Below, piece after piece: positions 1-64,000 of a DNA stretch of 64,000 nucleotides. The notes below the pieces were generated by a model. The model made no database searches. It was given only the letters and a program-made list of their open reading frames with translations, and was not told the DNA's origin. Source of the stretch: an uncultured Planctomycetia bacterium (GTDB lineage: Bacteria > Planctomycetota > MHYJ01 > WSZJ01 > CAZYRM01); the NCBI GenBank assembly GCA_964649705.1, contig CAZYRM010000015.1, forward strand, positions 1,119 through 65,118, given 5' to 3'. The position numbers and the translations under genes were made by a program. How positions within the stretch are numbered: position 1 is the first letter of the stretch; each line of letters opens with the position of its first letter.

Positions 1-380
1 TGCTTCTCGAGGACGCGCGCGACCACCAGGCCCACCTCGGTCAGGCGGAACGGCTTGAGGAGGAAGTCGGAAGCGCCGATCCGCATCGCCTCGACCGCGG
101 TTTCGATGCTCCCGTGGGCGGTCATGATGACCACCGCGGTCCGCGGATGGTCCTTCACGACCTTCTTGAGGAGCGTCATCCCGCCCATCCCGGGCATCCT
201 GAGGTCGGAGAGGACCAGATGGACCGGCGACTTCTCCAGCGCGGCGAGGGCCAGCTCGCCGCTCGGGAACGCCTGGACCTCGTGCCCCTCGGCGGAGAGG
301 ACCTCGACGAGCTGCTCGCAGGTCATCGCCTCGTCGTCGACGACGAGGATGCGGCCGGTGCGGCCGGCGGCGTCAGACAT
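1..380 (-). CDS. Response regulator receiver protein (NtrC-like), runs off the window edge
   Basis: Manual translation from ATG at 380: MSDAAGRTGRILVVDDE...LVLSDLRMPGMGG...IMTAHG...FLLKPF. The start overlaps the stop of the upstream kinase by 8 nt. Confidence 0.9.
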   Translation of the reverse strand, partial: MSDAAGRTGRILVVDDEAMTCEQLVEVLSAEGHEVQAFPSGELALAALEKSPVHLVLSDLRMPGMGGMTLLKKVVKDHPRTAVVIMTAHGSIETAVEAMRIGASDFLLKPFRLTEVGLVVARVLEK

Positions 381-1527
381 TCGCGGTCCCTCCCGACAAG
401 GGCCCGCCGCGAGGCAGGCGGATCACGAAGCGGGCCCCGCCCCCCGGGGGGCTCTGGGCCTCGATCGCGCCGCCGTGGGCGCGGGCGACGTTCCAGCAGA
501 TCGCCAGCCCGAGCCCGGTCCCCGAGGGCTTCGTGCTGAAGAGCGGGTCGAACACCCGCTGCAGGTTCTCCTTCGGGATCCCCGGGCCGGAGTCCTCGAC
601 CTCGAGGACGACGTCCCCCTTCTCCTCCCGGAACCAAAAGCGGATCGTCCCCCTTCCGTCCATCGCCTCGACGGCGTTCTGCACCAGGTTCGCGACGACG
701 CGGCCGAGCTCCGCCTCGTCGGCGCGGAGGCGGACCGTCGCGGACGGCGTCTCCACGGTCGCCTTCACCTCCGCGGGGAGGGACATCCGCCCCAGGCTCT
801 CGGAGACGAGATGGGCCAGGTCGACGTAGCGGACCTCGAGGGGGCGGCTCCGGACGTAGTCGAGCAGGCTCGCGATGACCCGCTGGGCCTGATCGACGTT
901 CCGACGGATCGTCTCCAGGTGCCTCGATGCGTCCTCGTGCCCCGTCACGGCGGGGATCTGCCTGAGGAGGTACACGGAGGTGCCGATGGCCCCGAGGGGG
1001 CTCTTCAGGTCGTGGTTGACGCTCGCGGCGAGCTGGCCGATGGTCGCGAGTCGCTCCATGCGGCGGATCTGCTCCTCCTGGGCCTCCTCATAGGAGCCCA
1101 CGAGGATCCCCAGCTCCAGGTCGAGCGCCTTCTGGACCGCCATCCTCAGGTCGATCGGCCCGCTCGCGACGGCCGTGGCGAGCTGCCTCCGGATGACGTC
1201 CATCGCGGCGATCACGAAGCTGGGCGCCAGGCCGATCCGGACGTGCATCCGGCCGATGCGCTTCCTCAGCGCCAGGTGGGCCTCGCCGAAGTCCGCCGAG
1301 AAGACCTCCTCGAGCCAGCGCGCGAGCGTCTGCTTGAGGCGGATCACCTGGGCCTCGTCGGCGATCAAGGACCGGAGCGGCGGGGAGGCGAGGATCCGCG
1401 CGTAGAAGTCGTCGACGACCGCGGGGAAGTGAGGGCGGACCGAGGCGGCGTGCCCGCGGAGGAGACGGAGGTCCTCGTCGGTGAACCCGACGTATCGCTT
1501 CATCTCCTCGAACCGGGACAAATCCAT
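373..1527 (-). CDS. Globin-coupled (protoglobin-domain) sensor histidine kinase
   Basis: MDLSRFEEMKRYVGFTDED...VVDDFYARIL...IGRMHVRIGL is a protoglobin pattern. H-box SVNHDLKSPL, N-box NLVQNA, DSGPGI and GTGLGL follow. Start moved from 1683 to ATG 1527. Confidence 0.88.
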   Translation of the reverse strand: MDLSRFEEMKRYVGFTDEDLRLLRGHAASVRPHFPAVVDDFYARILASPPLRSLIADEAQVIRLKQTLARWLEEVFSADFGEAHLALRKRIGRMHVRIGLAPSFVIAAMDVIRRQLATAVASGPIDLRMAVQKALDLELGILVGSYEEAQEEQIRRMERLATIGQLAASVNHDLKSPLGAIGTSVYLLRQIPAVTGHEDASRHLETIRRNVDQAQRVIASLLDYVRSRPLEVRYVDLAHLVSESLGRMSLPAEVKATVETPSATVRLRADEAELGRVVANLVQNAVEAMDGRGTIRFWFREEKGDVVLEVEDSGPGIPKENLQRVFDPLFSTKPSGTGLGLAICWNVARAHGGAIEAQSPPGGGARFVIRLPRGGPLSGGTANV

Positions 1528-1593
1528 GTTGAAACCCTGCGGCCGTTTGCGGCATGATACGCCGCTTTCTTCGCGAGTCAATCCTGCCCCGCC

Positions 1594-3075
1594 ATGACCC
1601 CCATGTGCGCCTCGATCCTCGTTGTCGAAGACCACGCTGACTACCAGCGCAACCTCCGTGAGATCCTCCAGTCGGAGGGGCACACGGTCCGCACGGCGTC
1701 GACCGTCCGCCAGGCGGAGCGCGAGTTCCGCGAGCAGCCGAGCGAGATGCTCCTCCTCGACCTGCGCCTCCCCGACGGCAACGGGCTCGACCTTCTCGAT
1801 CGGGTGCGGAGCGAACGGCCGGACCTTCCCGCCATCGTCCTGACGGGAAACGCGGACCTGGAGAGCGCCCTCAGGGCCATCCGCGCGGGGGCGCAGGCCT
1901 ACCTGCGCAAGGACGCCCCCGTCGAGGAGATCCTCGCCACGGTCGCGAACGTCGCGCGGACGAGCGAGCTGGAGCGGGAGAGGCGAGCGCTCACGGAGGC
2001 CCTCCGCGACTCCCAGGAGCAGCTCTCGCGGGTCCTCGAGTGCGCGCCCGACGCCATCCTCTCGATGGACCTCGAGGAGCGCCTGACGTTCGTCAACCGG
2101 GACGTCTCAGGGATCCCGCGCGAGCGGTTCATGCAGGAGGGGATGCCGCTCCTCGACTCGCTCCGGGCCGAGGGGAGCCGCGAGCGATGGCACCGCGCGG
2201 TGGACGAGGTCCGCAAGACGCTCCAGGGCGTCCCGAACGTCCAGATGGTCCACGTGAACCGCCGCACGATGAGGCGCTACGAGTACGTTGCGAATTTCGC
2301 GCCGATCCTCGACGCGCAGGGGCGCGTGTCGGGGGTCATGTGGATCCTCAGGGACGTCACGACGCAGCGCGAGCTGGAGCGGAAGCTCGACGACGCGGAG
2401 CGGCTCGTCGAGGAGAGGCGCCGCCTCGCGGCGATCGGCGAGGTGGTCAGCGGCGTCGCCCACGAGATCCAGAACCCGATCCAGAACGTCGTGATGGGGA
2501 TCGACCTCGTCCGCGCGAAGCTCGGCACGGAGAGCCCGGTGGAGCGCTACCTCGCGCAGATCGAGCGGGCGAGCGAGAGCGTGCGCCTCCTGGTGCGGGA
2601 CCTGCTCGACTACTCCCGCTCGAACCGGATGGACCTCGAGCACGTCGACCTGCGCACGATCGTCCAGGGGGCCATCGACGAGACCCGCGGCAAGGCGGAG
2701 CAGGCGGGCGTCTCGATCGCCTGGAATCCCGCGGGTCCCGCGCCGGCGATGATCGACCCCCCGCGGATGAGGCAGGTGCTCCTCAATCTCCTCATGAACG
2801 CGATCGAGGCGCTGCCGCGCGGCGGACGGGTCGAGCCGCGCGTGGCGGCCCTGCCTGACGGCGGAGCGGAGATCGCGGTGTGTGACGACGGCCCGGGGAT
2901 GCCCGCGGACGTCCTCGAGAAGGCCTTCCTCCCGTTCTTCACGACGAAGGCGAGGGGGACGGGCCTGGGACTCTCCATCGTGCACAAGATCGTGCAGGCG
3001 CACCACGGACGCGTGACGCTCACGTCGGAGCCCGGCAAGGGGACGCGGATCGCGATCACGCTCCCGCCGCCGTAG
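1594..3075 (+). CDS. Hybrid receiver-PAS-histidine kinase
   Basis: N-terminal ILVVEDH...LLDLRLPDG receiver; PAS (APDAILSMD...WILRDVT); VAHEIQNP, NLLMNA, DDGPGM, GTGLGL. Confidence 0.92.
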   Translation: MTPMCASILVVEDHADYQRNLREILQSEGHTVRTASTVRQAEREFREQPSEMLLLDLRLPDGNGLDLLDRVRSERPDLPAIVLTGNADLESALRAIRAGAQAYLRKDAPVEEILATVANVARTSELERERRALTEALRDSQEQLSRVLECAPDAILSMDLEERLTFVNRDVSGIPRERFMQEGMPLLDSLRAEGSRERWHRAVDEVRKTLQGVPNVQMVHVNRRTMRRYEYVANFAPILDAQGRVSGVMWILRDVTTQRELERKLDDAERLVEERRRLAAIGEVVSGVAHEIQNPIQNVVMGIDLVRAKLGTESPVERYLAQIERASESVRLLVRDLLDYSRSNRMDLEHVDLRTIVQGAIDETRGKAEQAGVSIAWNPAGPAPAMIDPPRMRQVLLNLLMNAIEALPRGGRVEPRVAALPDGGAEIAVCDDGPGMPADVLEKAFLPFFTTKARGTGLGLSIVHKIVQAHHGRVTLTSEPGKGTRIAITLPPP

Positions 3076-3106
3076 GGGCGGGCGGCACCGGGGCGCACGC
3101 GAAGTG

Positions 3107-3901
3107 CTACTTCGACCGCGAGCGCGTCAGGGCCTTCGCCCAGGCGGCGTCCTCGGGTGAGAGGGGAGGGACGGGCGGCTTGCTGTAGTCGAGCATCGCC
3201 CAGTAGACCCCGGACCTGTAGACGTTCTCCATGAGAGACTGCAAGTCCACGGCCAGATCGGGGTCCCCCTTCAGCAGGGGAACGGGGAAGCGCGGCAGGC
3301 GATCCCGGAGCTTGAGCGGATAGACGTCTGCGCGCGATCGCCGGCCGGCGCGGTGGATGGCCACCAGGTAGTCGTACGGGCGGTGGGGGCGAAGCGCCCT
3401 GGGCGGCACGGCCACGGTGTGCTCCCCGCCGCGAAGGAGGTCGATCTCGATCAGATGGACGTCCGAGGACAGCACCTCGCGCTGCCTCTGGACGTACTTC
3501 TCGTAGCCGTCCGATCCTGGTGACTCGTTCGTCGGGGAGAGGACCTCGATCACGGTCACCAACCGTCCCAGGGCGCCGCCGAGCCGGATCTCGACGTTCG
3601 CCTGTTCCAGCTCCAGTGGGAGCGCTTCCAGGCTCACCGCCGGGTCGATCGTCGCTCCGCCAGCCCTCTTCATCGGCCTTCGCGATTCACGATACACGAT
3701 GACGTCCGGCCCGATAGGTCTGTTCTCGGCGGCCTCGACGACAACTCGAAAGCTGTGCGTTGCCACGTAACGCGGCGCCGTTCTTGCCGAGATGTTCCAT
3801 GCGAGCAGGCTGATGAGGCCGTGATGCGCGCTCGGCCAGAAGACAGGATCCTCGAGCCAGGGGTCCATACCTGGAAACAGGTACCGCCTCTTTCTCGCCA
3901 T
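3107..3901 (-). CDS. DUF4058 family protein (PD-(D/E)xK/Uma2-like)
   Basis: FPGMDPWLE, IEVLSPTNE and HLIEIDLLRGG are typical of this family. Confidence 0.85.
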   Translation of the reverse strand: MARKRRYLFPGMDPWLEDPVFWPSAHHGLISLLAWNISARTAPRYVATHSFRVVVEAAENRPIGPDVIVYRESRRPMKRAGGATIDPAVSLEALPLELEQANVEIRLGGALGRLVTVIEVLSPTNESPGSDGYEKYVQRQREVLSSDVHLIEIDLLRGGEHTVAVPPRALRPHRPYDYLVAIHRAGRRSRADVYPLKLRDRLPRFPVPLLKGDPDLAVDLQSLMENVYRSGVYWAMLDYSKPPVPPLSPEDAAWAKALTRSRSK

Positions 3902-3945
3902 ACTACCGGATTCTACGCCCATGGCCGGACAGCCGCAAGTAGCCG

Positions 3946-3975
3946 CCCCCGCGGCTGACGGGGTGGCGCCCCGGC
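3946..3975. repeat. 30-bp direct repeat, copy 1
   Basis: CCCCCGCGGCTGACGGGGTGGCGCCCCGGC; 29/30 identical to 5150-5179. Confidence 0.9.
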
Positions 3976-3976
3976 G

Positions 3977-4903
3977 CTACCTCGGCATCGGGTGCTTCGC
4001 GAAGAACTCCCAGATCGCCTCGGAGGCGTTCCAGTCGCGGCAGACGGGGCCGAGCACCTTCTGGATCGCGGGGCCCGAGGGCCAGGTGTGGCCGCCCCCG
4101 GTGATCTTGTAGAAGACGACCTCGGCGCCGTCCTTGCCGGAGCCGTACGTCCATCGCTCCACGGTCGTGCCGTCGTCCTCGTCGGCGTCGGGGAGCTTCT
4201 CGATCGTGGGGTCGGCCTCGCAGCCGTCCTTCTCCGCCCACCATCGGGCGAGGTCCTCCGCGGAGAGGGACATCGCGCGGCCCGAGATCCGGTCCTTTCC
4301 GTCGTACCCGACGATCGGGTCCTCCGTGCCGTGGACGTACAGGACGGGCACCGCGCGAGCGGGCTTCCAGGCCTCGGCGGCGGGCTTGAGCATCGCGCCC
4401 GACACCGGGGCGATGGCGGCGATCCGGTCCGCGAGGTCGATCGCAAGGCGGTTGGAGAGGTACGCCCCGTTCGAGATCCCCGTGGCGTAGACGCGGCGTC
4501 CGTCGGCGAGGCCCGCCTCGACGAGCGCGTCGATCAGCGCGCGCACGAAGCCGACGTCGTCCGCGGCGAACCGATCGAGCAGCTTCGGCCGCTTCTCCCC
4601 GGAGCCCCAGTACCTCCACATGCGGTTCTCGCCGTCGGGGTAGGCGACGAGGAACCCCTCGCGGTCCGCGATGGGGGAGAAGCCGGTGAGCTGCTCCGTC
4701 TGCTTCCCGTCGGAGCCGAGGCCGTGGAACACGAGGACGAGGGGAAGCGGCGTGCCCTTCTTGAACGACTTCGGGAGGTGGAGGCGAAAGGTCCGGGGGC
4801 GATCGCCATGTCGAAGCTCGAGGTCGTAGGACCCGGGGCGGTCGATATCGGGAATGCCCTCCGCGTGGAGGGCCAGGGCGACGGCGAGGAACAGAAATCT
4901 CAT
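3977..4903 (-). CDS. Secreted PHB-depolymerase/LpqC-like esterase (alpha/beta hydrolase)
   Basis: Signal peptide; PLVLVFHG, VAYPDG, DDVGFVRAL, nucleophile elbow GISNG, HGTEDP, GGGHTWP. Confidence 0.9.
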   Translation of the reverse strand: MRFLFLAVALALHAEGIPDIDRPGSYDLELRHGDRPRTFRLHLPKSFKKGTPLPLVLVFHGLGSDGKQTEQLTGFSPIADREGFLVAYPDGENRMWRYWGSGEKRPKLLDRFAADDVGFVRALIDALVEAGLADGRRVYATGISNGAYLSNRLAIDLADRIAAIAPVSGAMLKPAAEAWKPARAVPVLYVHGTEDPIVGYDGKDRISGRAMSLSAEDLARWWAEKDGCEADPTIEKLPDADEDDGTTVERWTYGSGKDGAEVVFYKITGGGHTWPSGPAIQKVLGPVCRDWNASEAIWEFFAKHPMPR

Positions 4904-5028
4904 TTCTCAACTCGCATTGATCAACAGAGGCTCAAGAGGCAAACCCCAAGGGCTGTTCCAGCGATGCGGGAGGCTACGGTTGAGGGATTTGAACTCTGTT
5001 GAGAAATGCACATTGCGAAATGAGAATT
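4895..5028. repeat. Degenerate long palindrome of heptamer type
   Basis: Arm 4895-4935 (aaatctcatttctcaactcgcattgatcaacagaggctcaa) pairs imperfectly with arm 4989-5028 (ttgaactctgttgagaaatgcacattgcgaaatgagaatt). Confidence 0.75.
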
Positions 5029-5149
5029 CCCGCGGATCCTGGTCGAAGCGCCGCCGAATCGACGACCGCATGAAGAATCCCGCCCGACACGGGCGGGGAG
5101 CCCAATTCCCTCTCTCCGGGCTCGTCCATGCGCGAGGGGGCGCGCTCTA

Positions 5150-5179
5150 CCCCCGCGGCTGACCGGGTGGCGCCCCGGC
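5150..5179. repeat. 30-bp direct repeat, copy 2
   Basis: CCCCCGCGGCTGACCGGGTGGCGCCCCGGC. Confidence 0.9.
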
Positions 5180-5241
5180 CCTTCCGCTCCGTCCCCCTCT
5201 TTACCCTTTCGCCGAATCCACCGGACCCACTCGCCGCCGGC

Positions 5242-5514
5242 CTAGCGGCAGCCCCCATGGACAGGCCACGAGTGCGTGTAGTAGTGGGTATCCAGGTAGA
5301 CCCGACGGTAATCGCCCGTGGGCCACGGGTCCACGCACCAACCGTACCCCGTGTGGGAGTGCGTGTGGCTCTCCCACCAGGTGGCACAGTGGCCGTGGCC
5401 GTGACAACTGCCGTGACCGTGACAGGAGCCGCAGGCCAACGCCTCCGGAGAGGCGTACAGGCTCACGCCAATGGCCATGACAGCGCCCACGAGAAGATTG
5501 CAGAGAGACCGCAT
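5242..5514 (-). CDS. Small secreted His/Cys/Trp-rich peptide (90 aa)
   Basis: AAAGGAG RBS upstream of ATG 5514; signal-like MRSLCNLLVGAVMAIGVSLYASPEALA, then CGSCHGHGSCHGHGHC... Confidence 0.75.
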   Translation of the reverse strand: MRSLCNLLVGAVMAIGVSLYASPEALACGSCHGHGSCHGHGHCATWWESHTHSHTGYGWCVDPWPTGDYRRVYLDTHYYTHSWPVHGGCR

Positions 5515-5616
5515 GGAAATCTCCTTTCGGATGACCGCGGCCGTCTCTCCAACAGCGCCTCGACCGGAATCCGAGGGTCCATTGATATGACAGCAGTTCG
5601 GGGCGGGTCCATGCGC

Positions 5617-5704
5617 GTTCCCCTTCCCCTTCCCGTTCCCCTTCCCTTTCCCAGCGCGTGAGAAGCGCTGGGAAGGGGAACGGGAAAGGGAACGGGAAGG
5701 GGAG
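5617..5704. repeat. Palindrome of tandem TTCCCN / NGGGAA hexamers
   Basis: Six TTCCCN units + GCGC, a short loop, then GCGC + six complementary units. Confidence 0.9.
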
Positions 5705-5714
5705 GGCGAGGGAC

Positions 5715-6398
5715 TCACACCCCCAGCCGTCCGAGAAGGCCCAGGAACCGGATCGTGTCCCGGATCGGGCGGATCTTACTCTTCTCCGTGCCGTAGACGG
5801 TGGAGACCTCCGCCTCGCGGATGCGGAAGCCGCGGCGGGCCGCGCGGACGAGGATCTCGCTCTCCAGGTCGAACCCCTCCGTCGTCACGGAAACGTCGCG
5901 GAGCACCCGCGCGCGAAAGAGGCGAAAGCCGGACTGCGTGTCGCCGATCCGACACCCCGCAGCCAGCGAGAGGACGGCCGACATCGTCCGGTTCGTCCAA
6001 CGGCGCACGAACGGCATCTCGCGCGGGTCCAGCCGCCGCGTCCCGACGACCACGTCCGCTCCCGTCCGCTCGGCGCACGCGATCAGCCGCGGGACCTCCT
6101 CCGGGAGGTGCTGTCCATCCGCGTCGAGCGTCAGGACCGGGTCGGCGCCGTTCGCAAGCGCCCAGGCGAACCCCGTCCTGAGCGCCCCGCCCTTGCCGCG
6201 GTTCCGCTCGTGGACGATGACGCGGGCGCCGGCCCCGCGCGCCTCGGCCGCCGTGCCGTCCGGGGAGCCGTCGTCGACGACGAGGACCTCCGATACCACG
6301 GCGCGCAGCCGTCCGACGACCTCGCCGACGCGTCCCTCCTCGCGGAAGGCCGGAACGATGGCAACCGCGTGCAAGCCGGCCTTGCCAGCGCCGTTCAC
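5715..6398 (-). CDS. Glycosyltransferase family 2 (polyprenol-phosphate sugar synthase-like)
   Basis: VPAFRE, VVDDGSPDGT, NRGKGGA, DADGQH, DTQSGFR. Confidence 0.93.
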   Translation of the reverse strand: MNGAGKAGLHAVAIVPAFREEGRVGEVVGRLRAVVSEVLVVDDGSPDGTAAEARGAGARVIVHERNRGKGGALRTGFAWALANGADPVLTLDADGQHLPEEVPRLIACAERTGADVVVGTRRLDPREMPFVRRWTNRTMSAVLSLAAGCRIGDTQSGFRLFRARVLRDVSVTTEGFDLESEILVRAARRGFRIREAEVSTVYGTEKSKIRPIRDTIRFLGLLGRLGV

Positions 6399-7045
6399 AG
6401 CAGGGTCCCGGGTCGGCGCGGGTACCCCTTGTAGGAGAAGTTCAGGTTGAAGAGGGCGACGACGGCCTCAAGCACCGCTCCCGCCACGCCGCGCGCCCAG
6501 GGCGGCACGCCGGCCTCCTCCTGGGACGGAAGCTCCTGCGGACAATCCACGACGCCCCACTCGGGCCGCCCGGGGTAGACGAGCCGCCCGTTCGAAGGGC
6601 CGCCCACGACGACCCGCGCGTGGACCTCGGTCGCGGCGAACCCGGGGCCGATCCCGACGATCATCGGGGCGTCGAGCGGGTCGGGCCGCGTCTCGTGAGG
6701 GACGCCGGCCGCGTCGACGAGGACGATGGGCAGGAACCTCTCCTTCACGTCCGCCGCGGGGTCGGCGAAGACGGGCACCATCCCGTCTCCCCAGATGTTC
6801 ACGAACTCGAAGTAGTATTCGGCCTTCTTCGCGCGGAGGCCCTCCACGTCGATCTCGCCTTGGAGGAGGGCGCCCGCGAACGTGGCCCGGGGGAACGGCG
6901 TGCGCGGCGTCGGGAGCTCGGTCAGGGCGACGCGCGGGATCCCTGCGCCGACGAGGCGGCGCGCGATCGCGGTCCCGGCGCGGCCCGCGCCGCGGACCAG
7001 GATCGAGAGGTCGGAGAGGATCTTGATGTCGGTGGGAGATGCCAT
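6395..7045 (-). CDS. YqeB/EF2563-like protein, internally shortened
   Basis: ILVRGAG..GTAIARRL, TELPTP, FAGALLQGEIDVEGLRA, IGPGF and the C-terminal VAGAVLEAV resemble YqeB. Confidence 0.6.
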   Translation of the reverse strand: MASPTDIKILSDLSILVRGAGRAGTAIARRLVGAGIPRVALTELPTPRTPFPRATFAGALLQGEIDVEGLRAKKAEYYFEFVNIWGDGMVPVFADPAADVKERFLPIVLVDAAGVPHETRPDPLDAPMIVGIGPGFAATEVHARVVVGGPSNGRLVYPGRPEWGVVDCPQELPSQEEAGVPPWARGVAGAVLEAVVALFNLNFSYKGYPRRPGTLL

Positions 7046-7060
7046 CGCGGATCCGTCAGC

Positions 7061-7192
7061 CCCATATCAAATATCTCATATCAGATATCTCATATCACAT
7101 ATGGCCCGGAGCCGTGCTGTTGGAGAGCCCAATGGCTCCGGTATCGGGTCATATGTGATATGAGATATCTGATATGAGATATTTGATATGGG
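7061..7192. repeat. Perfect 43-bp-arm palindrome built of ATATCNN heptamers
   Basis: 7061-7103 is the exact reverse complement of 7150-7192; inner hairpin CCGGAGCC/GGCTCCGG. Confidence 0.97.
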
Positions 7193-7195
7193 CGC

Positions 7196-10100
7196 TCAGC
7201 GTACAAGCTCCATCCGTGCCTCCTCGGCGGCGTCTCCTTCCTGGCAGAACCTCACCAGCTCCGGGTACTTCTCCGTCGCCATTACCTGCGGCCCGATCTC
7301 GAGCTCGTGCCTCACCCGCACCGCGTCTCCCTCCATCCGCCACGTGATCGCCAACCGCCCGATCTCCCCCTGCAGGAGCACGTCCTCGGGCAGCTTCCCG
7401 ACCCGCCATCCGTCGGGGATGCGGATGACCGCCTCGGTCCGCGAGGCCTCCCACGACGGGATCCTGAGCGGCACCGTCCGCTCGCGCTCCTGGCAGAAAT
7501 TGCTCCTCAGCTTCGACCGAGGCGCCGGCAAGGGGACCTCCATCCGCCCCCCGCGCATGCGCCCGAAGGAAGGCGTGCGGAAAGTCGCCTCGACCGAGAG
7601 GGGCGACCCCGCCTCTCCGAGGCCGGGCAGCTCCATCTCCTCGAGCTGGAAGCCCAGGAAGAAGTTCGCCAGGAGCGTCTGGAAGATCATCTTCCTCTGC
7701 GGCCCCTCGACGCCCAGGAGCCGGTCCTTGTACGCCGCCGCAGCCACGCCCCGAAGGTCCAGGCGGACCTTCCCGACCAGCGTCCCGTCCTCGGAAAGCT
7801 CCCCCTCGAGCGCGACCGTGTTCCCCGAGGCCGACGGCGGCGCCGACGGGATCGTCACGAACCGCGGCTGGCGCGGGTCCAGGATCAGCCCGTCTCCTCC
7901 CTGGGCCAGCTCGGAGACCTGGCCGGCCCCGAGGAGCCTCGCGTCGCCCGAGAGCCAGAGCGCACCGTCCGGAAGCGGCACGCGGAGGAGCGGAGAGACC
8001 CGACCCGCCGAGAAGACGTCGGACCGTGGGACGTCCCAGACCGCCTCCCCGACGAGGTCCTCGCGCGGCCTGACGGCCACCCAGTCGTACCGGACGCCCA
8101 TCGCGTCGAGGACCGCCGCCGTGAGCGTCAGGATCGACCCCGAGCGCGTGGAGAGGATCGACTGCGCGTCGCCAAACGACTCCGTGTCCTTCACCCAGCC
8201 CTGCGCGAACCGATAGGCGGCCTCGGCCGTCTGGCGCGGCCCGGCGGCCTTCTTCAAGAGCGGCTCCGCGACGCGGCGGATCTCCTCGGTCACGCGCGCC
8301 TGGCCGAGCAGCGACTCCCGCATCGTCTCCACGACCTCCGCCCACGTCCTGCGCTCCGCCACCATCACGTACGGCAGGAGGTCCGTGTCCGGCGGCGACT
8401 TCGACTGCCGCTCGAGCATCGGCAGCCCCTCCGCCTCCCAGACGACCGCTTTCCAGCCATTGGGCGCCTTCGCGACGCCGCGACGCACGACGGGGCAGCG
8501 GTCGAAGCCACGCTCGCGAACCACGAGCCCAAGCGACTCGGGCCACTCGATGGCGAACCGGACATAGGTCACGGGGCCGCTCCGCTCCGTGTCGTGGAAG
8601 AAGAGCGACAGCGACTGCCCCTCCGGCGCCGGGGGCACCTCGCGGCGGAACCGCGTCTCGATCACGGAGCCGGGAACGAGGCCCGGCATCGTCAGCGTGC
8701 CTCCCTGGCCGATCTGGCTCGGCGAAAGGACCTTCCCGTCGGGGCGGAGGTTCCGCGCTTCGAGGATCGCCCCTTCCAGGCCCACCGCGCCGCCCGCCTC
8801 GACCGCCTCCTGCGTGTTGAGGCGGATCGCCTGGTGCGTCCAGACCGTCGCCGACCCGTCCGCGCGGAAGCGGACCACGACCTGGCGGAAGAGGTGATCG
8901 ACGGGTGCGCCGATCGGCCGCGGGGCCGCGCGCATCGCCTCGACGGCGTCGAGCCGGTACGCCTCCGGCGGCTCCTCCGACTCGCCTCGCAGCTCCGCAA
9001 GGAGAGCGAGAGACGGGCCATCCGATGGGTCGATCGAGAGCGCCTTCTCGAGGAGCGCGATTCCCTCCTCGTCGCGGCCGGAGCGGAGGAACAACTCGCC
9101 CATCCGCCTCGGATACGACGCCTCCTCGGGGACCAGCTTCCAGGCCTCACCGTAGGCATCCAGCGCGTCCCTGGTCCTCCCGGCATCGGCGAGGGCCTCC
9201 GCGAGGGCCGCGTGCGCCCCCGGATCGGACAGGTCCTGCCCGACTTCGGCCCGGGCGAAGGCGATCGTCCCCTCCAGGTCCCCGGTGGCCTTCGCCAGCG
9301 CCGCGATCTGACGCCTCGCGGAGGTCGACTTCGCCGAGAGGGCCTCGAATCGCTCCTTCGCCTGGGGGTAGTTCCCGAGGACGACCGACTCCATCGCGAG
9401 CCCCTCCGCGGCCGTGAGCGCTCCGGCGGCGCGGCGCTCCAGCTCCTCGAGGGCGTGGCGGGCTTCGATCCCCCACCCCTCGTCCTGCAGGATCTGGGAG
9501 GAGAGCAGCGGCCCGGCGAAGTGCGTCGGGTTGATCTCGGAGGCGCGCCTCAGCGCATCGAGGGCCTTGTCCGCGTGATGGTCCCGCTTGTAATACAGCG
9601 CAAGGTCCTCGAGCGCGGGGACGAACGAGGGGTCGATCGCGAGCGCCTTGTCGTACCAATCCTTCGCGCGGTTCCGCCGCTCGCTCTCGGGGACGTGCTC
9701 CGCCGTGTCGTAGAGCTCTCCGAGGAGGCAGGCGACGTGGGCGGACTTCGGGAGCAGCTCGACCGACCGCACGCCGGCGGCGAGGGCGCGATCGGGGACC
9801 TCTTCCTCGGAGAGGAGGAAGGCGCGCATGCTCGCGGCCCAGCCGCTCTCCCGCTCGACGGCCTCGTACGCGGCGAGCGCGCCCCAGGTGGACCACCGCG
9901 AGTCGCGGGCGGGCGCGCCGCAGGGGTGGAGCCCGGTTCCTTCCTCTTCGGCGAGGGCCAGCGGCTCGCCGCGGGCGTCCAGGAGACGGACGCGGAAGCC
10001 CTCCTCGTTGAGGAGCGACTTCACGACGACGCGGTTCCAGCCCGCGGAGAGGCGGACGGGGGCGACGAGCGTGCGGGGCAGCCAGGCGCGGAAGCGGTCG

Positions 10101-10726
10101 ACGTCCGGGAGGAGGCCCTCGTTCCACCAGACGCGGAGGGGGCCGCCGCACTCGACCCAGAGGAAGGCATCCGCGTCCGCCTCGGCGCGGACCTGGCAGA
10201 GCGCGTAGGCCGCGCCCTGGAGGGGGCGGAGGTAGCGGGAGGGGACCACGGGGACGAGGCCGGGGTACGGCCGCCACGAGCAGTCCGCGCCGCGTTCCGG
10301 CGCGAAGGAGGTCTCGAACGATGCGGCGTCGGTGCGGCCGTAGGGTCCCGAGACGCGCCAGTGGGAGAGGTCGCCGTCCCGGGCGCGGACCGTCAGCGCC
10401 GCCGCGTGGTCGCCCGTCTCGTCGAGCAGGCGCGCGACGTTGCGACGCAGGTGGAAGGCGTTGGGGCCGGAGAGGGCGCCATCGAGCTCGCGCAGGCGCG
10501 GCAGGTACGCCGTGGGGTCGGGGACGAAGACCTCGACGTTCTTCCAGGCGCGGAGGACGACCTCGACCTGGGGTGCCTCGGGGTTCGCGGCGGCGAGCGC
10601 CAGCCACTCGTCGAAGAGGCCGACGTAGTCGCCGCGCCGCCACGCCTCGGACTCCAGGACCTTGCGGTCGAGGTCGTCCTCCGCGCAGGCGGCTAGGGCC
10701 AGGACCAGGAGGAGGAGGATCGGCAT
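7196..10726 (-). CDS. Secreted/lipoprotein TPR + DUF3857 + degenerate transglutaminase-like protein
   Basis: LALAAC N-terminus; WRVSGPY jelly-roll module; TPRs; RQVVVRFRADGS...PGSVIE (DUF3857-like); no catalytic Cys visible. Confidence 0.75.
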   Translation of the reverse strand: MPILLLLVLALAACAEDDLDRKVLESEAWRRGDYVGLFDEWLALAAANPEAPQVEVVLRAWKNVEVFVPDPTAYLPRLRELDGALSGPNAFHLRRNVARLLDETGDHAAALTVRARDGDLSHWRVSGPYGRTDAASFETSFAPERGADCSWRPYPGLVPVVPSRYLRPLQGAAYALCQVRAEADADAFLWVECGGPLRVWWNEGLLPDVDRFRAWLPRTLVAPVRLSAGWNRVVVKSLLNEEGFRVRLLDARGEPLALAEEEGTGLHPCGAPARDSRWSTWGALAAYEAVERESGWAASMRAFLLSEEEVPDRALAAGVRSVELLPKSAHVACLLGELYDTAEHVPESERRNRAKDWYDKALAIDPSFVPALEDLALYYKRDHHADKALDALRRASEINPTHFAGPLLSSQILQDEGWGIEARHALEELERRAAGALTAAEGLAMESVVLGNYPQAKERFEALSAKSTSARRQIAALAKATGDLEGTIAFARAEVGQDLSDPGAHAALAEALADAGRTRDALDAYGEAWKLVPEEASYPRRMGELFLRSGRDEEGIALLEKALSIDPSDGPSLALLAELRGESEEPPEAYRLDAVEAMRAAPRPIGAPVDHLFRQVVVRFRADGSATVWTHQAIRLNTQEAVEAGGAVGLEGAILEARNLRPDGKVLSPSQIGQGGTLTMPGLVPGSVIETRFRREVPPAPEGQSLSLFFHDTERSGPVTYVRFAIEWPESLGLVVRERGFDRCPVVRRGVAKAPNGWKAVVWEAEGLPMLERQSKSPPDTDLLPYVMVAERRTWAEVVETMRESLLGQARVTEEIRRVAEPLLKKAAGPRQTAEAAYRFAQGWVKDTESFGDAQSILSTRSGSILTLTAAVLDAMGVRYDWVAVRPREDLVGEAVWDVPRSDVFSAGRVSPLLRVPLPDGALWLSGDARLLGAGQVSELAQGGDGLILDPRQPRFVTIPSAPPSASGNTVALEGELSEDGTLVGKVRLDLRGVAAAAYKDRLLGVEGPQRKMIFQTLLANFFLGFQLEEMELPGLGEAGSPLSVEATFRTPSFGRMRGGRMEVPLPAPRSKLRSNFCQERERTVPLRIPSWEASRTEAVIRIPDGWRVGKLPEDVLLQGEIGRLAITWRMEGDAVRVRHELEIGPQVMATEKYPELVRFCQEGDAAEEARMELVR

Positions 10727-10730
10727 CGAG

Positions 10731-12650
10731 CTACGGGAACCTCAACTGCGACAGGAACTCCTCGAACGCCTTGGCGTCGTCCACGAACGACGGCGTGTCC
10801 TTCGCCGAGAAAAGGGCGAGGAACGTGCGACCGCCCTCCTGGAGGAGCGCCAGCCGGTAGCGCATCGTGACGCCCTGGGTCCTACCCGTGATCTCGCTTC
10901 GGTACGTCCGCCGCCCGCCGTCCTCCGCGAGGTCCGCCGAGACGACCTTCAGGTCCGTGAGCACGCCCGTCAGCGCCCCCTGCAGCTCCTGCGCGCTCTC
11001 CATGGAGAGCGGCCCGGCGCCGAGGAGGGGACGGATCTGCATCACGGCCCGCTCCTTCTGGAATACGGCCGCGTCCGCTTCGGCGAGGAGCTTGTGGTCC
11101 CAGCCCTCGGGCCGCGGATACGAGACGCCCCAGCCGAAGTGCTCCACGCGGTCCGCGGCGACCTGGACGAGGTCGTCCTTCTCCGAGAGGACGCGCTCCC
11201 CGCCCGCTCCGCGCACCGAGGCGACGGACACCTTCGCGCGGCCGAAGAAACGCATCATGCGGGCCGTCGTCTCGCCCGAGAGGGCCCCCTCGTCCGCGAA
11301 GCCGAAGTGGAGGTAGGCTGGCGGCGTGCCGACCGCGTCGAGCGTGGCGTCCACGGGCAGCCACTTCCCGACCCACACCTCCGTCCACTGGTGGTACCCG
11401 GCCTCCTTGCCGATCCACATGAGCCCCGAGGCCGACCGCGCCGGGACGCCCGACGCGCGGCAGAGCGCCGCGACGAGCACCGCGTGCTCGGTGCAGTCGC
11501 CCGAGCCCTCCACGAGCGTCTCCTTCGCCGTCTTCGCCCCGACGATGCTCGACTCCTTCTTGAGCGTGCGATAGACCCAGTGCACGATCTTCGCGGCCGC
11601 CGCAAGCGCGTCCTTCTCCTCGCCGACGATCTCCTTCGCCTTCGCCTGGATCTCCGTGTCGTCCGAGCTGCAGCGGGGCGTCGACCTGAGGAACTCCGCC
11701 ACGGAGGCCTCCGCGACGGGGCGCTGGACGGTCGGCCCCGACGGCGCGGGCTGCGCGAGGAGCGTCACCGAGATCACCTCCCCGGAGGCGGAGACCCGAT
11801 GGTACGGCTCCTCCGGGATGAGGTCCTTCGTGTCGCCCCCCTCCAGGCGGATGGAGAGCGTGACCTCCGTGAAGCGGCCCGGGAAGAGGATCACCGGCTT
11901 CACCGGCAGCATGTTCTCGAGTTCCTTGATGGCGGCGAATCCCTTGGCGTCCGCCTCCGTCGTCAGCTTCATCGCGAGCGGCCCGGCCTTCATCTGCACC
12001 ACGAACCCGTCGTCGCGGATCCAGAGCGACATGGGGAAGTTCTTGTAGAGGGAGTTCTCGATCCGCAGCCTCATCGCGTCGTGGTCCGCGCCGGCAAGGC
12101 TGAGCGTCTCCCTCTCCTCGGCGAGGATCGTCACGTCCGCGATCGCCAACTCGCGCGTCTCGATCGAGTGGTCCTGCACGGAATTCCCCGCATCGAGGCG
12201 GAGCGAGGCGTAGTACTGCCCGCTCTGGTCGTGGATCGTCCTCCCCTCGAGGTCCAGCTCCTTCTCCTCGACCTTGTCGTTCACTTTCTTCCGGATGCGG
12301 ACCTTGCCGTCGTGGACGACGACCTCCTCCTCCGAGATCTGCTCCCCCTCCTCGCGGCGGGACTTCGAGAACAGGGGAACGAAGTCGATCGACGCGTAGG
12401 CCTCCTCCTCGGTCCGCGTCACGGACACGACGCCGCGCGCCCTGATCCGGAGCTCCTGCTTGGACTTCGTCCACCACGCCGGCTGACCCTCGTACTCCGT
12501 CCGCTCGATCGCCGTGTGCGACCAGCCGACCTTCTGGCCGTTGATGTAGTACTCGTGCCACAGGTCGCGATGGTCCGCCCCCTCGGCGGAGAGCCTCGTG
12601 ACGAGGGCCAGGATCGCGATCGGCAGCCAGCATCCCGTTCGGCGGGTCAT
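10731..12650 (-). CDS. Secreted transglutaminase-like domain protein
   Basis: Signal peptide; Cys-His-Asp triad in GDCTEHA...ASGVPAR, YHQW and VDAT. Confidence 0.88.
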   Translation of the reverse strand: MTRRTGCWLPIAILALVTRLSAEGADHRDLWHEYYINGQKVGWSHTAIERTEYEGQPAWWTKSKQELRIRARGVVSVTRTEEEAYASIDFVPLFSKSRREEGEQISEEEVVVHDGKVRIRKKVNDKVEEKELDLEGRTIHDQSGQYYASLRLDAGNSVQDHSIETRELAIADVTILAEERETLSLAGADHDAMRLRIENSLYKNFPMSLWIRDDGFVVQMKAGPLAMKLTTEADAKGFAAIKELENMLPVKPVILFPGRFTEVTLSIRLEGGDTKDLIPEEPYHRVSASGEVISVTLLAQPAPSGPTVQRPVAEASVAEFLRSTPRCSSDDTEIQAKAKEIVGEEKDALAAAAKIVHWVYRTLKKESSIVGAKTAKETLVEGSGDCTEHAVLVAALCRASGVPARSASGLMWIGKEAGYHQWTEVWVGKWLPVDATLDAVGTPPAYLHFGFADEGALSGETTARMMRFFGRAKVSVASVRGAGGERVLSEKDDLVQVAADRVEHFGWGVSYPRPEGWDHKLLAEADAAVFQKERAVMQIRPLLGAGPLSMESAQELQGALTGVLTDLKVVSADLAEDGGRRTYRSEITGRTQGVTMRYRLALLQEGGRTFLALFSAKDTPSFVDDAKAFEEFLSQLRFP

Positions 12651-12651
12651 C

Positions 12652-15600
12652 TCACTTCTCCATGCGCTCGAGGACCACCTCCTGGTCCTCCCAACGGTCG
12701 AGGTCCTGGCACAGGCCCCTGTAGGCGGCGTAGTCGGCCGGCGAGACGCGCGGCGCCTTCACCGAGAAGCTGCGGCGGAGGACGATCTCCTCCCCGTCGA
12801 CCTCGTACGAGGCCTTCGCGCCCGCGACCGGGGTCTCGATCTCGAGAGGAGAGGGGAGCGACGCCGCCCTCAGCCCCTCGGGGAGCGCGAAGCGGACCTC
12901 CAGCTCCGACGACTTCGGCGCGGAGAGGAGGAGGTCGTGCGTCCGCGTGATGAGAGGGCAGTCTTCGGAGAGCGCAAGGGGGAACGGGGATGCGGGGAAC
13001 GTGGCCCCCTCGCCCCTCTTCCGAGCGTACGAGGGGACCTCGACGCGGTACCGGTAGCTCACGGGCACGTCGACGTCCTCGAGGTCGGAGAACTCTTCGT
13101 CGGCGACGCGGCACGCCCCGAAACGGCGGCCCCACTGCTGCTCGATCGCCTCGGTCCGACGGTTCTCGGCGGAGTAGATCGCGCGGTCCAGGGCCCCCTC
13201 GAGGCCGACCGGCTCGACCGTGACCACGGCCTGCGCGGAGCCGTCCGCGGCGAGCGCCACGCGCGCCCGCACGACGCGGCGGTTGTCCTCGGGGCGCCCC
13301 CAGGGGACCTCGGCGATCCGCCCGCCGTCCTCCTCGACGACGAGGACCGTCGCCCCGCGGTCCATCTCGGGGAGCGTGTCCATCGGGTGCATCGTCGCCG
13401 TCCCGTCGAGCCACAGCTCGCCGCCGCCGGGGAGCGTGACGACCGCGATGCAGTGGTTGAAGTGCTCCATCATCGGGCTCGCGAGGTCGTCCCGGCCGTG
13501 CGGCGCGTCGGCGTGGATGATCACGGGCCTCGCCTTGATCCCGAGCTCGCCGAGCATCACGCAGATCAACGTGGCCTTGTCCTTGCAGTCGCCGAAGCCC
13601 CTGCGGAGGATCTGGCTCGCGCGGTACGGCTGGAACCCGTGCACGCCGAACTCCCACGCCTGGTAGGGGACCTTCTGCGAGACGAAGTTGTAGACGGCCT
13701 GGACCCGCGCGACCGGGTCGTCGATCCCCCTGGTCAGCTCCCGGACCTTCGAGCGGACGTCCTCGTCGACGTCCCACTGCCCCTTGACCATGCTCCAGTA
13801 CCAGGCGCCGAACTCCTTCCACCCCGCGAAGCTCGCCACCTCGGCCGTGGGGACGACTTCGGACAGGTCGGGCATCCCGGGTTCCGCCTGGACCCGGGCC
13901 GCGTTGCGGACCTCCCACACGTAGGCCTTCTCGTCGGGCGTCCTCCCCTCGCCGATCGTCGGCTCCGGGCTGCCGTTCCGCGCGTGGAGGTGCAGCTTCC
14001 TTGCCGAGGGCGCGAGGAGGACCATGCGCGAGCGGACGAGCGGGTACTGCGCGGCGAAGAAGAAGCGGATCCCGAAGTAGTCTCCGAAGAACCCCTGGCG
14101 CAGCTCCTCCGCGCGATACTCCAGGTCGACGATGTCGCCCACGGCGAGCGGCGGGAAGTCGATGCTGGAGGCCCCCTCGGACGGCACGCGCGCCTCGTCG
14201 ACGCGCCCGTCGGGGTGGACGACGCGCGCCGTGAGCACCTTGAGCGTCTCCTCCCCAGGGTTGGCGGGGAGGCCCATCACGTCGAACTCGCGGATCGACT
14301 TCTCGTCGAGAATCTCCACGATCCAGTGCGTGTACTGGCCCTTGGTGCCGTCGGGGTGGAGGCGGACGACGAGCTCGTCGAGGAGATACCTCGCGTGCGC
14401 CGCGGGGTCCTTGGGCGCCGCCTTCCCGTCCGCGAGGGCCTCCTCGAACGGCACACGGTAGCGGGCCTCGTACGACTCCTGCTCGGCGGAGAGGTGCTCG
14501 AGGAAGCGGCGGAGCCTCGCGTCGTTCGGGTCGGCGTCGAGGGCGCGCTTCCAGCCCGCGAGGGCCTCCTCGCGGCGGCCCAGCCGGTCCAGGAGCCTCG
14601 CCCGAGTCTCGTGCAGGGACGAGGCCTCGGGGGCGATCCCGAGCGCGAGGTCGCACTCCGCGATCGCCTCCTCGTACTTCCCCGCGGCCTCGAGCGCGCC
14701 GACCTTCACGCTCCGCGCGTCGACGGAGAGGGGGACGGCGTCGACGGACTGCTGGCAGGCACGGGCCAGCCCGTCGAGGTCCCCCTGGGCGCGGAGGCAG
14801 CGCATCCAGGCGTTCCGCAGGTCGTCGTCCATCGGATCGATGGCGAGCGCCCGCTCGACCACGGCGCGGGCGTCGGCGACGCGCCCCTCGCCGAGGAGGG
14901 CCTCCGTCTGCCTCTCAAGCGCCGCGGTCTGGTCGGGGAAGTCCTGGGCCAGGTCGTCCACGCGGCGGCGCGCAAGCGGCGCGAGTCCGCGTGCGCCGAG
15001 GAGGTCGATCTCGAGGACGCGGGCCACCAGGTTCCGCGGGTGCCTTGCGACGACCTCGCGGACGAGGTCGGTGGACTTCCGCCCCCGGGCGAGCGTCTTG
15101 GCCTCGATCCGCGCCAGTTCCAGCGTCGCGGGGTCGTACTCCGGGACGTCGGCGAGGAGCGCGACGAGCCGCGTGCGGACTTCGTTCTCCTCCTGCTCGG
15201 CCGCCATCGAGGCGCTCTCACGGAAGGAGAGGGCGTGGGCGAAGCGGTAGTGGGCGTTCTCGTCGTCGAGCTCGGCGGCCGCGCGGTACTGCTCGCGGTC
15301 GTCGCGGCGCTCGCGAGGCTGGAGCCGCCGGGCGGCGATCAGGGAGCCGAGGTGGTACCGCTCGCGCGCGGTCGCCTTGCCGGTCGATGCGCGGGCGCGG
15401 AGCCTTGCGAGGTCCTCGGCCGGCGGGGCGCCCTGCGGCGAGATGGACGGTTCCTGAGCCCCCTCCGGCGGAGACGTGCGCACCTCGGCGGGGTGGAGCG
15501 CGCGTCCCTCGCGGTCGGTGAGGCGGAGGCGGAAGCCCCAGCTCCCCGAGAGGTCTCCGACCTTCACGACGAGGCGATGCCATCCTTCACCGATCGGCAA

Positions 15601-16353
15601 TGGGACGACGTCCTGGTCAAGCGCGGCGTCCCGCCGCACGTCCCGCTCGGCCGCGAGCTTCCCGTCGAGCCACATACGGAACCCCTCGTCGGAGGCGATC
15701 CGCGCGACCACGCCGTCCGATTTCTCCAGGCGGACCCACATCGTCGCGTACGCGCAGGCCTGGTCGTTCGGGCGGAAGAGGGCGTCGAAATCCACGGTCC
15801 CGAGGCACGGCGGCACTGGGATCGGACGCCAGCCGACGTCGCGGACCTTCCCGCGGAACGTCGCGTCGGCGTCGAACTCCCCCTCTGGGCCGTCCACGCG
15901 CGAGAGCCCCTGGCCCTCCTGGTTGTCGAACGGGCCGCAGACGAGCCAGTCGGTGAGGAACCCGAGCTCCTCAGCGCGGGCCCGGGCGTCCGCGATCCGG
16001 CCCAATCGCAGGAGGATGGTCGCGAGGTTCCAGTCGCGGCGCGCGTCGACGAGCGGCCAGTCCTCGAGCGCGAGGGCGGCCAGGACCTCGGCGGCCTCGG
16101 TGAGGCGCCCCCCCTGGAGCGCGGCGTCGGTGTAGCGGTCGAGGGCGTAGCTGGCCCACTCGGCCGACTCGGCGTCATCGTCGTCGACGGAGGCCTCGAG
16201 CGCCTCCCTCCACGCCGTCACGGCGGCGGCGAGGTCCCCTTCGGCCTCGGCGGCCAGGGCGCGGTCTTCTGCCTCCTCGGCGTCGTCGACGTCGGCGCGC
16301 GCCATCGCGCAGGAGGCCGCAAGGAGGGCCGCGAGGAGCAGTCGCCTGGTCAT
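12652..16353 (-). CDS. Secreted TPR + DUF3857 + transglutaminase-like protein
   Basis: MTRRLLLAALLAASC signal; WLVCGPFDN module; TPRs; GDCKDKATL, FNHCI, WLDGT. Confidence 0.88.
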   Translation of the reverse strand: MTRRLLLAALLAASCAMARADVDDAEEAEDRALAAEAEGDLAAAVTAWREALEASVDDDDAESAEWASYALDRYTDAALQGGRLTEAAEVLAALALEDWPLVDARRDWNLATILLRLGRIADARARAEELGFLTDWLVCGPFDNQEGQGLSRVDGPEGEFDADATFRGKVRDVGWRPIPVPPCLGTVDFDALFRPNDQACAYATMWVRLEKSDGVVARIASDEGFRMWLDGKLAAERDVRRDAALDQDVVPLPIGEGWHRLVVKVGDLSGSWGFRLRLTDREGRALHPAEVRTSPPEGAQEPSISPQGAPPAEDLARLRARASTGKATARERYHLGSLIAARRLQPRERRDDREQYRAAAELDDENAHYRFAHALSFRESASMAAEQEENEVRTRLVALLADVPEYDPATLELARIEAKTLARGRKSTDLVREVVARHPRNLVARVLEIDLLGARGLAPLARRRVDDLAQDFPDQTAALERQTEALLGEGRVADARAVVERALAIDPMDDDLRNAWMRCLRAQGDLDGLARACQQSVDAVPLSVDARSVKVGALEAAGKYEEAIAECDLALGIAPEASSLHETRARLLDRLGRREEALAGWKRALDADPNDARLRRFLEHLSAEQESYEARYRVPFEEALADGKAAPKDPAAHARYLLDELVVRLHPDGTKGQYTHWIVEILDEKSIREFDVMGLPANPGEETLKVLTARVVHPDGRVDEARVPSEGASSIDFPPLAVGDIVDLEYRAEELRQGFFGDYFGIRFFFAAQYPLVRSRMVLLAPSARKLHLHARNGSPEPTIGEGRTPDEKAYVWEVRNAARVQAEPGMPDLSEVVPTAEVASFAGWKEFGAWYWSMVKGQWDVDEDVRSKVRELTRGIDDPVARVQAVYNFVSQKVPYQAWEFGVHGFQPYRASQILRRGFGDCKDKATLICVMLGELGIKARPVIIHADAPHGRDDLASPMMEHFNHCIAVVTLPGGGELWLDGTATMHPMDTLPEMDRGATVLVVEEDGGRIAEVPWGRPEDNRRVVRARVALAADGSAQAVVTVEPVGLEGALDRAIYSAENRRTEAIEQQWGRRFGACRVADEEFSDLEDVDVPVSYRYRVEVPSYARKRGEGATFPASPFPLALSEDCPLITRTHDLLLSAPKSSELEVRFALPEGLRAASLPSPLEIETPVAGAKASYEVDGEEIVLRRSFSVKAPRVSPADYAAYRGLCQDLDRWEDQEVVLERMEK

Positions 16354-16363
16354 CGTGCCCCCG

Positions 16364-17980
16364 CTACCGGATGAACCTGGCGCCGCCCCAGTCCGCGCGG
16401 TCGAGCGTCTCCCCGTCGAAGATGTCCCCCTCGACGCCGCAGCGTACGACGAGGACGATCGTCTCGACACCCTCCAGGGAGACGGAGACGTCCTTCGCGT
16501 CCTCGCCGAACCGCACGAGACCGCTGTCGTAGAGGACCTTCGCCAGGTCCGGGATGCGCGTGACCGCGTCCCCGACGGCCGCCTCGAGGCAGCGGCGGTT
16601 CAGCCGGTCGACCTCGCGAGGCGTCCTCGCGGCCGCGTCCCTGGCGAGGATCGCCTTCGCGTCCTCGGCGAGATCGTCGGCGGGGAAGGCCTTCTCCTGC
16701 CAGAGGTCGGCCTGCGCGAGGGCGGCGTTCACGGCGTTGCGGACGGCGGCCTTCCGCGCGTCGGTCGCCTCTTCGCCCTCGGCGAGCTCCTGGACGGCCT
16801 TCAGCTCGCCCTCGCCCGTGATGAGCCCGGAGAACCGCTTCGACTTGAGGAGGGCGGCGCAGAGTTCCTTCCAGTCCTTCACGTGGGCGGTGTACAGGCG
16901 CAGCTCGGGGTCGACCTGGTCGATGGTCCCCTGAAACACCTGGAAGACGACCGATCCGCCGCTGCCGTCCGCGCCAGCGGACTCCTTGTCGAGGCCGACG
17001 GAGGCGCAGAACCTCTGATATCCTCCCGCGGGCTTGAACTCGAGGGCGCTGTAGGAGTGCACGCCGAGCCCCTTGCGGAATTCCCGCGTCTTGATCGTGA
17101 GCGGACCGCCCTTGTCGACGGCCCCGTCCCGGCGGAACGGGAACGGGCTGTTCTCCGGCCGCTCGGGGTCGTAGATGAACGGCCGCTCCCGCACGGCGGA
17201 GGGGTTCTCGTCGGAGAGGTACGCTACGCGTCCGTGGACGAAGTAGATGGCGCGCACCGCGGGCACGGGGACGGGGACCTCCTTCACGATGACGTGGTCG
17301 AGCTTGAGCGTCTGCCCGGTCATGGAGGTCAGCGTCCCCGTCAGCCGAGTCCCGCCGGAGCAGACGACGGTCGCGAGGAGCGTGTCCGGGGTCTTCACCG
17401 GCAGCGAGCTCCCCACGTACCAGCCCGCGATCTGCTTCCACTCGTACGTGACCTCGACGTCCTTGCGGCCCATGAAGCGGATGCCCTCCGGCGTGATCGC
17501 ATCGGCCGCCTCGGACGGGAAGCCGACGTTGGTGTCCTGGTTGATCAGGTAGATGCGGTCGGTGCCCTCGGCGGAGGCGGCGGCGTCCGACGGGACCTTG
17601 TCCTTGTTGTTGTCCGTCAGGACGAGGAGGCGGGAGACGTTCGTGAGCGGAAGCTCCATCCGTCCCATCTCGCCGGCCGCGATGACGATGTGCTCGGTAT
17701 CCCCGCTGGCAACCTCCCCGCGGATGACGTCGCCGTTCATGAGGACGACCTCGACCTGGGGGTTCCCGGCGGGGGCCCCGTCGTTGGCGGGGAAGGTGAT
17801 CTCGACGACGGTGTCGCAGGGGATCAGCTTCGACTCCCCGTCGGCGAGCGTGACGACGAGGTTGTCCCCGTCGACGGCGATGGCGGTCCCTGTCGTGACC
17901 TCCTCGTTCATGTCGAGGACGCGCACGTCGAGGGCGAGGACGGGGAGGGCGAAGGCCAGGCAGAGGGCGGCGCTGCGCAT
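16364..17980 (-). CDS. Secreted NPCBM/NEW2-domain protein
   Basis: Signal peptide; KGLGVHS...F.ASVGLD...GSVVFQV...LYDSG...ADWGGARF. Confidence 0.8.
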   Translation of the reverse strand: MRSAALCLAFALPVLALDVRVLDMNEEVTTGTAIAVDGDNLVVTLADGESKLIPCDTVVEITFPANDGAPAGNPQVEVVLMNGDVIRGEVASGDTEHIVIAAGEMGRMELPLTNVSRLLVLTDNNKDKVPSDAAASAEGTDRIYLINQDTNVGFPSEAADAITPEGIRFMGRKDVEVTYEWKQIAGWYVGSSLPVKTPDTLLATVVCSGGTRLTGTLTSMTGQTLKLDHVIVKEVPVPVPAVRAIYFVHGRVAYLSDENPSAVRERPFIYDPERPENSPFPFRRDGAVDKGGPLTIKTREFRKGLGVHSYSALEFKPAGGYQRFCASVGLDKESAGADGSGGSVVFQVFQGTIDQVDPELRLYTAHVKDWKELCAALLKSKRFSGLITGEGELKAVQELAEGEEATDARKAAVRNAVNAALAQADLWQEKAFPADDLAEDAKAILARDAAARTPREVDRLNRRCLEAAVGDAVTRIPDLAKVLYDSGLVRFGEDAKDVSVSLEGVETIVLVVRCGVEGDIFDGETLDRADWGGARFIR

Positions 17981-18041
17981 GAGCGGTCTCCATCGGGTCC
18001 TGAAGACCGCGATGATACTCCCCGGCACCCCGGCGAGGCAA

Positions 18042-20012
18042 TTACCGCTCGCGCGCCACGCCCCCGGCGTCGCCGACCCAGAGCGAGCCGTTGGCCGCGA
18101 TGCGCGGGTGCACCGTGATCGCCGCGACGGTCTCGCGGTCGCACGCCGCCTGGCAGAGCCTGACGACGAGGTCGACGAGCCCCGCGTGCTGCTTCCCGTC
18201 GGGGGCGAGGCCCGCCTCGGCGAGGAGGTGCTCCGCCTCGGTCTTTCCGAGCGGACAGACGCGGCTCACGCGCCCCGACGGACCCGAGACGACCATGACC
18301 GGCCCGAACACCGGGTCGCGGTGCACGGCAATCGGGACCGACCGCCCTTCCGGCGCCGCGGGGCCGACGTAGACCGGGCACTTGTGGAACCGCTTCCTGA
18401 GGTGCAGGAACCCGCGGTCCAGCTCCTTGCGCGTCTTCACCCCCTCCACCGCCAGCTCCTTCACGCCGTCCTTGCCGACCTTGCGGGCCGGCAGGGCGCG
18501 GAGGGTCACGGGGAACCCGATCTTCCTGAGGGCAGGGTTCGCCGTCTTCAGCGACTCGAGCACGACCCCCTCGGGGGCCGGGACGCCGATCGCGCGGAGG
18601 ATGTCGAGGACCTCGGGCTCCTTCATGTCGCGCTCGCGGATCGGCGCGTCCCCGGCCGGCGCGGCCACGGCCGCCTTCGGCCTGGAGAGGATCCCCTTCC
18701 GCTTCTGGACCTCGAGCAGCTTGCGCCACCGGTGCAGCCCCGCGTACGCGCGCGCGGCGCGCTCGGGGGTCGGGAAGACGGGGATCCCGCCGTCCTGCAG
18801 CACCCCGGCGGCGTTGGGCGCGCCCGTGACCATGGCGACGACACACCGCCCCGTGCGGCGCCTCCCCTCGATGGCCGCCTCGGCCAGCTCCGGCAGGTCG
18901 ACCCCCGCGTCGAGGAGGAAGAGCCCGCCAGCCTTCGTGTCCGCATAGGCGGCGTCGAGGACCGGGCCGTACTTCGACGGCGCGAGCCCCGTCGGCAGCG
19001 CCAGCGGCGCGCCGGGCTCCTCGCCCACAGCCGCCTTGATCGCCCTCGCCGTCTTCCCGTCCCACTCGGACACGGAGAGGCCGACGCGCACGCAAGCAGC
19101 CTTCCCCGCCGACGCGAGGCCGCCGGGAGCGGCGACGATGCCCACCGCCTCCGAGGACGGAAGGTTCCGCTGCGACGTGCAGAGCGCGATGCCGATGTCG
19201 AACAGCTCCTGGACCTCGGACGCGGGATAGAGGCCGCACTGACGGAACGCCGTCGCGTAGAGGTCGGGCGTGTCCGACTCCCCGACGTGGAGGGCCGCGA
19301 CCGGCTTCTGGAGGGCGACCTCGCTCGCGACCGAAAGGAAGCGCTGCCCGTCGCGGAGCCCGTCGAGGACGAGGAGGATCGCCTCGGTGCGGGAGTCGCG
19401 CCCGAGGAACTCCAGCGCGTCGGCGGCGTCGACGTCGAGCTGCTCGCCGTACGCGACGGCGCGGGCGAACCCGCGGCCGCGGGCCTCGAGCTCGCCGGCG
19501 AGGAGGAGGAAATACGACGGGTCGGGGGCGGCGATGCTGATCCCGCCGCGCTCGCGGGGGAGGCCGCCGAGGGCGCAGAGCCCGACGCCCATCTGCGGGT
19601 CGGCCACGCCGCCCGCGCGGGGGCCGAGGAGGCGCATCTTGGCAGTCCGCGCGATGGCGAGGACCTCCCTGCGGGCCTTCTGCCCGGCGGACGAGGAGGC
19701 GGGCCCGCCGCAGGCGTCAGGGAGGATCACGGCCTTCGCCTTCGCCCCGGCCGCCTCGCGCACGGCGGCGACGACGTCGGCCGCCGGGACGGCCACGACG
19801 ACGACGTCGATCTCCCGCTTCGCGTCCTTGAGCTGCGGGAGGCAGCGCCGGCCGCAGACCTCGCCGTCGGTCGGGTGCACGGGGATGATCTCCCCGCCGT
19901 ACCCGCTGTCGGCAAGCGCGCGCACGTAGGCGTATGCCCGCCCTGCGGGCTCGAAGGACGTCCCGAGGACCGCAACCGTCCTCGGTGCGAACAGGGGGTC
20001 GAGAGTGCTCAA
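18042..20012 (-). CDS. Acetate/acyl-CoA ligase (ADP-forming)-like protein, probably inactive
   Basis: LFAPRTVAVLG, IIPVHP, LLGPRAGG, GEQLDVD, EAILLVLDG, RDPVFGPV; the phospho-His segment is missing. Confidence 0.75.
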   Translation of the reverse strand: MSTLDPLFAPRTVAVLGTSFEPAGRAYAYVRALADSGYGGEIIPVHPTDGEVCGRRCLPQLKDAKREIDVVVVAVPAADVVAAVREAAGAKAKAVILPDACGGPASSSAGQKARREVLAIARTAKMRLLGPRAGGVADPQMGVGLCALGGLPRERGGISIAAPDPSYFLLLAGELEARGRGFARAVAYGEQLDVDAADALEFLGRDSRTEAILLVLDGLRDGQRFLSVASEVALQKPVAALHVGESDTPDLYATAFRQCGLYPASEVQELFDIGIALCTSQRNLPSSEAVGIVAAPGGLASAGKAACVRVGLSVSEWDGKTARAIKAAVGEEPGAPLALPTGLAPSKYGPVLDAAYADTKAGGLFLLDAGVDLPELAEAAIEGRRRTGRCVVAMVTGAPNAAGVLQDGGIPVFPTPERAARAYAGLHRWRKLLEVQKRKGILSRPKAAVAAPAGDAPIRERDMKEPEVLDILRAIGVPAPEGVVLESLKTANPALRKIGFPVTLRALPARKVGKDGVKELAVEGVKTRKELDRGFLHLRKRFHKCPVYVGPAAPEGRSVPIAVHRDPVFGPVMVVSGPSGRVSRVCPLGKTEAEHLLAEAGLAPDGKQHAGLVDLVVRLCQAACDRETVAAITVHPRIAANGSLWVGDAGGVARER

Positions 20013-20024
20013 CGCCGACTCCTC

Positions 20025-21191
20025 CTACACGACCGCGCCACCCGTGATGGCCCCGCCCTTGTCATCCCCCGCCGCCCGCGTCGCGGGCAGCGGCTCGTAG
20101 ACCTTCGCTCGATCGAGGATCATGCCCAGGACCACCAGGACCACGATCCCGGCCCCGGTCACCGGCAGGTACTGGGCCCTCGGCACCGAGGGGCGGGAGA
20201 TGTAGATCGCCACGCAGCCCGCCACCGCGGAGAAGAGGTACAGGAACAGGACCGCGCCGCGCTTCCCGAGCCCCAGCGCCGCCAGGCGGTGCGTGACGTG
20301 GTCCCGACCGCAGTACGTGATCGCCTCGACGACCCCCTTCACGACCCCGCTCTTCGCCCTCAGGATCGTCGAGAGCGTGATGTCGTAGAGGGGGACGACG
20401 AGGACGACGCACGGGATGATGATGCTCTTCACCCGGTCGGCCTGGGACCAGGCGCCGAGGATCGTGATCGCCGCGAGGAGGAAGCCGGTGAGGAAGGCGC
20501 CGTTGTTCCCGAGGTAGGTGCGCGCGGGCCCGACGGCGTTGTAGCGCAGGAACCCGAGCGTCGCCCCCGCGTGGGCGATCGACGCGAAGCTCACCCACCG
20601 CTGCACCTGCCGCCAGTAGGAGTTCTCGGGCCCCGTGGACAGGGCGGCGTAGTTCTCCCAGGCGATGACGAACGTGGTGAGCGCCGCGAGGACCGTCACC
20701 CCGCCCGCCGCCCCGTCCATGTTGTCGAGCGAGTTCATCGCGCTCGTCACGCCAACGATCCAGAACAGGGTGAGCACGGTGTTCGCCCACGCGAACGGCT
20801 GCTCGAACAGCGTCGCCGCGACGCCGAACCGCCCCAGGAGCCACGTCGCCAGGAACAGGACGAGGAGCTTCGCCACGGCCCAGATCGGCCTCATGTCGTC
20901 GATGACCCCGAGGACCAGGACGAACGCAGCGCCGAAGACGATCCCGAAGAGCGGGCGGTTCCCCTCGAACGATTCGAACCGCAGGATGGAGAAGATCGCC
21001 ACGGAGAACGCGAGGAAGATCCCCACGCCGCCAAGGAAGGCGACGGGGTGCTCGTGCGTCTTGTACGTGTGCGGGCGGTCCACGGCGCCCGTCCGGAGCG
21101 CGATCCAGATGAGGGCCGGGACGAGCAGGTCCGCGAGGAACCACGCGAACACGAACATGCCGACATGGGGTTGGTTCAAATTCTCGATCAT
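20025..21191 (-). CDS. MraY/WecA family polyprenyl-phosphate sugar-1-phosphate transferase
   Basis: LGGVGIF, LGVIDD, NSLDNMDGAAGG, YLGNNGA, RDHVTHRL; multi-TM. Start may be 21158. Confidence 0.9.
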   Translation of the reverse strand: MIENLNQPHVGMFVFAWFLADLLVPALIWIALRTGAVDRPHTYKTHEHPVAFLGGVGIFLAFSVAIFSILRFESFEGNRPLFGIVFGAAFVLVLGVIDDMRPIWAVAKLLVLFLATWLLGRFGVAATLFEQPFAWANTVLTLFWIVGVTSAMNSLDNMDGAAGGVTVLAALTTFVIAWENYAALSTGPENSYWRQVQRWVSFASIAHAGATLGFLRYNAVGPARTYLGNNGAFLTGFLLAAITILGAWSQADRVKSIIIPCVVLVVPLYDITLSTILRAKSGVVKGVVEAITYCGRDHVTHRLAALGLGKRGAVLFLYLFSAVAGCVAIYISRPSVPRAQYLPVTGAGIVVLVVLGMILDRAKVYEPLPATRAAGDDKGGAITGGAVV

Positions 21192-21230
21192 GGCCGAAAC
21201 ACGAGGGCCCAGTTCATCCGAGATCGACGT

Positions 21231-21366
21231 AACAATTCTCAATTCTCAATGAGCAATTCTCAACGAAGGCTCAGGTTCGAAAGGCCCAAGGCCCCGAACT
21301 CCGACACTTGAGACATTCGAATTTGAGCCTTCGTTGAAAATTGCTCATTGAGAATTGAGAATTGTT
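21231..21366. repeat. 43-bp-arm palindrome built of CAATNNN heptamers
   Basis: 21231-21273 pairs with 21324-21366 at 42/43 positions. Confidence 0.96.
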
Positions 21367-21378
21367 CCATGGCATCCA

Positions 21379-22137
21379 TCAGTCTCCCCTCTCCTCCTCC
21401 TCCATGTCTTCCGCCGGCGGCCCGTCCACCCATCCCCACTCGCCCTCGCCGCGCAGCACCGCGAGGCTCCGCGGCCCCGCGTTCATCAGCAGGTCGACCG
21501 CGGAGAGGTACGGCACGAACGGCCCCGCGAAGGCCTGCGGGTAGACCGGGTGGCGGAACTCCTGGAACACGAGCTTCACCCCCGCCTCCGCCACGCGCGG
21601 CAGGTCGAGGTAGTCCTTCCCGTGCACCCCCGAGAGGTACGCGTCCGCCCCCGTCTTCCGGCAGAGGTCGATCACCAGCTCCGTCCCCTTCCCACGGGCC
21701 CCCAATTCGCTCGACAGGTGGACCGGCTTCCGCAAGCCGAACATCTCCATCATCCCGCGTATCAGGTGCACCGACAGGTCCGCGAGCCGCTCCCAGCGCC
21801 TCGCGTACGTCTCACGGAAGAACCCGGCGTACTCCGCGTAGAAGGGGGCCGATCGGTAGTTCCACTCGATCGACTTCCCGTGCTTCTTCTCCCACCCCCT
21901 CGCGGGGTCGATCTCCGCCTCGCGGATCGTCTGGTGGAACCGCCCGTGCGTCTTGATCGGGACCGAGAGCCACGCCCATCCCTCCGGGGTACGGACGCGG
22001 TTCCGGTGCATCCATCCGAACGGCCCCCGCTTCACGAACTGGACGTCGTCGACGACGACGAAGGCGTCCGCCCGGTCGACCTTGTCGAAGAAGCCCAGGT
22101 ACGGCAGGTAGTTCGGCTGGTGCCCGGCCACCATCAT
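21379..22137 (-). CDS. wbqC: WbqC family protein
   Basis: MVAGHQPNYLPYLGFFDK...DDVQF...NR...YLSG...Y.Q...F.P.LS.VDLL; ATGA overlap with the upstream cyclase. Confidence 0.92.
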   Translation of the reverse strand: MMVAGHQPNYLPYLGFFDKVDRADAFVVVDDVQFVKRGPFGWMHRNRVRTPEGWAWLSVPIKTHGRFHQTIREAEIDPARGWEKKHGKSIEWNYRSAPFYAEYAGFFRETYARRWERLADLSVHLIRGMMEMFGLRKPVHLSSELGARGKGTELVIDLCRKTGADAYLSGVHGKDYLDLPRVAEAGVKLVFQEFRHPVYPQAFAGPFVPYLSAVDLLMNAGPRSLAVLRGEGEWGWVDGPPAEDMEEEERGD

Positions 22138-23081
22138 GTCGAGACGCGGCGCCCCCCCTGGCTCTTCGCCCGGTACATCGCCTGGTCCGCCCGCTTGACG
22201 AAGTCGCCGACCTTCTCCTCGTGCCTGACCTCGGCCACGCCGAGGCTCGCGCCCACGAGCGGCCCGACCCCCTGGTCGATCATCTCCAGGAGCCTCGCCG
22301 CGATCGGCATGGCGCGCTCGATCCCCACCTCGGGCAGGACCACGACGAACTCGTCCCCGCCGTAGCGATAGGCCGTGTCGACGTGGCGGCGCAGCGACCG
22401 GAGGACGATCCGCCCGACGCGGCGAAGGACCCCGTCCCCGCCGATGTGCCCGAAGCGGTCGTTGAACTCCTTGAACCCGTCCAGGTCGAAGAGGAGGAGC
22501 GAGAGGGGCCTCCGCTGCCGCTCCGCGCGGGCCGACTCGCTCGCGATCCGCGTGTTGAAGTGGGCGCGGTTGTAGAGCCCGGTCAGGTGGTCCGTGATCG
22601 CGAGCTTCTTGAGCTGCCGCTCCAGCTTCTTCCGCTTGCGGATGTCCTTCGAGACGCCGACCGTCCCGATCACCTCGCCCGCCTCGTTCCTGAGGAGCGA
22701 TAGCGTCACCGAGAGGTCGATCACCCGCCCGCTCTTCGTCTTGATCCGCGTCTCGTAGTCGACGACGCTCCCCCTCTGCTGGACCACCGACATCACGCGG
22801 TGGCGCTCGTCGGGCTCCAGCCAGATCATCGTCGCCGGCTTCCCGATCGCCTCCTCGCGCGTCCAGCCGAGCAGCCTCTCCGCGCCGCTGTTGAACTCCA
22901 CGATGCGGGAGTCGCGGTCGGTCGTGATGATCACGTCCGCCGAGTGATCGATCACCGCTTCGAGGTAGCGCACACGGTCGCGCAATGAGTCGACTTCCGC
23001 AGGGTCGTCCGTCCTTCCCTCCAGGGTCGCTCCTCCGCGCGGGAGATGGGTCTCTTCGCCACTGTGCATAGGTGTGTACAT
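22134..23081 (-). CDS. PAS-GGDEF diguanylate cyclase
   Basis: PAS (ADVIITTD...GVSKDI); TDHLTGLYNR, DLDGFKEFNDRFGH, RYGGDEF, MYRAK. Confidence 0.95.
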   Translation of the reverse strand: MYTPMHSGEETHLPRGGATLEGRTDDPAEVDSLRDRVRYLEAVIDHSADVIITTDRDSRIVEFNSGAERLLGWTREEAIGKPATMIWLEPDERHRVMSVVQQRGSVVDYETRIKTKSGRVIDLSVTLSLLRNEAGEVIGTVGVSKDIRKRKKLERQLKKLAITDHLTGLYNRAHFNTRIASESARAERQRRPLSLLLFDLDGFKEFNDRFGHIGGDGVLRRVGRIVLRSLRRHVDTAYRYGGDEFVVVLPEVGIERAMPIAARLLEMIDQGVGPLVGASLGVAEVRHEEKVGDFVKRADQAMYRAKSQGGRRVST

Positions 23082-23209
23082 TCGCCCGAACTATCCGTGG
23101 GCCATGTAGTAGCGAGCATTGTAATCGAGGAGTCGCCGTTGTCAAGCGATCAAGCCCCGGGGAGGCCCAAGATCGCGAGAATATGCAGGAGTGGGATACG
23201 AACTTCACC

Positions 23210-23995
23210 CTACCTGGGATCGGGCAGCGAAAAGCCCTGCAGTAAGGCGAAGCAGGAGAAGAGGATGAAGACGCCTATCACGCCGAGCCCCAGGGCGAGG
23301 AGGAGGGCGATCAGGCTCCTCCCTTCCGACAGGCGGTGCACCTGCCTCACGCCAAGATAGTTGAGGACAAGGACATAGATCATGCTGATGAGGAATCCGA
23401 ACGGGACGACGTCGAGGATGCGCGCCGTGAGGGAATAGAAGTAGATAGAGCAGGTCTTCTGAACCCCCCTCCCGCCGGCGAGCAGGACGCCCAGGTGGAG
23501 GGCCAGGGGAAAGACGACCAGCCCGACCGCCTCCGTAAGGACCTGGCCGCGGAAGACGGAGGGGAGCGACGGCATCAGGTCGAACGGCACCGCCCCCAGA
23601 CCGGCCGATTTCCACCAGTCCGCGATGGACGGACCGATCCGCCCCAGGAGCAGCCAGGTCTGGATCGAGGACGCCGCGTAGCCGATCAGGAGGAAGGGGA
23701 GTCCGACCCGGGCGGCCTGGCCGACGGTGGAGCGCAAGCCGCGCGCGGCGAAGAAGGCGGAGGGGGAGAAGAGGACGGCGAGCCACGCGCGCCCCTGGTC
23801 TTTGTCCGCCAGGACCTCGGGCGGGACGAAGAACGGGCCGGCGAACCCGGGCAGGGGCAGCCCCGACGGGGGAGGGGCGGGTGCGACGGCGAGGACCATC
23901 GCGCCGCAGGCGGGGCAGCGGATCCGCTGCCCGGAGAACTCGTCGCGGACCGAGAGCTGCCGGCGGCACCCGGTGCAGGGGAGGTCGATCGGCAT
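23210..23995 (-). CDS. Zn-ribbon + Yip1-domain membrane protein
   Basis: CTGC...CPAC N-terminus, VLFSPSAFF, about 5 TM segments. Confidence 0.7.
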   Translation of the reverse strand: MPIDLPCTGCRRQLSVRDEFSGQRIRCPACGAMVLAVAPAPPPSGLPLPGFAGPFFVPPEVLADKDQGRAWLAVLFSPSAFFAARGLRSTVGQAARVGLPFLLIGYAASSIQTWLLLGRIGPSIADWWKSAGLGAVPFDLMPSLPSVFRGQVLTEAVGLVVFPLALHLGVLLAGGRGVQKTCSIYFYSLTARILDVVPFGFLISMIYVLVLNYLGVRQVHRLSEGRSLIALLLALGLGVIGVFILFSCFALLQGFSLPDPR

Positions 23996-24243
23996 CAATC
24001 CAGCAAGCTGGCTCTGCCAGTCGCCGTTGGGACGGTCGCTCGCTGCCGCTCCATCTCGCGAAGGACCTCGATGAGCTGCTCGCTCGTGAGCGCGCCCGCA
24101 TCGAGGAGGTGCATGCCGATCAGCTTGTGAGCCTGTCCGTTCCCCTGGGCGCGCTTCTGCGTGGCGAGCGCCTGTTCGACCTGATCCCGCCTGACGAACC
24201 CCAACCGGACGGCGATCTCGCCGAAGAACTCCTGACGAGCCAT
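23995..24243 (-). CDS. Stand-alone MshEN-like protein (82 aa)
   Basis: Two motifs, FFGEIAVRLGFV...ALATQ and KLIGMHLLDAGAL...L. Confidence 0.7.
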   Translation of the reverse strand: MARQEFFGEIAVRLGFVRRDQVEQALATQKRAQGNGQAHKLIGMHLLDAGALTSEQLIEVLREMERQRATVPTATGRASLLD

Positions 24244-24256
24244 GGTTCCTCCCGGG

Positions 24257-25240
24257 CTACGCCCGATACCCTTCCGGATGCTCCTTCCGCCACCTCCAGG
24301 CCGACTCGACGACCTGCTCGATCCCGCTCCGCGAGGGGGTCCACCCCAGCTCGGCGGCCGCGCGCGCGTTCGACGCCACGAGGACCGGCGGGTCGCCGGG
24401 CCGTCGCGGGGCCGACCTCGTCGGCACGGGCCTGCCCGTCACGCGGCGCGCGGTGTCGATCACCTGGCGGACGCTCGTGCCCGTCCCCGTGCCGAGATTG
24501 TACGCGCGGTAGTGCCCCGGATCCAGACGGGAGAGGGCCCGCACGTGGGCGTCCGCGAGGTCCACGACGTGGACGTAGTCCCTGACGCACGTCCCGTCGG
24601 GGGTGGGGTAGTCCTCCCCGAGGATGTCGAGGGAGGGGAGCTTCCCGAGCGCGGCGAGGAGGCAGAGGGGGACGAGGTGGGTCTCGGGGCGATGGTCCTC
24701 CCCGAGGCCGATCTCGGGGGCCGCCCCGCTCGCGTTGAAGTAGCGCAGCGCGACGGCGCCCAGGGGCCACGCGGCGGTGGCGTCGCGGAGGGCCCATTCG
24801 AACGAGAGCTTCGATCGGCCGTAGGGGCTGATCGGCGCCTGGAGCTGGTCCTCGTCGATCGGGACCTGCTTCGGGATGCCGTAGGAGGCGCACGTCGACG
24901 AGAACACGATCCCCCGGACGCCGGCCTCCTTGCAGGCGGAGAGGAGGGCGAGGCCGCCGGCGACGTTGACGTCGTAGTACTCGCCCGGCGATGCCATCGA
25001 CTCCGGCACGAGCGCGAGCCCGGCGAAGTGGAGGACGGCCTCGGCGCGGGTCTTCGTGAGGGCGGCGAGGACGGCGGCGCGGTCGCGGACGTCTCCCTCG
25101 ACGAGCGGGAAGGACTTCGCCTGCTCGCGGAAGCCGCGGTAGAGGTTGTCGAAGAGGGTGACCTCGTGTCCGGCCTCGCGGAGACGCCACGAGGTGACGC
25201 TGCCGACGAAGCCGGCGCCTCCGGTGACGAGGAGCCTCAC
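24257..25240 (-). CDS. galE: UDP-glucose 4-epimerase
   Basis: [46 protein letters not shown]; GTGA overlap with the upstream gene. Confidence 0.93.
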
Positions 25241-26178
25241 TTCGTCCTCCCGGCGACCGACTTGTAGTACTCGTACGTCTTCCCCAGCCCCTCCAGGCGT
25301 GAGACGCCCGGCGACCAGCCGAGGATCCGTCGGGCGAGGGTCAGGTCGGGCCTGCGGACCTTCGGATCGTCCTGGGGGAGCGGATGGTAGACGAGCTTCA
25401 CCTTGGAGCCGGTGACCTGGAGGACCTCCCTGGCCATCTGGAGGAGGGGGATCTCCTCGTCGTTCCCGAGGTTGACTGGCTCGTGGTACCCGGACTGGAG
25501 GAGCCTCAGGAGCCCCTCGACGAGGTCGGAGACGTAGCAGAAGCTGCGCGTCTGGGAGCCGTCGCCGTAGACGGTGAGGTCCTCCCCTCGGAGGGTCTGC
25601 GCGAAGAAGTTGGGGAGGGCCCGCCCGTCGTCCAGGCGCATGCGCGGCCCGTAGGTATTGAAGATCCTGGCGATCTTGGAGTCGAGCTTGTGGACGCGGT
25701 GATAGGCCATGACGATGGCCTCGGCGAACCGCTTGGCCTCGTCGTAGACGCCTCTGGGGCCGACGGGGTTGACGTTGCCCCAGTAGGTCTCGCTCTGGGG
25801 GTGCTGGAGGGGGTCGCCGTAGACCTCGGAGGTGCTGGCGAGCAGGAAGGCGGCCTTCTTGGCCTTGGCGAGGCCGAGGGCGTTGTGGGTGCCGAGGGAG
25901 CCGACCTTGAGCGTCTGGATGGGGAACTCGAGGTAGTCCCTGGGGCTGGCGGGGGAGGCGAAGTGGAGGATCCAGTCGACGGGCCCGTCGACGAGGATGT
26001 ACTGGGTGACGTCGTGCCGGATGAACGTGAAGCGCGGATTGGAGGCGAGGTGGGCGATGTTGTCGGCATTGCCCGTGATGAGGTTGTCGATCGCGACGAC
26101 CTCGTGTCCCATGGCGAGGAGGCGGTCGCAGAGGTGGGACCCGATGAACCCCGCGCCGCCGGTGATGACCGTTCGCAT
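25237..26178 (-). CDS. UDP-glucuronate decarboxylase (UXS)-like NAD-dependent epimerase/dehydratase
   Basis: [57 protein letters not shown]. Confidence 0.93.
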
Positions 26179-26239
26179 GGGCGTTCTTGTACCACGATGC
26201 GCCCTGTTCGACAAATGCCCGTGGACGCGCGGCGGCGCG

Positions 26240-26370
26240 GGAGATCCCAGATCCCAAATCCAAAATCCCAACGAAATCCTACATCCCAGATCCCAAACTG
26301 GGTTCCATCGTGGTTGGGATCTGGGATGTGGGATTTCGTTGGGATTTTGGATTTGGGATCTGGGATCTCC
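26240..26370. repeat. 57-bp-arm palindrome built of A(G/A)ATCCC heptamers
   Basis: 26240-26296 pairs with 26314-26370 with one T.G pair; 17-nt loop. Confidence 0.96.
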
Positions 26371-26451
26371 GCGCCGCATCGCGCACAGGACCGGGCTTGA
26401 CAAGGGACTCGCCAGAGGCTACCGGAGACATGGTTCAGGGGGATAGCGGAC

Positions 26452-29400
26452 ATGGGTTCGCCCAGGGAAGTCCTGCTCGGACGGATCGCCGTCAAGCGCG
26501 GGCTCCTATCGCCGGAGGAGCTGACGAGGGCGATCGAGGAGCAAACCAGGCGCGGAGACGTGACGCTCGGCGTGCTCCTCGTCCAGCTCGGCCTCCTCTC
26601 CCAACTGCAGCTCAACGACCTCCTCGCCGAGCAGCAGGCCGCCCTCTCCGCGCAGGCACCCGCCGCGCCCCCCGCGCCGCCGGGCGCTCCCGCGAAACCC
26701 GTCACACAGGGCCAGAACCTCCTCGGACGCCGCGCCGTCGACGCCGGGCTCCTCACCCCCGACCAGCTCAACGACTGCATCCGCGAGCAGGGCCTCCGCG
26801 AGGGCCAGGGGCGCTTCCAGCGCCTCGGCGAGATCCTCGTCGACAAGGGCCTCCTCACCGCGACGCAGGTCGAGGCCCTCATCGGCGCCCAGGGGAAGCG
26901 GCTCCTCAAGTGCCCGAAGTGCCACGCGCAGTACAACGTCGCCGGCGACTCGGGCCCCTCCCCCGCGTGCCCGCGCTGCCGCGTGGCGCTCGTCGTCGCC
27001 GCCGCAACCGCCCCGCCGCCCGATCCGTTCGCCACCGCGGCGACGATCGTCAGGACGCCCTCGAAACCCAAGCTCGACAACGTCAGCGCCGAGGGGACGA
27101 TCTACTTCAACAAGGAGACCGTCGAGCTCCCCTCGGTCGACCCCGGGCCGAGACGCTCGCCCCCTCCGCCCCCCGCGAGGCGCCCCGGGGGAGGGACGAC
27201 GCGTCGGACGAAGAAGCACGCGCCCAAGCCGAAGTACGTCGACTACCGCAAGAGCCGCACCGCGAGGCCCCCCTCGTTCCAGTGGGTCGGCTTCGCCGCG
27301 ATCGGCGCGGCCGTCCTCCTCGTCGGGATCCTCGCGCTCGGCGGCTCCTCGAAGCCCCCGTCGACGACGTCGTCCTCCTCCGCGGAGCCCGAAAAGCCCA
27401 CGACGTCCTCCTCCGACCCGCGCGTGGTCTCCGACGAGCAGTGGAGGTCCTACCTCGCCGGCCTCCCCGAGGACCCGGTCGAGCGGATCCGGAGACTCGA
27501 CGGGATGGACTTCTCGGGCCCCATGGGAAAGCGCGCGAAGAAGGAGATCGCGAGGATCGAGGAAGAGCTCGACAGGAAGCTCGATGAGGAGTTCAGGCAG
27601 CGCAGGAAGTCCGCAAGCGACCTCGCCGCGAGCGAGCAGTACGACGCGGCGATCTCCGCGTGGAACGACTTTCCCCGCCGCCTCGACGTGCACGGCAAGT
27701 ACGCGGACCGCATCGCGGCCGAGGTCTCCACGCTCCAGAAGCGCAGCGAGGCCCACGACGTCGCCGTCCGCCCCCGGCAGCCGGTCGAGCCCGCGCAGCC
27801 GAGGACCTCCCCGGAGATCGACGCCGCGAACCAGCGCGTCGCCCAGGCGCGCGCCGACATCGCCAGGCGCAAGAAGGAGGTCGCCGACCTCAAGCTCGCG
27901 GAGTTCGCGCGCCTCACGAAGGGCTCGGTGTCCCGCCCGATGGACCTCGACATCAACGGCCAGCTCCTCAAGGGATGCGTCTTCACCGAGATCAACGACG
28001 ACGGCGGGCTCATCAAGGTCAAGGACCCGCCCGTGACGACCTCGCTCTTCTTCGCCTACCTGAAGCCGCCGACGCTCTTCAAGATCCGCAAGGCGATGAC
28101 GGACGCCGAGGAGGTCTCCTCGCGCTTCGCCCTCGGCCGCTACGCCGCGCGCCTCGGCCTCTACAAGGAGGCGGAGCAGGAGTTCAAGTGGGTCGTCGGA
28201 AAGGACGCCTCGTACCAGTCCCGCGTCCCGGACCTCGCGAAGCTCAAGCAGCGCGGGATCGTCTTCCACGGCGTCGTCCAGAGCCGATTCGACAAGTACA
28301 AGATCGTCTACGACTTCACGGGGCCGGACGAGGCGCTCGACTTCCAGACCGACGTCGGGAACGTCTCGGTCGAGAAGGGGCAGCTCGTCCTCGCTGGCTC
28401 GCGCGTGGTCCAGGCGAGCCTGAAGGAGGTCGCCTTCGCCGGCGAGGCGACCCTCTCCGTCGCGATGGCGGCCGCGCCGCAGGACATGCTGATCGGCTGG
28501 GGCCTCCAGCTCACCTGCACGGACGGGAAGGCGGTCTCGCTCCTCGTGTTCTCGGTCGAGGGCGAGCTCATCGTCATGGCGAAGACGCCGGGCGCCGACA
28601 AGATGGACGAGAAGGCGACGCTGCCCGCCCGCGGCGGAGAGGAGCTCTCGTTCAAGCTGGAGAAGGGGACGCAGATTTCCCTCCTCCAGGGGAAGACGGT
28701 CCTCTGGTCCGACTCGGTCCCGACGGTCACGGCATGCGGCATCTCCCTGCTGGGGTTCCACCGGCAGGAGACCGGAACGGTCCGCGGCGCGTTCGACAAG
28801 ATCTCGATGGAGGGGAAGATCCGGCCCGAGTGGATGAAGAAGATGAGGGCGGAGTCGGAGGTCCGGGCGCTCAGGACGCTTGAGGAGGACCTGCAGCTCT
28901 CCTCGGACGACGAGGCCGACCCGCCGCTCGATCCGCTCTCGGTGGAGGCGAACGCGCGGATCTCCTCGAGCGACCTGGGGCTCTTCCGGGAGGCGCGGCA
29001 GACGCTCGAGCGTCGGGGCCTCACGTACAAGGAGGTCTACGAGGTCGAGCTCAAGCTCTACGAGCTCGCGCAGAGGGAGCCGGGCTTCCCGGGGACGCCG
29101 TACATCCTCGCGCGGCTCCTCTCGCGCATCGGGGTGGACGACATGGCGGACGAGCTCCTCTCGAGGGCGGTGGAGCTCGACCCGCGCTTCTACGAGGCGC
29201 TCGTCGAACGCGCCAAGCTCTCCGTCGACAAGAAGGAGTTCGACAAGGCGAAGAAGGACATCGAGGCGGCGCTGGCGATCAAGCCCGACTGCGGGCAGGC
29301 CTGGTCGGCGCGGGGGTACATCCGGATCTCCGAGCGGAAGTTCCTCGAGGCGGCGGAGGACCTGGAGCTTGCGATCGCGCTCACGCCGACGGACCGAGGG

Positions 29401-30225
29401 GCGCTCCACCTCCTGAAGGACGCGCGGCACCTCCTGAAGGGGCCCTGGCCGAAGGAGAGCGGGAAGACGGAGTACGTCGCGGAGACGCAGCACTTCCGAG
29501 TGCGGACGGACATGGGGGCGAAGAAGGCGAAGGAGTTCGCCGAGCGGCTGGAGAAGGCGAGGGAGGTCTACGTCCTGGAGATCCCGCCGCCCTCGGGCGC
29601 GGTGGAGCGCGCCGAGGTGGTCGTCTTCTACACCGAGGAGGCGTATCACACGTACGCGGAGCTGACGAGCGACGACCGCGCGGAGTCGACGCTCGGGTAT
29701 TTCCACCCGCTCTACAACCAGCTCTTCCTGTTCGAGGGGGCGACGGACGTCTCGGGGCAGGAGCTGCTGCACGTCCTCTTCCACGAGGGGTTCCACCAGT
29801 ACCTGGAGGGGATCATCCCGTTCAACCCGACGTGGTGCAACGAGGGGCTGGCGGAGTATTACGGGGGGAAGGCGTTCGCGCGGGAGACGGGGCTGACGCG
29901 CGACCCGTTCCTGGCGATCCGCCTGGAGAACCTGCAGTCGTCCTATGCGGCGGGGTCGAAGATCGACTTCGCGACGATCATGGACATGTCGCAGGCGGAG
30001 TTCTACGGCGACTGGGCGCCGGTGCTGTACGCGCAGGGGTGGGCGATGTGCCACTGGTTCCTGGAGGTGGCGCCGAAGGGGGAGAGGGAGGCGTTCCTGG
30101 CGTACCTGGACGAGATGAGGAGGGGCTCCACGCGCGAGGAGGCGAGGGAGCGGGCCTTCGCGGGGAAGGACCTGAAGGACATGGAGCGGCGGTGGAGCTC
30201 GTGGATGCGGGCGTGGAAGTACTAG
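26452..30225 (+). CDS. MshEN-like x2 + Zn-ribbon + TM + TPR + DUF1570 (zincin-like) protein
   Basis: RLGEILVDKGLL; CPKC..CPRC; Pro-rich linker; TM; TPRs; LFHEGFHQY...WCNEGLAEY. Confidence 0.82.
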   Translation: MGSPREVLLGRIAVKRGLLSPEELTRAIEEQTRRGDVTLGVLLVQLGLLSQLQLNDLLAEQQAALSAQAPAAPPAPPGAPAKPVTQGQNLLGRRAVDAGLLTPDQLNDCIREQGLREGQGRFQRLGEILVDKGLLTATQVEALIGAQGKRLLKCPKCHAQYNVAGDSGPSPACPRCRVALVVAAATAPPPDPFATAATIVRTPSKPKLDNVSAEGTIYFNKETVELPSVDPGPRRSPPPPPARRPGGGTTRRTKKHAPKPKYVDYRKSRTARPPSFQWVGFAAIGAAVLLVGILALGGSSKPPSTTSSSSAEPEKPTTSSSDPRVVSDEQWRSYLAGLPEDPVERIRRLDGMDFSGPMGKRAKKEIARIEEELDRKLDEEFRQRRKSASDLAASEQYDAAISAWNDFPRRLDVHGKYADRIAAEVSTLQKRSEAHDVAVRPRQPVEPAQPRTSPEIDAANQRVAQARADIARRKKEVADLKLAEFARLTKGSVSRPMDLDINGQLLKGCVFTEINDDGGLIKVKDPPVTTSLFFAYLKPPTLFKIRKAMTDAEEVSSRFALGRYAARLGLYKEAEQEFKWVVGKDASYQSRVPDLAKLKQRGIVFHGVVQSRFDKYKIVYDFTGPDEALDFQTDVGNVSVEKGQLVLAGSRVVQASLKEVAFAGEATLSVAMAAAPQDMLIGWGLQLTCTDGKAVSLLVFSVEGELIVMAKTPGADKMDEKATLPARGGEELSFKLEKGTQISLLQGKTVLWSDSVPTVTACGISLLGFHRQETGTVRGAFDKISMEGKIRPEWMKKMRAESEVRALRTLEEDLQLSSDDEADPPLDPLSVEANARISSSDLGLFREARQTLERRGLTYKEVYEVELKLYELAQREPGFPGTPYILARLLSRIGVDDMADELLSRAVELDPRFYEALVERAKLSVDKKEFDKAKKDIEAALAIKPDCGQAWSARGYIRISERKFLEAAEDLELAIALTPTDRGALHLLKDARHLLKGPWPKESGKTEYVAETQHFRVRTDMGAKKAKEFAERLEKAREVYVLEIPPPSGAVERAEVVVFYTEEAYHTYAELTSDDRAESTLGYFHPLYNQLFLFEGATDVSGQELLHVLFHEGFHQYLEGIIPFNPTWCNEGLAEYYGGKAFARETGLTRDPFLAIRLENLQSSYAAGSKIDFATIMDMSQAEFYGDWAPVLYAQGWAMCHWFLEVAPKGEREAFLAYLDEMRRGSTREEARERAFAGKDLKDMERRWSSWMRAWKY

Positions 30226-30253
30226 GGAGCCCGTCCGGTCTCGGGAGGCGTCT

Positions 30254-32269
30254 CTATTTCTTGAGCTGCTGTTCGCAGTACTTCCGGTTCTGCTTCAGCG
30301 TGGAATCGCCCGGCAGATCGGCCAACCCCTTGTCGTAGATCGCAATCGCCCCCTTCCAGTCCTTCCGGTCCATCGCCTCCTTCGCCCACTCGTTGTAGTA
30401 GAACGTGATGTTCTGCTTGAACGCCCGCTCCTTCGGGTCCTCCGCGAGGCCCTCCTTCATCACCTGGATCGCCTCCTCCCGCTTCCCTGAGTCGTTCAGC
30501 TCCTTGGACCAGTCGAGGCGGACCACGACCCGGTTGTGCGCGAGCAGCTTGTCCCCAGGCGACGCCGCGAGCGCGCGGCCGTACACGTCGAGCGCCTCCT
30601 CCCACTTCTTCTCCTTCGCCAGCCGCTTCGCCCAGGCGTCGTAGAGCGCCACCCGGGCCTTTAGCAGGTCCTTGTCCCCCGGGTATCTCGCCAGCGCCGT
30701 CTGAATCGTCTCGAGCCCCTTCTCCGGCCCCTCCTTCTCGCTCCGGTCGAGCGCCCACTGCCCGAATGCGTACCTGAGGTTCCTCGTGTAGTAGAAGCAC
30801 GCCGGGTCGCGCGCGATCGCCTTCTCGAAGATCGAGACCGCCTCTTCGAACCGTTTCCCCTCCACGGCCTCGAGCCCCCACCTCGTGAACGAGGCGATCA
30901 GGTTCTGCCTGAGCCCCTCGCACGCCGGGTCGATCGAGAGGCCCTGATCGAGCACGCCGATCGCCTTCTCGTACTCCTTCTCCCTCCCCAGCTCGTAGGC
31001 CCACCGGACATGCCCCTGGACCAGGTTGTGCAACGCTCCCGAGAACCCCGGGTCGAGGTCGAGCGCCTTCGCGTAGCACGCGAAGGCCTCGGTGAAGGCC
31101 TTGTCCTCCGAGAGCCCCACGCCGCGGTTGTAGTACACGATCGCCACGGCCCCCACGTCCCTCACCTCGCGGCGCTGCTTCGAGTGCTTGTCGGGGATGT
31201 AGACCACGCCCATCTGCTTCTCCAGCTCCGCGACGAGCGTCTTGTCGCGCACGGGGTCGAACCCGCGCGGCGTCGTCGTCTCGACGTCGAGCCCGTCCTC
31301 GCCGTCGTAGAGGATGCTGAAGGCGTGATCGGGGACCTCGATGACCCTGAGGTCGAGCCCGAGGCGCTGCCCGACGGCGTTGTAGAGCGTCGCGCTCGAG
31401 ATGCAGTTGAACTCCCCCTTGTCCACGACCTGGGTGAGGTCGGTGGCGTGGCTCCGATACCTCTTCAGCCCGTTCTTGTGCAGCCACTCGAGGAGCGCCT
31501 TTCCCCTCGTGCGCGCGTCGCCGCCCCCGATGGCGCCGCGGGCCTTCTCGGCGAGCCCGTCCACTTGCGCGCGGTACTTCGCCAGCCCCGCCTCGTCCGC
31601 GACGCCGCAAGCGACGAAGGCCGCCTCGTCGAGCGTCAGGTCGTCGAGCTTCCCGTCCTTCGCGTCGGCGAAGAGCCGCTCCTCGAGAGGGGTCCTCTTC
31701 ACGTCGAGGCTCGGCGCCGCGGCGCGCGCCTTGCGGTAGGCCTCGTACCGCTTCGCGTCCATCTCTGAGACGACGTAGGTCTCCTCCGGGGGAAAGGCGC
31801 CGATGACCTCGATCCCGGAGAGGAGCGTCTTCGACCCGCCGTGGCTCGTGAGGACTCGGATTCGGAGGAACTTCACCGGCAGGTCCGGCACGTCGAGCGT
31901 CTGCGCCCCGCCGCGGTCCTCGAGGGCGAACTCGCCGACGGAGGCGAACCCCGCGGTGGCGCTGTCGATGGAGGCGAGGACCTCCACGTCGCGCGCCCGG
32001 CTGTCCTTCTTCCCGTCGGGGGCGGAGAGGACCACGCGCGCGACGTCCCCGACGCGGTCGTGGGGGAAGGCGAGGGTCACCTCGCAGGGGAGACGCTTCT
32101 CCCCGGGGAGCGAGCACGCCGTCGCAGCGTCGCCATCGATGAGCGCGTCGAGGTCTTTCGGAGACCCCCACGAGGCGTGGACGACGCGCCCTCCGGCGGC
32201 CTTCGCGACGAGGTCCTCCTCGGCGAGCACAGCCGCGCACAAGGCCAGGAACAGAGCAGCCCGTCTCAT
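30254..32269 (-). CDS. Secreted discoidin-like + transglutaminase-like + TPR protein
   Basis: GGAGG RBS; signal peptide; F5/8-like VKFLRIRVL; FNCISSATLY, PDHAF, DVETT; C-terminal TPRs. Confidence 0.78.
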   Translation of the reverse strand: MRRAALFLALCAAVLAEEDLVAKAAGGRVVHASWGSPKDLDALIDGDAATACSLPGEKRLPCEVTLAFPHDRVGDVARVVLSAPDGKKDSRARDVEVLASIDSATAGFASVGEFALEDRGGAQTLDVPDLPVKFLRIRVLTSHGGSKTLLSGIEVIGAFPPEETYVVSEMDAKRYEAYRKARAAAPSLDVKRTPLEERLFADAKDGKLDDLTLDEAAFVACGVADEAGLAKYRAQVDGLAEKARGAIGGGDARTRGKALLEWLHKNGLKRYRSHATDLTQVVDKGEFNCISSATLYNAVGQRLGLDLRVIEVPDHAFSILYDGEDGLDVETTTPRGFDPVRDKTLVAELEKQMGVVYIPDKHSKQRREVRDVGAVAIVYYNRGVGLSEDKAFTEAFACYAKALDLDPGFSGALHNLVQGHVRWAYELGREKEYEKAIGVLDQGLSIDPACEGLRQNLIASFTRWGLEAVEGKRFEEAVSIFEKAIARDPACFYYTRNLRYAFGQWALDRSEKEGPEKGLETIQTALARYPGDKDLLKARVALYDAWAKRLAKEKKWEEALDVYGRALAASPGDKLLAHNRVVVRLDWSKELNDSGKREEAIQVMKEGLAEDPKERAFKQNITFYYNEWAKEAMDRKDWKGAIAIYDKGLADLPGDSTLKQNRKYCEQQLKK

Positions 32270-32374
32270 GTCGCCTCCCGCTTCGATCGACGGCATTCTG
32301 CATCACGAACGCCCCCGGTGGCGAGGGGAACCCTGCGATTGCCCGGGGCGCCAGGAAGACGTACACTCCGTCCG

Positions 32375-32863
32375 ATGAGACCGATCCGCTTCTGGTTCAA
32401 TGGCGGCTATGCGGACTTCCAGGTGCCCGAGGGGGCGGACGACCGCTTCGAAGGAAGTGCGCTGCGGCTCGACGGGCCGTCGGGGCCGGTCCTGCGCATC
32501 AGCATCCTCAGGACGAGGCCGGCTCGCGAGGGTGGACCCGCGACGGCCGAGGAGGCGCTCCGGCTGACCCGCTTCGTGGACGCTGGGACGCTCGAGGCGC
32601 TCCCGCAGAACCGTGCGGTGTTTTCCCACGTCGTCCCTGCGGCGGACGGGAACGAGGACCTGGTGGCCCACGTGTGGCATCTGGCCGTCCCAGGCCCCGA
32701 CGCGTCGATCCTCGTGGCGATCTTCGCCCTGATGCTCCACGCCAAAGACGCTGCCGCCGCGGAACCCACGATCAAGGCCGTCGCCTCCGAGGTCCGCACG
32801 GCGCGCTTCCTCTTCTTCGACCAGCCCGAGACGGCCGAGGCCCCGGACGTCGAGGACGCGTAG
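32375..32863 (+). CDS. Hypothetical protein (162 aa)
   Basis: Balanced composition (MRPIRFWFNGGYADF...) and GC3-biased codons; no family recognised. Confidence 0.6.
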   Translation: MRPIRFWFNGGYADFQVPEGADDRFEGSALRLDGPSGPVLRISILRTRPAREGGPATAEEALRLTRFVDAGTLEALPQNRAVFSHVVPAADGNEDLVAHVWHLAVPGPDASILVAIFALMLHAKDAAAAEPTIKAVASEVRTARFLFFDQPETAEAPDVEDA

Positions 32864-32908
32864 TGGGTCTGGGCATGGAGCGGTGAGCCCGTTGCTGCCT
32901 GTCCCAGG

Positions 32909-33334
32909 CTATGGCTCGCCTTGTCCCAGCTTGGACACGAAGAGGAGCAGAAGCTCCTTCAAGTCCTTCCGATCCTCCGTCAGGATTCGGAAGACGATCC
33001 TCGAGTCCACTCGATCGTACAGGTGGACGACCCGATTGCGGAACGAGAACATGGGGCCGAAGCGATCGGTGGACCCGGCGGGCAGTTGCCCCGCGGTCTC
33101 CAGGGCTTGAAGGACGTCGCGACTCGTCGAGGGTGCGGGGAGACCGAGACTCGCACAGAGGTGGCTCCCCAAGTCCATGAGCCCTTGAATGGCGGTCTGC
33201 AGGGCATACAGGGCGCTATCCAGGTTGCGAAAGTCGGACATGAACTCGTCGTAGCTGCCCTGAGGGATTCGGGTCAGCTTCGCGAGGTTTGCCTCGACGA
33301 AGTCGATCTTCCCCTGGACTTCCTCGGTTGGCAC
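32909..33334 (-). CDS. hepT: HepT-like HEPN RNase toxin (DUF86)
   Basis: LQTAIQGLMDLGSH; RNRVVHLY matches RX4HXY. Confidence 0.88.
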   Translation of the reverse strand: MPTEEVQGKIDFVEANLAKLTRIPQGSYDEFMSDFRNLDSALYALQTAIQGLMDLGSHLCASLGLPAPSTSRDVLQALETAGQLPAGSTDRFGPMFSFRNRVVHLYDRVDSRIVFRILTEDRKDLKELLLLFVSKLGQGEP

Positions 33335-33335
33335 G

Positions 33336-33815
33336 CTAGGACCTCTCCAACCGGCGCCTGATCGCCCCGAGCCGACCGCGCGTGGCGATTTCGTAAGTCG
33401 GTCGGAAGTCGAATGCGCGCACGTAGGTCTCCGCCTCGAAGGAGATGCGCCGATCACGGTCCGCCTCGTACACCAGCTTCCCTTCCAGCAGCACTCGGTG
33501 ACGGAAGAGCCACCCCTGGGTCTCGAGCACGACCAGGTCCAATGGACGGCCGTCGCACACGGCTTCCAATCGGCTCGCGAGGTCCCCGAGCAGGCGGTGG
33601 TGATCGAGCGCGGTCGCGCCGGGCGTCCGGAAGAGGATCCCGATGTCCAGATCGCTCTCGGGACCGGCCGTACCGCGGGCGACCGAGCCAAACACGTACG
33701 CGGCCGCGATCTCCGGATAGCGAGCGAAGATGGCCTTCGCGCGGGCCGCGAAGCCCGCCGCTGCAGGGATCGTGACAGGAGGTTCGGTGAAGCGCATGGA
33801 CATCTCGGAAGCCAT
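33336..33815 (-). CDS. mntA: MntA-like minimal nucleotidyltransferase antitoxin
   Basis: AYVFGSVARGTAGPESDLD matches GSX10DXD; directly upstream of hepT. Confidence 0.88.
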   Translation of the reverse strand: MASEMSMRFTEPPVTIPAAAGFAARAKAIFARYPEIAAAYVFGSVARGTAGPESDLDIGILFRTPGATALDHHRLLGDLASRLEAVCDGRPLDLVVLETQGWLFRHRVLLEGKLVYEADRDRRISFEAETYVRAFDFRPTYEIATRGRLGAIRRRLERS

Positions 33816-33875
33816 TGTATGACCGCGCCTGGGTCGAGACAACCGGCACTTCCGGATGGCGCGCCCGACCCTCTG

Positions 33876-34457
33876 TCAAGGCCTGCGCGTGAGGATGACG
33901 CAACCCTGCTCGATGTACCAGCGTAGTCGACACTGCCTCGCGACCTCGTCGAGCAGGCCAGGGAGCCGCTGGCCGAGGGCGGACCAGGTGACCCGAATCG
34001 CCTCGGCGGCATCGATCGATTCCTCGTCGATGAGGATGTTGAGTCGGGAGATCTCTCGTATTTGCGTTACGACATCCGGAAGGGGCGTGTCACGGAAGTC
34101 GGGAGACATCGCCATGGCATTGGCCTTGGCCATCACTTCGGAGTTGCCCTCCTCGAACTTCCCTGGGTCCCTTCGCAGTTGATTGAGCGTCCAATCATCC
34201 GGAAGGCGGCTCGGAACGGGGTTGGTCTCCGAGCGCGTAGGCGACGCTTCGGCGTTGCCAAGGAACCTGGAAACGGCCTCCGCTCGAACAGCCGCGAGTC
34301 GGGACAAGCCTGCGACTTCCTTGTTCTCGCATGGAAACCACTTCACAGCCTCGACGACGAAGGCATACTCCGCGCCGGCCCTTTCGTAGTTACCCTCGAC
34401 GATGGCGCGCTCTCCCCTCTCGAAGCGCTGGTGGACCTCATCGAACGGGGCCTTCAC
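33876..34457 (-). CDS. Hypothetical protein with a C-terminal STN-like domain (possible fragment)
   Basis: DFRDTPLPDVV...LNILID...LLDEV...L.W.IE.G.VIL; weak start. Confidence 0.5.
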   Translation of the reverse strand: MKAPFDEVHQRFERGERAIVEGNYERAGAEYAFVVEAVKWFPCENKEVAGLSRLAAVRAEAVSRFLGNAEASPTRSETNPVPSRLPDDWTLNQLRRDPGKFEEGNSEVMAKANAMAMSPDFRDTPLPDVVTQIREISRLNILIDEESIDAAEAIRVTWSALGQRLPGLLDEVARQCRLRWYIEQGCVILTRRP

Positions 34458-34601
34458 GTAGCAGAAGCACGGCTCATGAGTGACCTTCGCGACGGACGGC
34501 TCGGAGGTCGCGCGGACAGCTCGACGGGAGAGTCGCTCGACCGGTACTTCCTGCCCTACGCAGGCGCCGCGAGGACGCGCGCGGGCAAGGCCTGACCGAC
34601 C

Positions 34602-36248
34602 CTACCGCATCCTCGTCCCCAGCATCGCGTGGAGCGCGCGGCGGGCCTCGCGGCCGAGAAGGGCCAGCACGCCGATCCAGAGCAGCGCCACGGTCGCGGG
34701 GACGAACACGAACGCCGCGCCGTACGCCTTGACCGCCGCCACGGCGCCGATCGCGCTCGCCACGAGGAGCCCCAGGAGCGAGACGTGCACGCCGACCCCC
34801 ACCAGCGTCACGGCCCGAAACTGGTTCTTCGAATCGTACTTCGGGAAGATCGCCCCGAGCGTCACGCTGATCCACGAGAACGCGGCGGCCCCGAGGACCG
34901 CCACGACGAGCGCCGCGCGGACCGTCCCCGCCGTGCCGTCCTCCCCGCGTGTGGCCAGCGCCACCATCCCCACCGCGAGCGCCGCCACCGGGAGCGACAG
35001 CACGAGCGCGACGTGGAACTTCGCCGCGAGGAGGTTCCTGGGCGTCACCGGCGTCCCTCGGAGCCCCTCCAGGCACCGTTCCTCTCGGCCGAACGCCGAG
35101 AGGTTCAGGTTCAGCAGGTGGCCCGAGACCACGAGCAGCACCACGCCCCAGATCGGATACGCGACGCCCTCCTCCAGCTCCCCCCTCCGCGCCTCCCAGG
35201 CCGCGAGCCCCACGCCGAGGAGGACGAGCGCGACGGCGGCGTATGCGGCGTATCCGACGATCGGGTCGCGCGCGATCCACAGGAGGTCCTTCCTCGCGAT
35301 GGCGCGCGTCGCGGGAGACGCCCACACGAGCGGCCTGAGGAGGGCCTCCGTGAACCCCTCGCCCCGCCCCGCCGCGGCCCGCGCAATCACGCCGGCATCT
35401 TGGTGGGGCCAGACCTTCTCGAGAAGCGGCGTGAGCCTCCTGAGATAGAGCGAGCGGTAGGCGAGGAACGCGAGCGTCCGGAGCGCGACCGCGACGGCGG
35501 CGACGAGCGCGCCCGACGTGGCGGCCTTTCCCCAGTTCCCAGCCCTCGCCGAAAGGACCAGGTCCGCGGTCCAGGCCGTCGGCCCGACGCCCGCGAGCAC
35601 ATCCAGGACGTGCCGACGGTCGAGCGCGCGGGCCGAGACGATGCCGGAGGCGCCGAGGATGACGATCGCCCCGAGCAGGGCCCCGCGCCCGAGGAGCGCC
35701 CTGGGTAGGAGCGTCACGACGGCGAGCACGAGGGCGATCATCATCCAGCCGACGACGTAGACGAGGAGGACCGACAGGACGAGCAGGATCGCGACGAACC
35801 CGAGGCCCGCCTGGCCGCCGAGGTTCAGGCCCGCCCCTGCGGCGAGGACGACCAGGAAGACGAGCGGCGTCATGCTGTGGAGGATGTCGCCGCACTTGAA
35901 GCCGAACAGCGCCGACTCGGTGATCGGGAGGGCGCGCAGACGCTCCAGCTCCTGGACCTGCGTGGGGTAGAAGAGGGCGATCAGCGTGAGGATGAACGTT
36001 ACGACGCCGAAGAACACGCAGTACGACAGCAGGAGCAGCGCGAGACCGCTCCTCTTCTCGAGGATGGCGGGAACGACGTCGGCGCCCCAGGCGGGCATCC
36101 TCGCGGAGTAGCCGAACAGGAACGCGACCGTGACGATCGAGACGATCCCGAGGACGGAGAGGATCAGGTTCGCGGGGTTATGGAGCAGGTCCCGTGCCTG
36201 GATCTTCACGTTGAGCCGTTTGTACGTCCAGCCGATCGACCGCATCAC
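34602..36248 (-). CDS. Putative ABC exporter permease
   Basis: About 12 TM segments in two halves, L.ALPIT and LRGTPV loops; coupled to the ABC ATPase. Confidence 0.82.
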   Translation of the reverse strand: MMRSIGWTYKRLNVKIQARDLLHNPANLILSVLGIVSIVTVAFLFGYSARMPAWGADVVPAILEKRSGLALLLLSYCVFFGVVTFILTLIALFYPTQVQELERLRALPITESALFGFKCGDILHSMTPLVFLVVLAAGAGLNLGGQAGLGFVAILLVLSVLLVYVVGWMMIALVLAVVTLLPRALLGRGALLGAIVILGASGIVSARALDRRHVLDVLAGVGPTAWTADLVLSARAGNWGKAATSGALVAAVAVALRTLAFLAYRSLYLRRLTPLLEKVWPHQDAGVIARAAAGRGEGFTEALLRPLVWASPATRAIARKDLLWIARDPIVGYAAYAAVALVLLGVGLAAWEARRGELEEGVAYPIWGVVLLVVSGHLLNLNLSAFGREERCLEGLRGTPVTPRNLLAAKFHVALVLSLPVAALAVGMVALATRGEDGTAGTVRAALVVAVLGAAAFSWISVTLGAIFPKYDSKNQFRAVTLVGVGVHVSLLGLLVASAIGAVAAVKAYGAAFVFVPATVALLWIGVLALLGREARRALHAMLGTRMR

Positions 36249-37000
36249 GAGCCGCTCATGAACCGTTCAATCCGCTCTTCGGCCACGCCGCCGGTCAGGT
36301 TGAGGTAGATCTCCTCGAGCGAGAGCCCCGGGAAGCGCGACTGGAGCTCCGTGAGCCTCCCCTCGCAGAGGAGCTTCCCGTGATGGAGGACTCCGACGCG
36401 GTCGCAGAGCTTTTCGGCCACGCCGAGCAGGTGCGTGGACATGAAGACGATCATCCCGGCGTCGCAGAGCGAGCGGATCGCCTTTCGCACGAGGGCGGAG
36501 GCCCCCGGGTCGAGCCCCTCGGTCGGCTCGTCGAGGAAGGCGACCTTCGGCTTGTGGACCAGGGCCGCGCACAGGCCGAGCTTCTTCTTCATCCCGTGCG
36601 AGTAGGTCTTCACGTACCGCTGCGACTCCTCCTCGAAGGCGAAGAGCGCGAAGAGGGCGTCGATCCGCTTCCTCTTTTGATCCTCGGGGATCCCGTGGAC
36701 GTCGGCGATGAAGTCGAGGTACTCGCGGCCGCTCAGGTAGCCGTAGGCGTAGAAGTCCTCGGGGAGGTATCCCGCGATCCGGCGGATCTCTAGGCTCTCG
36801 CGGCCGATCTCGTGCCCGAAGACGCGCGCGGTCCCGGCGGTGGGCGCGACGAGCCCCATGAGCATCCGGATCGTGCTCGTCTTCCCCGCGCCGTTCGGTC
36901 CGCAGAAGAGGAACCACTCGCCGGGGTGGACGGTGAGCGCGAGGCCGTCCACGGCCGTCAGCGCCCCGTACTTCTTCGTGAGCCCCTGAATCTCGATCAT
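36245..37000 (-). CDS. ABC transporter ATP-binding protein
   Basis: GPNGAGKT, YSHGMKKK, FLDEPT, STH. Confidence 0.95.
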   Translation of the reverse strand: MIEIQGLTKKYGALTAVDGLALTVHPGEWFLFCGPNGAGKTSTIRMLMGLVAPTAGTARVFGHEIGRESLEIRRIAGYLPEDFYAYGYLSGREYLDFIADVHGIPEDQKRKRIDALFALFAFEEESQRYVKTYSHGMKKKLGLCAALVHKPKVAFLDEPTEGLDPGASALVRKAIRSLCDAGMIVFMSTHLLGVAEKLCDRVGVLHHGKLLCEGRLTELQSRFPGLSLEEIYLNLTGGVAEERIERFMSGS

Positions 37001-39024
37001 CACACCCAGACGCCGACGGCGTTGAAGAGGGCGTGCGCCACGATGCACGCCAGGATCCCCTCGCGCTTCGCGAGCACGCCGAGGACGAGGCCCAGCGTGA
37101 ACACCTGCGCGAGCTTCCACGACTCGGGCTCGACCATCCCCGCGTGGGCGATCGCCCAGAAGAACGACACGAGGAACACCGAGATCGCCCACCTCCCCGA
37201 CACGGCGCGGAGCGACCTCACGAGGAGGCCGAGGAAGAAGAGGCGGCAGGTGATCTCCTCCACCACGCCCGCGGTCATGACCAGGAGCACGGCGGAGACG
37301 GGGTGGCGGGACGGCTCGAGGATCGCCCCGAGCTCCCCCTCGCGCAGCGGGTCCCAGAGGAACTGGAGGAGGTCCGACGGCCTCGGCGTCTGCCACGCGA
37401 GGAACGCCCAGGTGATCGCGCCCATCACGAGCCCCGCGACGACTCCCGCGGCGATCGACCTCGCGGCCCTCCGCGCGCGAGGCGTGCGGATCCCGACGGC
37501 CGCGGCGAGCGCCATCCCCGCGGGGACGACGAGGAAGGTCCTCGCCGAGAAAAGCCCCGTCCAGAGGAGGTCCGTCTTCGGCACGCCGAGCGCCCAGCCG
37601 TGGACGACGACCTGGGTCCCTCCGACGAGGAGCGTCAGGACGGCGGCGTGGAGGAGGTAGTTCCGGGTCCGCGACCACTGCGAGACGAGGACGACGATCG
37701 CGAGCACGCCCGAGAGCGCGGTCAGGAGGAGGGTGAACCCCATCGAGATCGTGAAGTACGGCGAGACGCGCAGGTAGCACGCCATCCACCTCCCCCACAG
37801 CTCGGGCAAAGGGGCCTCGGAGCGCGCCTGGTAGAGCCCATAGAGCGACATGGCCCCCCGGTGGTCGCCGGCCTCCGCGAGGCAGTCCCCGGCGGCGAGG
37901 TAGTAGTAGGCGTACGCCTCGACGTCGCGGCCGCCGGCGCGGGCCTCGGCGAGCCCGTCGAGGAAGCTCTCCGCGGCCTCCCGCGGCGCGGCGAGCCGCG
38001 AGCGCTGGATCTCGCCGATCCGGAAGAGGACCTGTCCCGGCGTGGACAGGAAGATCGGGTCGCCCCTCGATGCGAGCCCCTTCGCGCGGTAGTCGCGGAG
38101 GAGCTCCACGGCGCGGGCGGGCTCGTTGAACTCGTCCACGAGCAGGTCGGCGTAGGCGAGCGACGCGGGGCCGAGGCAGTTCCCGCGGTCGAGCGTGATG
38201 ACCTCCTCGAACCAGCGCCTCGCCGCGCCCGGGTCGCCGAGCTGCCGCTGGAAGGCCTCGGCGAGGCGGAAGGCCATGTCGTCGAGGTAGAGGCTCTCGC
38301 GGGGCGTCTCGTGAAAGACGCGCTGGAGGGCGTCGACGTCGGTCTGGCCTCCCTTGTAGCTGACGGCGGCCATGCGAAAGCCGGGGAGGAGGCGAGGGTG
38401 CGACTCGGCGGCGGCCTCGAGGAGACGCTTCTCGGAGCGCGCCTGATCGGGGGACTCGGGGAGGAGCGAGAGGGCCTCGAGGAGGACGACGTTGTCGGGG
38501 TCCTTTTCGAGGACGGCGAACACGGGGGAGGCGAGCGAGGCGATCTTCCTGGGGGCATCGTCGCCGCGCCACGCCGCGCGTTCGAGGAGGAAGCGGGTAT
38601 AGACGACCCACGGGTCGGCGGGGGCAAACCGCTCGGCGCGGCGGACGACGGAGTCGGCGGCGGCGACCTCGGGGCTCGAGAATCCCTCGCCTCCGGAGCC
38701 GATCACGATGGTGAACCGGCCGCCGCGCGTCTCGGCGCCCTTGACGAGGAGGAGGGCGAGCGCGGAGGCGACCATCGGGCCGGTCTTGCCTCGCGCGCGG
38801 CGCTCCCAGGACGCGCGGACGCGTTCGGCGCGGTCGAGGAGGTCCTGGTCTCGCGGCGCGACGGCTCGGCGGAAGAGCTCCACCCAGGCGCGCATCGAGC
38901 TTGGGTCCTTCTCGAGGAGGGCGAGGCACTCCTCGCGCGCCTCGGGCTCCCCGTCGTCCATGCGCTCGCGCAATGCGTCGATCGGGTCCTCGGCGGCGAG
39001 GGGTGCGACGACGAGCAGGAGCAT
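37000..39024 (-). CDS. TPR + CPBP (CAAX/Abi) intramembrane metalloprotease
   Basis: Signal, TPR-like helices, TM block with EEITCR, FWAIAH, AHALFN. Start uncertain (39024-39156). Confidence 0.82.
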   Translation of the reverse strand: MLLLVVAPLAAEDPIDALRERMDDGEPEAREECLALLEKDPSSMRAWVELFRRAVAPRDQDLLDRAERVRASWERRARGKTGPMVASALALLLVKGAETRGGRFTIVIGSGGEGFSSPEVAAADSVVRRAERFAPADPWVVYTRFLLERAAWRGDDAPRKIASLASPVFAVLEKDPDNVVLLEALSLLPESPDQARSEKRLLEAAAESHPRLLPGFRMAAVSYKGGQTDVDALQRVFHETPRESLYLDDMAFRLAEAFQRQLGDPGAARRWFEEVITLDRGNCLGPASLAYADLLVDEFNEPARAVELLRDYRAKGLASRGDPIFLSTPGQVLFRIGEIQRSRLAAPREAAESFLDGLAEARAGGRDVEAYAYYYLAAGDCLAEAGDHRGAMSLYGLYQARSEAPLPELWGRWMACYLRVSPYFTISMGFTLLLTALSGVLAIVVLVSQWSRTRNYLLHAAVLTLLVGGTQVVVHGWALGVPKTDLLWTGLFSARTFLVVPAGMALAAAVGIRTPRARRAARSIAAGVVAGLVMGAITWAFLAWQTPRPSDLLQFLWDPLREGELGAILEPSRHPVSAVLLVMTAGVVEEITCRLFFLGLLVRSLRAVSGRWAISVFLVSFFWAIAHAGMVEPESWKLAQVFTLGLVLGVLAKREGILACIVAHALFNAVGVWV

Positions 39025-39047
39025 CACTGCCAGGCAAGGCCCTGACC

Positions 39048-39150
39048 GGCCGAGCCCCGACAGGCCGAGCCCCGAAGGGGCGCCCCAAGTCAGCCAGGGG
39101 CGGAGCCCCTGGAACCACGTCAGGAGACGGAATGGAGCCCTGAAGGGGCG
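39048..39150. repeat. REP-like cluster of GC-rich hairpins
   Basis: GAGCCC(C/T)GAAGGGGCG at 39067 and 39135 flank the hairpin CCAGGGGC-GGA-GCCCCTGG at 39094-39112. Confidence 0.75.
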
Positions 39151-39156
39151 ACTCAT

Positions 39157-39759
39157 TCAGGCCCTCCCGTCGGAGAGGAGGGCGCGCGCAGAGCGGGCCG
39201 CCGTCGGCGGGGCGCCATCGATGCCGATCCGGAGCGCCTCGCGCACCTCGGCCGCGGTCGCTCCGCAGTTCCGCGCACCCGCGAGGTGGCTGCGAAGCTG
39301 GAGGACCATCCCTCCGGCGGCGAGCACGGGGATCACGCACAGCTCGCGGGTCCTTGCGTCGAGGAGGGGCCTCGAGAGGACCTTCCCGTACCCCTCCCAC
39401 AGGATCCAGTCGGCGAGATCGGGGTGGAGGCGGCGCATCGTTTCGATCATCTTCTCATACGTACGCCCATACACGCGGCGGCAGAGCCGGTCTCCGCGCG
39501 CGCGCCACGCGCCGAGGTCGCGGCGCACCGGCGGCCTCGGCGGAAGAGGCGCGATTGCAGCCAGTTCGGCAAGCGCGTTGATGCAGCGCGGATACCCGGC
39601 GAAGAGGTAGTTCTGGAGGATCGCCTCTCTCAGCGTCTCGGCGTCGGCCCCCTCGCGCAGCGCGGCGGCGAGCTCCCGGCGCAGGCGCGAGCCGTCCCCG
39701 AGGAAGACGAGGAGGCTCGCCCGGCACAGGCGGCGGAGGAGGGGAGTCAGCGCGGGCAT
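39157..39759 (-). CDS. Carboxymuconolactone decarboxylase/AhpD-like family protein
   Basis: EAILQNYLFAGYPR, YGKVLSRPLLDARTRELC, HLAGARNCGAT. Confidence 0.85.
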   Translation of the reverse strand: MPALTPLLRRLCRASLLVFLGDGSRLRRELAAALREGADAETLREAILQNYLFAGYPRCINALAELAAIAPLPPRPPVRRDLGAWRARGDRLCRRVYGRTYEKMIETMRRLHPDLADWILWEGYGKVLSRPLLDARTRELCVIPVLAAGGMVLQLRSHLAGARNCGATAAEVREALRIGIDGAPPTAARSARALLSDGRA

Positions 39760-39876
39760 GGGAGCTTCGTACCCGTCGCGCGTCCCGGAGTCAAGCGGAG
39801 CCGGTCCTCGTCAGGAGCAGGACCGGGCACCCTCCGCTCGGCGCGGGGAGGTCTGCCCTGCGAATCTCGTACTGGT

Positions 39877-40125
39877 TCAACGCGATCCCTTCGCTCGAGG
39901 CTTGCGCGCACCCCTGGGTTCCCAGACGCCTGGGTCCAGGTAGGCGTCGCCCGGGACGTCCGGCTGCCGGGCGTAGGCCTCCTCGGTCACGCGATCTTCC
40001 AGCTCCCAGAGCGCCATTCGGATCGCCGAACGAATGAACTCGGAGCGACGCCTGGCGGATCCGGGCGCCACGCGCTCCAGGCGGGCTGCCGTCTCGGCAT
40101 CGAGCTCGATGAGGACCTGCTTCAT
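39877..40125 (-). CDS. Ribbon-helix-helix (CopG/MazE-like) antitoxin-type protein
   Basis: MKQVLIELD...RRSEFIRSAIR...EEAYARQP. Confidence 0.72.
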   Translation of the reverse strand: MKQVLIELDAETAARLERVAPGSARRRSEFIRSAIRMALWELEDRVTEEAYARQPDVPGDAYLDPGVWEPRGARKPRAKGSR

Positions 40126-40215
40126 ATACGCAGGTCTATGGTAGATCCCATAGAGCGTCAAGCCAGGATTCGACCAATCGCGGCGCGCCACCGACGAGAT
40201 GGGACGATAGCCGCG

Positions 40216-41619
40216 TCAGTTCCAGGCGCCGCGGCGGCGGAGTTTCCGTATGCGGCGTTCGCACTCGCGCGCCTCGGGGCCGCGCTGCAGGGAGTGGAGG
40301 ACGCTCGCGAGGTTCGTCAGGACCGGCAGCAGGCGTGGATCGTTCGGCCCGTCGCGGGCCTCCGAGAGCGCGAGGGCGCGCTGGAGCAGGCCGAGCGCCT
40401 CCCGGCTCCTCCCCTCCTGGAAGTGGGCCTCCGAGAGCGCGTTCGCGAGGGCCGCAAGGAGGTCGGGGGATGCCTCGGGGTCGCGCTCCAGACGGCCCAG
40501 CACCGGCCCGGCGAAGTCGAGGAACTCGTGGAGCCTGCCTTGCGCGCGAAGGCAGAGAGCCAGGTTGTTGAAGCACTCGCAGAGGCCCGCGCCGTGGGTT
40601 GCGTGGACCGGCAGCCAGAGCTCGGCGGCTCGGCGCCAGAGGGGGGCGGTGAGCGCGGGGCTCCGACCGCAGGTGGCCTGGAGCGTCGCGAGGAGGACCA
40701 CCGGCTGCGCGACGTGAGGGCTCGCGGCGCCGAAGGACGCCTCGCTCACCGCGACAGCGCGCCGCGCGAGCTCGAGGGCCCCCTTCTCGTCATGGCTCAT
40801 CGCCGCGATCGTCGCGAGACCGGCGAGCGGCGTCGAGAGCGAGTGGTGCGCGGGACCGCGACAGCGCTCGATTGTCGCGGCCCCCTGCTCGTAGAGCCGT
40901 CGCGCCGCGTCGAGGTCCCCCTTCCCGAGCAGGTTGCCGGCGAGGTGGTCGAGCGTGTAGGCCACATAGAGGTGCTCCTCGCCCAGCTCGCGCCTCCGAA
41001 TCTCGAGGGCTCGATCGAGGAGGGCCCGGGCCTCGTCGAGCCGTCCCTCATGTTCCTCCGCTGTGGCAAGCGACACGCATGCGCTCGCGACCTCGAGCAT
41101 CTCGGGAGGGCTGCACCCCTCGTGGAGCGCCAGGGCACGGCGATAGTGCGAGAGGGCCTGTGCCGTCCGCTCTTGAGACTCTGCCAGCCCGCCCGCGTTG
41201 CCGTACACCGTCGCGACGGCCGTCCGTGTCTCCTGGGTCGGCTCGGGGGGCAGGGCGACGAGGGACCGCGCCATCGTGTCGCGCGCGGCGCCGGCGCGCC
41301 CGAGCTCCCAGAGGGCCCAGGCGACGAAGCTCCTCGTGCAGGCGGTCGAGGCGTGGTCCGCGCCGAAAACGCCCTCGCGCTCTTCCAGCGCGGTGCGGAG
41401 CACGTCCAGGGCGTCCTCGGTCCGCTGACCCTCGAGGAGGAGCTCGCCCGTCCTGTGGGCCGCCTCCGCGGCCAGCGCGCGGTCGCCCTCCGCGAGGGCG
41501 CGCTCCCGCGTCACGCGGGCGAACTCGACGCCGAGGTCGACCTCGCCGCGCAGGACATGGCGGTGCATCCTCTGCCGCGCGTCCTCGGGAGTCCTGTCGC
41601 CGGGCGAAGTTTCGCTCAT
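40216..41619 (-). CDS. Tetratricopeptide repeat protein (kinesin-light-chain-like)
   Basis: Repeated ALEIRRRELGEEHLYVAYTLDHLA-type units. Start uncertain. Confidence 0.8.
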   Translation of the reverse strand: MSETSPGDRTPEDARQRMHRHVLRGEVDLGVEFARVTRERALAEGDRALAAEAAHRTGELLLEGQRTEDALDVLRTALEEREGVFGADHASTACTRSFVAWALWELGRAGAARDTMARSLVALPPEPTQETRTAVATVYGNAGGLAESQERTAQALSHYRRALALHEGCSPPEMLEVASACVSLATAEEHEGRLDEARALLDRALEIRRRELGEEHLYVAYTLDHLAGNLLGKGDLDAARRLYEQGAATIERCRGPAHHSLSTPLAGLATIAAMSHDEKGALELARRAVAVSEASFGAASPHVAQPVVLLATLQATCGRSPALTAPLWRRAAELWLPVHATHGAGLCECFNNLALCLRAQGRLHEFLDFAGPVLGRLERDPEASPDLLAALANALSEAHFQEGRSREALGLLQRALALSEARDGPNDPRLLPVLTNLASVLHSLQRGPEARECERRIRKLRRRGAWN

Positions 41620-41719
41620 GCGGATGGGATCGCTGAGACGACCATGCCTCGCATCCCTACCACGGGCCCTCCCGGAAGGCAAGCCGTGCCCACCGCAGGC
41701 GCCTGCTCTTCCTCGAAGG

Positions 41720-42045
41720 TGGTGGCCGCTGGGGAAGGACCACCGCGTGGTCCTCGATCCCGCGCGACGTCTGGGGAAGCCGATCGTCTCGAAGGAGGGT
41801 GTGCGGACGCATGTCCTATCCGAGGCCTTCGCGGTCGAGCGGTCGTTCGACACCGTCGCGTCCTGGTACGAGGTCGAGCGCGAGTCGGTCCGCCAGGCCG
41901 TTCGGTACGAGGAATCGATCTCGGCGTGAGGTTCTTCATCGACAACTGCCGCCTCGCGGAGCGTCTTGGCGGCGGCGACCTGAGGCTTGCGGTGTGCGGG
42001 GGCAACCGCGTAGGATCGATTGTCGCTGGGAGGGCCTTGCGATGA
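41720..42045 (+). pseudogene. Remnant of a DUF433 antitoxin / PIN-like toxin pair
   Basis: C-terminal DUF433 (VVLDPARRLGKPIV...VASWYEV....VRQAVRYE) ends at 41929 with a GTGA overlap into MRFFIDNC, which degenerates within a few codons. Confidence 0.7.
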
Positions 42046-42077
42046 TCACGGCCGCAACGAGGGAGTGGAGGGTGGAG

Positions 42078-42506
42078 ATGGGAGAGGTCCGGGTGAGACT
42101 GGTCCTTTCGAACTACGAGGACGAGGGGATGGTCTGCCGCGGATTGCTTAGGGCCGATCAGGTCCGGCGCGCGGAGGTCGACGCGCTGGTCGACACCGGC
42201 GCCACGCGGCTCGTCCTCCCCAAGTCCATCGCCGATCAGCTTGGGCTGCGCGTCCTCGGCAAGCTCCCCGTGCGGTACGCGGACGAGCGCAGAGGAGTGT
42301 GCGACCGCGTCGGAATCGTGGTGGTCGGTCTGATGGGGCGGACCACCGAGGTCGACGCGGTGGTCGAGCCCCAGAAGACCTATGCCCTTCTTGGGCAGAT
42401 CCCACTGGAGGGATTGGATCTGTTCGTCGATCCCGTCGGGCGGCGCCTCGTGCCGAACCCGGACTCTCCCGACGCGCCGCTCTCCGAAATGCAGGGGAGC
42501 CTCTGA
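42078..42506 (+). CDS. Clan AA (retropepsin-like) aspartic protease
   Basis: ALVDTGAT, YADER, ALLGQIPLEGLDL; GGAG RBS. Confidence 0.9.
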   Translation: MGEVRVRLVLSNYEDEGMVCRGLLRADQVRRAEVDALVDTGATRLVLPKSIADQLGLRVLGKLPVRYADERRGVCDRVGIVVVGLMGRTTEVDAVVEPQKTYALLGQIPLEGLDLFVDPVGRRLVPNPDSPDAPLSEMQGSL

Positions 42507-42865
42507 ATCCGCCCCGTCAGGCTGACACGGGTTCGAGGCCGGTCTGATGGCCAGAGGCGGCGAGAGGACGTAGCCCTGGCGCGGCAGGTGAGGGACCACC
42601 CCGCCTGCCAGGGTGGAGAGAGGCACGCGGGGTTGCCCCGCGCCGTACGTGCGCGTTCTCAGATCCCCAGGAACGTCGAGGACGTGTACGATGTGGCCGA
42701 CAACGGTGTCGCTCCGGCGCCTGACGCGGAGCGATCGCAGGGGCGGACCGAGATGCCCACCTGCGGTGAACCCAATTCCCGAAAGCCTCCGTTCGCGGAT
42801 CTACCTCTAGATCATAGAGATTGGAACGCTGTATCCTCCTCGCGTCCCCGAGGAAGAAGTCGAGC

Positions 42866-45800
42866 ATGGCCGACGACCTCCACGCCCAACCCCCTCCCGG
42901 CGAGCAAGCTCAGCCCACCGAGAAACTCGCAGGAGACCTACTCGGATCAGACCAGGCCGGCGCCGCCCCCTGCGTGCCTGTTCCCCTACCTCCGACAGGC
43001 TCACCGCATCCCGACGCGCCGACGATCCCGTTGAAGGGGGACGAGTGGGCTTGGCCGAACGTTCCGAAGCAGCTCGGTCCGTACGCGCTCGTCGATGAGC
43101 TGGGTCAGGGCGGAATGGGGATCGTCTTCCGAGCCCGTCACGTGAAGCTCGGCAACGACTGCGCAGTGAAGATCCTGATCGCTGGTGAACATGCCTCTCC
43201 AGAGGCGATCGCCCGGTTTCAGCGCGAGGCCGCGGCAGTCGCGAAGATGGGGAAGCACCCAAACATCGTCACGGTGCACGACCTGGGCCAGGAGGGGTCG
43301 CTCTCGTACTACGCGATGGAGCTGGTCCAGGGGGTCTCGCTGCGGAGGAAGGTCCGCGAGGAGTCGTACAAGCCGAAAGAGGCCGCGACGCTCGTCGAGA
43401 AGGTCGCGAGGGCGCTCGACTTCGCGCACAAGCACGGCGTGATCCATCGCGACATGAAGCCGGACAATGTCGTCGTGAGGGCGGACGGCGAGCCGCAGGT
43501 CATGGACTTCGGCCTCGCGAGAGACCTAAGCTCCGATGCCCAGCTCAGCGCCGCAGGGCAGGTCATGGGGACGCCCGCGTACATGGCTCCCGAGCAGGCG
43601 CGGGGCGAGGCGTTGAAGACCGATGCTCGAACGGACGTGTACGCCCTGGGGGCGATCCTCTACGAGCTGCTGACGGGGATTCCTCCTCACGGCGGGCAGG
43701 ATCTTGGCGCAATCTTCTCGAAGATCCTCCGTGGCGACATCGTCCCGCCGCGCAAGCTGCGCCCCGAGGTGCCGCGCGATGTCGAGACGGTCTGCCTCAA
43801 GTGCATGGAACTCTCGCCCGCGAGGCGCTACCAGACCGCGGAGGCGCTCGCGGACGACCTCGCGCGGTTTGTTCGCGGCGAGCCGGTGCTCGCTCGCCCC
43901 GTAGGTCGCATCTCGCGGTTCGTGCGCCGTGTGCGAAGGCATCCGCTGGTGTCGGGCCTGGTCGCGGGGATCCTCGTGCTCGCCCTCTACGCCGGCTGGC
44001 GCACCCTCGCGCCCGCACGCATCTCGCTCAAGACGAATCCGGCGGGGGCGACCGTCGAAGCGGTTGGAGCGACGCTCTGGAAGGGCGAGTGGGTCTGGCC
44101 TGCTCGCCCCTTCAAGCTGCGGGTGAGTGCCCCCGGGCATGTGCAAAGGGACGTACCCGTCTCGGTCGCGCCGGGGCAGACCACGCGGATCGCCATCATC
44201 TCGCTCGACGTCGAACCGGGCAAACTCAAACTCACCGGGTTTCCGCAGGGGGTCCGTGTGCGGATCGTCGATGTGGCAACGGGAACGGAGATGGCGGTCG
44301 TATCCCCTCCCTCGGAGAGCGTGCTTGCACCGGGTCAGTACGAGCTTGTCGGCAGCTTTCCGGGGTGCTTCCCCCGGGAGCAGCGAATCAGGATTGCGCC
44401 CGGAGAGACGAAACGTGCAAACGTGTCTGTCGAGCACCAGCTCATGTGGAAGTGCAGACCAAGCAAGGAGTGGACCACGGTACCCTTCGCGGTCGCGGAC
44501 TTGAACGCGGACGGTGTGCTCGATTGCGTCGCGGGTTCCCTCGACCACTACGTCCATGCATTGTCGGGCAAGGACGGTTCCACGCTTTGGATGGTCGACC
44601 CGGCGGACGTGACTCCCCAGCGATCGACGCCAAGCACCCCCGAGGATGTGGGCCTCGCCGGTGTGGTGATGGCATGGTCTGGCAGCGCGGTCTTCCCCTC
44701 CACGTCGATGGCGGACCTGGATCTGGACGGGGTGTTAGACTGCGTGGTCGGATTCGACAATGGCGTTTGCGCCCTCTCGGGCAGGGGCGGAGTCTTTTGG
44801 CATTACCCAACCGCCGGGGCCGTGACCTGTTCGCCCGCCCTCGTGGATCTGAATGGCGACGAGACTCCCGATGCGGTTGCAGGATCGATGGACGGAACCC
44901 TCCATGCCCTTTCGGGCAAAGACGGCACAGTCCTCTGGGAGAGGAGGGAGATCGGGACGATGACTTCCTCACCCGCGGTAGATGACCTGGACGGAGATGG
45001 GGTGGCGGATTGCGTCGTCGGCTCGCACAAGGGAGATGTGTACGCTTTCTCCGGTAGGGACGGCTCGCCCCTCTGGCGATCCGAGACTGGGGCCAATGCA
45101 TGGACCTCACGTTCCTTGGCCGATCTGAATGGAGACGGAGTACCCGACTGCGTCGTGGTCTCAGAAGACCGCAAGGTCCGCGCGCTTTCGGGCAAGGACG
45201 GCCGCGCCCTCTGGGCATACGAGGCGCAGAGGGAGTTCACCTCCGCTGCGACTCTGGGCGACATCTCTGTCGATGGCGTCCCCGACTGCGTCGTCGCCTC
45301 CCTCGATGGCTGGGTACATGCGCTATCTGGAGTGAACGGCTCGCCCCTGTGGAGATTCAAGAACAATTTGCTCCTTGGATCGTACGCAACCATGGTCGAC
45401 GTGAATGCCGACGGCGTGCCGGACTGCGTGCTCGGCTGCGGACGCAGCCTCTACGCGCTCTCTGGAAGGGACGGCTCGATCGTGTGGCAGTACGACACGC
45501 CCCAGACCGTCTATGCTCCTGTGCTCGCGGACCTTCGCGGCGATGGTGTCCTCTCGGTCGTCGTTGGCTCGGATGACAAGAACGTCTATGCACTCTCGGC
45601 GATGGACGATTTCACCCTCTGGAGCTTCCAAACGGGGTCCTGTAGTCTCTCCCCTCCCATCCCCACCGACCTGAATGGCGACTCGGTGCCGGACTCGGTT
45701 GTCGCATCCAGAGAACATGCGGTCTATGCCCTATCGGGGCAGGACGGCGCGATTCTCTGGACGTTCGAGGTTTCCGGCCGGGCCGAGGTCTCCCGTCAAC

Positions 45801-47926
45801 TCGCGGATCTAAACGCGGATGGTGTCCCCGATTGCTGCGCAGCCGGCGATGACGGCAGGGTATCCGCTCTTTCAGGAAGGAACGGGGAAGTGCTCTGGAC
45901 CTACGTGGGGGAGGGCGACGTCCATTCCTCCCCGGCCCTGGCCGATCTGGACGGAGACGGAACTGCCGAGTGCGTCGTTGCCACCCAGAACGGGAACGTC
46001 TATGCGGTTGCGGGACGAACGCCCTCCTGCCTCTGGACGGCCTCAGTGCACAGCCCGCCGAGTACGGCTCTAGAGTTCGCGGATGTGGACAAGGATGGCC
46101 GGCTGGACTGCATCCTGGGTTCCGAAGACGGATGCGTGACGGCACTCTCGGGCAAGGACGGACGACAAGTGTGGAAGTCCTCCAACTTGCGGGACGAATT
46201 CGACCACCCTCACGTCCCCGATTGGCTCTCCGTCGCGGACCTCAATGGAGATGGCCAGCTCGACGCCGTAGTACAAGAAAACGTGGGCTTCGTTTGCGTA
46301 CTCTCAGGCCAGGACGGCTCGGTCGTCTTTTCCCGGTTCGAAACTGGCACTGGCGGCGGCGCACCGATCCTGCTCGACCTGGATGGAGACGGCGTGGTCG
46401 ACACCATCGGTGGGCACCTCGATGCGGAGATAACGCCTTGGGTGATTGCCAGGTCGGGAGCATCTGGTCAAGTGCTCTGGGCCTGTCCAACCGACGAGAC
46501 CGTGGTCTGCGGGGCGGCCTTGAAGGACCGGAATGGCGACGGGGTCCCGGACTGCGCCTTCGGAGCCTCGGATGGGAGTGTCGTCATCCTGTCGGGCAAG
46601 GACGGATCGCTGCTCTTTGGGACCAAGAGGAACGGAGAGAATCCGTTTTCCATTTCGCCTTGCGACCTGGACCGTGACGGCATCCAAGAGATGATCGTCA
46701 CGTGGGGAGACCGCATCGAGGCGATTCGGGGCAGACCCTCGCGGTCTCTCACAACAACGCGTGAACTCCGCGTGACGGATGCCGTCACCACCTTCGGCGA
46801 GCGCCGGGTGCACGGCAACTGGGTCTCGTTGGCCGACGAGGCGAGTCAGTGCCTGACGCGCAGCCGAGACCGCTGGGTGAAGTCGACCTGCTGGTTGAAT
46901 CTGGGGCTTGCGCGGTTGCACTTGGGCGATCCTGAGGGCGCGCGAGGCGCGCTTGCCGAGGCGAGGGCGCTCGGACTGCGATCTCCTGAGGGCGCCGTCT
47001 TCGAATGGGTCGCATCATGGAGGTGGTCGGGTTGCCCCTCCAGCATCCACGAGGATACAGCTCGGGCACTCAGTGAGGCACTTGCATTTGAGCCGCACCA
47101 GGTCTTTGACGGGTTTTGCGAGGTGAGAGACCTCCTCACGGGCCAGTGCATCGCCGACCTCGGCCCGATGTCGGATTTCACTTCGGAGCACGGTGACGCC
47201 TACATCGCGGCAAACATGCTCTTCGCGGTGTTCGCCTCCAGGCAGGACATTCCCAGGGACTGGGCCAAGCAGCTCCCGGCGGACCGAATGCCCCTGGTGG
47301 AGGAGGCCGTCTTGGAGAAGGTGCGCACGGGCGCCCACGGCGTTGCTCGCTGGCACGGGTATCTCGCGCTGCTCGCGGGGCTTCAGGGCGACATGGGTCG
47401 GTTCTGGCTCGCCTTCGAGAACTACCTCCACATGCCATTTTGCGGTCGGTCGCTGGACGGGCTGATCGAGAAAGTCGCCAGACAGTACGGTGCGGGGCAG
47501 GAGGAGGGCCGCACGCTGGCCCCCCAGTGGATGCAGGATTGGTTTAAGGGTAACGACGCTTTCCTACGTGCGGACTATGCTGCCGCACGAGAGCTGTTCG
47601 AGCAGGCCCTTGCCGCCGCACCGAATGACGCGAGATCGATGACCCAGGTTTCTGCGACGGCGTTGCAGACATGCCACTACACCCTTGCGGTGATCTACTC
47701 TCTCGCAAGCGTGGGCAAGGACGCGCCCTCGGTGGAGGCTCATCCCATCGACGCGGGCCAGGCTGCTCGGCTTCGGGACCAGGCGTTCCAGCACCTTGAG
47801 GCGGCGTTGGCGCTCGAAGGCCAAGGAGAGTACTCCCTCGGCCATGCGATTCCCACGAATGACAACTTGGCCCCCCTCCACGATGATCTGCGTTGGAAGG
47901 AGCTTCTCGGCCGCTTGGGCAAGTAG
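42866..47926 (+). CDS. Membrane Ser/Thr protein kinase with PEGA-like, FG-GAP/PQQ-like propeller and helical C-terminal domains
   Basis: LGQGGMGIV, AVKIL, HRDMKPDN, DFGLA, GTPAYMAPEQ; TM; 16 repeats of D(L/V)(N/D)xDGxxD. Confidence 0.93.
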   Translation: MADDLHAQPPPGEQAQPTEKLAGDLLGSDQAGAAPCVPVPLPPTGSPHPDAPTIPLKGDEWAWPNVPKQLGPYALVDELGQGGMGIVFRARHVKLGNDCAVKILIAGEHASPEAIARFQREAAAVAKMGKHPNIVTVHDLGQEGSLSYYAMELVQGVSLRRKVREESYKPKEAATLVEKVARALDFAHKHGVIHRDMKPDNVVVRADGEPQVMDFGLARDLSSDAQLSAAGQVMGTPAYMAPEQARGEALKTDARTDVYALGAILYELLTGIPPHGGQDLGAIFSKILRGDIVPPRKLRPEVPRDVETVCLKCMELSPARRYQTAEALADDLARFVRGEPVLARPVGRISRFVRRVRRHPLVSGLVAGILVLALYAGWRTLAPARISLKTNPAGATVEAVGATLWKGEWVWPARPFKLRVSAPGHVQRDVPVSVAPGQTTRIAIISLDVEPGKLKLTGFPQGVRVRIVDVATGTEMAVVSPPSESVLAPGQYELVGSFPGCFPREQRIRIAPGETKRANVSVEHQLMWKCRPSKEWTTVPFAVADLNADGVLDCVAGSLDHYVHALSGKDGSTLWMVDPADVTPQRSTPSTPEDVGLAGVVMAWSGSAVFPSTSMADLDLDGVLDCVVGFDNGVCALSGRGGVFWHYPTAGAVTCSPALVDLNGDETPDAVAGSMDGTLHALSGKDGTVLWERREIGTMTSSPAVDDLDGDGVADCVVGSHKGDVYAFSGRDGSPLWRSETGANAWTSRSLADLNGDGVPDCVVVSEDRKVRALSGKDGRALWAYEAQREFTSAATLGDISVDGVPDCVVASLDGWVHALSGVNGSPLWRFKNNLLLGSYATMVDVNADGVPDCVLGCGRSLYALSGRDGSIVWQYDTPQTVYAPVLADLRGDGVLSVVVGSDDKNVYALSAMDDFTLWSFQTGSCSLSPPIPTDLNGDSVPDSVVASREHAVYALSGQDGAILWTFEVSGRAEVSRQLADLNADGVPDCCAAGDDGRVSALSGRNGEVLWTYVGEGDVHSSPALADLDGDGTAECVVATQNGNVYAVAGRTPSCLWTASVHSPPSTALEFADVDKDGRLDCILGSEDGCVTALSGKDGRQVWKSSNLRDEFDHPHVPDWLSVADLNGDGQLDAVVQENVGFVCVLSGQDGSVVFSRFETGTGGGAPILLDLDGDGVVDTIGGHLDAEITPWVIARSGASGQVLWACPTDETVVCGAALKDRNGDGVPDCAFGASDGSVVILSGKDGSLLFGTKRNGENPFSISPCDLDRDGIQEMIVTWGDRIEAIRGRPSRSLTTTRELRVTDAVTTFGERRVHGNWVSLADEASQCLTRSRDRWVKSTCWLNLGLARLHLGDPEGARGALAEARALGLRSPEGAVFEWVASWRWSGCPSSIHEDTARALSEALAFEPHQVFDGFCEVRDLLTGQCIADLGPMSDFTSEHGDAYIAANMLFAVFASRQDIPRDWAKQLPADRMPLVEEAVLEKVRTGAHGVARWHGYLALLAGLQGDMGRFWLAFENYLHMPFCGRSLDGLIEKVARQYGAGQEEGRTLAPQWMQDWFKGNDAFLRADYAAARELFEQALAAAPNDARSMTQVSATALQTCHYTLAVIYSLASVGKDAPSVEAHPIDAGQAARLRDQAFQHLEAALALEGQGEYSLGHAIPTNDNLAPLHDDLRWKELLGRLGK

Positions 47927-47972
47927 ACGGATTCGGTCGATTCAGGGCCACGGGAGGTCGATCCCGTGGGAA

Positions 47973-48203
47973 TCGAGCTCGCTCGAGGACTGAGAGAGCC
48001 TACTCGAGGGTCAATCGAGCTCGATTGCAGACCCTTTGAGGGCGATCGAGGGCCGATCGAGCCTGCTCGCATGCGATTCGGGCTCGATCGGTGCCCGATC
48101 GAGCTCGATCGCCCATTGAGCGAGCCTGTTCGCGGACCCATCGAGCTTGATTGCGGGCCGAGCGAGCCTGCGATCGACGCCATCGAGCACGAATCTGCCC
48201 CCC
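47973..48203 (+). repeat. Degenerate 21-nt tandem array (11 units)
   Basis: TCGAGC-like heads every 21 nt from 47973 to 48183. Confidence 0.85.
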
Positions 48204-48460
48204 CGCCGTCCAACGCCTGAACGGCCCGTCCAACCGTTGGACCGGTCACGAGCGCGCTTGTGACGGCGAGAGACACCCCGCAACCCGCCATCCGCAACGC
48301 GCGGCGACACTTGCGGACAATCCTGAGCGCGACCGTCGGTCTGGCATCGCAGGTGCATCTCACATTCCCGTCCGCGGTCGCGCGCGCGCCGCGGACGCGG
48401 GATGGCGACGCACTGTGCCGAGCCGCCCGAGGAAGCGACGCGCGAGAAAGGAAGGGAGCC

Positions 48461-48847
48461 ATGGCGAAATCGCAGATTCCGTCGAAGCCCGAGCTGCTCG
48501 TGGCGATGGTGACGCGGATGATCGAGGGCGATGAGATGCACAAGTCGGAGAACCCGTTGCCCGCGAAGGTCCGAAAGGCGATCGAGGACGCGCTGGCGAC
48601 CCTCGATCCCGTCTACCGCCGCCTCCTGCAGTCCAAGGTCGACTACCTCGAGCTGCGTCAACAGTTCGTGGAAGCTCGGAAGGCGACGCTCAAGGTCGTC
48701 CGGTCGGCTCGCGACGCGGTGTACGGGCTGTACTCCCGCGCTGACAAGACCATCGGCGACTACGGGCTCGTCAACCCGAAGATCGGTCGGCGGTCCAGGA
48801 AGGAAGAGAAGCACGATGGATCGAAGCCCGCTTCCAACGCGGCGTAG
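48461..48847 (+). CDS. Hypothetical helical protein (128 aa)
   Basis: AAGGGAG RBS; amphipathic helices; basic tail; terminator-like hairpin follows. Confidence 0.8.
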   Translation: MAKSQIPSKPELLVAMVTRMIEGDEMHKSENPLPAKVRKAIEDALATLDPVYRRLLQSKVDYLELRQQFVEARKATLKVVRSARDAVYGLYSRADKTIGDYGLVNPKIGRRSRKEEKHDGSKPASNAA

Positions 48848-48856
48848 TCCAACGGG

Positions 48857-48890
48857 GGAGGAGGTCGGTTGCCCGGCCTCCTCCTCTTCA
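48857..48890 (+). terminator. Putative intrinsic terminator
   Basis: GGAGGAGGTCGG-TTGC-CCGGCCTCCTCC followed by a pyrimidine run. Confidence 0.55.
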
Positions 48891-49129
48891 TTCCGAACGT
48901 CCACGCCCTCTCGCGCGGCTTGAGGCGCTGCCGCGTCACCTGTTTCCAGAAGGTGCTCGAAAACCCAGCAGTCGAATCCGCGACTGCTGGAAAAACCAGC
49001 ACTTTCCCCTCGGGCGGATTCTGGACGATCAGCACGAAACCTCTTCAGTCCCTGTACGTTGCGGGAATTCAGCGCCCCTGGCACGGCCCGTGCCTTTCTC
49101 CTGTGGCCTCCATGCAGGAGAAGACGGAC

Positions 49130-51157
49130 ATGAGCACACCGCGAACGAACGGCCGACGATCGACTCGACAGCCCGACCGCCCCCGCGCGAAGACCCCGCA
49201 CGCCGCGCGAATCTACTCGCGCCGCCCTCGCCGCCGGCGCGAATCGGCCCTCTCCATCTACCTCCCCATCGGTGTGGTCCTCTCATGTCTCATCTTCGGG
49301 CTCGTCGCATGGGTCCGCCACGAGACCCCGCCCGCTGTGCGACCGGAGACCGCGAGCGCTCCGACGGTCGACGCCCCGGCGCCGACCGAACGACCCGGGC
49401 ACGTGACCCGCGCTCCGATCGCCCCTGACGGCTCCCTCGACAGGGACTCCGGCGCCGCGCCGCCCGTGGCGCCCCCCCGCATCGCGGTCGAACCGAAGCC
49501 GTCTCCGACGGAGGTCCCCCTGACCGCCCAGCCCGCACCCGATCCGCCCGCCGCCGCGCGCGAACCCGTCCGCCTGCCGGCCGAGATCGACGCCCTGCTC
49601 GCCCGCGCCGAGGAAGCGGCCAGGCGCCGCCGCTACCGCGCCGCGTCCGAGGAAGCGAGGCGAATCCTCGACAGGATTCCCGCGGACCACCCGTCGCGCC
49701 CGGTCGTCGAGCCGCGCGCCAATGACCTGATCGACCTCGCGAGACTCTTCGCCGACTTCCTGGCCGCCAGTTCCGGGTTGTCCGATCGAAGCTGGCCGAT
49801 CTCCACGGACCTCACCGGGACGATCGAGGGGGCCACGGAGGAGCGCCTCTCCGTGAAGGTGGGCGCCGCCCGCTCCGGCGTCGCGTGGGCCGACGTCCCC
49901 GCGGAGCGGATGCTCGACCTCTTCCGCCGCGCCGGTGCCCGGGACGCGTACGCCCTCGCGGTCTTCTGCTTCGACAACGGCCTCCAGGTGGAGGGGAGCC
50001 GTGAGCTTAACCGCCTCATCGAGCGAGCGCCGGAGCAGGCGCCCCGCGCGTACGGCCTCGTAGGGCGCGTGCGCGGAGTGGCCGTCTCGACCGACGGGTT
50101 CCTGTTCCACGAGGGCCGGTGGCTCACTCGGGCCGAGCGAGACCTCGCTGTCCTCGAGACGAAGATCCAGACGCTCGCCGATCGCATCCGGAAGGGATCG
50201 GACGACGAGACCGCCTCCGCGGTCGAGGAATTCGAAGAGCTGCTCTCGCGGCTGGAGCCGCGCCCCGGCTTCGCGCAGGAGGCGAGGGCGCTCCGCGCGT
50301 CGTCGCTCGAGGCGCGCCGCGATGCGCTGGTGGAGCGGCTGCAGGGTCTCCCCGCGATGGCGGCAATCGAGCGCATGAAGTCCCTCAAGGGCGAGCTGAA
50401 CGCCGCGCGCGCCGAGGCGATGCGCGTGATCTTCGACAATGGAGTCTACCCGGACGAGGACCACGGCCGCCGAGGTCAGCCTGCCGTCGACAAGCGGGTC
50501 CGCCTGGTCCGCGAGTTGTGGGAGAAGCCCGCGGTGACCCTGCCGGGCTCGCCCAGACCGTGCCTGGAGGGCCTCGAGGCCCTCCTCGCGCTGGAGGGGC
50601 TGCTGGGGCAGCACGGGGGATTGGGACGGCGGGACGGGGAGTGGCGGCGGCTCCTTTCGATGCTCGAACGTCCGGTCAGCGTGCGCACCGTGTCCCTCGA
50701 CGACCGGGAGCAGGAGGTCATCGACCACAACCTAAGGGTTGCGGAGTACAACGCGGGACTGAACACGGACATGGCGCCCGAGGAGGTGCGGGTTGTCGAG
50801 CTGGTGAACGGGTACCGCGAGATGCTGGGTCTGAAGATCCTCGAGTTCGACGGCGCGCTCGCCGCGGCGGCGCGTGCGCACTCGGAGGACATGGAGGCGC
50901 GCGGCTTCTTCGCCCACGTCAACCCGGACGGGAAGAGCCCGTCCGATCGCTGCTTGGGGAGCGGGTACCCGAGCAGGATGGTGGGCGAGAACATCGCCAT
51001 GGGCATGTATACGGCCGAGGAGGCCCACGACGCCTGGTACCGGAGCTCGGGTCACCACCGGAACATGCTCGACGCGGGGTACACGCAGATGGGCTGCGGA
51101 CGATCCGGAGCGTACTGGACGGAGAACTTCGGCGCCGCCCCGGCGGAGGCGAAGTAG
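49130..51157 (+). CDS. Membrane-anchored protein with a C-terminal CAP (SCP) domain
   Basis: AGGAG RBS; TM; Pro-rich linker; LVNGYR...AARAHSEDM...FFAH...GENIA...W.RSSGHHRNML. Confidence 0.85.
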   Translation: MSTPRTNGRRSTRQPDRPRAKTPHAARIYSRRPRRRRESALSIYLPIGVVLSCLIFGLVAWVRHETPPAVRPETASAPTVDAPAPTERPGHVTRAPIAPDGSLDRDSGAAPPVAPPRIAVEPKPSPTEVPLTAQPAPDPPAAAREPVRLPAEIDALLARAEEAARRRRYRAASEEARRILDRIPADHPSRPVVEPRANDLIDLARLFADFLAASSGLSDRSWPISTDLTGTIEGATEERLSVKVGAARSGVAWADVPAERMLDLFRRAGARDAYALAVFCFDNGLQVEGSRELNRLIERAPEQAPRAYGLVGRVRGVAVSTDGFLFHEGRWLTRAERDLAVLETKIQTLADRIRKGSDDETASAVEEFEELLSRLEPRPGFAQEARALRASSLEARRDALVERLQGLPAMAAIERMKSLKGELNAARAEAMRVIFDNGVYPDEDHGRRGQPAVDKRVRLVRELWEKPAVTLPGSPRPCLEGLEALLALEGLLGQHGGLGRRDGEWRRLLSMLERPVSVRTVSLDDREQEVIDHNLRVAEYNAGLNTDMAPEEVRVVELVNGYREMLGLKILEFDGALAAAARAHSEDMEARGFFAHVNPDGKSPSDRCLGSGYPSRMVGENIAMGMYTAEEAHDAWYRSSGHHRNMLDAGYTQMGCGRSGAYWTENFGAAPAEAK

Positions 51158-51249
51158 AGAGGACTCCCGCGGAAGGCGGCTCTCTCACGCCCGACTTGAC
51201 AGCGCCCCGCGCGCGGAGTACGAATGGAGCCGCGTTGGGAGCGCTCGCC

Positions 51250-51684
51250 ATGATCGAGACCGACCACATCGCGCGGTGGCTCAAGCAGCCCTTCGAGGTC
51301 GACGAGGAGCAGGCCCGCGACCTGACCACCGACTTCGAGATCGCCATCTGCGAGGCCCTCCTCCGCGACGACCCCGACCATATCCCCGCCCTCGCCGCCG
51401 TCGGGCACATCTACACCCGCTCGGGGGAGCACGACAAGGCCCTCGCCATCGACCGGCGCCTCGCCGTCCTCCTGCCGACCGACCCGATCGCCCACTACAA
51501 CCTCGCGTGCTCCCTCTCGAACCTCGAGGAGGTCGACGAGGCCCTTGTCGAGCTGCAGCGCTCCATCGACCTGGGGTACGTCGACCACCAGTTCATGATG
51601 AAGGACCCCGACCTCGAGAACGCGCGCAGCCACCCGCGCTTCCGCTCCCTCCTCGATCGGGCACGCCGCAAGAGCCGTGGATAG
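51250..51684 (+). CDS. Small TPR protein
   Basis: PIAHYNLACSLS...KDPDLENAR.HPRF. Confidence 0.82.
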   Translation: MIETDHIARWLKQPFEVDEEQARDLTTDFEIAICEALLRDDPDHIPALAAVGHIYTRSGEHDKALAIDRRLAVLLPTDPIAHYNLACSLSNLEEVDEALVELQRSIDLGYVDHQFMMKDPDLENARSHPRFRSLLDRARRKSRG

Positions 51685-52092
51685 CCCGACGAACGGGCTG
51701 CCCGCGGTCGAGATCCGCGGCCTCGCCAAGCGCTATGGGACCTTCGACGCCGTCTCCGGGATCGACCTCTCCGTCCCCGCGGAGAGCTGTTCGCCCTCCT
51801 CGGCCCCAACGGCGCCGGGAAGACCACCACGATCCGGATGCTCATGGGGATCCTCCAGCCCACCGGCGGGACCGCCCTCGTGGACGGCCTCGACTGCTTC
51901 CAGGACCGCGTCGAGGTCAAGCGCCGCGTGGGGATCATCGACAGAGGAAAGCTCGCCGCGGTCGGAACGCTCGAGGAGCTGCGCGCGAGCCTGGCACGCG
52001 GGGGATCGCTCGCGGAGATCTTCTTCGCCGTCACGGGGGACGGCGTTCCCCCGATCCAGGGGGACGGCGCCGCCTCGGGAGCGCCCGCCTGA
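51677..52092 (+). pseudogene. ABC ATPase pseudogene (frameshift + internal deletion)
   Basis: -1 frameshift near 51781 before GPNGAGKT; RRVG joins directly to IIDRGK, so signature and Walker B are absent. Confidence 0.85.
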
Positions 52093-53111
52093 TGCCTCCC
52101 GCCCAGCAAGCCGGCCTTGCCGGGCCCGGCGCGCCTGCGCCACCGCGTGAGGGAACCGCACGGAAGGGCGGAAAGGGCGGCTTCGGGCTCGTCTTCCTCG
52201 GAGCCCTCTTCCTCTTCTACGGAATCATGTTCTCGAGCAGCTTCGTGGCGCGCATCGGCGCGGCGCTCGACAAGGGATCCTCGGACCCGCGGATCCCCCT
52301 CCCGAGGAGCCTCTACCGCCAGGTCCAGCGCGCGGAGCACGCGATCCGGGAGCTCCGCCTCGACGATTCGTCCGACACGCCCGTCGTGCGGAGGACCAAG
52401 GAGGCGTCCCGCGGCCAGGTCATCGCCGACCTCACGACGAGCTTCGAGATCCGCCTCAAGCCGATGGGCCACTCGGACGCCGAGTGCCGGGAGAGGGCCT
52501 CCGAATGGGCCGGCGCCTTTGTGAAGCAGGGGGTCGCCGCCTTCCGCGAGACCAGGGAGGCGGGCACGGTCCTGCTCCTGTCCTACGTCCTCGCGGGCGT
52601 GGTGACGGCGCTCGCGACGCTGGCCGTGTTCCGCGAGAAGAGGGTCCCGGAGGTGCTTGTCAGGGTGGGGCTTCGCAACCCCGAGGCGTCGATCGGGAGG
52701 TCGCTCCTCGCGGGGCTGATCGCGGGCTCGGCCGCGGCGGCGTTCGGGGCGGTCTACCTGCTCGCGCTGAAGCATGTCCCCGCGCTGAGGTCGCTCTTCG
52801 GCGAGGACGCCGCTGCGACTCGCCCCGCGATGTGGCTCATCGCGCTCGCGGTGGCGGCGGCGCCGCTGTTCGAGGAGTTCCTGTTCCGTGGCCTCCTCTA
52901 CCAGGGGCTGCGCCGCTCATTCCGCCCGTGGGTGGCGGTGGCCACGAGCGCGACGATCTTCGCGATCGTGCACCCGCCCGTCTCGGCGCTCCCGGTGTTC
53001 GTCCTGGGCGTGGCGACGGCGCTGGCCTTCGACCGCACGCGCCTCCTCCTCGCGCCCATGGTCGCCCACGCGGTCTACAACGCCGCCGTCCTCGGCCTCC
53101 AGGCGCGCTGA
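52092..53111 (+). CDS. Permease-fragment/CPBP protease fusion, probably internally deleted
   Basis: Permease-like N-terminus; C-terminal FEEFLFRG, FAIVH, AHAVYN. Confidence 0.72.
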   Translation: MPPAQQAGLAGPGAPAPPREGTARKGGKGGFGLVFLGALFLFYGIMFSSSFVARIGAALDKGSSDPRIPLPRSLYRQVQRAEHAIRELRLDDSSDTPVVRRTKEASRGQVIADLTTSFEIRLKPMGHSDAECRERASEWAGAFVKQGVAAFRETREAGTVLLLSYVLAGVVTALATLAVFREKRVPEVLVRVGLRNPEASIGRSLLAGLIAGSAAAAFGAVYLLALKHVPALRSLFGEDAAATRPAMWLIALAVAAAPLFEEFLFRGLLYQGLRRSFRPWVAVATSATIFAIVHPPVSALPVFVLGVATALAFDRTRLLLAPMVAHAVYNAAVLGLQAR

Positions 53112-53133
53112 CCCTCCGTGGGGATGTGAAACC

Positions 53134-53167
53134 GTACTTTCCATCTGGCCGGCCAGATGGAAAGTAC
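53134..53167. repeat. Perfect 34-bp palindrome with no loop
   Basis: GTACTTTCCATCTGGCC|GGCCAGATGGAAAGTAC, between convergent genes. Confidence 0.95.
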
Positions 53168-53215
53168 ACTTGCGTGGCTTCCAGGCCGCTTCGGGGTCGA
53201 CGCCGTCGAGCGAGC

Positions 53216-53698
53216 CTACTCTCCCGCGGCGGTGAGGGCGCGCTGAAGGATGGCCGGGTCGATCCGGAATCCGAACGCGAGGAGTCGGTCCGTCTCCGCC
53301 TTCAGGCTTGGAACGAGTCCGTTCCTCTTCCCCAGGATCAGGATACCCAGCGTTCCGAGGAGGACGAGACCGATCGCCTTGGCTGACGCCCGTGCGGACC
53401 GCTCATCGATGAGGACGCGGTCGGCGCCGACCTCTTTTGCGAGCGCAAGAGCATCCGCCTCGCCATCGTCGAGGCGTGAACGGAGAGACAGCGCGAGGGA
53501 CGGGTCCGACAGGTCCGTCCGCGCGATCCACACGGCCCGAGCTACCTCCGCGCCCCCTGGGCGTCCGCTCCCCTCCTCGACGACTTCTCGCCAGACTGCT
53601 GGAGGGACATAGACCTGACCGAATTTCGCGGGAAGGATGCCGAGTCGCCCGATCCCTCCCAGCGCGATCAGGACGGAGGAGTTGCTGACGACTTTCAT
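53216..53698 (-). CDS. DUF3368 (PIN-like) protein
   Basis: VVSNSSVLIAL, LDDGEADALALA, LIDE, GTLGIL. Confidence 0.9.
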   Translation of the reverse strand: MKVVSNSSVLIALGGIGRLGILPAKFGQVYVPPAVWREVVEEGSGRPGGAEVARAVWIARTDLSDPSLALSLRSRLDDGEADALALAKEVGADRVLIDERSARASAKAIGLVLLGTLGILILGKRNGLVPSLKAETDRLLAFGFRIDPAILQRALTAAGE

Positions 53699-53955
53699 CG
53701 CAATCCCTGGATCGCGGAGAGGTCATCCTCGAGATCTTCGAGGGCATACGAACGAACGACGCCCTCACGAGCCAGAAGTTCGTGGAACTGCCACCGCGTG
53801 AGTCCCGAGAGACGACGCGCGGGCCCGAGGTTCAGGATCCCCTTGGCGTACAATCGAATTGCCAGTTCTTGGCGCAGGCGGTCTGCCCTCTCAGCCTCGG
53901 GCAGGTTCATCCCCGCCATGACGTCTTCTGGAATCTCCAGCACGATCTTGCCCAT
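53695..53955 (-). CDS. UPF0175 family putative antitoxin
   Basis: ELAIRLYAKG.L.LG.ARRLSGL.RW.F..LL; overlaps DUF3368 by 4 nt. Confidence 0.88.
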   Translation of the reverse strand: MGKIVLEIPEDVMAGMNLPEAERADRLRQELAIRLYAKGILNLGPARRLSGLTRWQFHELLAREGVVRSYALEDLEDDLSAIQGLR

Positions 53956-54115
53956 GGATCGCCCCCGGCGGCTGACGGCACATTGTATCCCAACGATCAG
54001 GATTCTAATCCGGCCCGTGCGGGCGCGCCAGCCCCTTCCCGTCTGTCAGCGGCGCTCGCGCGAGGGAAACAGCGACCGCAATGAGACCGTCGGATTGCAC
54101 GAGGCTGTGGAGAGC

Positions 54116-54748
54116 TCAGTCGGAGCTCGCCCTCTCCCACGTTCCCCTCGAGCTGTTGAAGCTGTGCGTGCTCCAGCCTGAGCTGAACCGGAGGAGATAC
54201 CCCCCGCTCTTGCTCTTCCCATACCAGAGAGGAAAGTGCTCGTCCTCCACCTCGGCCGTCTTCCATCTCCCTCCCAGCTCGTCGAGCTCTTTCGGGTAGT
54301 CCCCCCGCAATCGACGGAAGTCCTCGAGGGCCGCCATGGTCTCGTCACCGAACGCCCAGGTAACGTCGAGTCTCTGTCGCCAGATCCAGCGACCTGTGGC
54401 ATGGCCGGCGAACGAGCACAAGACGATGAGCATCCAGAGGAAGACCATCGCCGAGCGGAGCCGCTCGGCGCGACATCCTCTCCGTCCGAAGAGGACCGCG
54501 AAGCCTAGTCGATCCGGCGGACATCCTCTCAGTCCAACAAGAAGCGCCAGGCACGCCACCCCGATGATCGGGCACTCCACCGGGACGACGTACCTCATGA
54601 ACACGCCGGCTCCCGAGCCCGCGTAGCAGACATGGCTGATGACCGCCGCCGCTACGACTCCCAAGGCCAGGAAGATGACGCACCCGATCGCCTGCTCGTC
54701 GACCGGGGGAGAGGGGGGACTTGCGGCGTCCGTCGATTCATCCGTCAT
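54116..54748 (-). CDS. Hypothetical membrane protein
   Basis: Three TM segments, then LEDFRRLRGDYPKELDEL. Confidence 0.65.
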   Translation of the reverse strand: MTDESTDAASPPSPPVDEQAIGCVIFLALGVVAAAVISHVCYAGSGAGVFMRYVVPVECPIIGVACLALLVGLRGCPPDRLGFAVLFGRRGCRAERLRSAMVFLWMLIVLCSFAGHATGRWIWRQRLDVTWAFGDETMAALEDFRRLRGDYPKELDELGGRWKTAEVEDEHFPLWYGKSKSGGYLLRFSSGWSTHSFNSSRGTWERASSD

Positions 54749-54901
54749 GACAGGCCTCTGCGACGGAGTCTACCACGTACTCCCTTTCGTTGTTCGAGGG
54801 CTGCGCTCGGCGGTGGTGGACGCTGGATTCCTGATTCGGGGTTCCGATCCTCGACCGCTCACCTCGAATCCCTGGCTCGGAAGGAACTTCCAGAATTGGG
54901 A

Positions 54902-54939
54902 TTCTGTTGAGAACTGCGTGTTGAGAAATGAGGATTCCC
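54902..54939. repeat. Solo arm of the heptamer palindrome family
   Basis: ttctgttgagaactgcgtgttgagaaatgaggattccc closely matches 4994-5031. Confidence 0.75.
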
Positions 54940-55029
54940 CTCCCTCCCGCCTCCCTCCGATCCGGCTTCCCGATTGACTCCGGACTCGCTCCATGCTAGT
55001 TTCCCGCCTCACTTTCCGGCGAGAACCGC

Positions 55030-56136
55030 ATGCCCAAGAACATCTACATCACCGCGACGAGGGAGAACCAGGGGAAGACCGCCGTCACCCTCGGCCTGAC
55101 CTCCGCGTTCTGCCGCAAGCTCAAGAACATCGGCTTCATCAAGCCCATCGGCCGCATCCCCAAGGGCTCTCCGCGACACCGCGTCGACGAGGACACCCTC
55201 CTCATCGAGAAGGCCTGCTCGGTCCACTGCAGCATCGAGGACATGAACCCCGTCACCTTCACCCCGGGGTTCCCTCACGCCTTCACGACGAAGGCCTCCC
55301 AGGACGAGAACATCGGCAAGGTCTGGAACGCCTACAAGCGCGTCGCCGAGGGGAAGGAGCTCGTCGTCATCGAGGGGACCGGCCACGCCGCCGAGGGCGC
55401 CGTGTTCGGCCTCTCCAACGCCCTCCTCGCCAAGGTCTGCGAGGCCAAGGTCCTCCTCGTCACCGCCGGCGGCATCGGCCAGCCCGTCGACGATGTCCTC
55501 CTCAACAGCGCCTACTACCAGAGGGAGGGCGTCGAGGTCCTCGGCGTCATCGTCAACAAGGTCCGCCCCAACGAGATGCAGGCCGTCGAGGAGACCACCC
55601 GCCGCATCCTCGAGGAGCGCGGGATCCGCTTCTTCGGCGCCATCCCCCAGGTCCCCGAGCTCGAGCAGTTCACCATGCTCCAGGTCCTCGAGGAGCTCGG
55701 CGGCGAGGTCCTCCACGGCGAGGGGCGCCTCTCCAACCGCGTCGGCCGCATCATGGTCGGCGCCATGACCGCCCACAACGCCATCGAGCACTTCCACGAC
55801 CAGGAGGTCCTCCTCGTCGTCCCCGGGGACCGCGACGACCTCATCCTCGCCGCGCTCGTCTCCGCGTTCATCGACCGCGACCGCGGGTTCGCGCTCTCGG
55901 GGATCGTCCTCTCGGGAGGCATGCGCCCGAGCCCGACGCTCGTCGACATGATCCGGCGCGTCCAGGTCCCCGTGATCCTCGCGCCGAACGACAGCTTCAC
56001 CACGGCCACCGACATCCACTCGATCGTCGTGAGGATCTCGCCCTTCGACAAGGAGCGCATCCAGACGATCATCGATCAGGTCGCCGTGCACGTCCGCGCC
56101 GACGAGATCCTCGCCCTGCTGGGGGACCGGCGCTAG
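55030..56136 (+). CDS. AAA_26/DRTGG domain protein (phosphotransacetylase N-terminal-like)
   Basis: QGKTAV, FIKPIG, VVIEGTGH, VPGDRDD. Confidence 0.88.
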   Translation: MPKNIYITATRENQGKTAVTLGLTSAFCRKLKNIGFIKPIGRIPKGSPRHRVDEDTLLIEKACSVHCSIEDMNPVTFTPGFPHAFTTKASQDENIGKVWNAYKRVAEGKELVVIEGTGHAAEGAVFGLSNALLAKVCEAKVLLVTAGGIGQPVDDVLLNSAYYQREGVEVLGVIVNKVRPNEMQAVEETTRRILEERGIRFFGAIPQVPELEQFTMLQVLEELGGEVLHGEGRLSNRVGRIMVGAMTAHNAIEHFHDQEVLLVVPGDRDDLILAALVSAFIDRDRGFALSGIVLSGGMRPSPTLVDMIRRVQVPVILAPNDSFTTATDIHSIVVRISPFDKERIQTIIDQVAVHVRADEILALLGDRR

Positions 56137-56152
56137 CGCGACGGAGGGTGCC

Positions 56153-56956
56153 ATGACGACGCTTGCTGTCTCCGGGGCGCTCGGACGTATGGGCGGCCGC
56201 GTCATCGCCCTCGCCCACGAGGCCCCCGACCTCCGCGTGACCACCGCGATCGAGCGCGAGGGGCACCCGCTCCTCGGCCAGGACCCCGGGCCGTACCTCG
56301 GGATCGGCCCCCTCGGCTCGCCCCTCACCTCCGAGCTCACGAGCCGCGTCGACGTCCTCATCGACTTCTCCACGCCCGACGCAACGATGGAGCGCCTCCG
56401 CGACTGCATCGCGCACCGGACCGCCCTTCTCGTCGGGACCACCGGCCTCTCCGAGGACCAGATGTCGCGGATCCGCCAGGCCGCCTCCGCCATCCCCTGC
56501 CTCGTCTCTCCGAACATGAGCGTCGGCGTGAACGTCCTCTACCAGGTCGTCAGCGAGGCCGCGAGGCTCCTGGGACAGGGGTACGACGTCGAGGTGATCG
56601 AGGCGCACCACCGGTTCAAGAAGGATGCCCCGAGCGGGACGGCGCTTAGGATTGCCCGGGTGATTGCCGCCGCCCTCGGCCGGGACGTCGCCAAGGAGAG
56701 CGTCTACGGGAGGCACGGGAACTCCGCGGAGCGCTCCCAGACCGAGATCGGGATCCACTCCATCCGGGCCGGGGACATCGCGGGCGACCACACGGTGATC
56801 TTCTCCAACCTCGGGGAACGGCTTGAGATTACGCACCGGGCCCATTCGAGGGACACCTTCGCGCGAGGCGCCCTGCGCGCGGCGAAGTTCCTGGCGGAGG
56901 CCAAGCCCGGCTTCTACCACATCGACGAGGCCCTCGGATTGAACCAGCCCGGGTAG
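56153..56956 (+). CDS. dapB: 4-hydroxy-tetrahydrodipicolinate reductase
   Basis: GALGRMG, DFSTP, VGTTG, SPNMSVGVN, EAHHRFKKDAPSGTA, FARGAL. Confidence 0.97.
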   Translation: MTTLAVSGALGRMGGRVIALAHEAPDLRVTTAIEREGHPLLGQDPGPYLGIGPLGSPLTSELTSRVDVLIDFSTPDATMERLRDCIAHRTALLVGTTGLSEDQMSRIRQAASAIPCLVSPNMSVGVNVLYQVVSEAARLLGQGYDVEVIEAHHRFKKDAPSGTALRIARVIAAALGRDVAKESVYGRHGNSAERSQTEIGIHSIRAGDIAGDHTVIFSNLGERLEITHRAHSRDTFARGALRAAKFLAEAKPGFYHIDEALGLNQPG

Positions 56957-56968
56957 CCGGGCCTTTTT
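56947..56968 (+). terminator. Intrinsic terminator after dapB
   Basis: GCCCGG-GTAG-CCGGGC followed by CTTTTT. Confidence 0.75.
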
Positions 56969-56970
56969 GC

Positions 56971-56999
56971 TTGCATAAACCCTCTCGGGACTTATAAAT
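56971..56999 (+). promoter_or_regulatory. Possible sigma70-type promoter for the HU/IHF gene and sucC
   Basis: TTGCAT, 16-17 nt spacer, TATAAAT; AGGAG RBS before GTG 57030. Confidence 0.45.
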
Positions 57000-57029
57000 A
57001 GCGGCGACTCATCAGGTAGGAGACGGAGC

Positions 57030-57302
57030 GTGACCAAGAAGGACATCGTCAAGACCCTGGCCGACAAGTTCGGCCTCTCCCAGGTCGACGCAAAGAAGGT
57101 CGTGCAAGGGACCTTCGATTCGATCATCGACACCCTCCTCGAGGTGGGGCGGATCGAGCTCCGGAACTTCGGCGTCTTCGAGGTGAAGACGAGGAAGCCT
57201 CGGAAAGCGCGTAACCCCAGGACGGGCGAGGAGGTGATGGTCCCGGAGAAGAAGGTCGTGACCTTCAAGCCGGGCCGTCTGATGGAAGAGAGGATCAAGT
57301 AG
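57030..57302 (+). CDS. HU/IHF family DNA-binding protein
   Basis: [23 protein letters not shown]. Confidence 0.95.
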
Positions 57303-57304
57303 GG

Positions 57305-58465
57305 ATGAACCTCCACGAGTTCCAGGCGAAGGACCTCGTTGCGCGGCACGGCATTCCCACGCTCAAGGGGAAGGTCGCCACGACCCCGTCCGAGGCGGCG
57401 AAGGGGTTCACGGACCTCGGCGTCGCGACGGCCGTCGTGAAGGCGCAGGTCCACGCGGGGGGACGCGGGAAGGCGGGGGGGATCATCACCGCGAAGAGCG
57501 CCGCCGAGGCGGAGGCCGCCGCGGCGAAGCTGCTCGGGAAGCCGCTGGTCACGTACCAGAGCGGGCCGGCGGGGAAGATGGTCCGCAGCGTGCTCATCGA
57601 GGAGTGCGCCACGGCCGAGCGCGAGCTGTACGCGGGGATCGTGATCGACCGCAAGTCGTTCCGCCCGGCGCTGATCGCCTCCTCCGAGGGGGGAGTCGAG
57701 ATCGAGGTCGTCGCGCAGCGCTCCCCGGAGAAGATCCTGAAGGAGGAGATCCACGGGGGTCTCGGCCTCCAGCCGTTCCAGACTCGGCGCCTCGCGAAGG
57801 CGCTGGGGCTGTCGGGGGAGCTGTTCAAGCAGGCGACCGGCGTGTTCCTCGGGATGGCGCGCCTCTTCCAGGCGTGCGACGCGAGCCTCCTCGAAATCAA
57901 CCCGCTCTCGGTGGTGCCGGGCCGCGGGCTGGTCGCGCTCGACGCGAAGGTGAACCTCGACGACCGGGCCCTCTTCCGCCACGACGACCTCATGAAGATG
58001 AGGGACATCGAGCAGGAGGACCCGATGGAGGTCGAGGCCTCGAACATCGGGATCTCGTACGTCAGCCTCGACGGGAACATCGGGTGCATGGTGAACGGCG
58101 CGGGGCTGGCGATGTCGACGATGGACCTGATCAAGTACGCGGGCGGCGCGCCGTCGAACTTCCTGGACGTCGGCGGGGGGGCCACGAAGGAGCAGGTGAC
58201 GTCGGCCTTCCGGCTCATCCTCTCGAACCCGAAGGTGAAGGGGATCCTCGTCAACATCTTCGGGGGGATCATGAAGTGCGACGTGATCGCGCAGGGGATC
58301 ACGGACGCGGTGAAGGAGATGGGCCTCAAGGTGCCGCTCGTCGTCCGCCTGGAGGGCACGAACGTGGAGGCGGGCCGCGCCATCCTCAGGGGGTCGGGGT
58401 TGAACCTCGTCGCGGCCGCGGACATGAAGGACGCGGCGGAGAAAATCGTCAAGGCCGTGGGGTAG
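57305..58465 (+). CDS. sucC: Succinyl-CoA ligase (ADP-forming) beta subunit
   Basis: [58 protein letters not shown]. Confidence 0.97.
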
Positions 58466-58515
58466 CGCCCTGGCAGAGCCAGCCCGCTGGCGCCTGCCCC
58501 GCAGACGGCCCCGGA

Positions 58516-58546
58516 GTCCCGCCCCCCGGGGCGGGACGTTTCATTT
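58516..58546 (+). terminator. Putative terminator after sucC
   Basis: GTCCCGCCCC-CC-GGGGCGGGAC followed by GTTTCATTT. Confidence 0.6.
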
Positions 58547-58558
58547 CGGGAGGGATCC

Positions 58559-59347
58559 ATGGGACGCGCGATCCTCGCTTGTCTCCTCGCGGCGCCGCTC
58601 CTGGCGCAGGACTTGAAGATCGAGAACCTCCGGTTGATGGAGTCCGAGCACGGGCTTCCGAAGCGGGAGGCGACGGTGGCGCCGGGGGAGAACCTGGTGC
58701 TCCTGTTCGACGTGGCGGGCCTGAAGCGCGAGGGCGTGTCGATGACGCTCAAGCTGACGCTCGACGTCGTCGACCCGGCGGGCGCGACGGCGCATCACTG
58801 GGAGAGCGACGAGACGCGCGCGACGGACCTGCTGGGCGGGGCCTCGCAGCCGGGGTCGGTGTGGTACGGATTCCCGACGGAAGCGATGAAGGGGACCTAC
58901 ACGGCGAAGGTCACGGTGGAGGACGTCGCGACCAGGGCGCAGGCGACGGCGAGCGTGCAGGTCACGCTGGCGGACGCGAGGCTCTCGGTGGTGAACCTGG
59001 GGCTGACGTCGGACCCGACGGGACAGCTCCCCCACGGGCGGGTCCTGGTGGAGCGGGAGGTCGTCTTCGTCGACTTCTTCGTGGCGGGCCTGAAGATCGT
59101 GGAGGGGAAGGCGCGGTTCCAGGAGGACCTGGTGCTGCTGGACGAGGGGGGATCGGTGGTGGGGTGGCTGCCGAACGCGGTGGAACAGGAGCTCAAGATG
59201 CTGACCCTGGTCGCGCCGGTGCAGAACCGCCTCACGCTGCCGCGGGCGGGGAAGTACCGGGTGAAGGTCGTGGTCCGGGACCTGAACGCCGAGGGGACGA
59301 AGGCGGAGCACGTCCTGCCGATCGAGGTCGTCCCGGCGCCGAAGTAG
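58559..59347 (+). CDS. Secreted two-domain beta-sandwich (Ig-like) protein, paralog 1
   Basis: Signal peptide; two internal repeats; ends EVVPAPK. Confidence 0.75.
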
Positions 59348-59358
59348 GGGATTCACGG

Positions 59359-60141
59359 ATGAAGAAACTGCTGGCGGTCCTCCTCGTCTCGGGCGTCGCG
59401 GCGGGCGAGATCACGCTTGAGAACATGCGGATGGTCGTGTCGGACTACGGGCCGCAGAAGAAGGACGCCCGGTACGTGCCGGGGGAGAAGGTCTACCTGC
59501 TGTTCGACGCGGTCGGGGCGGAGGAGAAGGACGGGCAGGTCGCGTTCATCCTGCGGTTCGAGGCGCTGACGCCGAAGGGCGAGACGCTCGGGAAGTACGA
59601 TGGGGAGGAGCAGAAGGCGGCGGACGTCTTCGGGCGGGGGTCGATTCGCTGCTCGGTGTACGTGGGGCTTCCGCCGGACGCGCCGGCAGGGACGTACTCG
59701 GTGAACATCTCGGTCGAGGACCGGGTGGCGAAGAAGAAGGCGGAGACGAAGGTCGAGTTCGAGGTGGTGGCGACGGAGCTGACGACGATCAACGCGAAGC
59801 TCACGGTCGACCAGGCGGGGGAGAACGGTCACGGGCCGTTCGTGGCGGACGGGGAGTCGCTGTACCTCAGGTTCACGGTGGCGGGGCTGAAGACGGAGGG
59901 CGGGAAGGCGAAGCTCACGGTGAACCTGGTGATCCTGGACGGGGCGGGGAAGGAGCTCCGCACGGTGCCGTACTTCGTCGACGCCGAGGTCGAGGTGGCG
60001 GACGGGCTCGTCCACGTGCCGATGGGGATCCACTTCACGGGGCGCGGGAAGTACACGGTGCGGGGGGTCGTCAAGGACCTCCTGGCGGGGACGGAGACGA
60101 CCTGCGACTACCCGGTGCACATCCTCGCGCCGCCGAAGTAG
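59359..60141 (+). CDS. Secreted two-domain beta-sandwich (Ig-like) protein, paralog 2
   Basis: MKKLLAVLLVSG signal; alignable with paralog 1; ends ILAPPK. Confidence 0.75.
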   Translation: MKKLLAVLLVSGVAAGEITLENMRMVVSDYGPQKKDARYVPGEKVYLLFDAVGAEEKDGQVAFILRFEALTPKGETLGKYDGEEQKAADVFGRGSIRCSVYVGLPPDAPAGTYSVNISVEDRVAKKKAETKVEFEVVATELTTINAKLTVDQAGENGHGPFVADGESLYLRFTVAGLKTEGGKAKLTVNLVILDGAGKELRTVPYFVDAEVEVADGLVHVPMGIHFTGRGKYTVRGVVKDLLAGTETTCDYPVHILAPPK

Positions 60142-60144
60142 GGG

Positions 60145-61479
60145 CTACGACCGCTTCTTCTTCCGGCGGCGATCGCCGAAGTGGCTCTTGCCGCGCAGCA
60201 GGTGGTGGTAGTGCTGCGCGAAGCGGTGCGCCTCGTCACGGACGTACTGCAGCAGCCTGAACCCCGGCGCGTGCTTGTCCGGCGTCAGCGGCTCGTCCGT
60301 CGACGCGACGAACAGGTGGTCCCCCTCGTGCTTCGCCAGCGCCACCACGAACGGCGGCGCAATCCCCTGGGCCTGGAACTCCGCCAGCACCGCGTTCCGG
60401 TGACCCAGCCCTCCATCGATCAAGAGCACGTCCGGGAAGACCTGCTCCTCCTCCACCAGTTTCGTGAACCTCCTCCTCACCACCTCCCGCATCATCGCGT
60501 AGTCGTCGATCCCCTCCACCCCCTTGATCTTGAACCTCCGGTACCCGCTCTTGAACGGCACCCCGTCCACGAACGACACCAGCGACCCCACCGCCTCGTC
60601 CCCTTGCAGGTGCGCGATGTCCATCCCCTCGATCGTCCTCGGCGGCGCCATCAGCCCCAGCACCTCCTGAAGGCTCCCCAGGCTCTTCCGAGGGTCGATC
60701 GGCACCAGGTCCCCCTCGTACACGTCCGCCAGCGTGCCGCGCTCCGCCAGCCTACGGATCGCCTGGACCTGGTTCCGGTACGACGCGGCCGACTCGAAGT
60801 CGAGCTTCGCGGCCGACTCCTTCATGCGCGCGTCCAACTCCGCCAGCAGCTCCTTCCGCCCCCCTTGCAGGAACTTCCGGAACGACGCGATGTCCTCCGC
60901 GTACTTCTCCTTCGGGATGTGCGCCGCGCAGGGCGCCGTGCACATCTTGATGTTCCACAGGATGCACGGGCGGTAGAACCGCCGCTTCTCATCCCCCTCC
61001 TGGATCTCCAGCTCGCACGTGCGGTACTTGAACACCCCCTGCAAGATCCTCACCGCCGCCCTGAGGTCGCTCGCGCTCGCGAACGGCCCGAAGTAGCTGA
61101 ACTTCGCCTGGTCGCGCTCCCGCGTGATGAGCACGCGCGGGAAGTCCTCCCCCTTCGAGACCGCCAGCAGCGGCCGCGACTTGTCGTCCTTCAGGTCCGT
61201 GTTGTACTTCGGCTGGATGTCCTTCACGAGGCGCGCCTCCATCAGGAGCGCGTCCACCTCGCTCTCGGCCTCGATGTGCTCGACGTCCGTCACCAGCGCC
61301 ACCATCGCGCGGATCTTCGGCGCGAGGTCGGCGCCCGCGTGGAAGTAGCTCGACACGCGGTCCTTCAGGCTCTTCGCCTTCCCGATGTACAGCACTCGGC
61401 CCTTATCGTCCCGCATCAGGTAGACGCCGGGCGCCGTCGGCAGCGAGGCCACCTTCTCCTTCAGCGCGTCTCGGTCCAT
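60145..61479 (-). CDS. uvrC: Excinuclease ABC subunit C
   Basis: PGVYLM...YIGKAKSLKDRVSSYF (GIY-YIG), UVR domain, IEGMDIAH, LIDGG.GH, RDEAHRFA. Confidence 0.93.
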   Translation of the reverse strand: MDRDALKEKVASLPTAPGVYLMRDDKGRVLYIGKAKSLKDRVSSYFHAGADLAPKIRAMVALVTDVEHIEAESEVDALLMEARLVKDIQPKYNTDLKDDKSRPLLAVSKGEDFPRVLITRERDQAKFSYFGPFASASDLRAAVRILQGVFKYRTCELEIQEGDEKRRFYRPCILWNIKMCTAPCAAHIPKEKYAEDIASFRKFLQGGRKELLAELDARMKESAAKLDFESAASYRNQVQAIRRLAERGTLADVYEGDLVPIDPRKSLGSLQEVLGLMAPPRTIEGMDIAHLQGDEAVGSLVSFVDGVPFKSGYRRFKIKGVEGIDDYAMMREVVRRRFTKLVEEEQVFPDVLLIDGGLGHRNAVLAEFQAQGIAPPFVVALAKHEGDHLFVASTDEPLTPDKHAPGFRLLQYVRDEAHRFAQHYHHLLRGKSHFGDRRRKKKRS

Positions 61480-61540
61480 GGTCGTTCCATCCTACCGCGG
61501 CGTTCGGGTAGAATCGACCCCCCGTCGCCGAGGGAGACGC

Positions 61541-63211
61541 ATGCCCCGCCGCAAGGAAGTCCGCCCCGAGCTCTCCGAGGCCGACGTCGCCTTCGTGAAG
61601 GACCTCGTCCTCGACCACGAGGCCCGCCGCGCGCCGCTCCTCGAGGTCATGCACCGCCTCCAGGACCGCTGCGGGTTCCTCCCCGACCCCATGCTGCGCG
61701 AGTTCGCGTACCATTCGCGCCTCCCGCTCTTCGCCCTCCAGAGCTTCGTCTCCTTCTACTCGAACTTCCACACGACCCCCGACCGCCCCGTCGAGGTCGG
61801 CGTCTGCGAGAGCCTCACGTGCCACCTGAAGGGGGCCAAGGCCCTCCACCACCTCGCCGACGAGGTCGCGCGCGAGTTTCCCGGCAAGGTCGTCGTCCGC
61901 GGCTACTCCTGCCTCGGTCAGTGCGACGGCGCGCCCGCGTGCATCCTCAACCGCGCCGCCGTCCTCCGCGCCCCCGACGCCAGGGTCCTCCGAGGCGCCA
62001 TCGACTCCACGATCGAGTCGGAGCCCTCCACGATCGCCGTCTCCTGGCAGGACCTCGTCGCGTACCGTCGCGGAGGCGGCTACGCGACGCTCGAGGAGGT
62101 CCGCCGGCGAAGCGACCCCGCGTGGGTCATCGCGAAGCTCAAGGAGTCCGGCCTCCGCGGGATGGGCGGCGCGGGCTTCGGCGCCGGCTCGAAGTGGGAC
62201 TTCGTCGCGAAGGCGCCCGGCTCGCCGAAGTACGTCGTCGTCAACGCCGACGAGGGGGAGCCCGGGACGTTCAAGGACCGCCAGGTGCTGGAGCAGACGC
62301 CGCACGCGGTGCTCGAAGGCGTCCTCATCGCCTGTGCGACGCTCGGCGCGCCCGACGCGTACGTCTACGTCCGCCACGAGTACCCCCAGGCGAAGCAGGT
62401 CCTCCTCGCCGCGATCGAGGAGCTCTCCGTCGAGGGGATCCTCGGTCCGTCGCGCATCCACGTCGTCACCGGGGCGGGAGCCTACATCTGCGGCGAGGAG
62501 ACCGCGCTCCTGGAGAGCATGGAGGGGAAGCGCGGCGAGCCGCGTCTCAAGCCTCCCTTCCCCGCGCAGTCCGGCCTGTGGGGGAAGCCGACGCTCATCA
62601 ACAACGTCGAGACGTTCGCGTACGTCCCCCAGGCCCTGCGAGGCGAGTACGGCCGAGTCAGGATGTACTCGCTCTCGGGCGACGTCGAGCGCCCCGGCGT
62701 GTACACCCTCCCCCTGAAGACGACCGCGCGCGAGCTGATCGAGACGCACGGGGGGACCCCCGCCTCCAAGGTGAAGGCCTTCTTCCCCGGAGGCGTCTCC
62801 GCGACGCCCCTCCCCAGGACGCTCCTCGACGTCCCGCTCGACTTCGACTCCCTCGCGCAGGCCGGCTCGATGGCGGGGAGCGGGGCCGTGATCGTGGTGG
62901 GGAGCCACCGCTGCATCCTCGACGTCGTCCTCAACACGACCGCGTTCTTCGCGCACGAATCGTGCGGAAAGTGCACCCCGTGCCGCGTCGGAACCGAGAA
63001 GATGCTTCAGATGCTCGAACGCATGCGCAGGGGACAGGGCATCAAGTCCGACGTCGATCTCATGAACGAGCTATCGGCCACCATGGACCAGGGGTCGATC
63101 TGCGGTCTCGGACAGGCCGCGCCCAACCCCGTCCTCGCGGCGCTGAGGACCTGGCGCGAGGAGATGGAGGCCCACGTCTCGGGGCGCTGCCCCGCCGGGG
63201 TCTGCCGATGA
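61541..63211 (+). CDS. NuoE-NuoF-like fusion (NADH-binding diaphorase subunit of an NAD-linked dehydrogenase)
   Basis: VCESLTC...CLGQC 2Fe-2S motif; GLRGMGGAGF, NADEGEPGTFKDR, GAYICGEETAL, ESCGKCTPCR..ICGLG. Confidence 0.92.
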   Translation: MPRRKEVRPELSEADVAFVKDLVLDHEARRAPLLEVMHRLQDRCGFLPDPMLREFAYHSRLPLFALQSFVSFYSNFHTTPDRPVEVGVCESLTCHLKGAKALHHLADEVAREFPGKVVVRGYSCLGQCDGAPACILNRAAVLRAPDARVLRGAIDSTIESEPSTIAVSWQDLVAYRRGGGYATLEEVRRRSDPAWVIAKLKESGLRGMGGAGFGAGSKWDFVAKAPGSPKYVVVNADEGEPGTFKDRQVLEQTPHAVLEGVLIACATLGAPDAYVYVRHEYPQAKQVLLAAIEELSVEGILGPSRIHVVTGAGAYICGEETALLESMEGKRGEPRLKPPFPAQSGLWGKPTLINNVETFAYVPQALRGEYGRVRMYSLSGDVERPGVYTLPLKTTARELIETHGGTPASKVKAFFPGGVSATPLPRTLLDVPLDFDSLAQAGSMAGSGAVIVVGSHRCILDVVLNTTAFFAHESCGKCTPCRVGTEKMLQMLERMRRGQGIKSDVDLMNELSATMDQGSICGLGQAAPNPVLAALRTWREEMEAHVSGRCPAGVCR

Positions 63212-63645
63212 GTGGAAGCGGGGACGTGGCCGGTGGAGCTGTCCGGGGCGTGAGGACGGGCACGATCGTCGTCCTGATCCTGCTCGGGATCGGGGTCGTG
63301 GGCGGCCTCTCGGTCCAGCGCTGGCTCCGCCGCCCCGGGGGCAAGGAGTCGCGCGAGGCCGGCGCCGCCTACCGCCAGCTCCGCGAGATCGGGGCCGTCC
63401 TCCAGAGGTACTATCGCAACCATCAGACGTTTCCGAGGACGCTCGACCTGCTCGTGCGCGAGACCGACCCCGTCACGAGGGCGCCGTACCTGTCGGCGGA
63501 GATGCTCGAGAACCCCTGGAAGGCGCAGCTCGTCCTCGATCCGTCCCCCCCCGAGCGGGCGGTGGTGCGGTCGAAGGGCCCGGCCGTCCACCTCGTGCTG
63601 ACGGTCGAAAAGGGCGACCGGTTCTCCGTGGAGGAGGCGAAGTGA
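63208..63645 (+). CDS. GspG/pseudopilin-like small membrane-anchored protein
   Basis: TM helix, then LREIGAVLQRYYRNHQTFPRTLDLLV...PYL...ENPWK. Start could be GTG 63249. Confidence 0.6.
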   Translation: MSGSGDVAGGAVRGVRTGTIVVLILLGIGVVGGLSVQRWLRRPGGKESREAGAAYRQLREIGAVLQRYYRNHQTFPRTLDLLVRETDPVTRAPYLSAEMLENPWKAQLVLDPSPPERAVVRSKGPAVHLVLTVEKGDRFSVEEAK

Positions 63646-64000
63646 GCGCACGCGTCACGATCGACGGCACGGCGATCGAGGTCCCGGACGGCACGACCGT
63701 CCTCCAGGCCGCTGCCCGGCTCGGCATCGAGACGCCCACGCTCTGCTACTCGTCGCGCCTCCCGATCGCGGGGAACTGCCGAGCCTGCCTCGTCGAGATG
63801 AAGGGCTCCCGCGTCCTCCAGCCTGCCTGCTACCGGACGTGCGAGAACGGCATGGAGGTCAGGACGGACACGCCCAAGGTCCTCTCCGCGCGCCGCATGG
63901 TCCTCGAGCTGCTCCTCGCCGACCACCCCTCGCCCTGCACGAAGGCGGGCATGCCCGAGGGGTGCGAGCTAGAGCGCTGGGCCGAGAAGCTGGGGGTGAC
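63642..64000 (+). CDS. NuoG/FdhA/HndD-like Fe-S subunit (N-terminal part)
   Basis: VTIDG..IEVPDGTTVLQAA...IETPTLC...GNCRACLVE...PAC...GMEV...LELLLADHP..C...CEL. Confidence 0.9.
   Translation, partial: MSARVTIDGTAIEVPDGTTVLQAAARLGIETPTLCYSSRLPIAGNCRACLVEMKGSRVLQPACYRTCENGMEVRTDTPKVLSARRMVLELLLADHPSPCTKAGMPEGCELERWAEKLGV

Follow-up and report, generated by a model that had tools for sequence, protein, structure and literature searches.

Paired tandem-heptamer modules form long intergenic palindromes in an uncultured Planctomycetia bacterium

In the window considered here, a 64-kb stretch of DNA (64,000 nucleotides, analysed as a whole) from an uncultured Planctomycetia bacterium, long palindromes lie in the gaps between genes, each built from short tandem units that differ from site to site and yet leave the two arms of any one palindrome complementary. 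This raises the question of what kind of element they represent, whether they act as DNA or as RNA, and how arms that vary in sequence continue to pair.

Palindromes A to E and their common module

An inverted-repeat search and a TRF tandem-repeat scan of the whole window confirmed five palindromes (A to E), which are the five longest inverted repeats anywhere in it, as well as a solo arm, all of them where the original prediction had placed them; the arms, given there as 43 bp for two sites, measured 36–60 nt. All five are intergenic save for the outer end of A, TRF reported period-7 and period-6 arrays at them, and their GC content (0.29–0.55 as compared to 0.69 for the window) reflects AT-enriched stems. 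The flanking genes have no function in common. Contrary to the predicted placement within a co-directional gene run, E is found at the end of this run, in the gap before a divergent gene.

Palindrome A (4894–5029) has 36-nt arms (4894–4929 and 4994–5029; 81 % complementary) around a 64-nt spacer, and its outer end overlaps the start codon of an esterase gene (4901–4903). Its modules (4894–4935, plus; 4988–5029, minus) consist of CATTTCT/CAATGTG units with a CAACAGA core and enclose a unique centre of 52 nt. Palindrome B (5614–5708; arms 5614–5657 and 5665–5708, 44 nt, 86 % complementary, 7-nt loop) starts 6 nt past the stop codon of a GT2 gene and carries six TTCCCN hexamers per arm (36 nt; repeat TTCCCC). 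Palindrome C (7061–7192; arms 7061–7108 and 7145–7192, 48 nt, 98 % complementary, 36-nt centre) is made of ATATCNN heptamers with a period-14 overlay and occupies the gap from the stop codon of a 1176-aa gene to the start codon of a 216-aa gene. Palindrome D (21231–21366; arms 21231–21290 and 21307–21366, 60 nt, 90 % complementary, 16-nt spacer) lies between the stop codon of a WbqC gene and the start codon of a GT4 gene, 39 nt upstream of the latter. Its modules (21234–21274, plus; 21323–21363, minus) each comprise four CAATTCT units and CAACGAA, its centre is unique and palindromic in itself, and both arms contain an outward-facing TTGAGA-17-GAGAAT motif. Palindrome E (26240–26370; arms 26240–26296 and 26314–26370, 57 nt, 98 % complementary, 17-nt spacer) separates a divergent pair of genes for an epimerase and a TPR protein, with a TTGACA box following about 30 nt downstream. 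Its modules (26241–26281, plus; 26329–26369, minus; repeat AGATCCC) each comprise four CA(G/A)ATCC units and CAACGAA, followed by three more inner units, and weaker, GC-rich complementarity stretches the palindrome to 26226–26383. The solo module (54896–54937, minus; units GAATCCT, CATTTCT, CAACACG, CAGTTCT, and CAACAGA) has no partner arm and is found 93 nt upstream of an AAA_26/DRTGG gene.

The arms of A, D, and E and the solo arm are all in register with each other: each has four heptamers of the consensus CAnnTCn, which are specific to the subfamily, and, at the inner end, an invariant fifth unit, CAAC[GA][AG]A. The sharing of TTCGTTG and four heptamers between D and E, which had been noted before, extends to A and the solo arm in the form TCTGTTG, and the reported likeness of the arms at 4.9, 21.3, and 54.9 kb was borne out by alignment of the solo arm with those of A and D (E-value of 1.7e-8 against the arm profile, of which the solo arm is itself a member). 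The module measures about 36–43 nt, and about 36 nt whether 6-mers or 7-mers are used. One architecture is indeed kept across different unit sequences; four units plus the conserved fifth also make up the module in the relatives L016 and L020. Within an arm the units differ, yet the two arms correspond unit by unit. In total, the window holds five inverted doublets and one singlet, with further doublets in relatives and at other metagenome loci, and the modules are mostly paired head-to-head around a site-specific centre, with singlets in some places.

The predicted RNA minimum free energies of A, B, C, D, and E are −54.7, −77.3, −94.3, −91.8, and −116.2 kcal/mol, with folding z-scores of −5.3, −9.6, −14.5, −14.3, and −16.7 and no shuffle folding as well (0/200), while the solo module alone is unstructured compared to its shuffles (z +1.0), i. 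e., a single module is not self-complementary. Exact inverted 12-mer pairs at most 200 nt apart number 166 in the window, whereas 100 Markov simulations gave 20.9 on average and never more than 41. An assembly artefact is ruled out by Logan unitigs from four runs, in which A and C are both represented at single-copy depth and one of which (7074–7179) crosses the loop of C, and by homologous palindromes in relatives that other groups assembled independently; the fold-back that the original prediction had warned of is thus not the source of the palindromes. Assemblies of relatives break repeatedly at palindrome sites.

Copies in the metagenome and in relatives

Within the palindromes, multicopy sequence is confined to the outer ~37 nt, at about 3–70x single-copy depth and with unrelated flanks, while the centres reach about 1–3x; these copy numbers are read depths in the groundwater metagenome rather than counts in a closed genome, and related organisms may contribute to them. 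For D, the modules have depths of about 580–680 (about 27x), the flanks 21–25, and the centre 44–73 (2–3x). The modules of E reach about 315 and 1450 (about 15–70x) as compared to 9–21 for the flanks and 26 for the centre, and the arms of A 155 and 71 (about 7x and 3x) as compared to 21 for both flanks and centre (1x). B is found at 10–18x depth with at least 20 distinct flanks, one of which belongs to another doublet with a different loop, and the sequence of C at one other locus in the metagenome. Other contigs carrying the module have depths of 14–21, like the source genome, all copies seen are intergenic, and the recurring modules are at least 85 % alike. The palindromes are therefore inverted pairs of a multicopy dispersed repeat unit, a feature that the original prediction had missed.

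Comparison with relatives shows how variable the sites are. B is missing in five of them (L006, L009, L010, L014, and L015) and in a co-occurring strain, for which contig pieces reveal flanks differing by one letter per side. No target-site duplication is apparent between the filled (TGA-GT, element, GCGCATGGAC) and the empty site (TAG-GCGGATCC-GCGCATGGAC), which lack a direct repeat, and the flanks of E are likewise inverted complements instead of direct repeats. A homologue of C occurs in the window and its two closest lineages (L006/L011) only, and in relatives without the element the gap shrinks to 0–38 nt. The C sequences of the window and L006 differ, including in unit number (6–7 in the window; six left and four right in L006), and each is 98–100 % self-complementary, while a strain variant kept the outer arms of C around a different centre of 28 nt. 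In L016, the right arm of E is conserved and the left one is reduced to 12 nt, with unrelated sequence instead; judged against L016, the window's left arm bears window-specific states of the right arm. The distant lineage L020 (only 58 % protein identity) has both the D and the E site occupied, the former by an orthologous palindrome with the same core and CAACTCC units (CAATTCT in the window), the latter by a palindrome with different units and 83-nt arms. Further singlets comprise a 17/22 remnant in L013 and the copy in L016 with its 12-nt left arm, whereas the solo module is absent in L024–L026. Gain, loss, or replacement of elements thus occurs both among close relatives and inside the population. 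Paired arms moreover change together in the comparisons of C with L006, E with L016, and D with L020, rather than varying without compensation, and since they vary yet still pair, structural maintenance or templated copying of some form is needed.

The earlier suggestion that the palindromes are empty sites of a mobile cassette found no support, as in no relative examined do the arms enclose a gene; the lone candidate is the unrelated sequence in place of the left arm in L016, on contigs that end too early to show one. Integron gene cassettes were also rejected, since the flanking genes encode up to 1272 aa, which is long for a cassette, and keep their synteny in relatives, with the window proteins containing no integrase domain, and so were attC sites, given that CAAC/GTTG stands at the inner and not the outer end of the modules and matches the R''(RYYYAAC)/R'(GTTRRRY) boxes at only 6/7 positions.

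A probable REP-like family of DNA hairpins and its rivals

The reading that we favour, with somewhat better than even confidence, is that of dispersed DNA hairpin repeats resembling REP/BIME elements (REPIN-like), the palindromes being inverted doublets of the tandem-heptamer module. REPINs, which are mobilised by RAYTs, are known as inverted doublets with decaying singlets and excisions in population sequencing (Bertels & Rainey 2011, PMC3116915). The elements described here resemble REP, BIME, and REPIN sequences in their short (~35–40 nt) extragenic module with many copies (by metagenome depth), its occurrence mostly in inverted pairs that give one long hairpin, with singlets beside doublets, the several sequence subfamilies per genome, the lack of target-site duplication, the presence/absence polymorphism in the population, and the location just past stop codons. 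Unlike in classical REPs, the module is a heptamer run that is not itself a palindrome (solo z-score above), and a GTAG-type conserved head is missing, the conserved part being the CAAC[GA][AG]A unit at the inner end. Unlike in REPINs, the copies have unrelated centres, the 64-kb window showed no RAYT gene, and the host is a deep groundwater lineage instead of a proteobacterium. The REP-like family is new and its host an uncultivated bacterium, but it is not a new kind of system.

Mechanistically, two modules would pair as a hairpin or cruciform of 35–60 bp in single-stranded or supercoiled DNA, and modules or doublets may spread to new intergenic sites by means of an enzyme encoded elsewhere, for which an HUH/Y1 (RAYT-type) transposase would be the best precedent, or by recombination between copies. 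Arm complementarity could be kept if only hairpin-forming doublets propagate and/or if one arm serves as the template for the other in intrastrand template switching (quasi-palindrome correction), while the centres may diversify through breakage and repair at the hairpin tip; singlets would either precede doublets or be what decay has left of them. Any consequences for the host are presumably secondary, i. e., the separation of formerly adjacent genes, the introduction of AT-rich promoter-like hexamers, and once of the start codon, into a genome of 69 % GC, and the placement of a very stable hairpin 3–12 nt after stop codons. Several points count against a REPIN-like nature. Mobilisation in trans is something that we infer, none of the 37 proteins scanned in the 64-kb window having a transposase, recombinase, or integrase domain; the single module, unlike a classical REP, is not self-complementary; and the centres are not common to the copies, so that copying of the doublet as a whole, as in REPINs, is not evident. 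Moreover, the occupancy of the D and E sites by different unit types in L020 could reflect host selection for a hairpin rather than selfish spread.

The original prediction had instead envisaged RNA signals segmenting a super-operon, and double-stranded stems in polycistronic transcripts might indeed divide up the run of 21 kb, be it as sites of RNase III processing, as protectors of 3' ends, or as terminators that are bidirectional or depend on a factor. The predicted RNA hairpins are very stable, B, C, and D start 3–12 nt past a stop codon within the co-directional run in gaps without other predicted terminators, and enterobacterial REP elements have secondary RNA roles of such kinds. However, arm mismatches are not skewed towards G·U on the mRNA strand (9 are G·U on the sense strand, 15 on the antisense strand, and 22 on neither), E lies between divergent promoters and outside any transcribed operon interior, and the stems are not followed by T-runs, which together argue for action at the DNA rather than the RNA level; orthologous gaps in relatives, including the shrunken one of C, and in the co-occurring strain also do without the elements, and we consider RNA-level roles very unlikely. 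Intrinsic (Rho-independent) terminators were rejected separately, as none of the palindromes gave a terminator-like site in the scans and the stems are 36–60 bp long, AT-enriched, and without a T-run. At the DNA level, the modules may alternatively be arrayed target sites of proteins that bind DNA or single strands (e. g., nucleoid or global regulators), one paralogue per unit type, whose inverted pairs form symmetric operators or loops controlling nearby promoters. This would fit a module of ~36 nt irrespective of unit length, as a protein footprint would give, the end of E and its L020 counterpart 5–30 nt upstream of the TTGACA box, the start codons adjoining A and D, the filled D and E sites across diverged lineages, and the analogous Geobacter sites that have been interpreted in this way (PMC2700814). 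It nevertheless seems distinctly improbable, given that a 7-bp period does not keep sites on one face of duplex DNA, that neighbouring genes lack a common function, that several cognate proteins would be required, that the same site has different unit types in different lineages, and that empty orthologous sites in close relatives and the co-occurring strain imply flanking genes that manage without.

Another scenario, unlikely although less so than the two preceding ones, dispenses with transposition altogether: slippage would build heptanucleotide microsatellites in situ in AT-richer intergenic DNA, and template-switch fold-back across a small pre-existing hairpin would copy a solo array along with neighbouring sequence, unit likeness between sites stemming from gene conversion or from a mutational bias common to them. 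In many bacteria, no long simple repeat is commoner than the heptamer, which is usually ascribed to slippage (PMC4679880, PMC4692102). Solo arrays, the lineage-dependent unit number of C, the unique centres that are often small hairpins themselves, the missing target-site duplication at B, and the complementarity of E beyond the module edge into GC-rich flank, as fold-back copying predicts, are all in line with it. Slippage alone does not, however, yield modules at least 85 % alike at about 3–70x depth with unrelated flanks, module length is fixed rather than free-running in A, D, E, the solo arm, L016, and L020, and heterogeneous units within an arm are matched unit for unit in the other. With regard to features of phase-variable repeats, unit number varies at C between the window and L006, units are heterogeneous, and four sites share a fixed unit number; the palindromes show no obvious change to a reading frame or promoter spacer.

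Relation to other repeats

MITEs, for example, the neisserial Correia elements, have a shared internal sequence and target-site duplications and can supply promoters and RNase III-cleavable stems. The palindromes resemble Correia-type MITEs in size (about 100–150 bp), terminal inverted repeats, intergenic location, and multicopy nature. A MITE was rejected, however, owing to unique centres at 1–3x depth as compared to about 3–70x for the arms, the absence of a duplication at the one filled/empty comparison (B), and the absence of an IS in the window.

Closer in layout are the 'global regulator binding sites' of Geobacter metallireducens, which comprise three classes (four tandem octamers, three 8–9-mers, or five tandem heptamers), form opposite-strand pairs at variable distance (8–24 pairs per class), are absent from G. 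sulfurreducens, and in some cases have insertion sequences at a fixed distance; their reading as IHF/HU sites is a guess by the authors (Aklujkar et al. 2009, PMC2700814). Tandem short-mers paired on opposite strands, several classes per genome, and lineage specificity are common to both, whereas the unit sequences are unrelated and no IS lies beside the elements here, the left-arm replacement in L016 being the sole possible case. In marine Beggiatoaceae and cyanobacteria, TAACTGA occurs as direct repeats with one inverted case in 170 sets (MacGregor 2015, PMC4679880). These and the cyanobacterial STRR heptamers share with the present elements an intergenic location, tandem heptamers, and a patchy phylogenetic distribution, and TAACTGA repeats often lie directly upstream of start codons, comparable to A and D; their polarity is, however, direct and gene-oriented, while the inverted pair is the rule here.

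Xanthomonas campestris and X. axonopodis contain 70–75 convergent pairs of GGGAATC heptamer arrays per genome and Nostoc has GGGGA(T/C)T arrays (Rehm et al. 2015, PMC4692102). In Xanthomonas, the length and sequence of the arrays vary between related species, while the single or inverted-pair type is usually kept (PMC4692102). Similarities include intergenic tandem heptamers, a GC-rich genome, and opposite-strand arrays close together; Xanthomonas, in contrast, has essentially one unit and free array length (up to 14 units), whereas the module here is fixed at five units, the fifth being conserved, and is common to several unit types that are unrelated. A far-reaching idea, to which we assign a very low probability, is that a dedicated protein measuring nucleic acid in 7-nt steps, such as a multi-domain single-strand-binding transposase or a templated-synthesis enzyme, writes or reads the heptamer module, in which case the unit types might be specificity variants co-evolving with paralogues of this putative protein. 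If true, this would define a new class of hairpin-based mobile element and account for the heptamer arrays in Xanthomonas, Geobacter, Beggiatoaceae, and cyanobacteria.

Units of E (GGGATCT/GGGATTT) and B (GGGAAS) also resemble those of Xanthomonas and Nostoc and could form G-quadruplexes. G3 tracts reach at least four per array in B (GGGAAS) and E (GGGATNT), and A, C, and D, which are not G-rich, have none; judged by sequence, G-quadruplex formation is thus not a family-wide property, while one strand of B is predicted to be capable of it.

Anatomy of the palindromes and of their common module

The five palindromes put forward in the original prediction were all recovered by a repeat search at the places it had named, and an inverted-repeat scan of the whole window returned them as its five longest inverted repeats. 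In line with the tandem units claimed for them, TRF gives period 7 in palindromes C, D, and E and period 6 in B. On a gene map derived from GC3, together with Pfam scans, every palindrome falls in an intergenic gap. Palindrome A (4894-5029; arms of 36 nt, 81 % complementary; centre of 64 nt) lies 5' of an esterase gene, whose start codon it overlaps, B (5614-5708; arms of 44 nt, 86 % complementary; loop of 7 nt) is flanked by a GT2 gene and a small gene, and C (7061-7192; arms of 48 nt, 98 % complementary; centre of 36 nt) by the genes for a 1176-aa TPR/DUF3857 protein and a 216-aa protein. D (21231-21366; arms of 60 nt, 90 % complementary; centre of 16 nt) is located between a WbqC and a GT4 gene, and E (26240-26370; arms of 57 nt, 98 % complementary; centre of 17 nt) separates the divergent genes for an epimerase and a 1257-aa TPR/DUF1570 protein. 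In addition, an unpaired solo arm is present on the minus strand at 54896-54937; lag-7 autocorrelation detected no further arrays in the window. With a GC content of 0.29-0.55, the arms are far AT-richer than the window (69 % GC). Predicted RNA folding of A-E yields -55 to -116 kcal/mol (z-scores -5.3 to -16.7), a level reached by none of 200 shuffles, and the window contains 166 exact inverted 12-mer pairs within 200 nt as compared to a mean of 20.9 and a maximum of 41 in 100 Markov simulations. An Rfam scan of the window assigned none of the five palindromes to a family.

The window stems from a Hainich groundwater metagenome (well H51). A and C are covered at single-copy depth by Logan unitigs from four runs, a single 106-nt unitig crosses the loop of C plus parts of both arms, and homologous palindromes are present in relatives that other groups assembled; a fold-back artefact of assembly is rejected, given the support from four runs and independent assemblers. 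Contigs of this lineage and its relatives end at or beside these elements in several independent assemblies, which is of practical importance and is the behaviour expected of DNA that is repeated or palindromic.

From the outer end inward, the arms of A, D, and E and the solo arm share one register, in which four site-specific heptamers (consensus CAnnTCn) precede a fifth, conserved unit, the core CAAC[GA][AG]A. The left arm of A reads GAAATCT, CATTTCT, CAACTCG, CATTGAT, CAACAGA; the solo arm GAATCCT, CATTTCT, CAACACG, CAGTTCT, CAACAGA; the D arm CAATTCT, CAATTCT, CAATGAG, CAATTCT, CAACGAA; and the E arm GAGATCC, CAGATCC, CAAATCC, AAAATCC, CAACGAA. The same arrangement of four units and core recurs in relatives, namely in the E arm of locus L016 and the D arms of locus L020. 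B (six TTCCCN hexamers per arm, 36 nt) and C (NATATCN units alternating with period 14) have the same architecture and ~36-nt length but lack the core. Further unit types, or dialects, occur in palindromes and arrays of relatives: CAACTCC (L020 site D; L009 3754-3873), CAATGTG (L020 site E, with 83-nt arms), GCGAGGG/GAGAAGG (L020 6254-6393), GATTGCG (end of L013), and CAATCTC (start of L010). An nhmmer search with an arm profile across all DNA compared recovered only the training arms and did not reach the arms of L009 and L020 with their mixed 6- and 7-nt units.

Copy number and turnover of the elements

Depth was measured from contigs of sequencing run X1 placed on each element at a similarity of at least 85 %, and its increase is confined to the outer ~37 nt of each arm. 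For D, it amounts to ~580-680 over 21233-21270 and 21324-21365 (flanks 21-25, centre 44-73), for E to ~315 and 1450 in the two arms (flanks 9-21, centre 26), and for A to 155 and 71 (flanks and centre 21). The arms of C have just one other locus in these contigs. B reaches 10-18x already at 95 % similarity with more than 20 different flanking sequences, and at least one other doublet (an inverted module pair) with a different loop is present. Since depth rises only over these stretches and the other carriers have unrelated flanks, at depths of 14-21 similar to that of the window genome, the repeated entity is the ~37-nt module. The centres differ from site to site; those of C and D are small hairpins themselves.

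Homologues of two window proteins (identities of 75-85 % for the 216-aa protein and of 87 % and 58 % for the 1257-aa protein) led to syntenic loci in three to six related lineages; a scan of a metagenome collection added only two loci, both from lineages already sampled. Site B is occupied solely in the window, and in five relatives the GT2 stop codon is directly followed by a conserved GCGCATGGA motif. A co-occurring strain carries a 39-nt stretch in place of window 5593-5721, which includes the 95-nt palindrome B. On either side of this empty site, the contig pieces show a single difference to the window, and no target-site duplication is visible between the filled and the empty site. Site C is occupied only in the window and the closest lineage (L006/L011), whose 28-nt, 100 % complementary arms use the unit type of the window with a different sequence, unit number, and centre. 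Elsewhere, this gap measures 38 nt (L013 and L015) or 0 nt (L010); a 17/22 match of L013 to the right arm of L006 scores 24, within the maximum of 25 in 500 shuffles. In a minority strain, the outer arms of C are kept around a different 28-nt centre.

At site E, the 87 %-identity lineage (L016-L019) has kept the right arm but only 12 nt of the left one, with unrelated sequence upstream; as compared to L016, the left arm of the window bears the window-specific states of its right arm. In the more distant L020 (58 % identity), D and E are both occupied, D with the TTCGTTG core of the window and E ending just upstream of a TTGACA box as in the window. The arm complementarity despite divergent units noted in the original prediction is supported by the comparisons at C (L006), D (L020), and E (L016). 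From these sequence comparisons it follows that the arms of a palindrome change together, that elements are gained and lost on short time scales, and that some sites remain occupied while their sequence is replaced.

All four assemblies of the 87 %-identity lineage, made independently, end ~290 nt upstream of the TPR gene, and their positions 1-150 hold lower-GC sequence unrelated to the window where the left arm of E would be, which could represent an insertion into the palindrome. The solo-arm site of a relative holds neither a doublet nor a singlet (a lone module), only a palindrome of another family, rich in GC. A second palindromic repeat family of high GC content (GGAGCCCTGAAAGGGCG...) was seen at unrelated intergenic sites of the 76 %-identity lineage (L009 6143-6197, L012 198-252, L024 163-227, L026 197-261). 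A third repeat, TGGAGTCGCGCCCGCGTGCAC, occupies the position of site C in L009 (9874-9960; L012 3930-4010) as a tandem array of four 21-mers; it is also present at L006 17064-17088 and in L016 (4116-4209), there within a palindrome that lies 3' of the TPR gene.

Possible origins and known counterparts

For the anatomy, copy number, polymorphism, and arm co-variation observed here, we favour with moderate confidence a dispersed DNA hairpin repeat family based on the ~37-nt heptamer module. The module, sitting mostly in inverted pairs, would spread to intergenic sites by a trans-acting enzyme or by recombination; arm complementarity would be kept by element-level selection, intrastrand template switching, or both, and the centres would be diversified by breakage at the hairpin tip. 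Purely local slippage with fold-back copying would account for unique centres, for the existence of solo arrays, and for the complementarity at E that runs into the flanks, but the module is fixed in form and present in many copies, and we consider this origin unlikely.

Roles as RNA processing or termination signals, suggested in the original prediction, appear to be the least probable explanation. If pairing were kept in mRNA, sense-strand G·U should be favoured among arm mismatches. The count covered seven of eight tabulated elements, those between co-directional genes and hence without E in its divergent gap: wobble pairing is possible on the sense strand for 9 mismatches, on the antisense strand for 15, and on neither strand for 22. 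Terminator scans found no T-run after the stems, E lies in a divergent promoter gap, and in relatives the adjoining genes lack the elements. Action at the DNA level is therefore more likely than at the RNA level. Arrays of protein-binding operators are likewise improbable. These readings and the favoured repeat family are not mutually exclusive, as individual copies of a selfish repeat can be co-opted, and the lasting occupation of D and E hints at co-option there. Side effects on expression are likely: B, C, and D begin 3-12 nt after stop codons, and both D arms as well as the right A arm contain an outward-facing TTGAGA-17-GAGAAT match, of a type rare here (0.1-0.3 expected per region). For the esterase, even the start is provided by the outer heptamer of A (ATG AGA TTT in the window versus ATG CCG CGA TTC in L006, both M-(P)-R-F).

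The elements belong to a known kind, with REP/BIME elements and REPINs as the closest concepts. These are short extragenic modules, mostly in hairpin-forming inverted doublets with singlets as leftovers, that occur in several families per genome, insert without duplication, and undergo excisions detectable in populations (PMC3116915). Unlike REP, the single module here is not a palindrome, and no transposase or integrase domain, RAYT included, was found among 37 proteins scanned within the 64-kb window. Because the module is non-palindromic and RAYT was sought within these 64 kb only, we describe the elements as working like REP/BIME rather than as members. Xanthomonas genomes contain ~185 GGGAATC heptamer arrays, in 70-75 cases as convergent inverted pairs whose length differs between species and whose type is kept (PMC4692102), and in Geobacter metallireducens three classes of sites, built from four or five tandem 7-9-mers, are paired on opposite strands with variable spacing (PMC2700814); both are the same kind of thing, described without explanation. 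Direct heptamer arrays lie 5' of start codons in Beggiatoaceae and cyanobacteria (PMC4679880). The defining features of classical MITEs, integron attC sites or cassette arrays, and intrinsic terminators were looked for in the elements and are lacking. Heptamer tracts beside four-helix-bundle or GxxExxY genes, mentioned in the original prediction, were not documented in the literature consulted on this, and no such gene occurs here.

Intergenic tandem heptamers, often as inverted pairs, occur in bacteria of several phyla, and this locus shows their anatomy and dynamics with unusual clarity. The finding is real and shows more order than was recognised in the original prediction. Its novel points are a five-unit module of fixed form whose fifth unit is conserved, the many coexisting dialects, and the population-level dynamics: one genome combines several dialects, co-varying arms, and hypervariable centres, and gain and loss are visible inside a natural population of repeatedly sampled Hainich groundwater wells. 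These properties make the choice between mobile element, mutational by-product, and regulator directly testable in existing time-series metagenomes.

Further features of the locus and its host

SucC (succinyl-CoA ligase beta subunit; 57305-58465) has three relatives at 88-91 % identity and the next at ≤63 %, where named hits come from Planctomycetia, Brocadiia, Binatia, and Acidobacteriia. The sole Rfam match in the window is an Acido-Lenti-1 small RNA (RF01687; 39068-39112, minus strand; 42.7 bits, E 2.6e-6). Given this drop in SucC identity and the presence of the RNA, the host is regarded as a deep, taxonomically isolated groundwater lineage; searches with the 1176-aa protein and a 216-aa family alignment found no relatives in a species-representative genome collection.

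The small gene at 5242-5515 (minus strand) encodes a 90-aa His/Cys-rich protein with a hydrophobic N-terminus and no Pfam match, which is kept as an 86-90-aa ORF in every relative and might be a metal-binding secreted peptide. The ~190-nt stretch directly downstream (5055-5241, minus strand) is conserved in all lineages (L006 11703-11890, L009 11673-11855, L010 5357-5545), even where the following gene differs. RNAalifold predicts 50 pairs for it, 5 with compensatory changes, and a terminator-like hairpin (5079-5097) closes the stretch, which may be a structured 3' UTR or small RNA. The motif GCGCATGGAC (gene strand; plus strand GTCCATGCGCG) lies on either side of the small gene (5125-5135 and 5607-5617), is kept at both places in relatives, and may be a regulatory site bracketing this gene. 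Next to palindrome A, the DUF4058 gene at 3107-3922 (minus strand), between the esterase and histidine-kinase genes and missing there in L006, is an accessory-gene insertion without a heptamer array of its own. Beside site E, the window epimerase (25237-26178) has 313 aa and no intein; its counterpart in L020 (7417-9747) has 776 aa and contains an intein (Intein_splicing + LAGLIDADG).

Follow-up and report, generated by a model that had tools for sequence, protein, structure and literature searches.

The HCxxPC 'Ni-hook' of NiSOD is an N-terminal metal hook that is made by the removal of a leader. PcoE and SilE use His and Met ligands, are not known to contain Cys, and have chains that go from disordered to helical. 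Both are small, Sec-exported and rich in metal-ligand residues, and are thought to sequester periplasmic Cu or Ag (PMC7558416). The SmtA/BmtA metallothioneins and Csp1, of which the last is exported, are likewise small proteins that bind several metal ions via clustered Cys or Cys and His residues (PMC7558416). The CutF-like (DUF2946) proteins are exported peptides of less than 150 aa that sense Cu; they have a Sec signal peptide, closely followed by a Cys/His motif, and a conserved RNA structure past the ORF (PMC9973294). The annotation of small exported proteins is poor as a whole, and next to nothing is known of those from uncultured lineages. Here, we describe a clean example from an uncultured Planctomycetia bacterium, encoded in a 64,000-nucleotide stretch of contig CAZYRM010000015.1 (hereinafter the window): in about 60 residues, it combines an extreme His/Cys/Trp/Tyr content with a conserved core and a fast-changing, ligand-rich tail. 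We tentatively read the locus as a self-contained module of about 590 nt (5029-5617, minus strand) that would encode, as a monocistronic unit, a lineage-restricted exported metal-binding protein (Table 1).

Table 1. Features of the module, in coordinates of the window.
Feature	Position	Strand	Basis or detail
Conserved upstream (promoter/operator) region	5551..5617	-	runs GCGCATGGAC to TCAATGGACYCTCGGATTCCGGTCGAG
5' UTR/start-region hairpin	5500..5550	-	MFE folds of 10 loci; RNAalifold; metatranscriptome contig ends
Shine-Dalgarno AAAGGAG	5521..5527	-	same in 10/10 loci, 6 nt before ATG
Coding sequence, 90 aa	5242..5514	-	ATG 5514-5512, TAG 5244-5242; translation
Signal peptide (predicted), residues 1-27	5434..5514	-	n-region MRS, 17-residue hydrophobic core, c-region ASPEALA
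Mature N-terminal Cys/His tract, residues 28-45	5380..5433	-	alignments of homologues
Imperfect 18-nt tandem duplication	5392..5427	-	copies 5392-5409, 5410-5427; 78% identity; GSCHGH encoded twice
Conserved C-terminal domain, residues 46-90	5245..5379	-	invariant alignment columns
Structured, highly conserved 3' UTR	5074..5241	-	p-distance, RNAalifold, pair counts, terminator scan
Module tail past terminator	5029..5073	-	AUGCGGUCGUCGAUUCGGCGGCGCUUCGACC...; p-distance 0.20

Translation of the reverse complement of 5242-5514 yields the leader MRSLCNLLVGAVMAIGVSLYASPEALA (27 aa) followed by the mature part CGSCHGHGSCHGHGHCATWWESHTHSHTGYGWCVDPWPTGDYRRVYLDTHYYTHSWPVHGGCR (63 aa) and the stop codon. 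The earlier note had credited the mature part with 11 His, 6 Cys, 5 Trp and 5 Tyr, a tally that a recount reproduced; it also holds 10 Gly, with His making up 17% and Cys 10% of it. Together, His, Cys, Trp and Tyr occupy 27 of the 63 mature positions, as against a mean of 3.6 +/- 2.2 over the 73,056 six-frame segments of 63 residues in the window. The runner-up locus reaches only 14/63, leaving the 90-aa protein with the most extreme composition by far, and no paralogue turned up in the window by tblastn with the mature peptide. The proposed start at ATG-5514 behind an AAAGGAG ribosome-binding site is supported (Table 1). GC content within the 90-aa ORF is 81% at codon position 3, as compared to 58% and 57% at positions 1 and 2. 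In contrast, the 158-aa ORF obtained by extension to GTG-5718 has a flat GC profile over codon positions and crosses a hairpin missing from every homologous locus; codon-position GC, in-frame indels and dN/dS all favor the 90-aa frame over both this ORF and an antisense 177-aa ORF. The 90-aa product is, moreover, already called as a gene on the same DNA in public contigs. An 18-nt DNA repeat that had been reported within the coding sequence is real but imperfect, with 14 of 18 positions matching between the copies, and the duplication is missing in L011, the closest relative.

Homologue searches recovered nine further distinct homologues with 66-88% identity, all of them from metagenomes, and every indel in their alignment is in frame. 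They partly keep the Cys/His pattern (four Cys and three His) along with most of the aromatic residues, which bears out the earlier claim of a real small exported Cys/His-rich protein. Pairwise dN/dS (NG86, 28 pairs) ranges from 0.16 to 0.85 and the pooled pN/pS is 0.44 (0.38 in the C-terminal domain and 0.54 in the variable tract), i.e., not near 1. Contigs of three metatranscriptomes, one from soil and two from sediment, also cover relatives. The gene is real, under purifying selection and transcribed in relatives. As far as sequence comparison reaches, the family is an orphan without a relative in Pfam, NCBIfam or the PDB. None of the eight family members searched against Pfam had a match at E <= 10, NCBIfam returned only noise (UreE at E 0.007, 16 bits versus a cutoff of 237), and the family profile, run against PDB sequences, retrieved nothing beyond a 10-bit chance match. 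A profile search of 1.84 billion representatives retrieved the family's own cluster (one) and one thyroglobulin-type-1 repeat protein. The species-representative genomes of GTDB, a set in which the lineage is not represented, gave zero matches both for the family profile and for a neighboring 216-aa protein. The carriers are a single narrow lineage of uncultured groundwater and soil bacteria known from metagenomes only.

All three metatranscriptome contigs stop at 5548-5551, and DNA contigs continue through the same point. Judging from these assembled contigs of relatives, in which DNA carry-over is possible, transcription of the gene seems to begin at a start of its own near 5550. This candidate 5' end coincides with the base of a hairpin stem in which GGCCGCG pairs with the UG of the start codon plus CGGUC, and the GGA of the Shine-Dalgarno sequence pairs with UCC; RNAalifold recovers 15 pairs in it, nearly all of them in 10/10 loci, with one compensatory change. 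Immediately upstream of it, the mean pairwise difference is 0.21 in 5551-5617, as compared to 0.56 just beyond, and L010 keeps this region although its sequence further upstream does not align with the other loci. A sigma-70 scan detected no promoter on the gene's strand. A sigma-54/ECF promoter was rejected, as the conserved TGGACYCTCGGATTCC is without the -12 GC (by eye) and its spacing to the RNA ends is wrong. The recurrence of GCGCATGGAC on both sides of the ORF was likewise not accepted as a regulatory site, its enrichment not being clear (14 occurrences in the window at <=1 mismatch versus 7.6 +/- 2.7 expected). The gene had earlier been placed between two palindromes: the upstream one (5614-5708, 44-nt arms, 86% complementary) is real but a strain-specific insertion missing from all homologous loci, and downstream there are several hairpins, among them a terminator-like one at 5079-5097. 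Rfam searches of the locus returned only spurious miRNA-precursor matches, on the long window-specific hairpin.

The 27-residue leader has the signal-like character that the earlier note ascribed to it: by heuristic criteria, it shows a positive n-region, a hydrophobic core past the 10-residue threshold (17 residues, mean Kyte-Doolittle 1.99) and small residues at -3/-1, A25-L26-A27 standing directly ahead of Cys28. The n/h/c organization and the A-x-A are kept in 10/10 sequences (A-K-A in one homologue). With the cleavage site placed by the -3/-1 rule, the sequence has the features of Sec export and signal peptidase I processing, and we infer that the protein is exported via Sec and cleaved after Ala27. 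Bacterial lipoproteins display a lipobox of the pattern [LVI][ASTVI][GAS]C right after the hydrophobic core. A lipoprotein was rejected here: the P-E-A-L-A-C stretch has Ala at -3 within a 7-residue polar c-region, and a lipobox is disfavored by Glu at -4 together with Lys at -2 in one homologue.

The mature part falls into two regions of contrasting conservation. In the first, C28-x-x-C31 is invariant and is followed by a hypervariable His/Cys/Gly stretch of 13-31 residues, the whole tract from the CxxC to Trp46 varying strongly in length and sequence between homologues. The number of mature Cys takes the values 4, 5, 6, 7, 8, 9 and 10 across homologues and is often odd. The second region follows the pattern WWES(H/C)THSHT-x-Y-x-WCVDxWPT...THYYTH...PV-x-G-(C)C-R. 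The family as a whole keeps the leader, the CxxC, the ES-x-THSHT strand, WCVDxWPT, THYYTH and the C-terminal Cys; four Cys are conserved (C28, C31, C60 and C88/89), and the invariant residues include C28, C31, C60, H52, H54 and H81. Two positions show two-nucleotide ligand swaps: at position 50, His (CAC) is exchanged for Cys (TGC), and at position 75, Asp (GAY) for Cys (TGC). An AF2 model, weak overall with a mean pLDDT of 59.6, predicts a long two-stranded beta hairpin (strands 43-60 and 71-88, pLDDT 67-78) preceded by a Cys/His tract with pLDDT below 50. In this hairpin, HxHxH would lie opposite HxYxH only if the strands are in symmetric register. Foldseek of the model against the PDB gave no match at E <= 0.001, but only generic long beta hairpins (pore-forming toxins), which are meaningless at such a mean pLDDT.

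We propose the following course of events for the exported metal-binding protein. The mRNA would begin at the above-described start near 5550, and its 5' end may fold over the Shine-Dalgarno sequence and the start codon, limiting or gating translation. Sec would then export the 90-aa precursor, and the cut by signal peptidase I after Ala27 would free a 63-aa protein with Cys as residue 1. Its first part would be a flexible, fast-evolving Cys/His tract anchored by the invariant N-terminal CxxC, which presumably resembles the low-complexity metal-binding tails of known metal-handling proteins. Its second part would be a conserved 45-residue beta-hairpin domain, in which H/C50, H52 and H54 on one strand might adjoin H/R77, Y79 and H81 on the other. 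The protein could bind metal ions of the soft or borderline class (Cu, Zn, Ni or Co) in the periplasm or extracellularly and act as a buffer, sponge or chaperone. Indirect pointers to metal binding are the outlying His and Cys content, the invariant Cys and His residues, the ligand swaps at fixed positions, the varying and often odd Cys number, the hypervariable His/Cys tract and the modeled hairpin. We infer the register of the fold, the binding of metal and the identity of the metal alike, and the Cys residues may, in an oxidizing compartment, simply be disulfide-bonded. Of the earlier suggestion of a 'metallophore-like' peptide, metal binding persists as the best reading, but the product would be a folded secreted protein of 58-76 aa rather than a metallophore.

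The genomic neighborhood comprises transglutaminase-core/TPR proteins, a YqeB-like protein, a polyprenyl-phosphate-type GT2, a PHA-depolymerase-type esterase, DUF4058 and histidine kinases, with an S41 peptidase in L013/L014. The earlier note's placement of the gene at the end of a glycan/transglutaminase run holds insofar as the linkage is conserved, but this is in one narrow clade and the synteny is functionally uninformative, as all carriers are close relatives. Wherever the upstream flank is visible, the GT2 gene lies directly upstream; its product is 220-227 aa long and of the polyprenyl-phosphate sugar synthase type (best NCBIfam models PpgS, AglJ and DPM-like, all below cutoff). On the downstream side, the window, L004, L008 and L011 have an esterase gene on the same strand, and L003, L005, L013 and L014 have a gene on the opposite strand. 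No metal-homeostasis genes were found among the neighbors. A YHS/DUF3347 gene is seen 1-2 kb downstream in the L003/L014 lineage, with other genes in between, and is absent from the window.

The 3' UTR begins with helix 1 (5226-5240 with 5126-5139), whose 5' arm opens 2 nt past the stop codon, and continues with inner hairpins, a GAGCCC/GGGCUC hairpin and a terminator-like hairpin at about 5079-5098 with AUUCUU. Its core, with a p-distance of 0.085-0.086 as against pN 0.14 and pS 0.33 for the coding sequence, is the most conserved part of the locus. This fold has 95% of its cells paired, with 7 pairs changed on both sides (RNAalifold and pair counts), and an alternative fold is 97% paired; the two are mutually exclusive, each being 95-100% paired in 8 loci. 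Three coordinated substitutions in L003 and L013 (alignment columns 83, 95 and 111) preserve both folds, and the G-U pairs are compatible with the sense strand only. The 3' region accompanies the ORF even at loci with different downstream genes, and the similarity to L011, L012 and L013 stops at 5026-5029. A small ORF in this region (MRSSIRRRFD...) was rejected, with L003 and L013 having no ATG and showing early stops. As the 3' UTR is more conserved than the coding sequence and both folds persist through evolution, we take this to suggest post-transcriptional control outside the current RNA family libraries.

We consider it unlikely that this is a secreted mini-protein knotted by disulfides whose role does not involve metal (as an inhibitor, adhesin, self-assembling surface protein or antimicrobial peptide), although the four conserved Cys and an aromatic-rich, predicted beta-rich mature protein are in line with it. 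In a concrete version of this reading, which derives from a thyroglobulin-type-1-like TGYxWCVDPxTG motif, the protein would inhibit the transglutaminase-like (papain-fold) products of the upstream genes: the sole non-family match among the 1.84 billion representatives, a thyroglobulin type-1 protein with 11 repeats, shares T.S.TGY.WCVDP, and the synteny with transglutaminase-core genes is conserved, albeit among close relatives and hence uninformative. The type-1 domain (PF00086) has the motif S/T-x-S/T-G-Y-x-W-C-V-D/N-P-x-T-G in common with the family and is of similar size with 4-6 Cys, but neither the spacing of the other Cys nor the His-rich parts have a counterpart in it. We rejected membership in this family, given that the match covers 14 columns (hhalign) of a roughly 65-residue domain with an E-value inflated by nine repeats, and that Pfam Thyroglobulin_1, which matches the repeat protein P0008 at 1e-111, is blind to every family member at E <= 10. 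Against a bacteriocin in particular, no immunity or export genes are found nearby. More generally, a purely structural disulfide scaffold fits ill with a Cys number that is variable and often odd (4-10), and it would leave the His enrichment and the His/Cys/Asp swaps unexplained. The CGSCH at the mature N-terminus does, as pointed out earlier, formally match CxxCH, and CxxCH recurs in 7/10 homologues, some long variants having a CX4CH in addition; as Sec export is compatible with it, a minimal c-type cytochrome carrying heme covalently on this motif might be envisaged. It is very improbable because the His is absent in the other 3/10: L010, L003 and L013 have G, E or C directly behind the CxxC, and the last two of these are without any CXnCH motif. 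The motif would, furthermore, stand at mature residue +1, and no cytochrome family was matched (NCBIfam ExtKL-type, 5 bits versus a cutoff of 250). We give hardly any credence to a RiPP or glycocin-type precursor modified by its neighbors, e.g., glycosylated via the adjacent GT2, even though a small Cys-rich peptide straight downstream of a GT2 gene at each locus with a visible upstream flank invites the idea. The leader is a Sec signal peptide with AxA rather than a recognition leader, and the GT2 is of the polyprenyl-phosphate sugar synthase type and not a SunS-like peptide glycosyltransferase. The RiPP-like option of the earlier note is further disfavored as no maturase-type gene lies within ~10 kb on four long contigs, the surroundings being devoid of radical-SAM, YcaO, LanM, cyclase, C39-ABC exporter and thiol-disulfide oxidoreductase genes. 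Additionally, the gene seemingly has its own transcript start, and the stretch that separates the GT2 gene from the module tolerates strain-specific hairpins.

The 3' UTR raises the alternative that the locus is mainly regulatory, as a translation-coupled sensor or dual-function RNA, which we hold to be distinctly unlikely. Translation and co-translational export of the Cys/His peptide, perhaps slowed on metal binding by the exported tract as in CutF, would set the ribosome dwell at the stop codon, and the dwell would pick the 3' UTR fold, which could in turn affect stability, processing or the liberation of a small RNA from the 3' UTR. The conservation of the 3' UTR core, the opening of helix 1 next to the stop codon, the two exclusive folds with the L003/L013 substitutions that preserve both, the sense-strand-only G-U pairs and the constancy of the 3' region despite differing downstream genes all point in this direction, and CutF offers a precedent for an exported Cys/His peptide serving as a sensor (PMC9973294). 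However, the covariation amounts to essentially one evolutionary event, shuffled sequence folds about as well as the 3' UTR of the window (z = -0.41), and RNA runs searched for the 3' UTR yielded no reads of it. The peptide, moreover, lacks a proline-rich motif for stalling, a conserved gene that it could regulate is missing downstream, and purifying selection on its C-terminal domain would be needless in a pure leader peptide. It would be a long shot, in particular, that the locus represents a new type of peptide-plus-RNA sensor, in which the metal-binding tract modulates the translation or export of its own mRNA and the dwell at the stop codon toggles a bistable 3' UTR. Were this the case, the output would be either a change in what becomes of the mRNA or a small RNA set free from its 3' UTR, by a CutF-like principle directed at the transcript's own 3' UTR instead of a downstream gene.

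Returning to the exported metal-binding protein, if the mature part does bind metal, the periplasmic metal-handling proteins would gain a new, minimal scaffold of beta type, and one that could easily be synthesized for metal-binding chemistry. The practical weight of this is limited by the tiny size of the family, its confinement to a single metagenome-only clade and the putative nature of its function.

Among the known systems, the 'metal sponges' PcoE and SilE resemble this protein in the proposed buffering by a small ligand-rich exported protein. However, there is no sequence similarity to them (Pfam), no pco or sil genes surround the 90-aa protein gene, and the protein is rich in Cys, His, Trp and Tyr and predicted to be beta. 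SmtA is cytosolic and Csp1 is a Tat-exported four-helix bundle, whereas the 90-aa protein has a Sec leader and a predicted beta hairpin and no sequence match to either. The likeness to CutF lies in its length of 90 aa and a Sec-like leader with a CxxC plus His tract right after the cleavage site, in keeping with the size and motif of that group, and in the conserved RNA structure past its ORF. It differs in that its tail ...THYYTHSWPVHGGCR has a single Pro, with no PP in the last 15 residues of any of the 10 sequences, in the want of a conserved same-strand downstream gene with a Shine-Dalgarno sequence to unmask, in that no member has a DUF2946 match (Pfam), and in its conserved C-terminal domain, which is predicted to be folded. 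With respect to the NiSOD hook, the motif and context are different and the 90-aa protein is without a SOD domain; nevertheless, as in that hook, processing would expose Cys1-x-x-Cys4-His5, whose terminal amine and two thiolates could chelate a metal.

The 90-residue product of the small gene (MRSLCNLLVGAVMAIGVSLYASPEALACGSCHGHGSCHGHGHCATWWESHTHSHTGYGWCVDPWPTGDYRRVYLDTHYYTHSWPVHGGCR, by translation) begins with a 27-residue leader, and the 63 residues behind it include 11 His, 6 Cys, 5 Trp and 5 Tyr, reproducing the counts of an earlier note made from the sequence, as well as 10 Gly. His, Cys, Trp and Tyr together account for 27 of these 63 positions, as compared to 3.6 ± 2.2 in 73,056 six-frame 63-residue windows drawn from the 69%-GC window, where the next locus reaches a maximum of 14; the composition is thus far outside chance expectation. 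The 18-nt repeat claimed earlier does exist as a tandem pair encoding GSCHGH twice, though its copies are imperfect, with 78% identity. An AAAGGAG ribosome-binding site lies 6 nt upstream of the ATG, as had been proposed. The choice of this start over a 158-aa ORF is upheld by the GC content of the 90-aa frame, which is 81% at codon position 3 versus 58% and 57% at positions 1 and 2, while that of the extension is flat over codon positions; by a long hairpin that the extension crosses and that is missing in every homologous locus; and by RNA contigs that end far short of the GTG.

Coordinates of the small gene, its RNA features and surrounding elements
Feature	Locus	Coordinates	Strand
Small gene, ATG to TAG	Window	5242-5514	-
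18-nt tandem pair	Window	5392-5409 and 5410-5427	
GTG of the rejected 158-aa ORF	Window	5718	
Metatranscriptome contig ends	Window	5548-5551	
Extent of inter-locus homology (module)	Window	~5029-5617	-
5′ hairpin	Window	5500-5550	-
3′ UTR core	Window	5074-5241	-
13-pair helix	Window	5226-5240 with 5126-5139	
Terminator-like hairpin	Window	5079-5098	
~99-nt hairpin	Window	5618-5716 (arms 5614-5657, 5665-5708)	
10-mer GCGCATGGAC, two copies	Window	5124-5133 and 5607-5616	-
30-nt copy of GCCGGGGCGCCACCCGGTCAGCCGCGGGGG	Window	3946-3975	-
DUF4058 gene	Window	3107-3922	-
216-aa YqeB-like protein gene	Window	6395-7045	-
YHS/DUF3347 gene (242 aa)	L003	2449-3177	+
YHS/DUF3347 gene (242 aa)	L014	14004-14732	+
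Acido-Lenti-1 RNA (RF01687)	Window	39068-39112	-
Recurrence of the ~90 nt around that RNA	L013	227-316	

Among 5.8 billion proteins, searched by word index, seven were homologues (85–103 aa, 69–84% identity), and a metagenome scan added two loci, L011 (88%) and L013 (66%). Every homologue comes from metagenomes, several labelled groundwater, and a Hainich groundwater contig carries the window's own DNA with the 90-aa gene called there. GTDB species representatives hold no relative of the small gene and none of its 216-aa neighbor; the family is tiny and known from metagenomes only. All length differences among the homologues are in frame, and dN/dS ranges from 0.16 to 0.85 (Nei-Gojobori, 28 pairs), with a pooled pN/pS of 0.44 for the whole CDS, 0.36 for the signal peptide, 0.54 for the variable Cys/His tract and 0.38 for the C-terminal domain. 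Metatranscriptome contigs from three studies (one soil, two sediment) match the ORF and its 5′ leader with 80–95% identity and are evidence of transcription in relatives, with the caveat that they are assembled contigs in which DNA carry-over is possible. Homologues, dN/dS and expression had been named earlier as the checks on this gene, and each came out in its favor; we hold the gene to be almost certainly real.

In two protein alignments of the family (A1 and A4), the leader is strongly conserved as MRS, a 17-residue hydrophobic core (mean hydropathy 1.99) and a c-region ASPEA-x-A. By standard rules, the A-x-A before Cys28 would fit signal peptidase I, bearing out the signal-like leader of the earlier note, and the polar c-region, with Glu at −4 and Lys at −2 in one homologue, would argue against a lipobox. 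Export is thus likely. An invariant C28-x-x-C31 stands at the extreme start of the mature chain and is followed by a hypervariable tract of His, Cys, Gly, Gln and Pro, which spans 13 to 31 residues across homologues and in the window has its own 6-residue duplication. The C-terminal 45-residue domain is conserved in both alignments, and none of the ten sequences departs from W46, E48, S49, T51, H52, S53, H54, T55, Y57, C60, V61, D62, W64, P65, T66, V72, T76, Y78, Y79, T80, H81, P84, V85, G87 and R90; a Cys is found at position 88 or 89 in each. Position 50 is His (CAC/CAT) or Cys (TGC) and position 75 is Asp/Asn or Cys, the His–Cys and Asp–Cys swaps each involving two nucleotide changes. AlphaFold2, run on an 8-sequence alignment, gave a weak model (mean pLDDT 59.6) with the Cys/His tract disordered and two 18-residue strands, 43–60 and 71–88 (pLDDT 67–78); if these pair symmetrically, H/C50, H52 and H54 would lie opposite H81, Y79 and H/R77.

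The homology between loci extends well past the coding sequence, whose share is only 273 nt. The mean pairwise difference is 0.21 in the promoter region, 0.14 in the 5′ UTR, 0.085 in the first 20 nt past the stop codon and 0.086 from +56 to +125, as compared to 0.14 and 0.33 at non-synonymous and synonymous sites of the CDS and 0.49–0.58 in unconstrained stretches beside the module. All three metatranscriptome contigs end within the same few nucleotides, past which DNA contigs run on, suggesting a transcript start; this is also the base of a hairpin present in ten of ten loci, which pairs GGCCGCG with the start-codon UG plus CGGUC, and the Shine-Dalgarno GGA with UCC. As it covers the Shine-Dalgarno sequence and start codon in all ten, occlusion of the start region is itself conserved.

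Conservation of the 3′ UTR core exceeds that of the CDS, and RNAalifold predicts for it a 13-pair helix whose 5′ arm starts 2 nt past the stop codon and which encloses two hairpins; beyond it lie a GAGCCC/GGGCUC hairpin and one that is terminator-like and shows compensatory changes. In this fold pairing holds in 95% of cells, and 7 pairs have changed on both sides, with few events behind this covariation and the structure derived from the same sequences. An alternative local fold, incompatible with the first, has both of its hairpins 100% paired; three coordinated substitutions in the L003/L013 lineage keep both folds, and many G-U pairs fit the sense strand alone. In stability the window's 3′ UTR does not exceed shuffled sequence (z = −0.41), and it has no match in Rfam. 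It is conserved and bistable-looking.

Several repeats surround the module. Between it and the GT2 stop codon, the window has a ~99-nt hairpin of GGGAAG/GGGAAC hexamer repeats, absent from L003, L004, L006, L007, L008, L011 and L013, which caused spurious Rfam miRNA matches; at about the same place L010 has, by eye, unrelated sequence with a different inverted repeat, AACTCGGCATCTC...GAGATGCCGAGTT. This gap may be a place where palindromic elements can insert without harm, or one that draws them. The 3′ UTR segment GCCGGGGCGCCACCCGGTCAGCCGCGGGGG recurs as a 30-nt copy (29/30 identical) immediately past the esterase stop codon, at the edge of a DUF4058 gene missing from the otherwise colinear L011, an arrangement that suggests insertion or recombination at this sequence. 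Copies of the 10-mer GCGCATGGAC, part of an 11-nt stretch of identity, lie to either side of the ORF; homologous loci retain both, and the 10-mer shows no clear enrichment in the window. About 63 nt past the downstream copy, TTCATGCGGTC echoes TTCCATGCGGTC at the real start codon, perhaps as the remnant of an ancient duplication in tandem that took in the promoter-start region.

Wherever the upstream flank is visible, genes for transglutaminase-core/DUF3857/TPR proteins, the 216-aa protein and a GT2, in this order, precede the small gene. Close relatives of the 216-aa protein (75–100% identity) are confined to the same narrow clade as those of the small gene, beyond which identity drops to 30–36% (XdhC/YqeB-like proteins); the synteny therefore reflects close kinship and is useless for inferring function. 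Paired with the small GT2, this protein is a truncated, divergent YqeB-like protein: of the 256 positions of the model for YqeB, a protein of selenium-dependent molybdenum cofactor maturation, it matches only the N-terminal 147 (80 bits versus a cutoff of 220). The downstream genes vary: a PHA-depolymerase-type esterase (window, L004, L008, L011), an acylphosphatase and then a YHS/DUF3347 gene (L003), an S41 peptidase and then acylphosphatase and YHS genes (L013/L014), or a directly adjoining histidine kinase (L005). YHS/DUF3347 domains are usually linked to heavy-metal handling; this gene, in the more divergent lineage, lies 1–2.5 kb downstream with opposite-strand genes in between and has no nearby counterpart in the window. 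Further away, an Acido-Lenti-1 RNA (42.7 bits versus a gathering score of 37) is the window's sole Rfam gathering-level match, and the ~90 nt around it recur in L013 with 86% identity; as the one taxonomic clue, it points weakly to an acidobacterium or a relative.

We posit that the precursor would be exported by Sec and processed by signal peptidase I, and that the mini-protein might bind metal ions via its N-terminal CxxC, the His/Cys tract and a His-lined β-hairpin face, acting in the periplasm or outside the cell as a buffer or chaperone, with the 5′ hairpin gating its translation. Metal binding specifically is a tentative proposal, to which we give somewhat less than even weight. The mature chains contain 4, 5, 6, 7, 8, 9 or 10 Cys depending on the homologue, and a secreted protein rich in disulfides that serves some purpose other than metal binding, inhibition of the neighboring papain-fold transglutaminase-like proteins included, is unlikely; a translation-coupled peptide/RNA sensor or dual-function RNA appears less probable still. 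The minimal heme-c peptide suggested earlier is very improbable, the His of CxxCH being substituted in three of ten sequences and L003 and L013 being devoid of any CXnCH motif. We attach as little credence to a RiPP precursor, likewise suggested earlier, or to a glycocin precursor: the leader is of the Sec type, genes for a maturase, a peptide glycosyltransferase or a C39 exporter are absent within ~10 kb in each of the window, L011, L013 and L014, and the adjacent GT2 is of the 220–227-aa polyprenyl-phosphate sugar synthase type.

No Pfam family matches any member, NCBIfam returns only noise, and the PDB contains no relative by sequence or fold. Searched by profile with no filter, 1.84 billion representatives yielded only the family's own cluster and an 802-aa protein with 11 thyroglobulin type-1 repeats, which in profile-profile comparison has a common motif, T-x-S-x-T-G-Y-x-W-C-V-D-P, over 14 aligned columns; by these searches this is a resemblance rather than membership, and the protein lies outside every described family. 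It is similar to the CutF-like sensors in size, signal peptide and Cys/His motif; these further require a PP motif at the C terminus, a match to DUF2946 and, downstream on the same strand, a gene that they regulate (PMC9973294), all of which are absent here. The known kind that the window protein does resemble is that of small, exported, ligand-rich metal proteins.

Follow-up and report, generated by a model that had tools for sequence, protein, structure and literature searches.

Bacteria abound in transglutaminase-fold proteins, of which almost none has, to our knowledge, a known substrate. The locus described here raises the question of what three of them, encoded in tandem and one of them with a broken active site, do side by side. 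We have analyzed a stretch of 64,000 nucleotides from a contig of an uncultured Planctomycetia bacterium (the window), for which the preliminary description had proposed a membrane-tethered complex with an inactive paralog acting as scaffold of two active subunits. The three open reading frames listed there, and the motifs quoted from them, were all found on the minus strand: gene A (12652–16353), supported by its translation, by Pfam and by orthologues of 69–87% identity; gene B (10731–12650), supported by Pfam, a sequence match to PDB 3ISR, an AF2 model and Foldseek; and gene C (7196–10726), supported by its paralogy with A, an AF2 model, a Foldseek match to 3KD4 and its dN/dS. The spacing of 1–4 nt was also right, the gaps being 1 nt (A/B) and 4 nt (B/C) because the junctions read TGA-g-ATG and TAG-ctcg-ATG, respectively. 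When the suggested profiles were run (gathering cut-offs: Transglut_core, PF01841 of clan CA, 23 bits; DUF3857, 24.6; DUF3858, 27; DUF3108, PF11306, 26), DUF3857 was detected in A and C and Transglut_core in A and B, but Transglut_core was absent from C.

Protein A (1233 aa, predicted secreted) has an intact active site. It consists, in this order, of a signal peptide, a helical N-terminus, a beta-sandwich, a TPR solenoid, DUF3857 (residues 667–819, 65.8 bits), the transglutaminase core (869–981, 44.0 bits) and DUF3858, the latter weak (18.8 bits, under the cut-off) although the same region aligns with C. The TPRs were recovered by Pfam too, and they provided the only matches to PDB by sequence for both A and C. 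For the N-terminal beta-sandwich of either protein Pfam gave nothing but noise at E ≤ 10. The catalytic triad (13405–13587, minus strand) was confirmed at the codon level, with Cys923 at 13585–13587, His967 at 13453–13455 and Asp983 at 13405–13407. Of 87 A-type sequences taken from other loci, all but one (86) have these three residues. The dN/dS of the gene was 0.215.

Protein C (1176 aa, also predicted secreted) has the same layout, as had been claimed: both proteins align end to end with 24% identity (E 2e-45), i.e., they are full-length paralogs. Its signal peptide ends in LAAC (Cys14) and is followed by a beta-sandwich (~120–250), TPRs (~282–580), DUF3857 (609–770, 27.1 bits), a degenerate transglutaminase-like core (~795–960) and DUF3858 (970–1175, 27.9 bits, just over the cut-off); the TPRs are seen by Pfam as well, and no Transglut_core match appeared even at E ≤ 0.1. 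The AF2 model (pLDDT 89.4, pTM 0.82) matched PDB 3KD4 by Foldseek with E 8e-20 and a TM of 0.70 on the target over 613 aligned columns that span all three C-terminal domains. The dead active site lies at 7949–8140 (minus strand). SGSILT had been described as replacing the catalytic Cys, but what we found is rather a 3-residue deletion that removes D-C-K (RSG---SILTL versus GFGDCKDKATL in A), flanked by Gly863 and Ser864 (8135–8140). The other two residues are gone as well, with Ser911 (7994–7996) in the column of the His and Ser926 (7949–7951) in that of the Asp, so that the whole triad is lost. This is not a peculiarity of the window. The Cys-less site is common to at least 64 C-type sequences, with the same 3-residue deletion across many phyla, and the best 149 of 2485 library matches to the C-terminal module of C-types, the ones checked for Cys, all were without the Cys motif (the module gave 934 library representatives at E ≤ 1e-10, a count that mixes types). 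Besides, 17 positions around the site that are at least 91% invariant in A-types reach at most 47% in C-types.

It could be argued that C is still an enzyme, by means of a displaced nucleophile or some other chemistry; a minority of C-types have kept the Asp position, and in a few of them the His column is occupied by a His. However, a displaced Cys, which had been named as the finding that would speak against a pseudoenzyme, was looked for in the core domain and not found, as residues 744 to 1077 are entirely free of cysteine, and the Cys, His and Asp columns are unconserved across C-types within a degenerate shell. We regard an active C as very improbable. That C might be the decaying pseudogene of a tandem duplicate, to which the loss of the triad would also correspond, has practically negligible probability and was rejected: the ORF is intact over 1176 codons, its dN/dS (0.261) is close to that of A and indicates purifying selection, the clade is kept across several phyla, with representatives in the hundreds, and the predicted fold is confident. 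The view of C as a pseudoenzyme paralog of A was thus borne out, with the triad and its shell lost, the fold kept and selection purifying. As far as can be judged from its sequence, C has the transglutaminase fold and is no enzyme of the PF01841 type. It is the active-site shell that has decayed in C-types. The fold and the TPR solenoid remain conserved and DUF3857 even more so, the latter with residues specific to C-types (D614, 92%; H631, 95%; F710, 97%; P785, 98%).

Protein B (639 aa, predicted secreted) is a transglutaminase-core protein of different architecture, with a DUF3108-type beta-barrel (35–214, 31.9 bits), a transglutaminase core (336–435, 69.7 bits), both over the gathering cut-off, and a PsbP/DcrB-like C-terminal domain (~495–639) for which Pfam at E ≤ 10 returned noise only. 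The triad (11349–11495, minus strand) is again intact at the codon level, as reported (Cys386, 11493–11495; His420, 11391–11393; Asp434, 11349–11351), and is invariant in an alignment of 23 family members. By sequence B matches 3ISR (E 2.3e-8). Its AF2 model (pLDDT 85) matches 3ISR (E 9e-10), 6NTR and PsbP by Foldseek, the N-terminal domain being all-beta and corresponding to the DUF1849 barrel of 6NTR. The dN/dS was 0.272.

The comparison with other genomes shows which of these genes belong together. Of the 69 informative loci of other species, 60 have an A-type gene with the Cys and, directly downstream of it on the same strand, a C-type gene without it. They belong to Planctomycetota, Myxococcota, Acidobacteriota, Verrucomicrobiota, Omnitrophota and others, and where the starts could be called the A/C junctions are mostly 4-nt stop/start overlaps or lie within 12 nt. 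A-type genes are frequent, with at least 598 matching stretches in the species-representative genome collection; a scan of this collection with three close orthologues of C as query found no relatives, and the lineage of the window therefore has no close representative there. A cultured microbe, Anaeromyxobacter oryzae (AP025591.1, at ~3.24 Mb, about 3,240,400–3,248,000), carries the A-C pair, and a second A-type gene outside this locus. In the tree, a single pure clade holds 85 of the 86 A-types, and the A and C distances are correlated (r = 0.905 over 63 loci). A and C go back to one old duplication and have been co-diverging. Two co-regulated proteins without any contact would be expected to show such adjacency and co-divergence just as well.

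B does not follow this pattern. The preliminary description had named the absence of co-occurrence in relatives as the finding that would count against it, and in this respect it holds: A, B and C are together in every close relative seen, with the A-B-C order kept in loci L005 and L006, and two pairs of A and B orthologues, P0015/P0062 and P0016/P0063, agree within each pair in the length of their longest contig. At larger distance, however, the unit conserved is A+C without B. Actually, B is next to A+C only in the four or five close relatives of the window and is missing from all 80 distant loci, and the relatives of B that stand alone are found in unrelated gene contexts. The gene comparisons indicate that conservation concerns A and C as a pair rather than all three genes, and that B is a lineage-specific insertion drawn from a stand-alone gene family. 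Since A+C is kept without B in 60 of 69 distant loci, one inactive scaffold serving two active subunits would be at best a local elaboration.

The membrane tethering did not fare better as a general feature. In an early sample a lipobox-like N-terminus was found in 13 of 18 C-types versus 5 of 31 A-types (Fisher p = 1.5e-4), which suggested a pseudoenzyme serving as lipoprotein anchor, but this rule was rejected when a broad sample of C-type representatives gave 23 of 120, about the rate in A-types; the early sample had come mostly from a single clade. The LAAC is indeed present in the C of the window. It is missing in the orthologues P0002 and P0003 and rare in the family, and the N-terminus of A is similarly lipobox-like (LLAASC, Cys15). 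Such poor conservation means that tethering is no general, let alone defining, feature. A signal-like N-terminus was found in 111 of 120 C-types, and secretion, unlike tethering, appears from these N-termini to define them. The original proposal of a membrane-tethered complex of A, B and C, with C scaffolding two active subunits, still has in its favor the short distances between the genes, their shared order in L005 and L006, the lipobox of the window and the PsbP-like domain of the B orthologues, a possible docking module that is present in this lineage only and not in the relatives that stand alone. Against the absence of B from all distant loci, the unrelated contexts of its stand-alone relatives and the scarcity of the lipobox, we consider it quite unlikely.

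We have also examined the surroundings. Upstream of A there is a gene for a secreted 554-aa protein with an NPCBM domain (16364–18028, minus strand, 81.6 bits), whose stop 10 nt upstream fixes the start of A; at such a distance both genes are probably on one transcript. In relatives it is found directly upstream of A (L006) or a few genes off (L005). Downstream of C follow, on the minus strand, a gene for a 216-aa protein without Pfam family (6395–7045; only noise at E ≤ 10) and a GT2 glycosyltransferase gene (5715–6398), kept after C in L001, L005 and L006, a linkage seen in the lineage of the window only. A scan for promoters and terminators gave nothing fixing the ends of the operon, and the sequencing runs found were groundwater metagenome DNA, with no RNA among them. 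In a census of 108 ORFs flanking the pair no family appeared in more than five, i.e., no conserved third partner was detected and the A+C pair is therefore self-contained. A toxin-immunity reading of A and C was considered too and rejected: both are secreted paralogs of ~1200 aa and no genes of secretion or conflict systems recur nearby.

What would such a pair do? We think it somewhat probable that A and C are the catalytic subunit and the non-catalytic partner of a secreted two-subunit enzyme, for which we infer the association of both proteins as well as the chemistry and the substrate. The enzyme system encoded by the locus would work outside the cytoplasm and have the transglutaminase/papain-like (clan CA) fold, with a translationally coupled two-gene module, A+C, as its ancient core. 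The two proteins would be made in equal amounts and assemble as a hetero-oligomer outside the cytoplasm. A might carry out a thiol-dependent acyl transfer on a protein or peptide substrate, with hydrolysis of peptide or isopeptide bonds, deamidation and transamidation as candidate reactions among which the sequence cannot choose. C would be the non-catalytic subunit, acting in substrate recognition, regulation or positioning, and may be lipid-anchored in some lineages, possibly including that of the window. B, inserted between both genes in this lineage, would probably act on the same target or in the same pathway. A physical A-C complex is what we infer from the tight gene coupling and the co-divergence.

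The main alternative is that A and C are co-expressed without forming a complex, C having a stand-alone, non-catalytic role, e.g., in binding, as a structural component of the envelope, or as decoy or competitor buffering the access of A to the substrate. The shift of conservation in C-types towards DUF3857 and off the old active site would fit this, as would the faster evolution of C at depth (mean identity 23% among C-types versus 32% among A-types) and the lineages that have A without C: in nine loci that extend 1.5 kb or more downstream of the A-type gene no C-type was called. Six of these are from Myxococcaceae or close relatives, and one of the nine, L018, is an incomplete locus with a truncated ORF that lacks the Cys. 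A thus apparently works alone in some lineages, to judge from these gene contents. On the other side, the strict order of A then C, the overlapping codons across phyla and the very high co-divergence make a pattern typical of obligate partners, and we consider the alternative somewhat unlikely. Returning to the two-subunit enzyme, a bolder version makes A-C an unrecognised phylum-spanning machine, in which the dead C would be the obligate subunit that presents substrates to, or gates, a TPR-guided enzyme processing or cross-linking envelope or matrix proteins, to which the window adds B and the glycan-binding NPCBM protein; taken as a whole this is unlikely.

These data show that one large sub-family of the transglutaminase fold comes as a conserved pair, with one enzyme alive and the other dead. 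With it a bacterial extracytoplasmic case joins the pseudoenzymes known to be kept as partners of active paralogs, the list of which is growing. They also correct the annotation of C-types, now labelled just 'DUF3857' or 'TPR' proteins. Experimenters have a handle here in the cultured carrier, with a single clear catalytic residue as target for mutation; loss of the partner should reproduce or change the effect of such a mutation. A search of the literature on DUF3857, DUF3858, 3KD4/BDI_1141, transglutaminase-like pseudoenzymes and Myxococcus proteins found no functional study of the family, and no close relative that has been characterised turned up.

Among known systems, the structural type of the DUF3857/Transglut_core/DUF3858 module is 3KD4 (BDI_1141 of Parabacteroides distasonis, deposited as 'putative protease'). 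The C-terminal 570–600 residues of A (by Pfam, with DUF3858 under its cut-off) and C (by Foldseek) form the same three-domain module, but 3KD4 is a single protein of 505 residues without N-terminal beta-sandwich or TPR solenoid, and the literature, which holds incidental mentions only, describes no pseudoenzyme partner for it. The core of B has its closest solved relative in 3ISR (CHU putative cysteine protease of Cytophaga hutchinsonii), with which the triad aligns; unlike this minimal core without assigned activity, B adds the DUF3108 barrel and the PsbP-like domain. TgpA (PA2873) of Pseudomonas aeruginosa has a periplasmic transglutaminase-like domain with transglutaminase activity in vitro (PMC3507681), and the transglutaminase fold can therefore cross-link outside the bacterial cytoplasm. 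It is likened to A and B by the shared core alone, being a membrane protein for which, unlike A and C, neither an inactive paralog partner nor DUF3857, DUF3858 or TPR domains have been described. The protease LapG, periplasmic and with a Cys-His-Asp site, trims an adhesin of the cell surface and is a plausible analogue for a possible role of A. LapG-type transglutaminase-like cysteine proteinases (PDB 4FGQ) have been placed in the same structural superfamily (PMC4866520). Unlike A, LapG is small, single-domain and of another Pfam family, and none of the searches recovered it. Finally, in the M16 mitochondrial processing peptidase the alpha and beta subunits form a heterodimer of an inactive and an active paralog in which the dead copy binds the substrate. 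Although its fold is unrelated, its chemistry is that of a zinc metallopeptidase and the A-C heterodimer is putative, the situation resembles, by analogy only, the one described here: a duplicated enzyme of which one copy is catalytic and the dead one has been kept.

The translations of three tandem minus-strand genes, A (12652–16353, 1233 aa), B (10731–12650, 639 aa) and C (7196–10726, 1176 aa), contain the motifs that the preliminary description had quoted for them, and a Pfam search provided their domain make-up. A has TPR repeats, DUF3857 (65.8 bits), Transglut_core (44 bits) and a weak DUF3858, while C has TPR, DUF3857 (27.1 bits) and DUF3858 (27.9 bits) with no Pfam match to Transglut_core. 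From residue ~100 to the C-terminal end the two proteins align at 24% identity (E 2e-45), which makes them full-length paralogs. In multiple alignments the column of the A cysteine (C923) falls in a three-residue gap of C, and the His and Asp columns are occupied there by Ser911 and Ser926. A displaced catalytic Cys, the finding that would have spoken against C as a dead paralog, is ruled out in the core since residues 744–1077 of C are free of cysteine. Two cysteines in the DUF3858 of C (C1078 and C1161; codons at 7493–7495 and 7244–7246) align with a Cys pair of A; they are invariant among close orthologues of C, missing from distant C-types, and may be joined in a disulfide specific to this lineage, as would suit a site outside the cytoplasm. 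A-type (Cys-bearing) and C-type (Cys-less) homologues also have in common an N-terminal beta-sandwich with a W-x-V-x-GPF motif (A 15454–15993, C 9947–10384, both minus) that has no Pfam family even at E ≤ 10; at sequence level it is an undescribed domain.

The Cys/His/Asp triad was retained in 86 of 87 A-types. The cysteine was missing from all the C-types, nearly always by the same three-residue deletion. Seventeen positions of the active-site region are at least 91% invariant in A-types and at most 47% conserved in C-types. The residues with strong conservation in C-types are located in DUF3857 (D614 92%, H631 95%, F710 97% and P785 98%). When residues 590–1176 of C were searched against 1.84 billion representative proteins, we obtained 2485 matches at E ≤ 1e-3, of which 934 passed E ≤ 1e-10 and 121 passed E ≤ 1e-30, and the GDC motif was missing from all of the 149 best. 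When the C-terminal modules were placed in a neighbour-joining tree, a single pure clade contained 85 of the 86 A-types. The mean identity between an A-type and its adjacent C-type was only 20%, and A–A and C–C distances were correlated (r = 0.905, 63 loci). The sequences indicate that A and C stem from one old duplication followed by co-divergence. The C-types of three loci from Omnitrophota and unclassified MAGs (L028, L046 and L086; ~13450–17590) keep the length of this stretch, without the deletion. Their sequence here is AGGRYQKIRL or GGKYQKLRL, in which Arg or Lys takes the place of the Cys; they may represent an intermediate stage or a separate way of becoming inactive.

Regarding gene order, A, B and C are found together in the close relatives L005 and L006, followed as in the window by genes for a 216-aa protein and a GT2 glycosyltransferase; L001 begins at C and has the same genes downstream. 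However, the triad does not hold as a conserved unit, because distant relatives of C come directly after an A-type gene, with a 4-nt stop/start overlap and without B (an Anaeromyxobacter MAG, the complete Anaeromyxobacter oryzae genome and two other MAGs). We scanned the A-type alignment over species-representative genomes, finding at least 598 matching stretches (the top ones at 32–36% identity, all from Planctomycetota), and retrieved the best 80 loci, in which every long ORF was classed by an A-type HMM, a C-type HMM and a Cys-motif test. A Cys-bearing A-type was followed by a same-strand Cys-less C-type in 60 of the 69 loci with enough downstream sequence. The conserved unit is thus the A–C pair. 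The distance from A stop to C start was mostly −4, −1 or 2–12 nt, counted only where the C start had been called by a crude gene finder. Among 108 flanking genes, no family turned up over 5 times, and the neighbourhood offers no further clue to function. No C-type was called in nine loci that extend at least 1.5 kb downstream. Six of them (L022, L024, L040, L041, L054 and L068) belong to Myxococcaceae or near relatives, and the 10 kb downstream of their A-type gene contain no C-type; L031, L069 and L018 complete the set, the last being cut short and bearing a truncated Cys-less ORF. Among the six are Pyxidicoccus, the chromosome of Myxococcaceae GXIMD 01537, a Myxococcota MAG (L040), two MAGs from Myxococcaceae (L041, L054) and, grouping with them, a record that bears the title 'Comamonas sp. 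KCTC 72670'. A. oryzae has, besides its A–C pair, a second A-type gene (P0049, 1392 aa) outside the retrieved locus.

We considered whether C could be a decaying gene. An AlphaFold2 model built from a 50-sequence alignment was confident (pLDDT 89.4, pTM 0.82) and consisted of helices, a beta-sandwich (~120–250), a TPR solenoid (~282–580) and three C-terminal domains. Its top PDB match by Foldseek was 3KD4 (E 8e-20, TM 0.70 on the target, 613 columns), a DUF3857-transglutaminase-DUF3858 'putative protease'; the next ones cover the TPR part, e.g., the OGT superhelix. Compared with L005, the closest relative, amino-acid identities were 87, 85 and 85% and dN/dS values 0.215, 0.272 and 0.261 for A, B and C. 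With this fold and a dN/dS near that of A, C is a maintained protein and decay is rejected.

B matches DUF3108 (31.9 bits) and Transglut_core (69.7 bits), and its relatedness to A is confined to the catalytic core. Across the loci analysed, B-type genes appear only in the window, L005 and L006. Its wider family consists of stand-alone genes of 450–600 aa in unrelated contexts, without the ~150-aa C-terminal domain of B; all members of the family have Cys386, His420 and Asp434. The AlphaFold2 model (pLDDT 85) has an N-terminal beta-barrel, a transglutaminase core and a C-terminal alpha/beta domain. In Foldseek the core matched 3ISR, the C-terminal domain PsbP/DcrB/LpqN-type proteins (TM 0.65–0.71 on targets), and the model also matched the DUF1849 barrel 6NTR.

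All three proteins have signal-like N-terminal sequences, as do 111 of 120 C-types of a broad sample. The signal of C ends in LAAC, as had been noted in favor of membrane tethering, and A has LLAASC, but P0002 and P0003, orthologues of C, lack a cysteine at this point. An apparent lipobox enrichment in C-types (13/18 vs. 5/31) vanished in the broad sample (23/120). Secretion is a general feature and lipid anchoring is not.

In the window (G+C of the region ~70%), third-codon-position G+C picks out an unbroken minus-strand gene run: a GT4 glycosyltransferase (20025–21242), a CoA-ligase/ATP-grasp protein (18042–20012), a secreted, putatively carbohydrate-binding NPCBM-domain protein (16364–18028), A, B, C, the 216-aa protein (6395–7045) and the GT2 glycosyltransferase (5715–6398). 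The junctions are TAG, 10 nt and ATG (NPCBM/A), TGA-g-ATG (A/B) and TAG-ctcg-ATG (B/C). In L006, too, the NPCBM gene immediately precedes A; in L005 the two are separated by radical-SAM, hypothetical and PIN-domain genes. The last two genes (5715–7045, minus), found downstream of C in the window, L001, L005 and L006, may be a separate conserved unit; the 216-aa protein has no Pfam family and a faint ThiF-like N-terminus (E 0.008). Two more minus-strand genes flank the set: one for a DUF4058 protein (3107–3922; 214.9 bits) and one for a PAS-GGDEF diguanylate cyclase (22134–23081), the latter also upstream of the cluster in L005. The sole Rfam match above gathering score in the window was an Acido-Lenti-1 sRNA motif (RF01687; 39068–39112, minus; 42.7 bits vs. 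37), at the 5′ end of the stop-to-stop ORF 37000–39156 (minus). The 64 kb contain no tRNA genes. The window DNA is present in groundwater metagenomes, and we found no RNA data for it.

The reading that fits best is a two-subunit extracytoplasmic enzyme, in which A would be the catalytic subunit and C a retained non-catalytic paralog that brings a TPR solenoid and a DUF3857 surface of its own. The observation behind the preliminary description was confirmed and its idea of a tethered complex, with C as a scaffold for A and B, is supported in part: a scaffold role is reasonable within the A–C pair, and both B and the lipid anchor are of local occurrence. The domains are in Pfam, with one structure (3KD4), and our literature searches yielded no functional study of DUF3857/DUF3858 proteins and no description of an active/inactive pair. 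What is new is a previously undescribed, conserved pseudoenzyme–partner organisation within a known fold family. For the lineage of the window, a glycan-rich envelope target is hinted at, speculatively, by the upstream NPCBM protein and by the glycosyltransferases at either side. The long TPR solenoids look like that of OGT, which holds extended polypeptides, and by this analogy the substrate would be a protein or peptide. Candidate chemistries for A would be hydrolysis, deamidation or cross-linking, which the sequence does not tell apart. The periplasmic transglutaminase-like domain of bacterial TgpA cross-links in vitro (PMC3507681), and the superfamily includes proteases such as LapG (PMC4866520).
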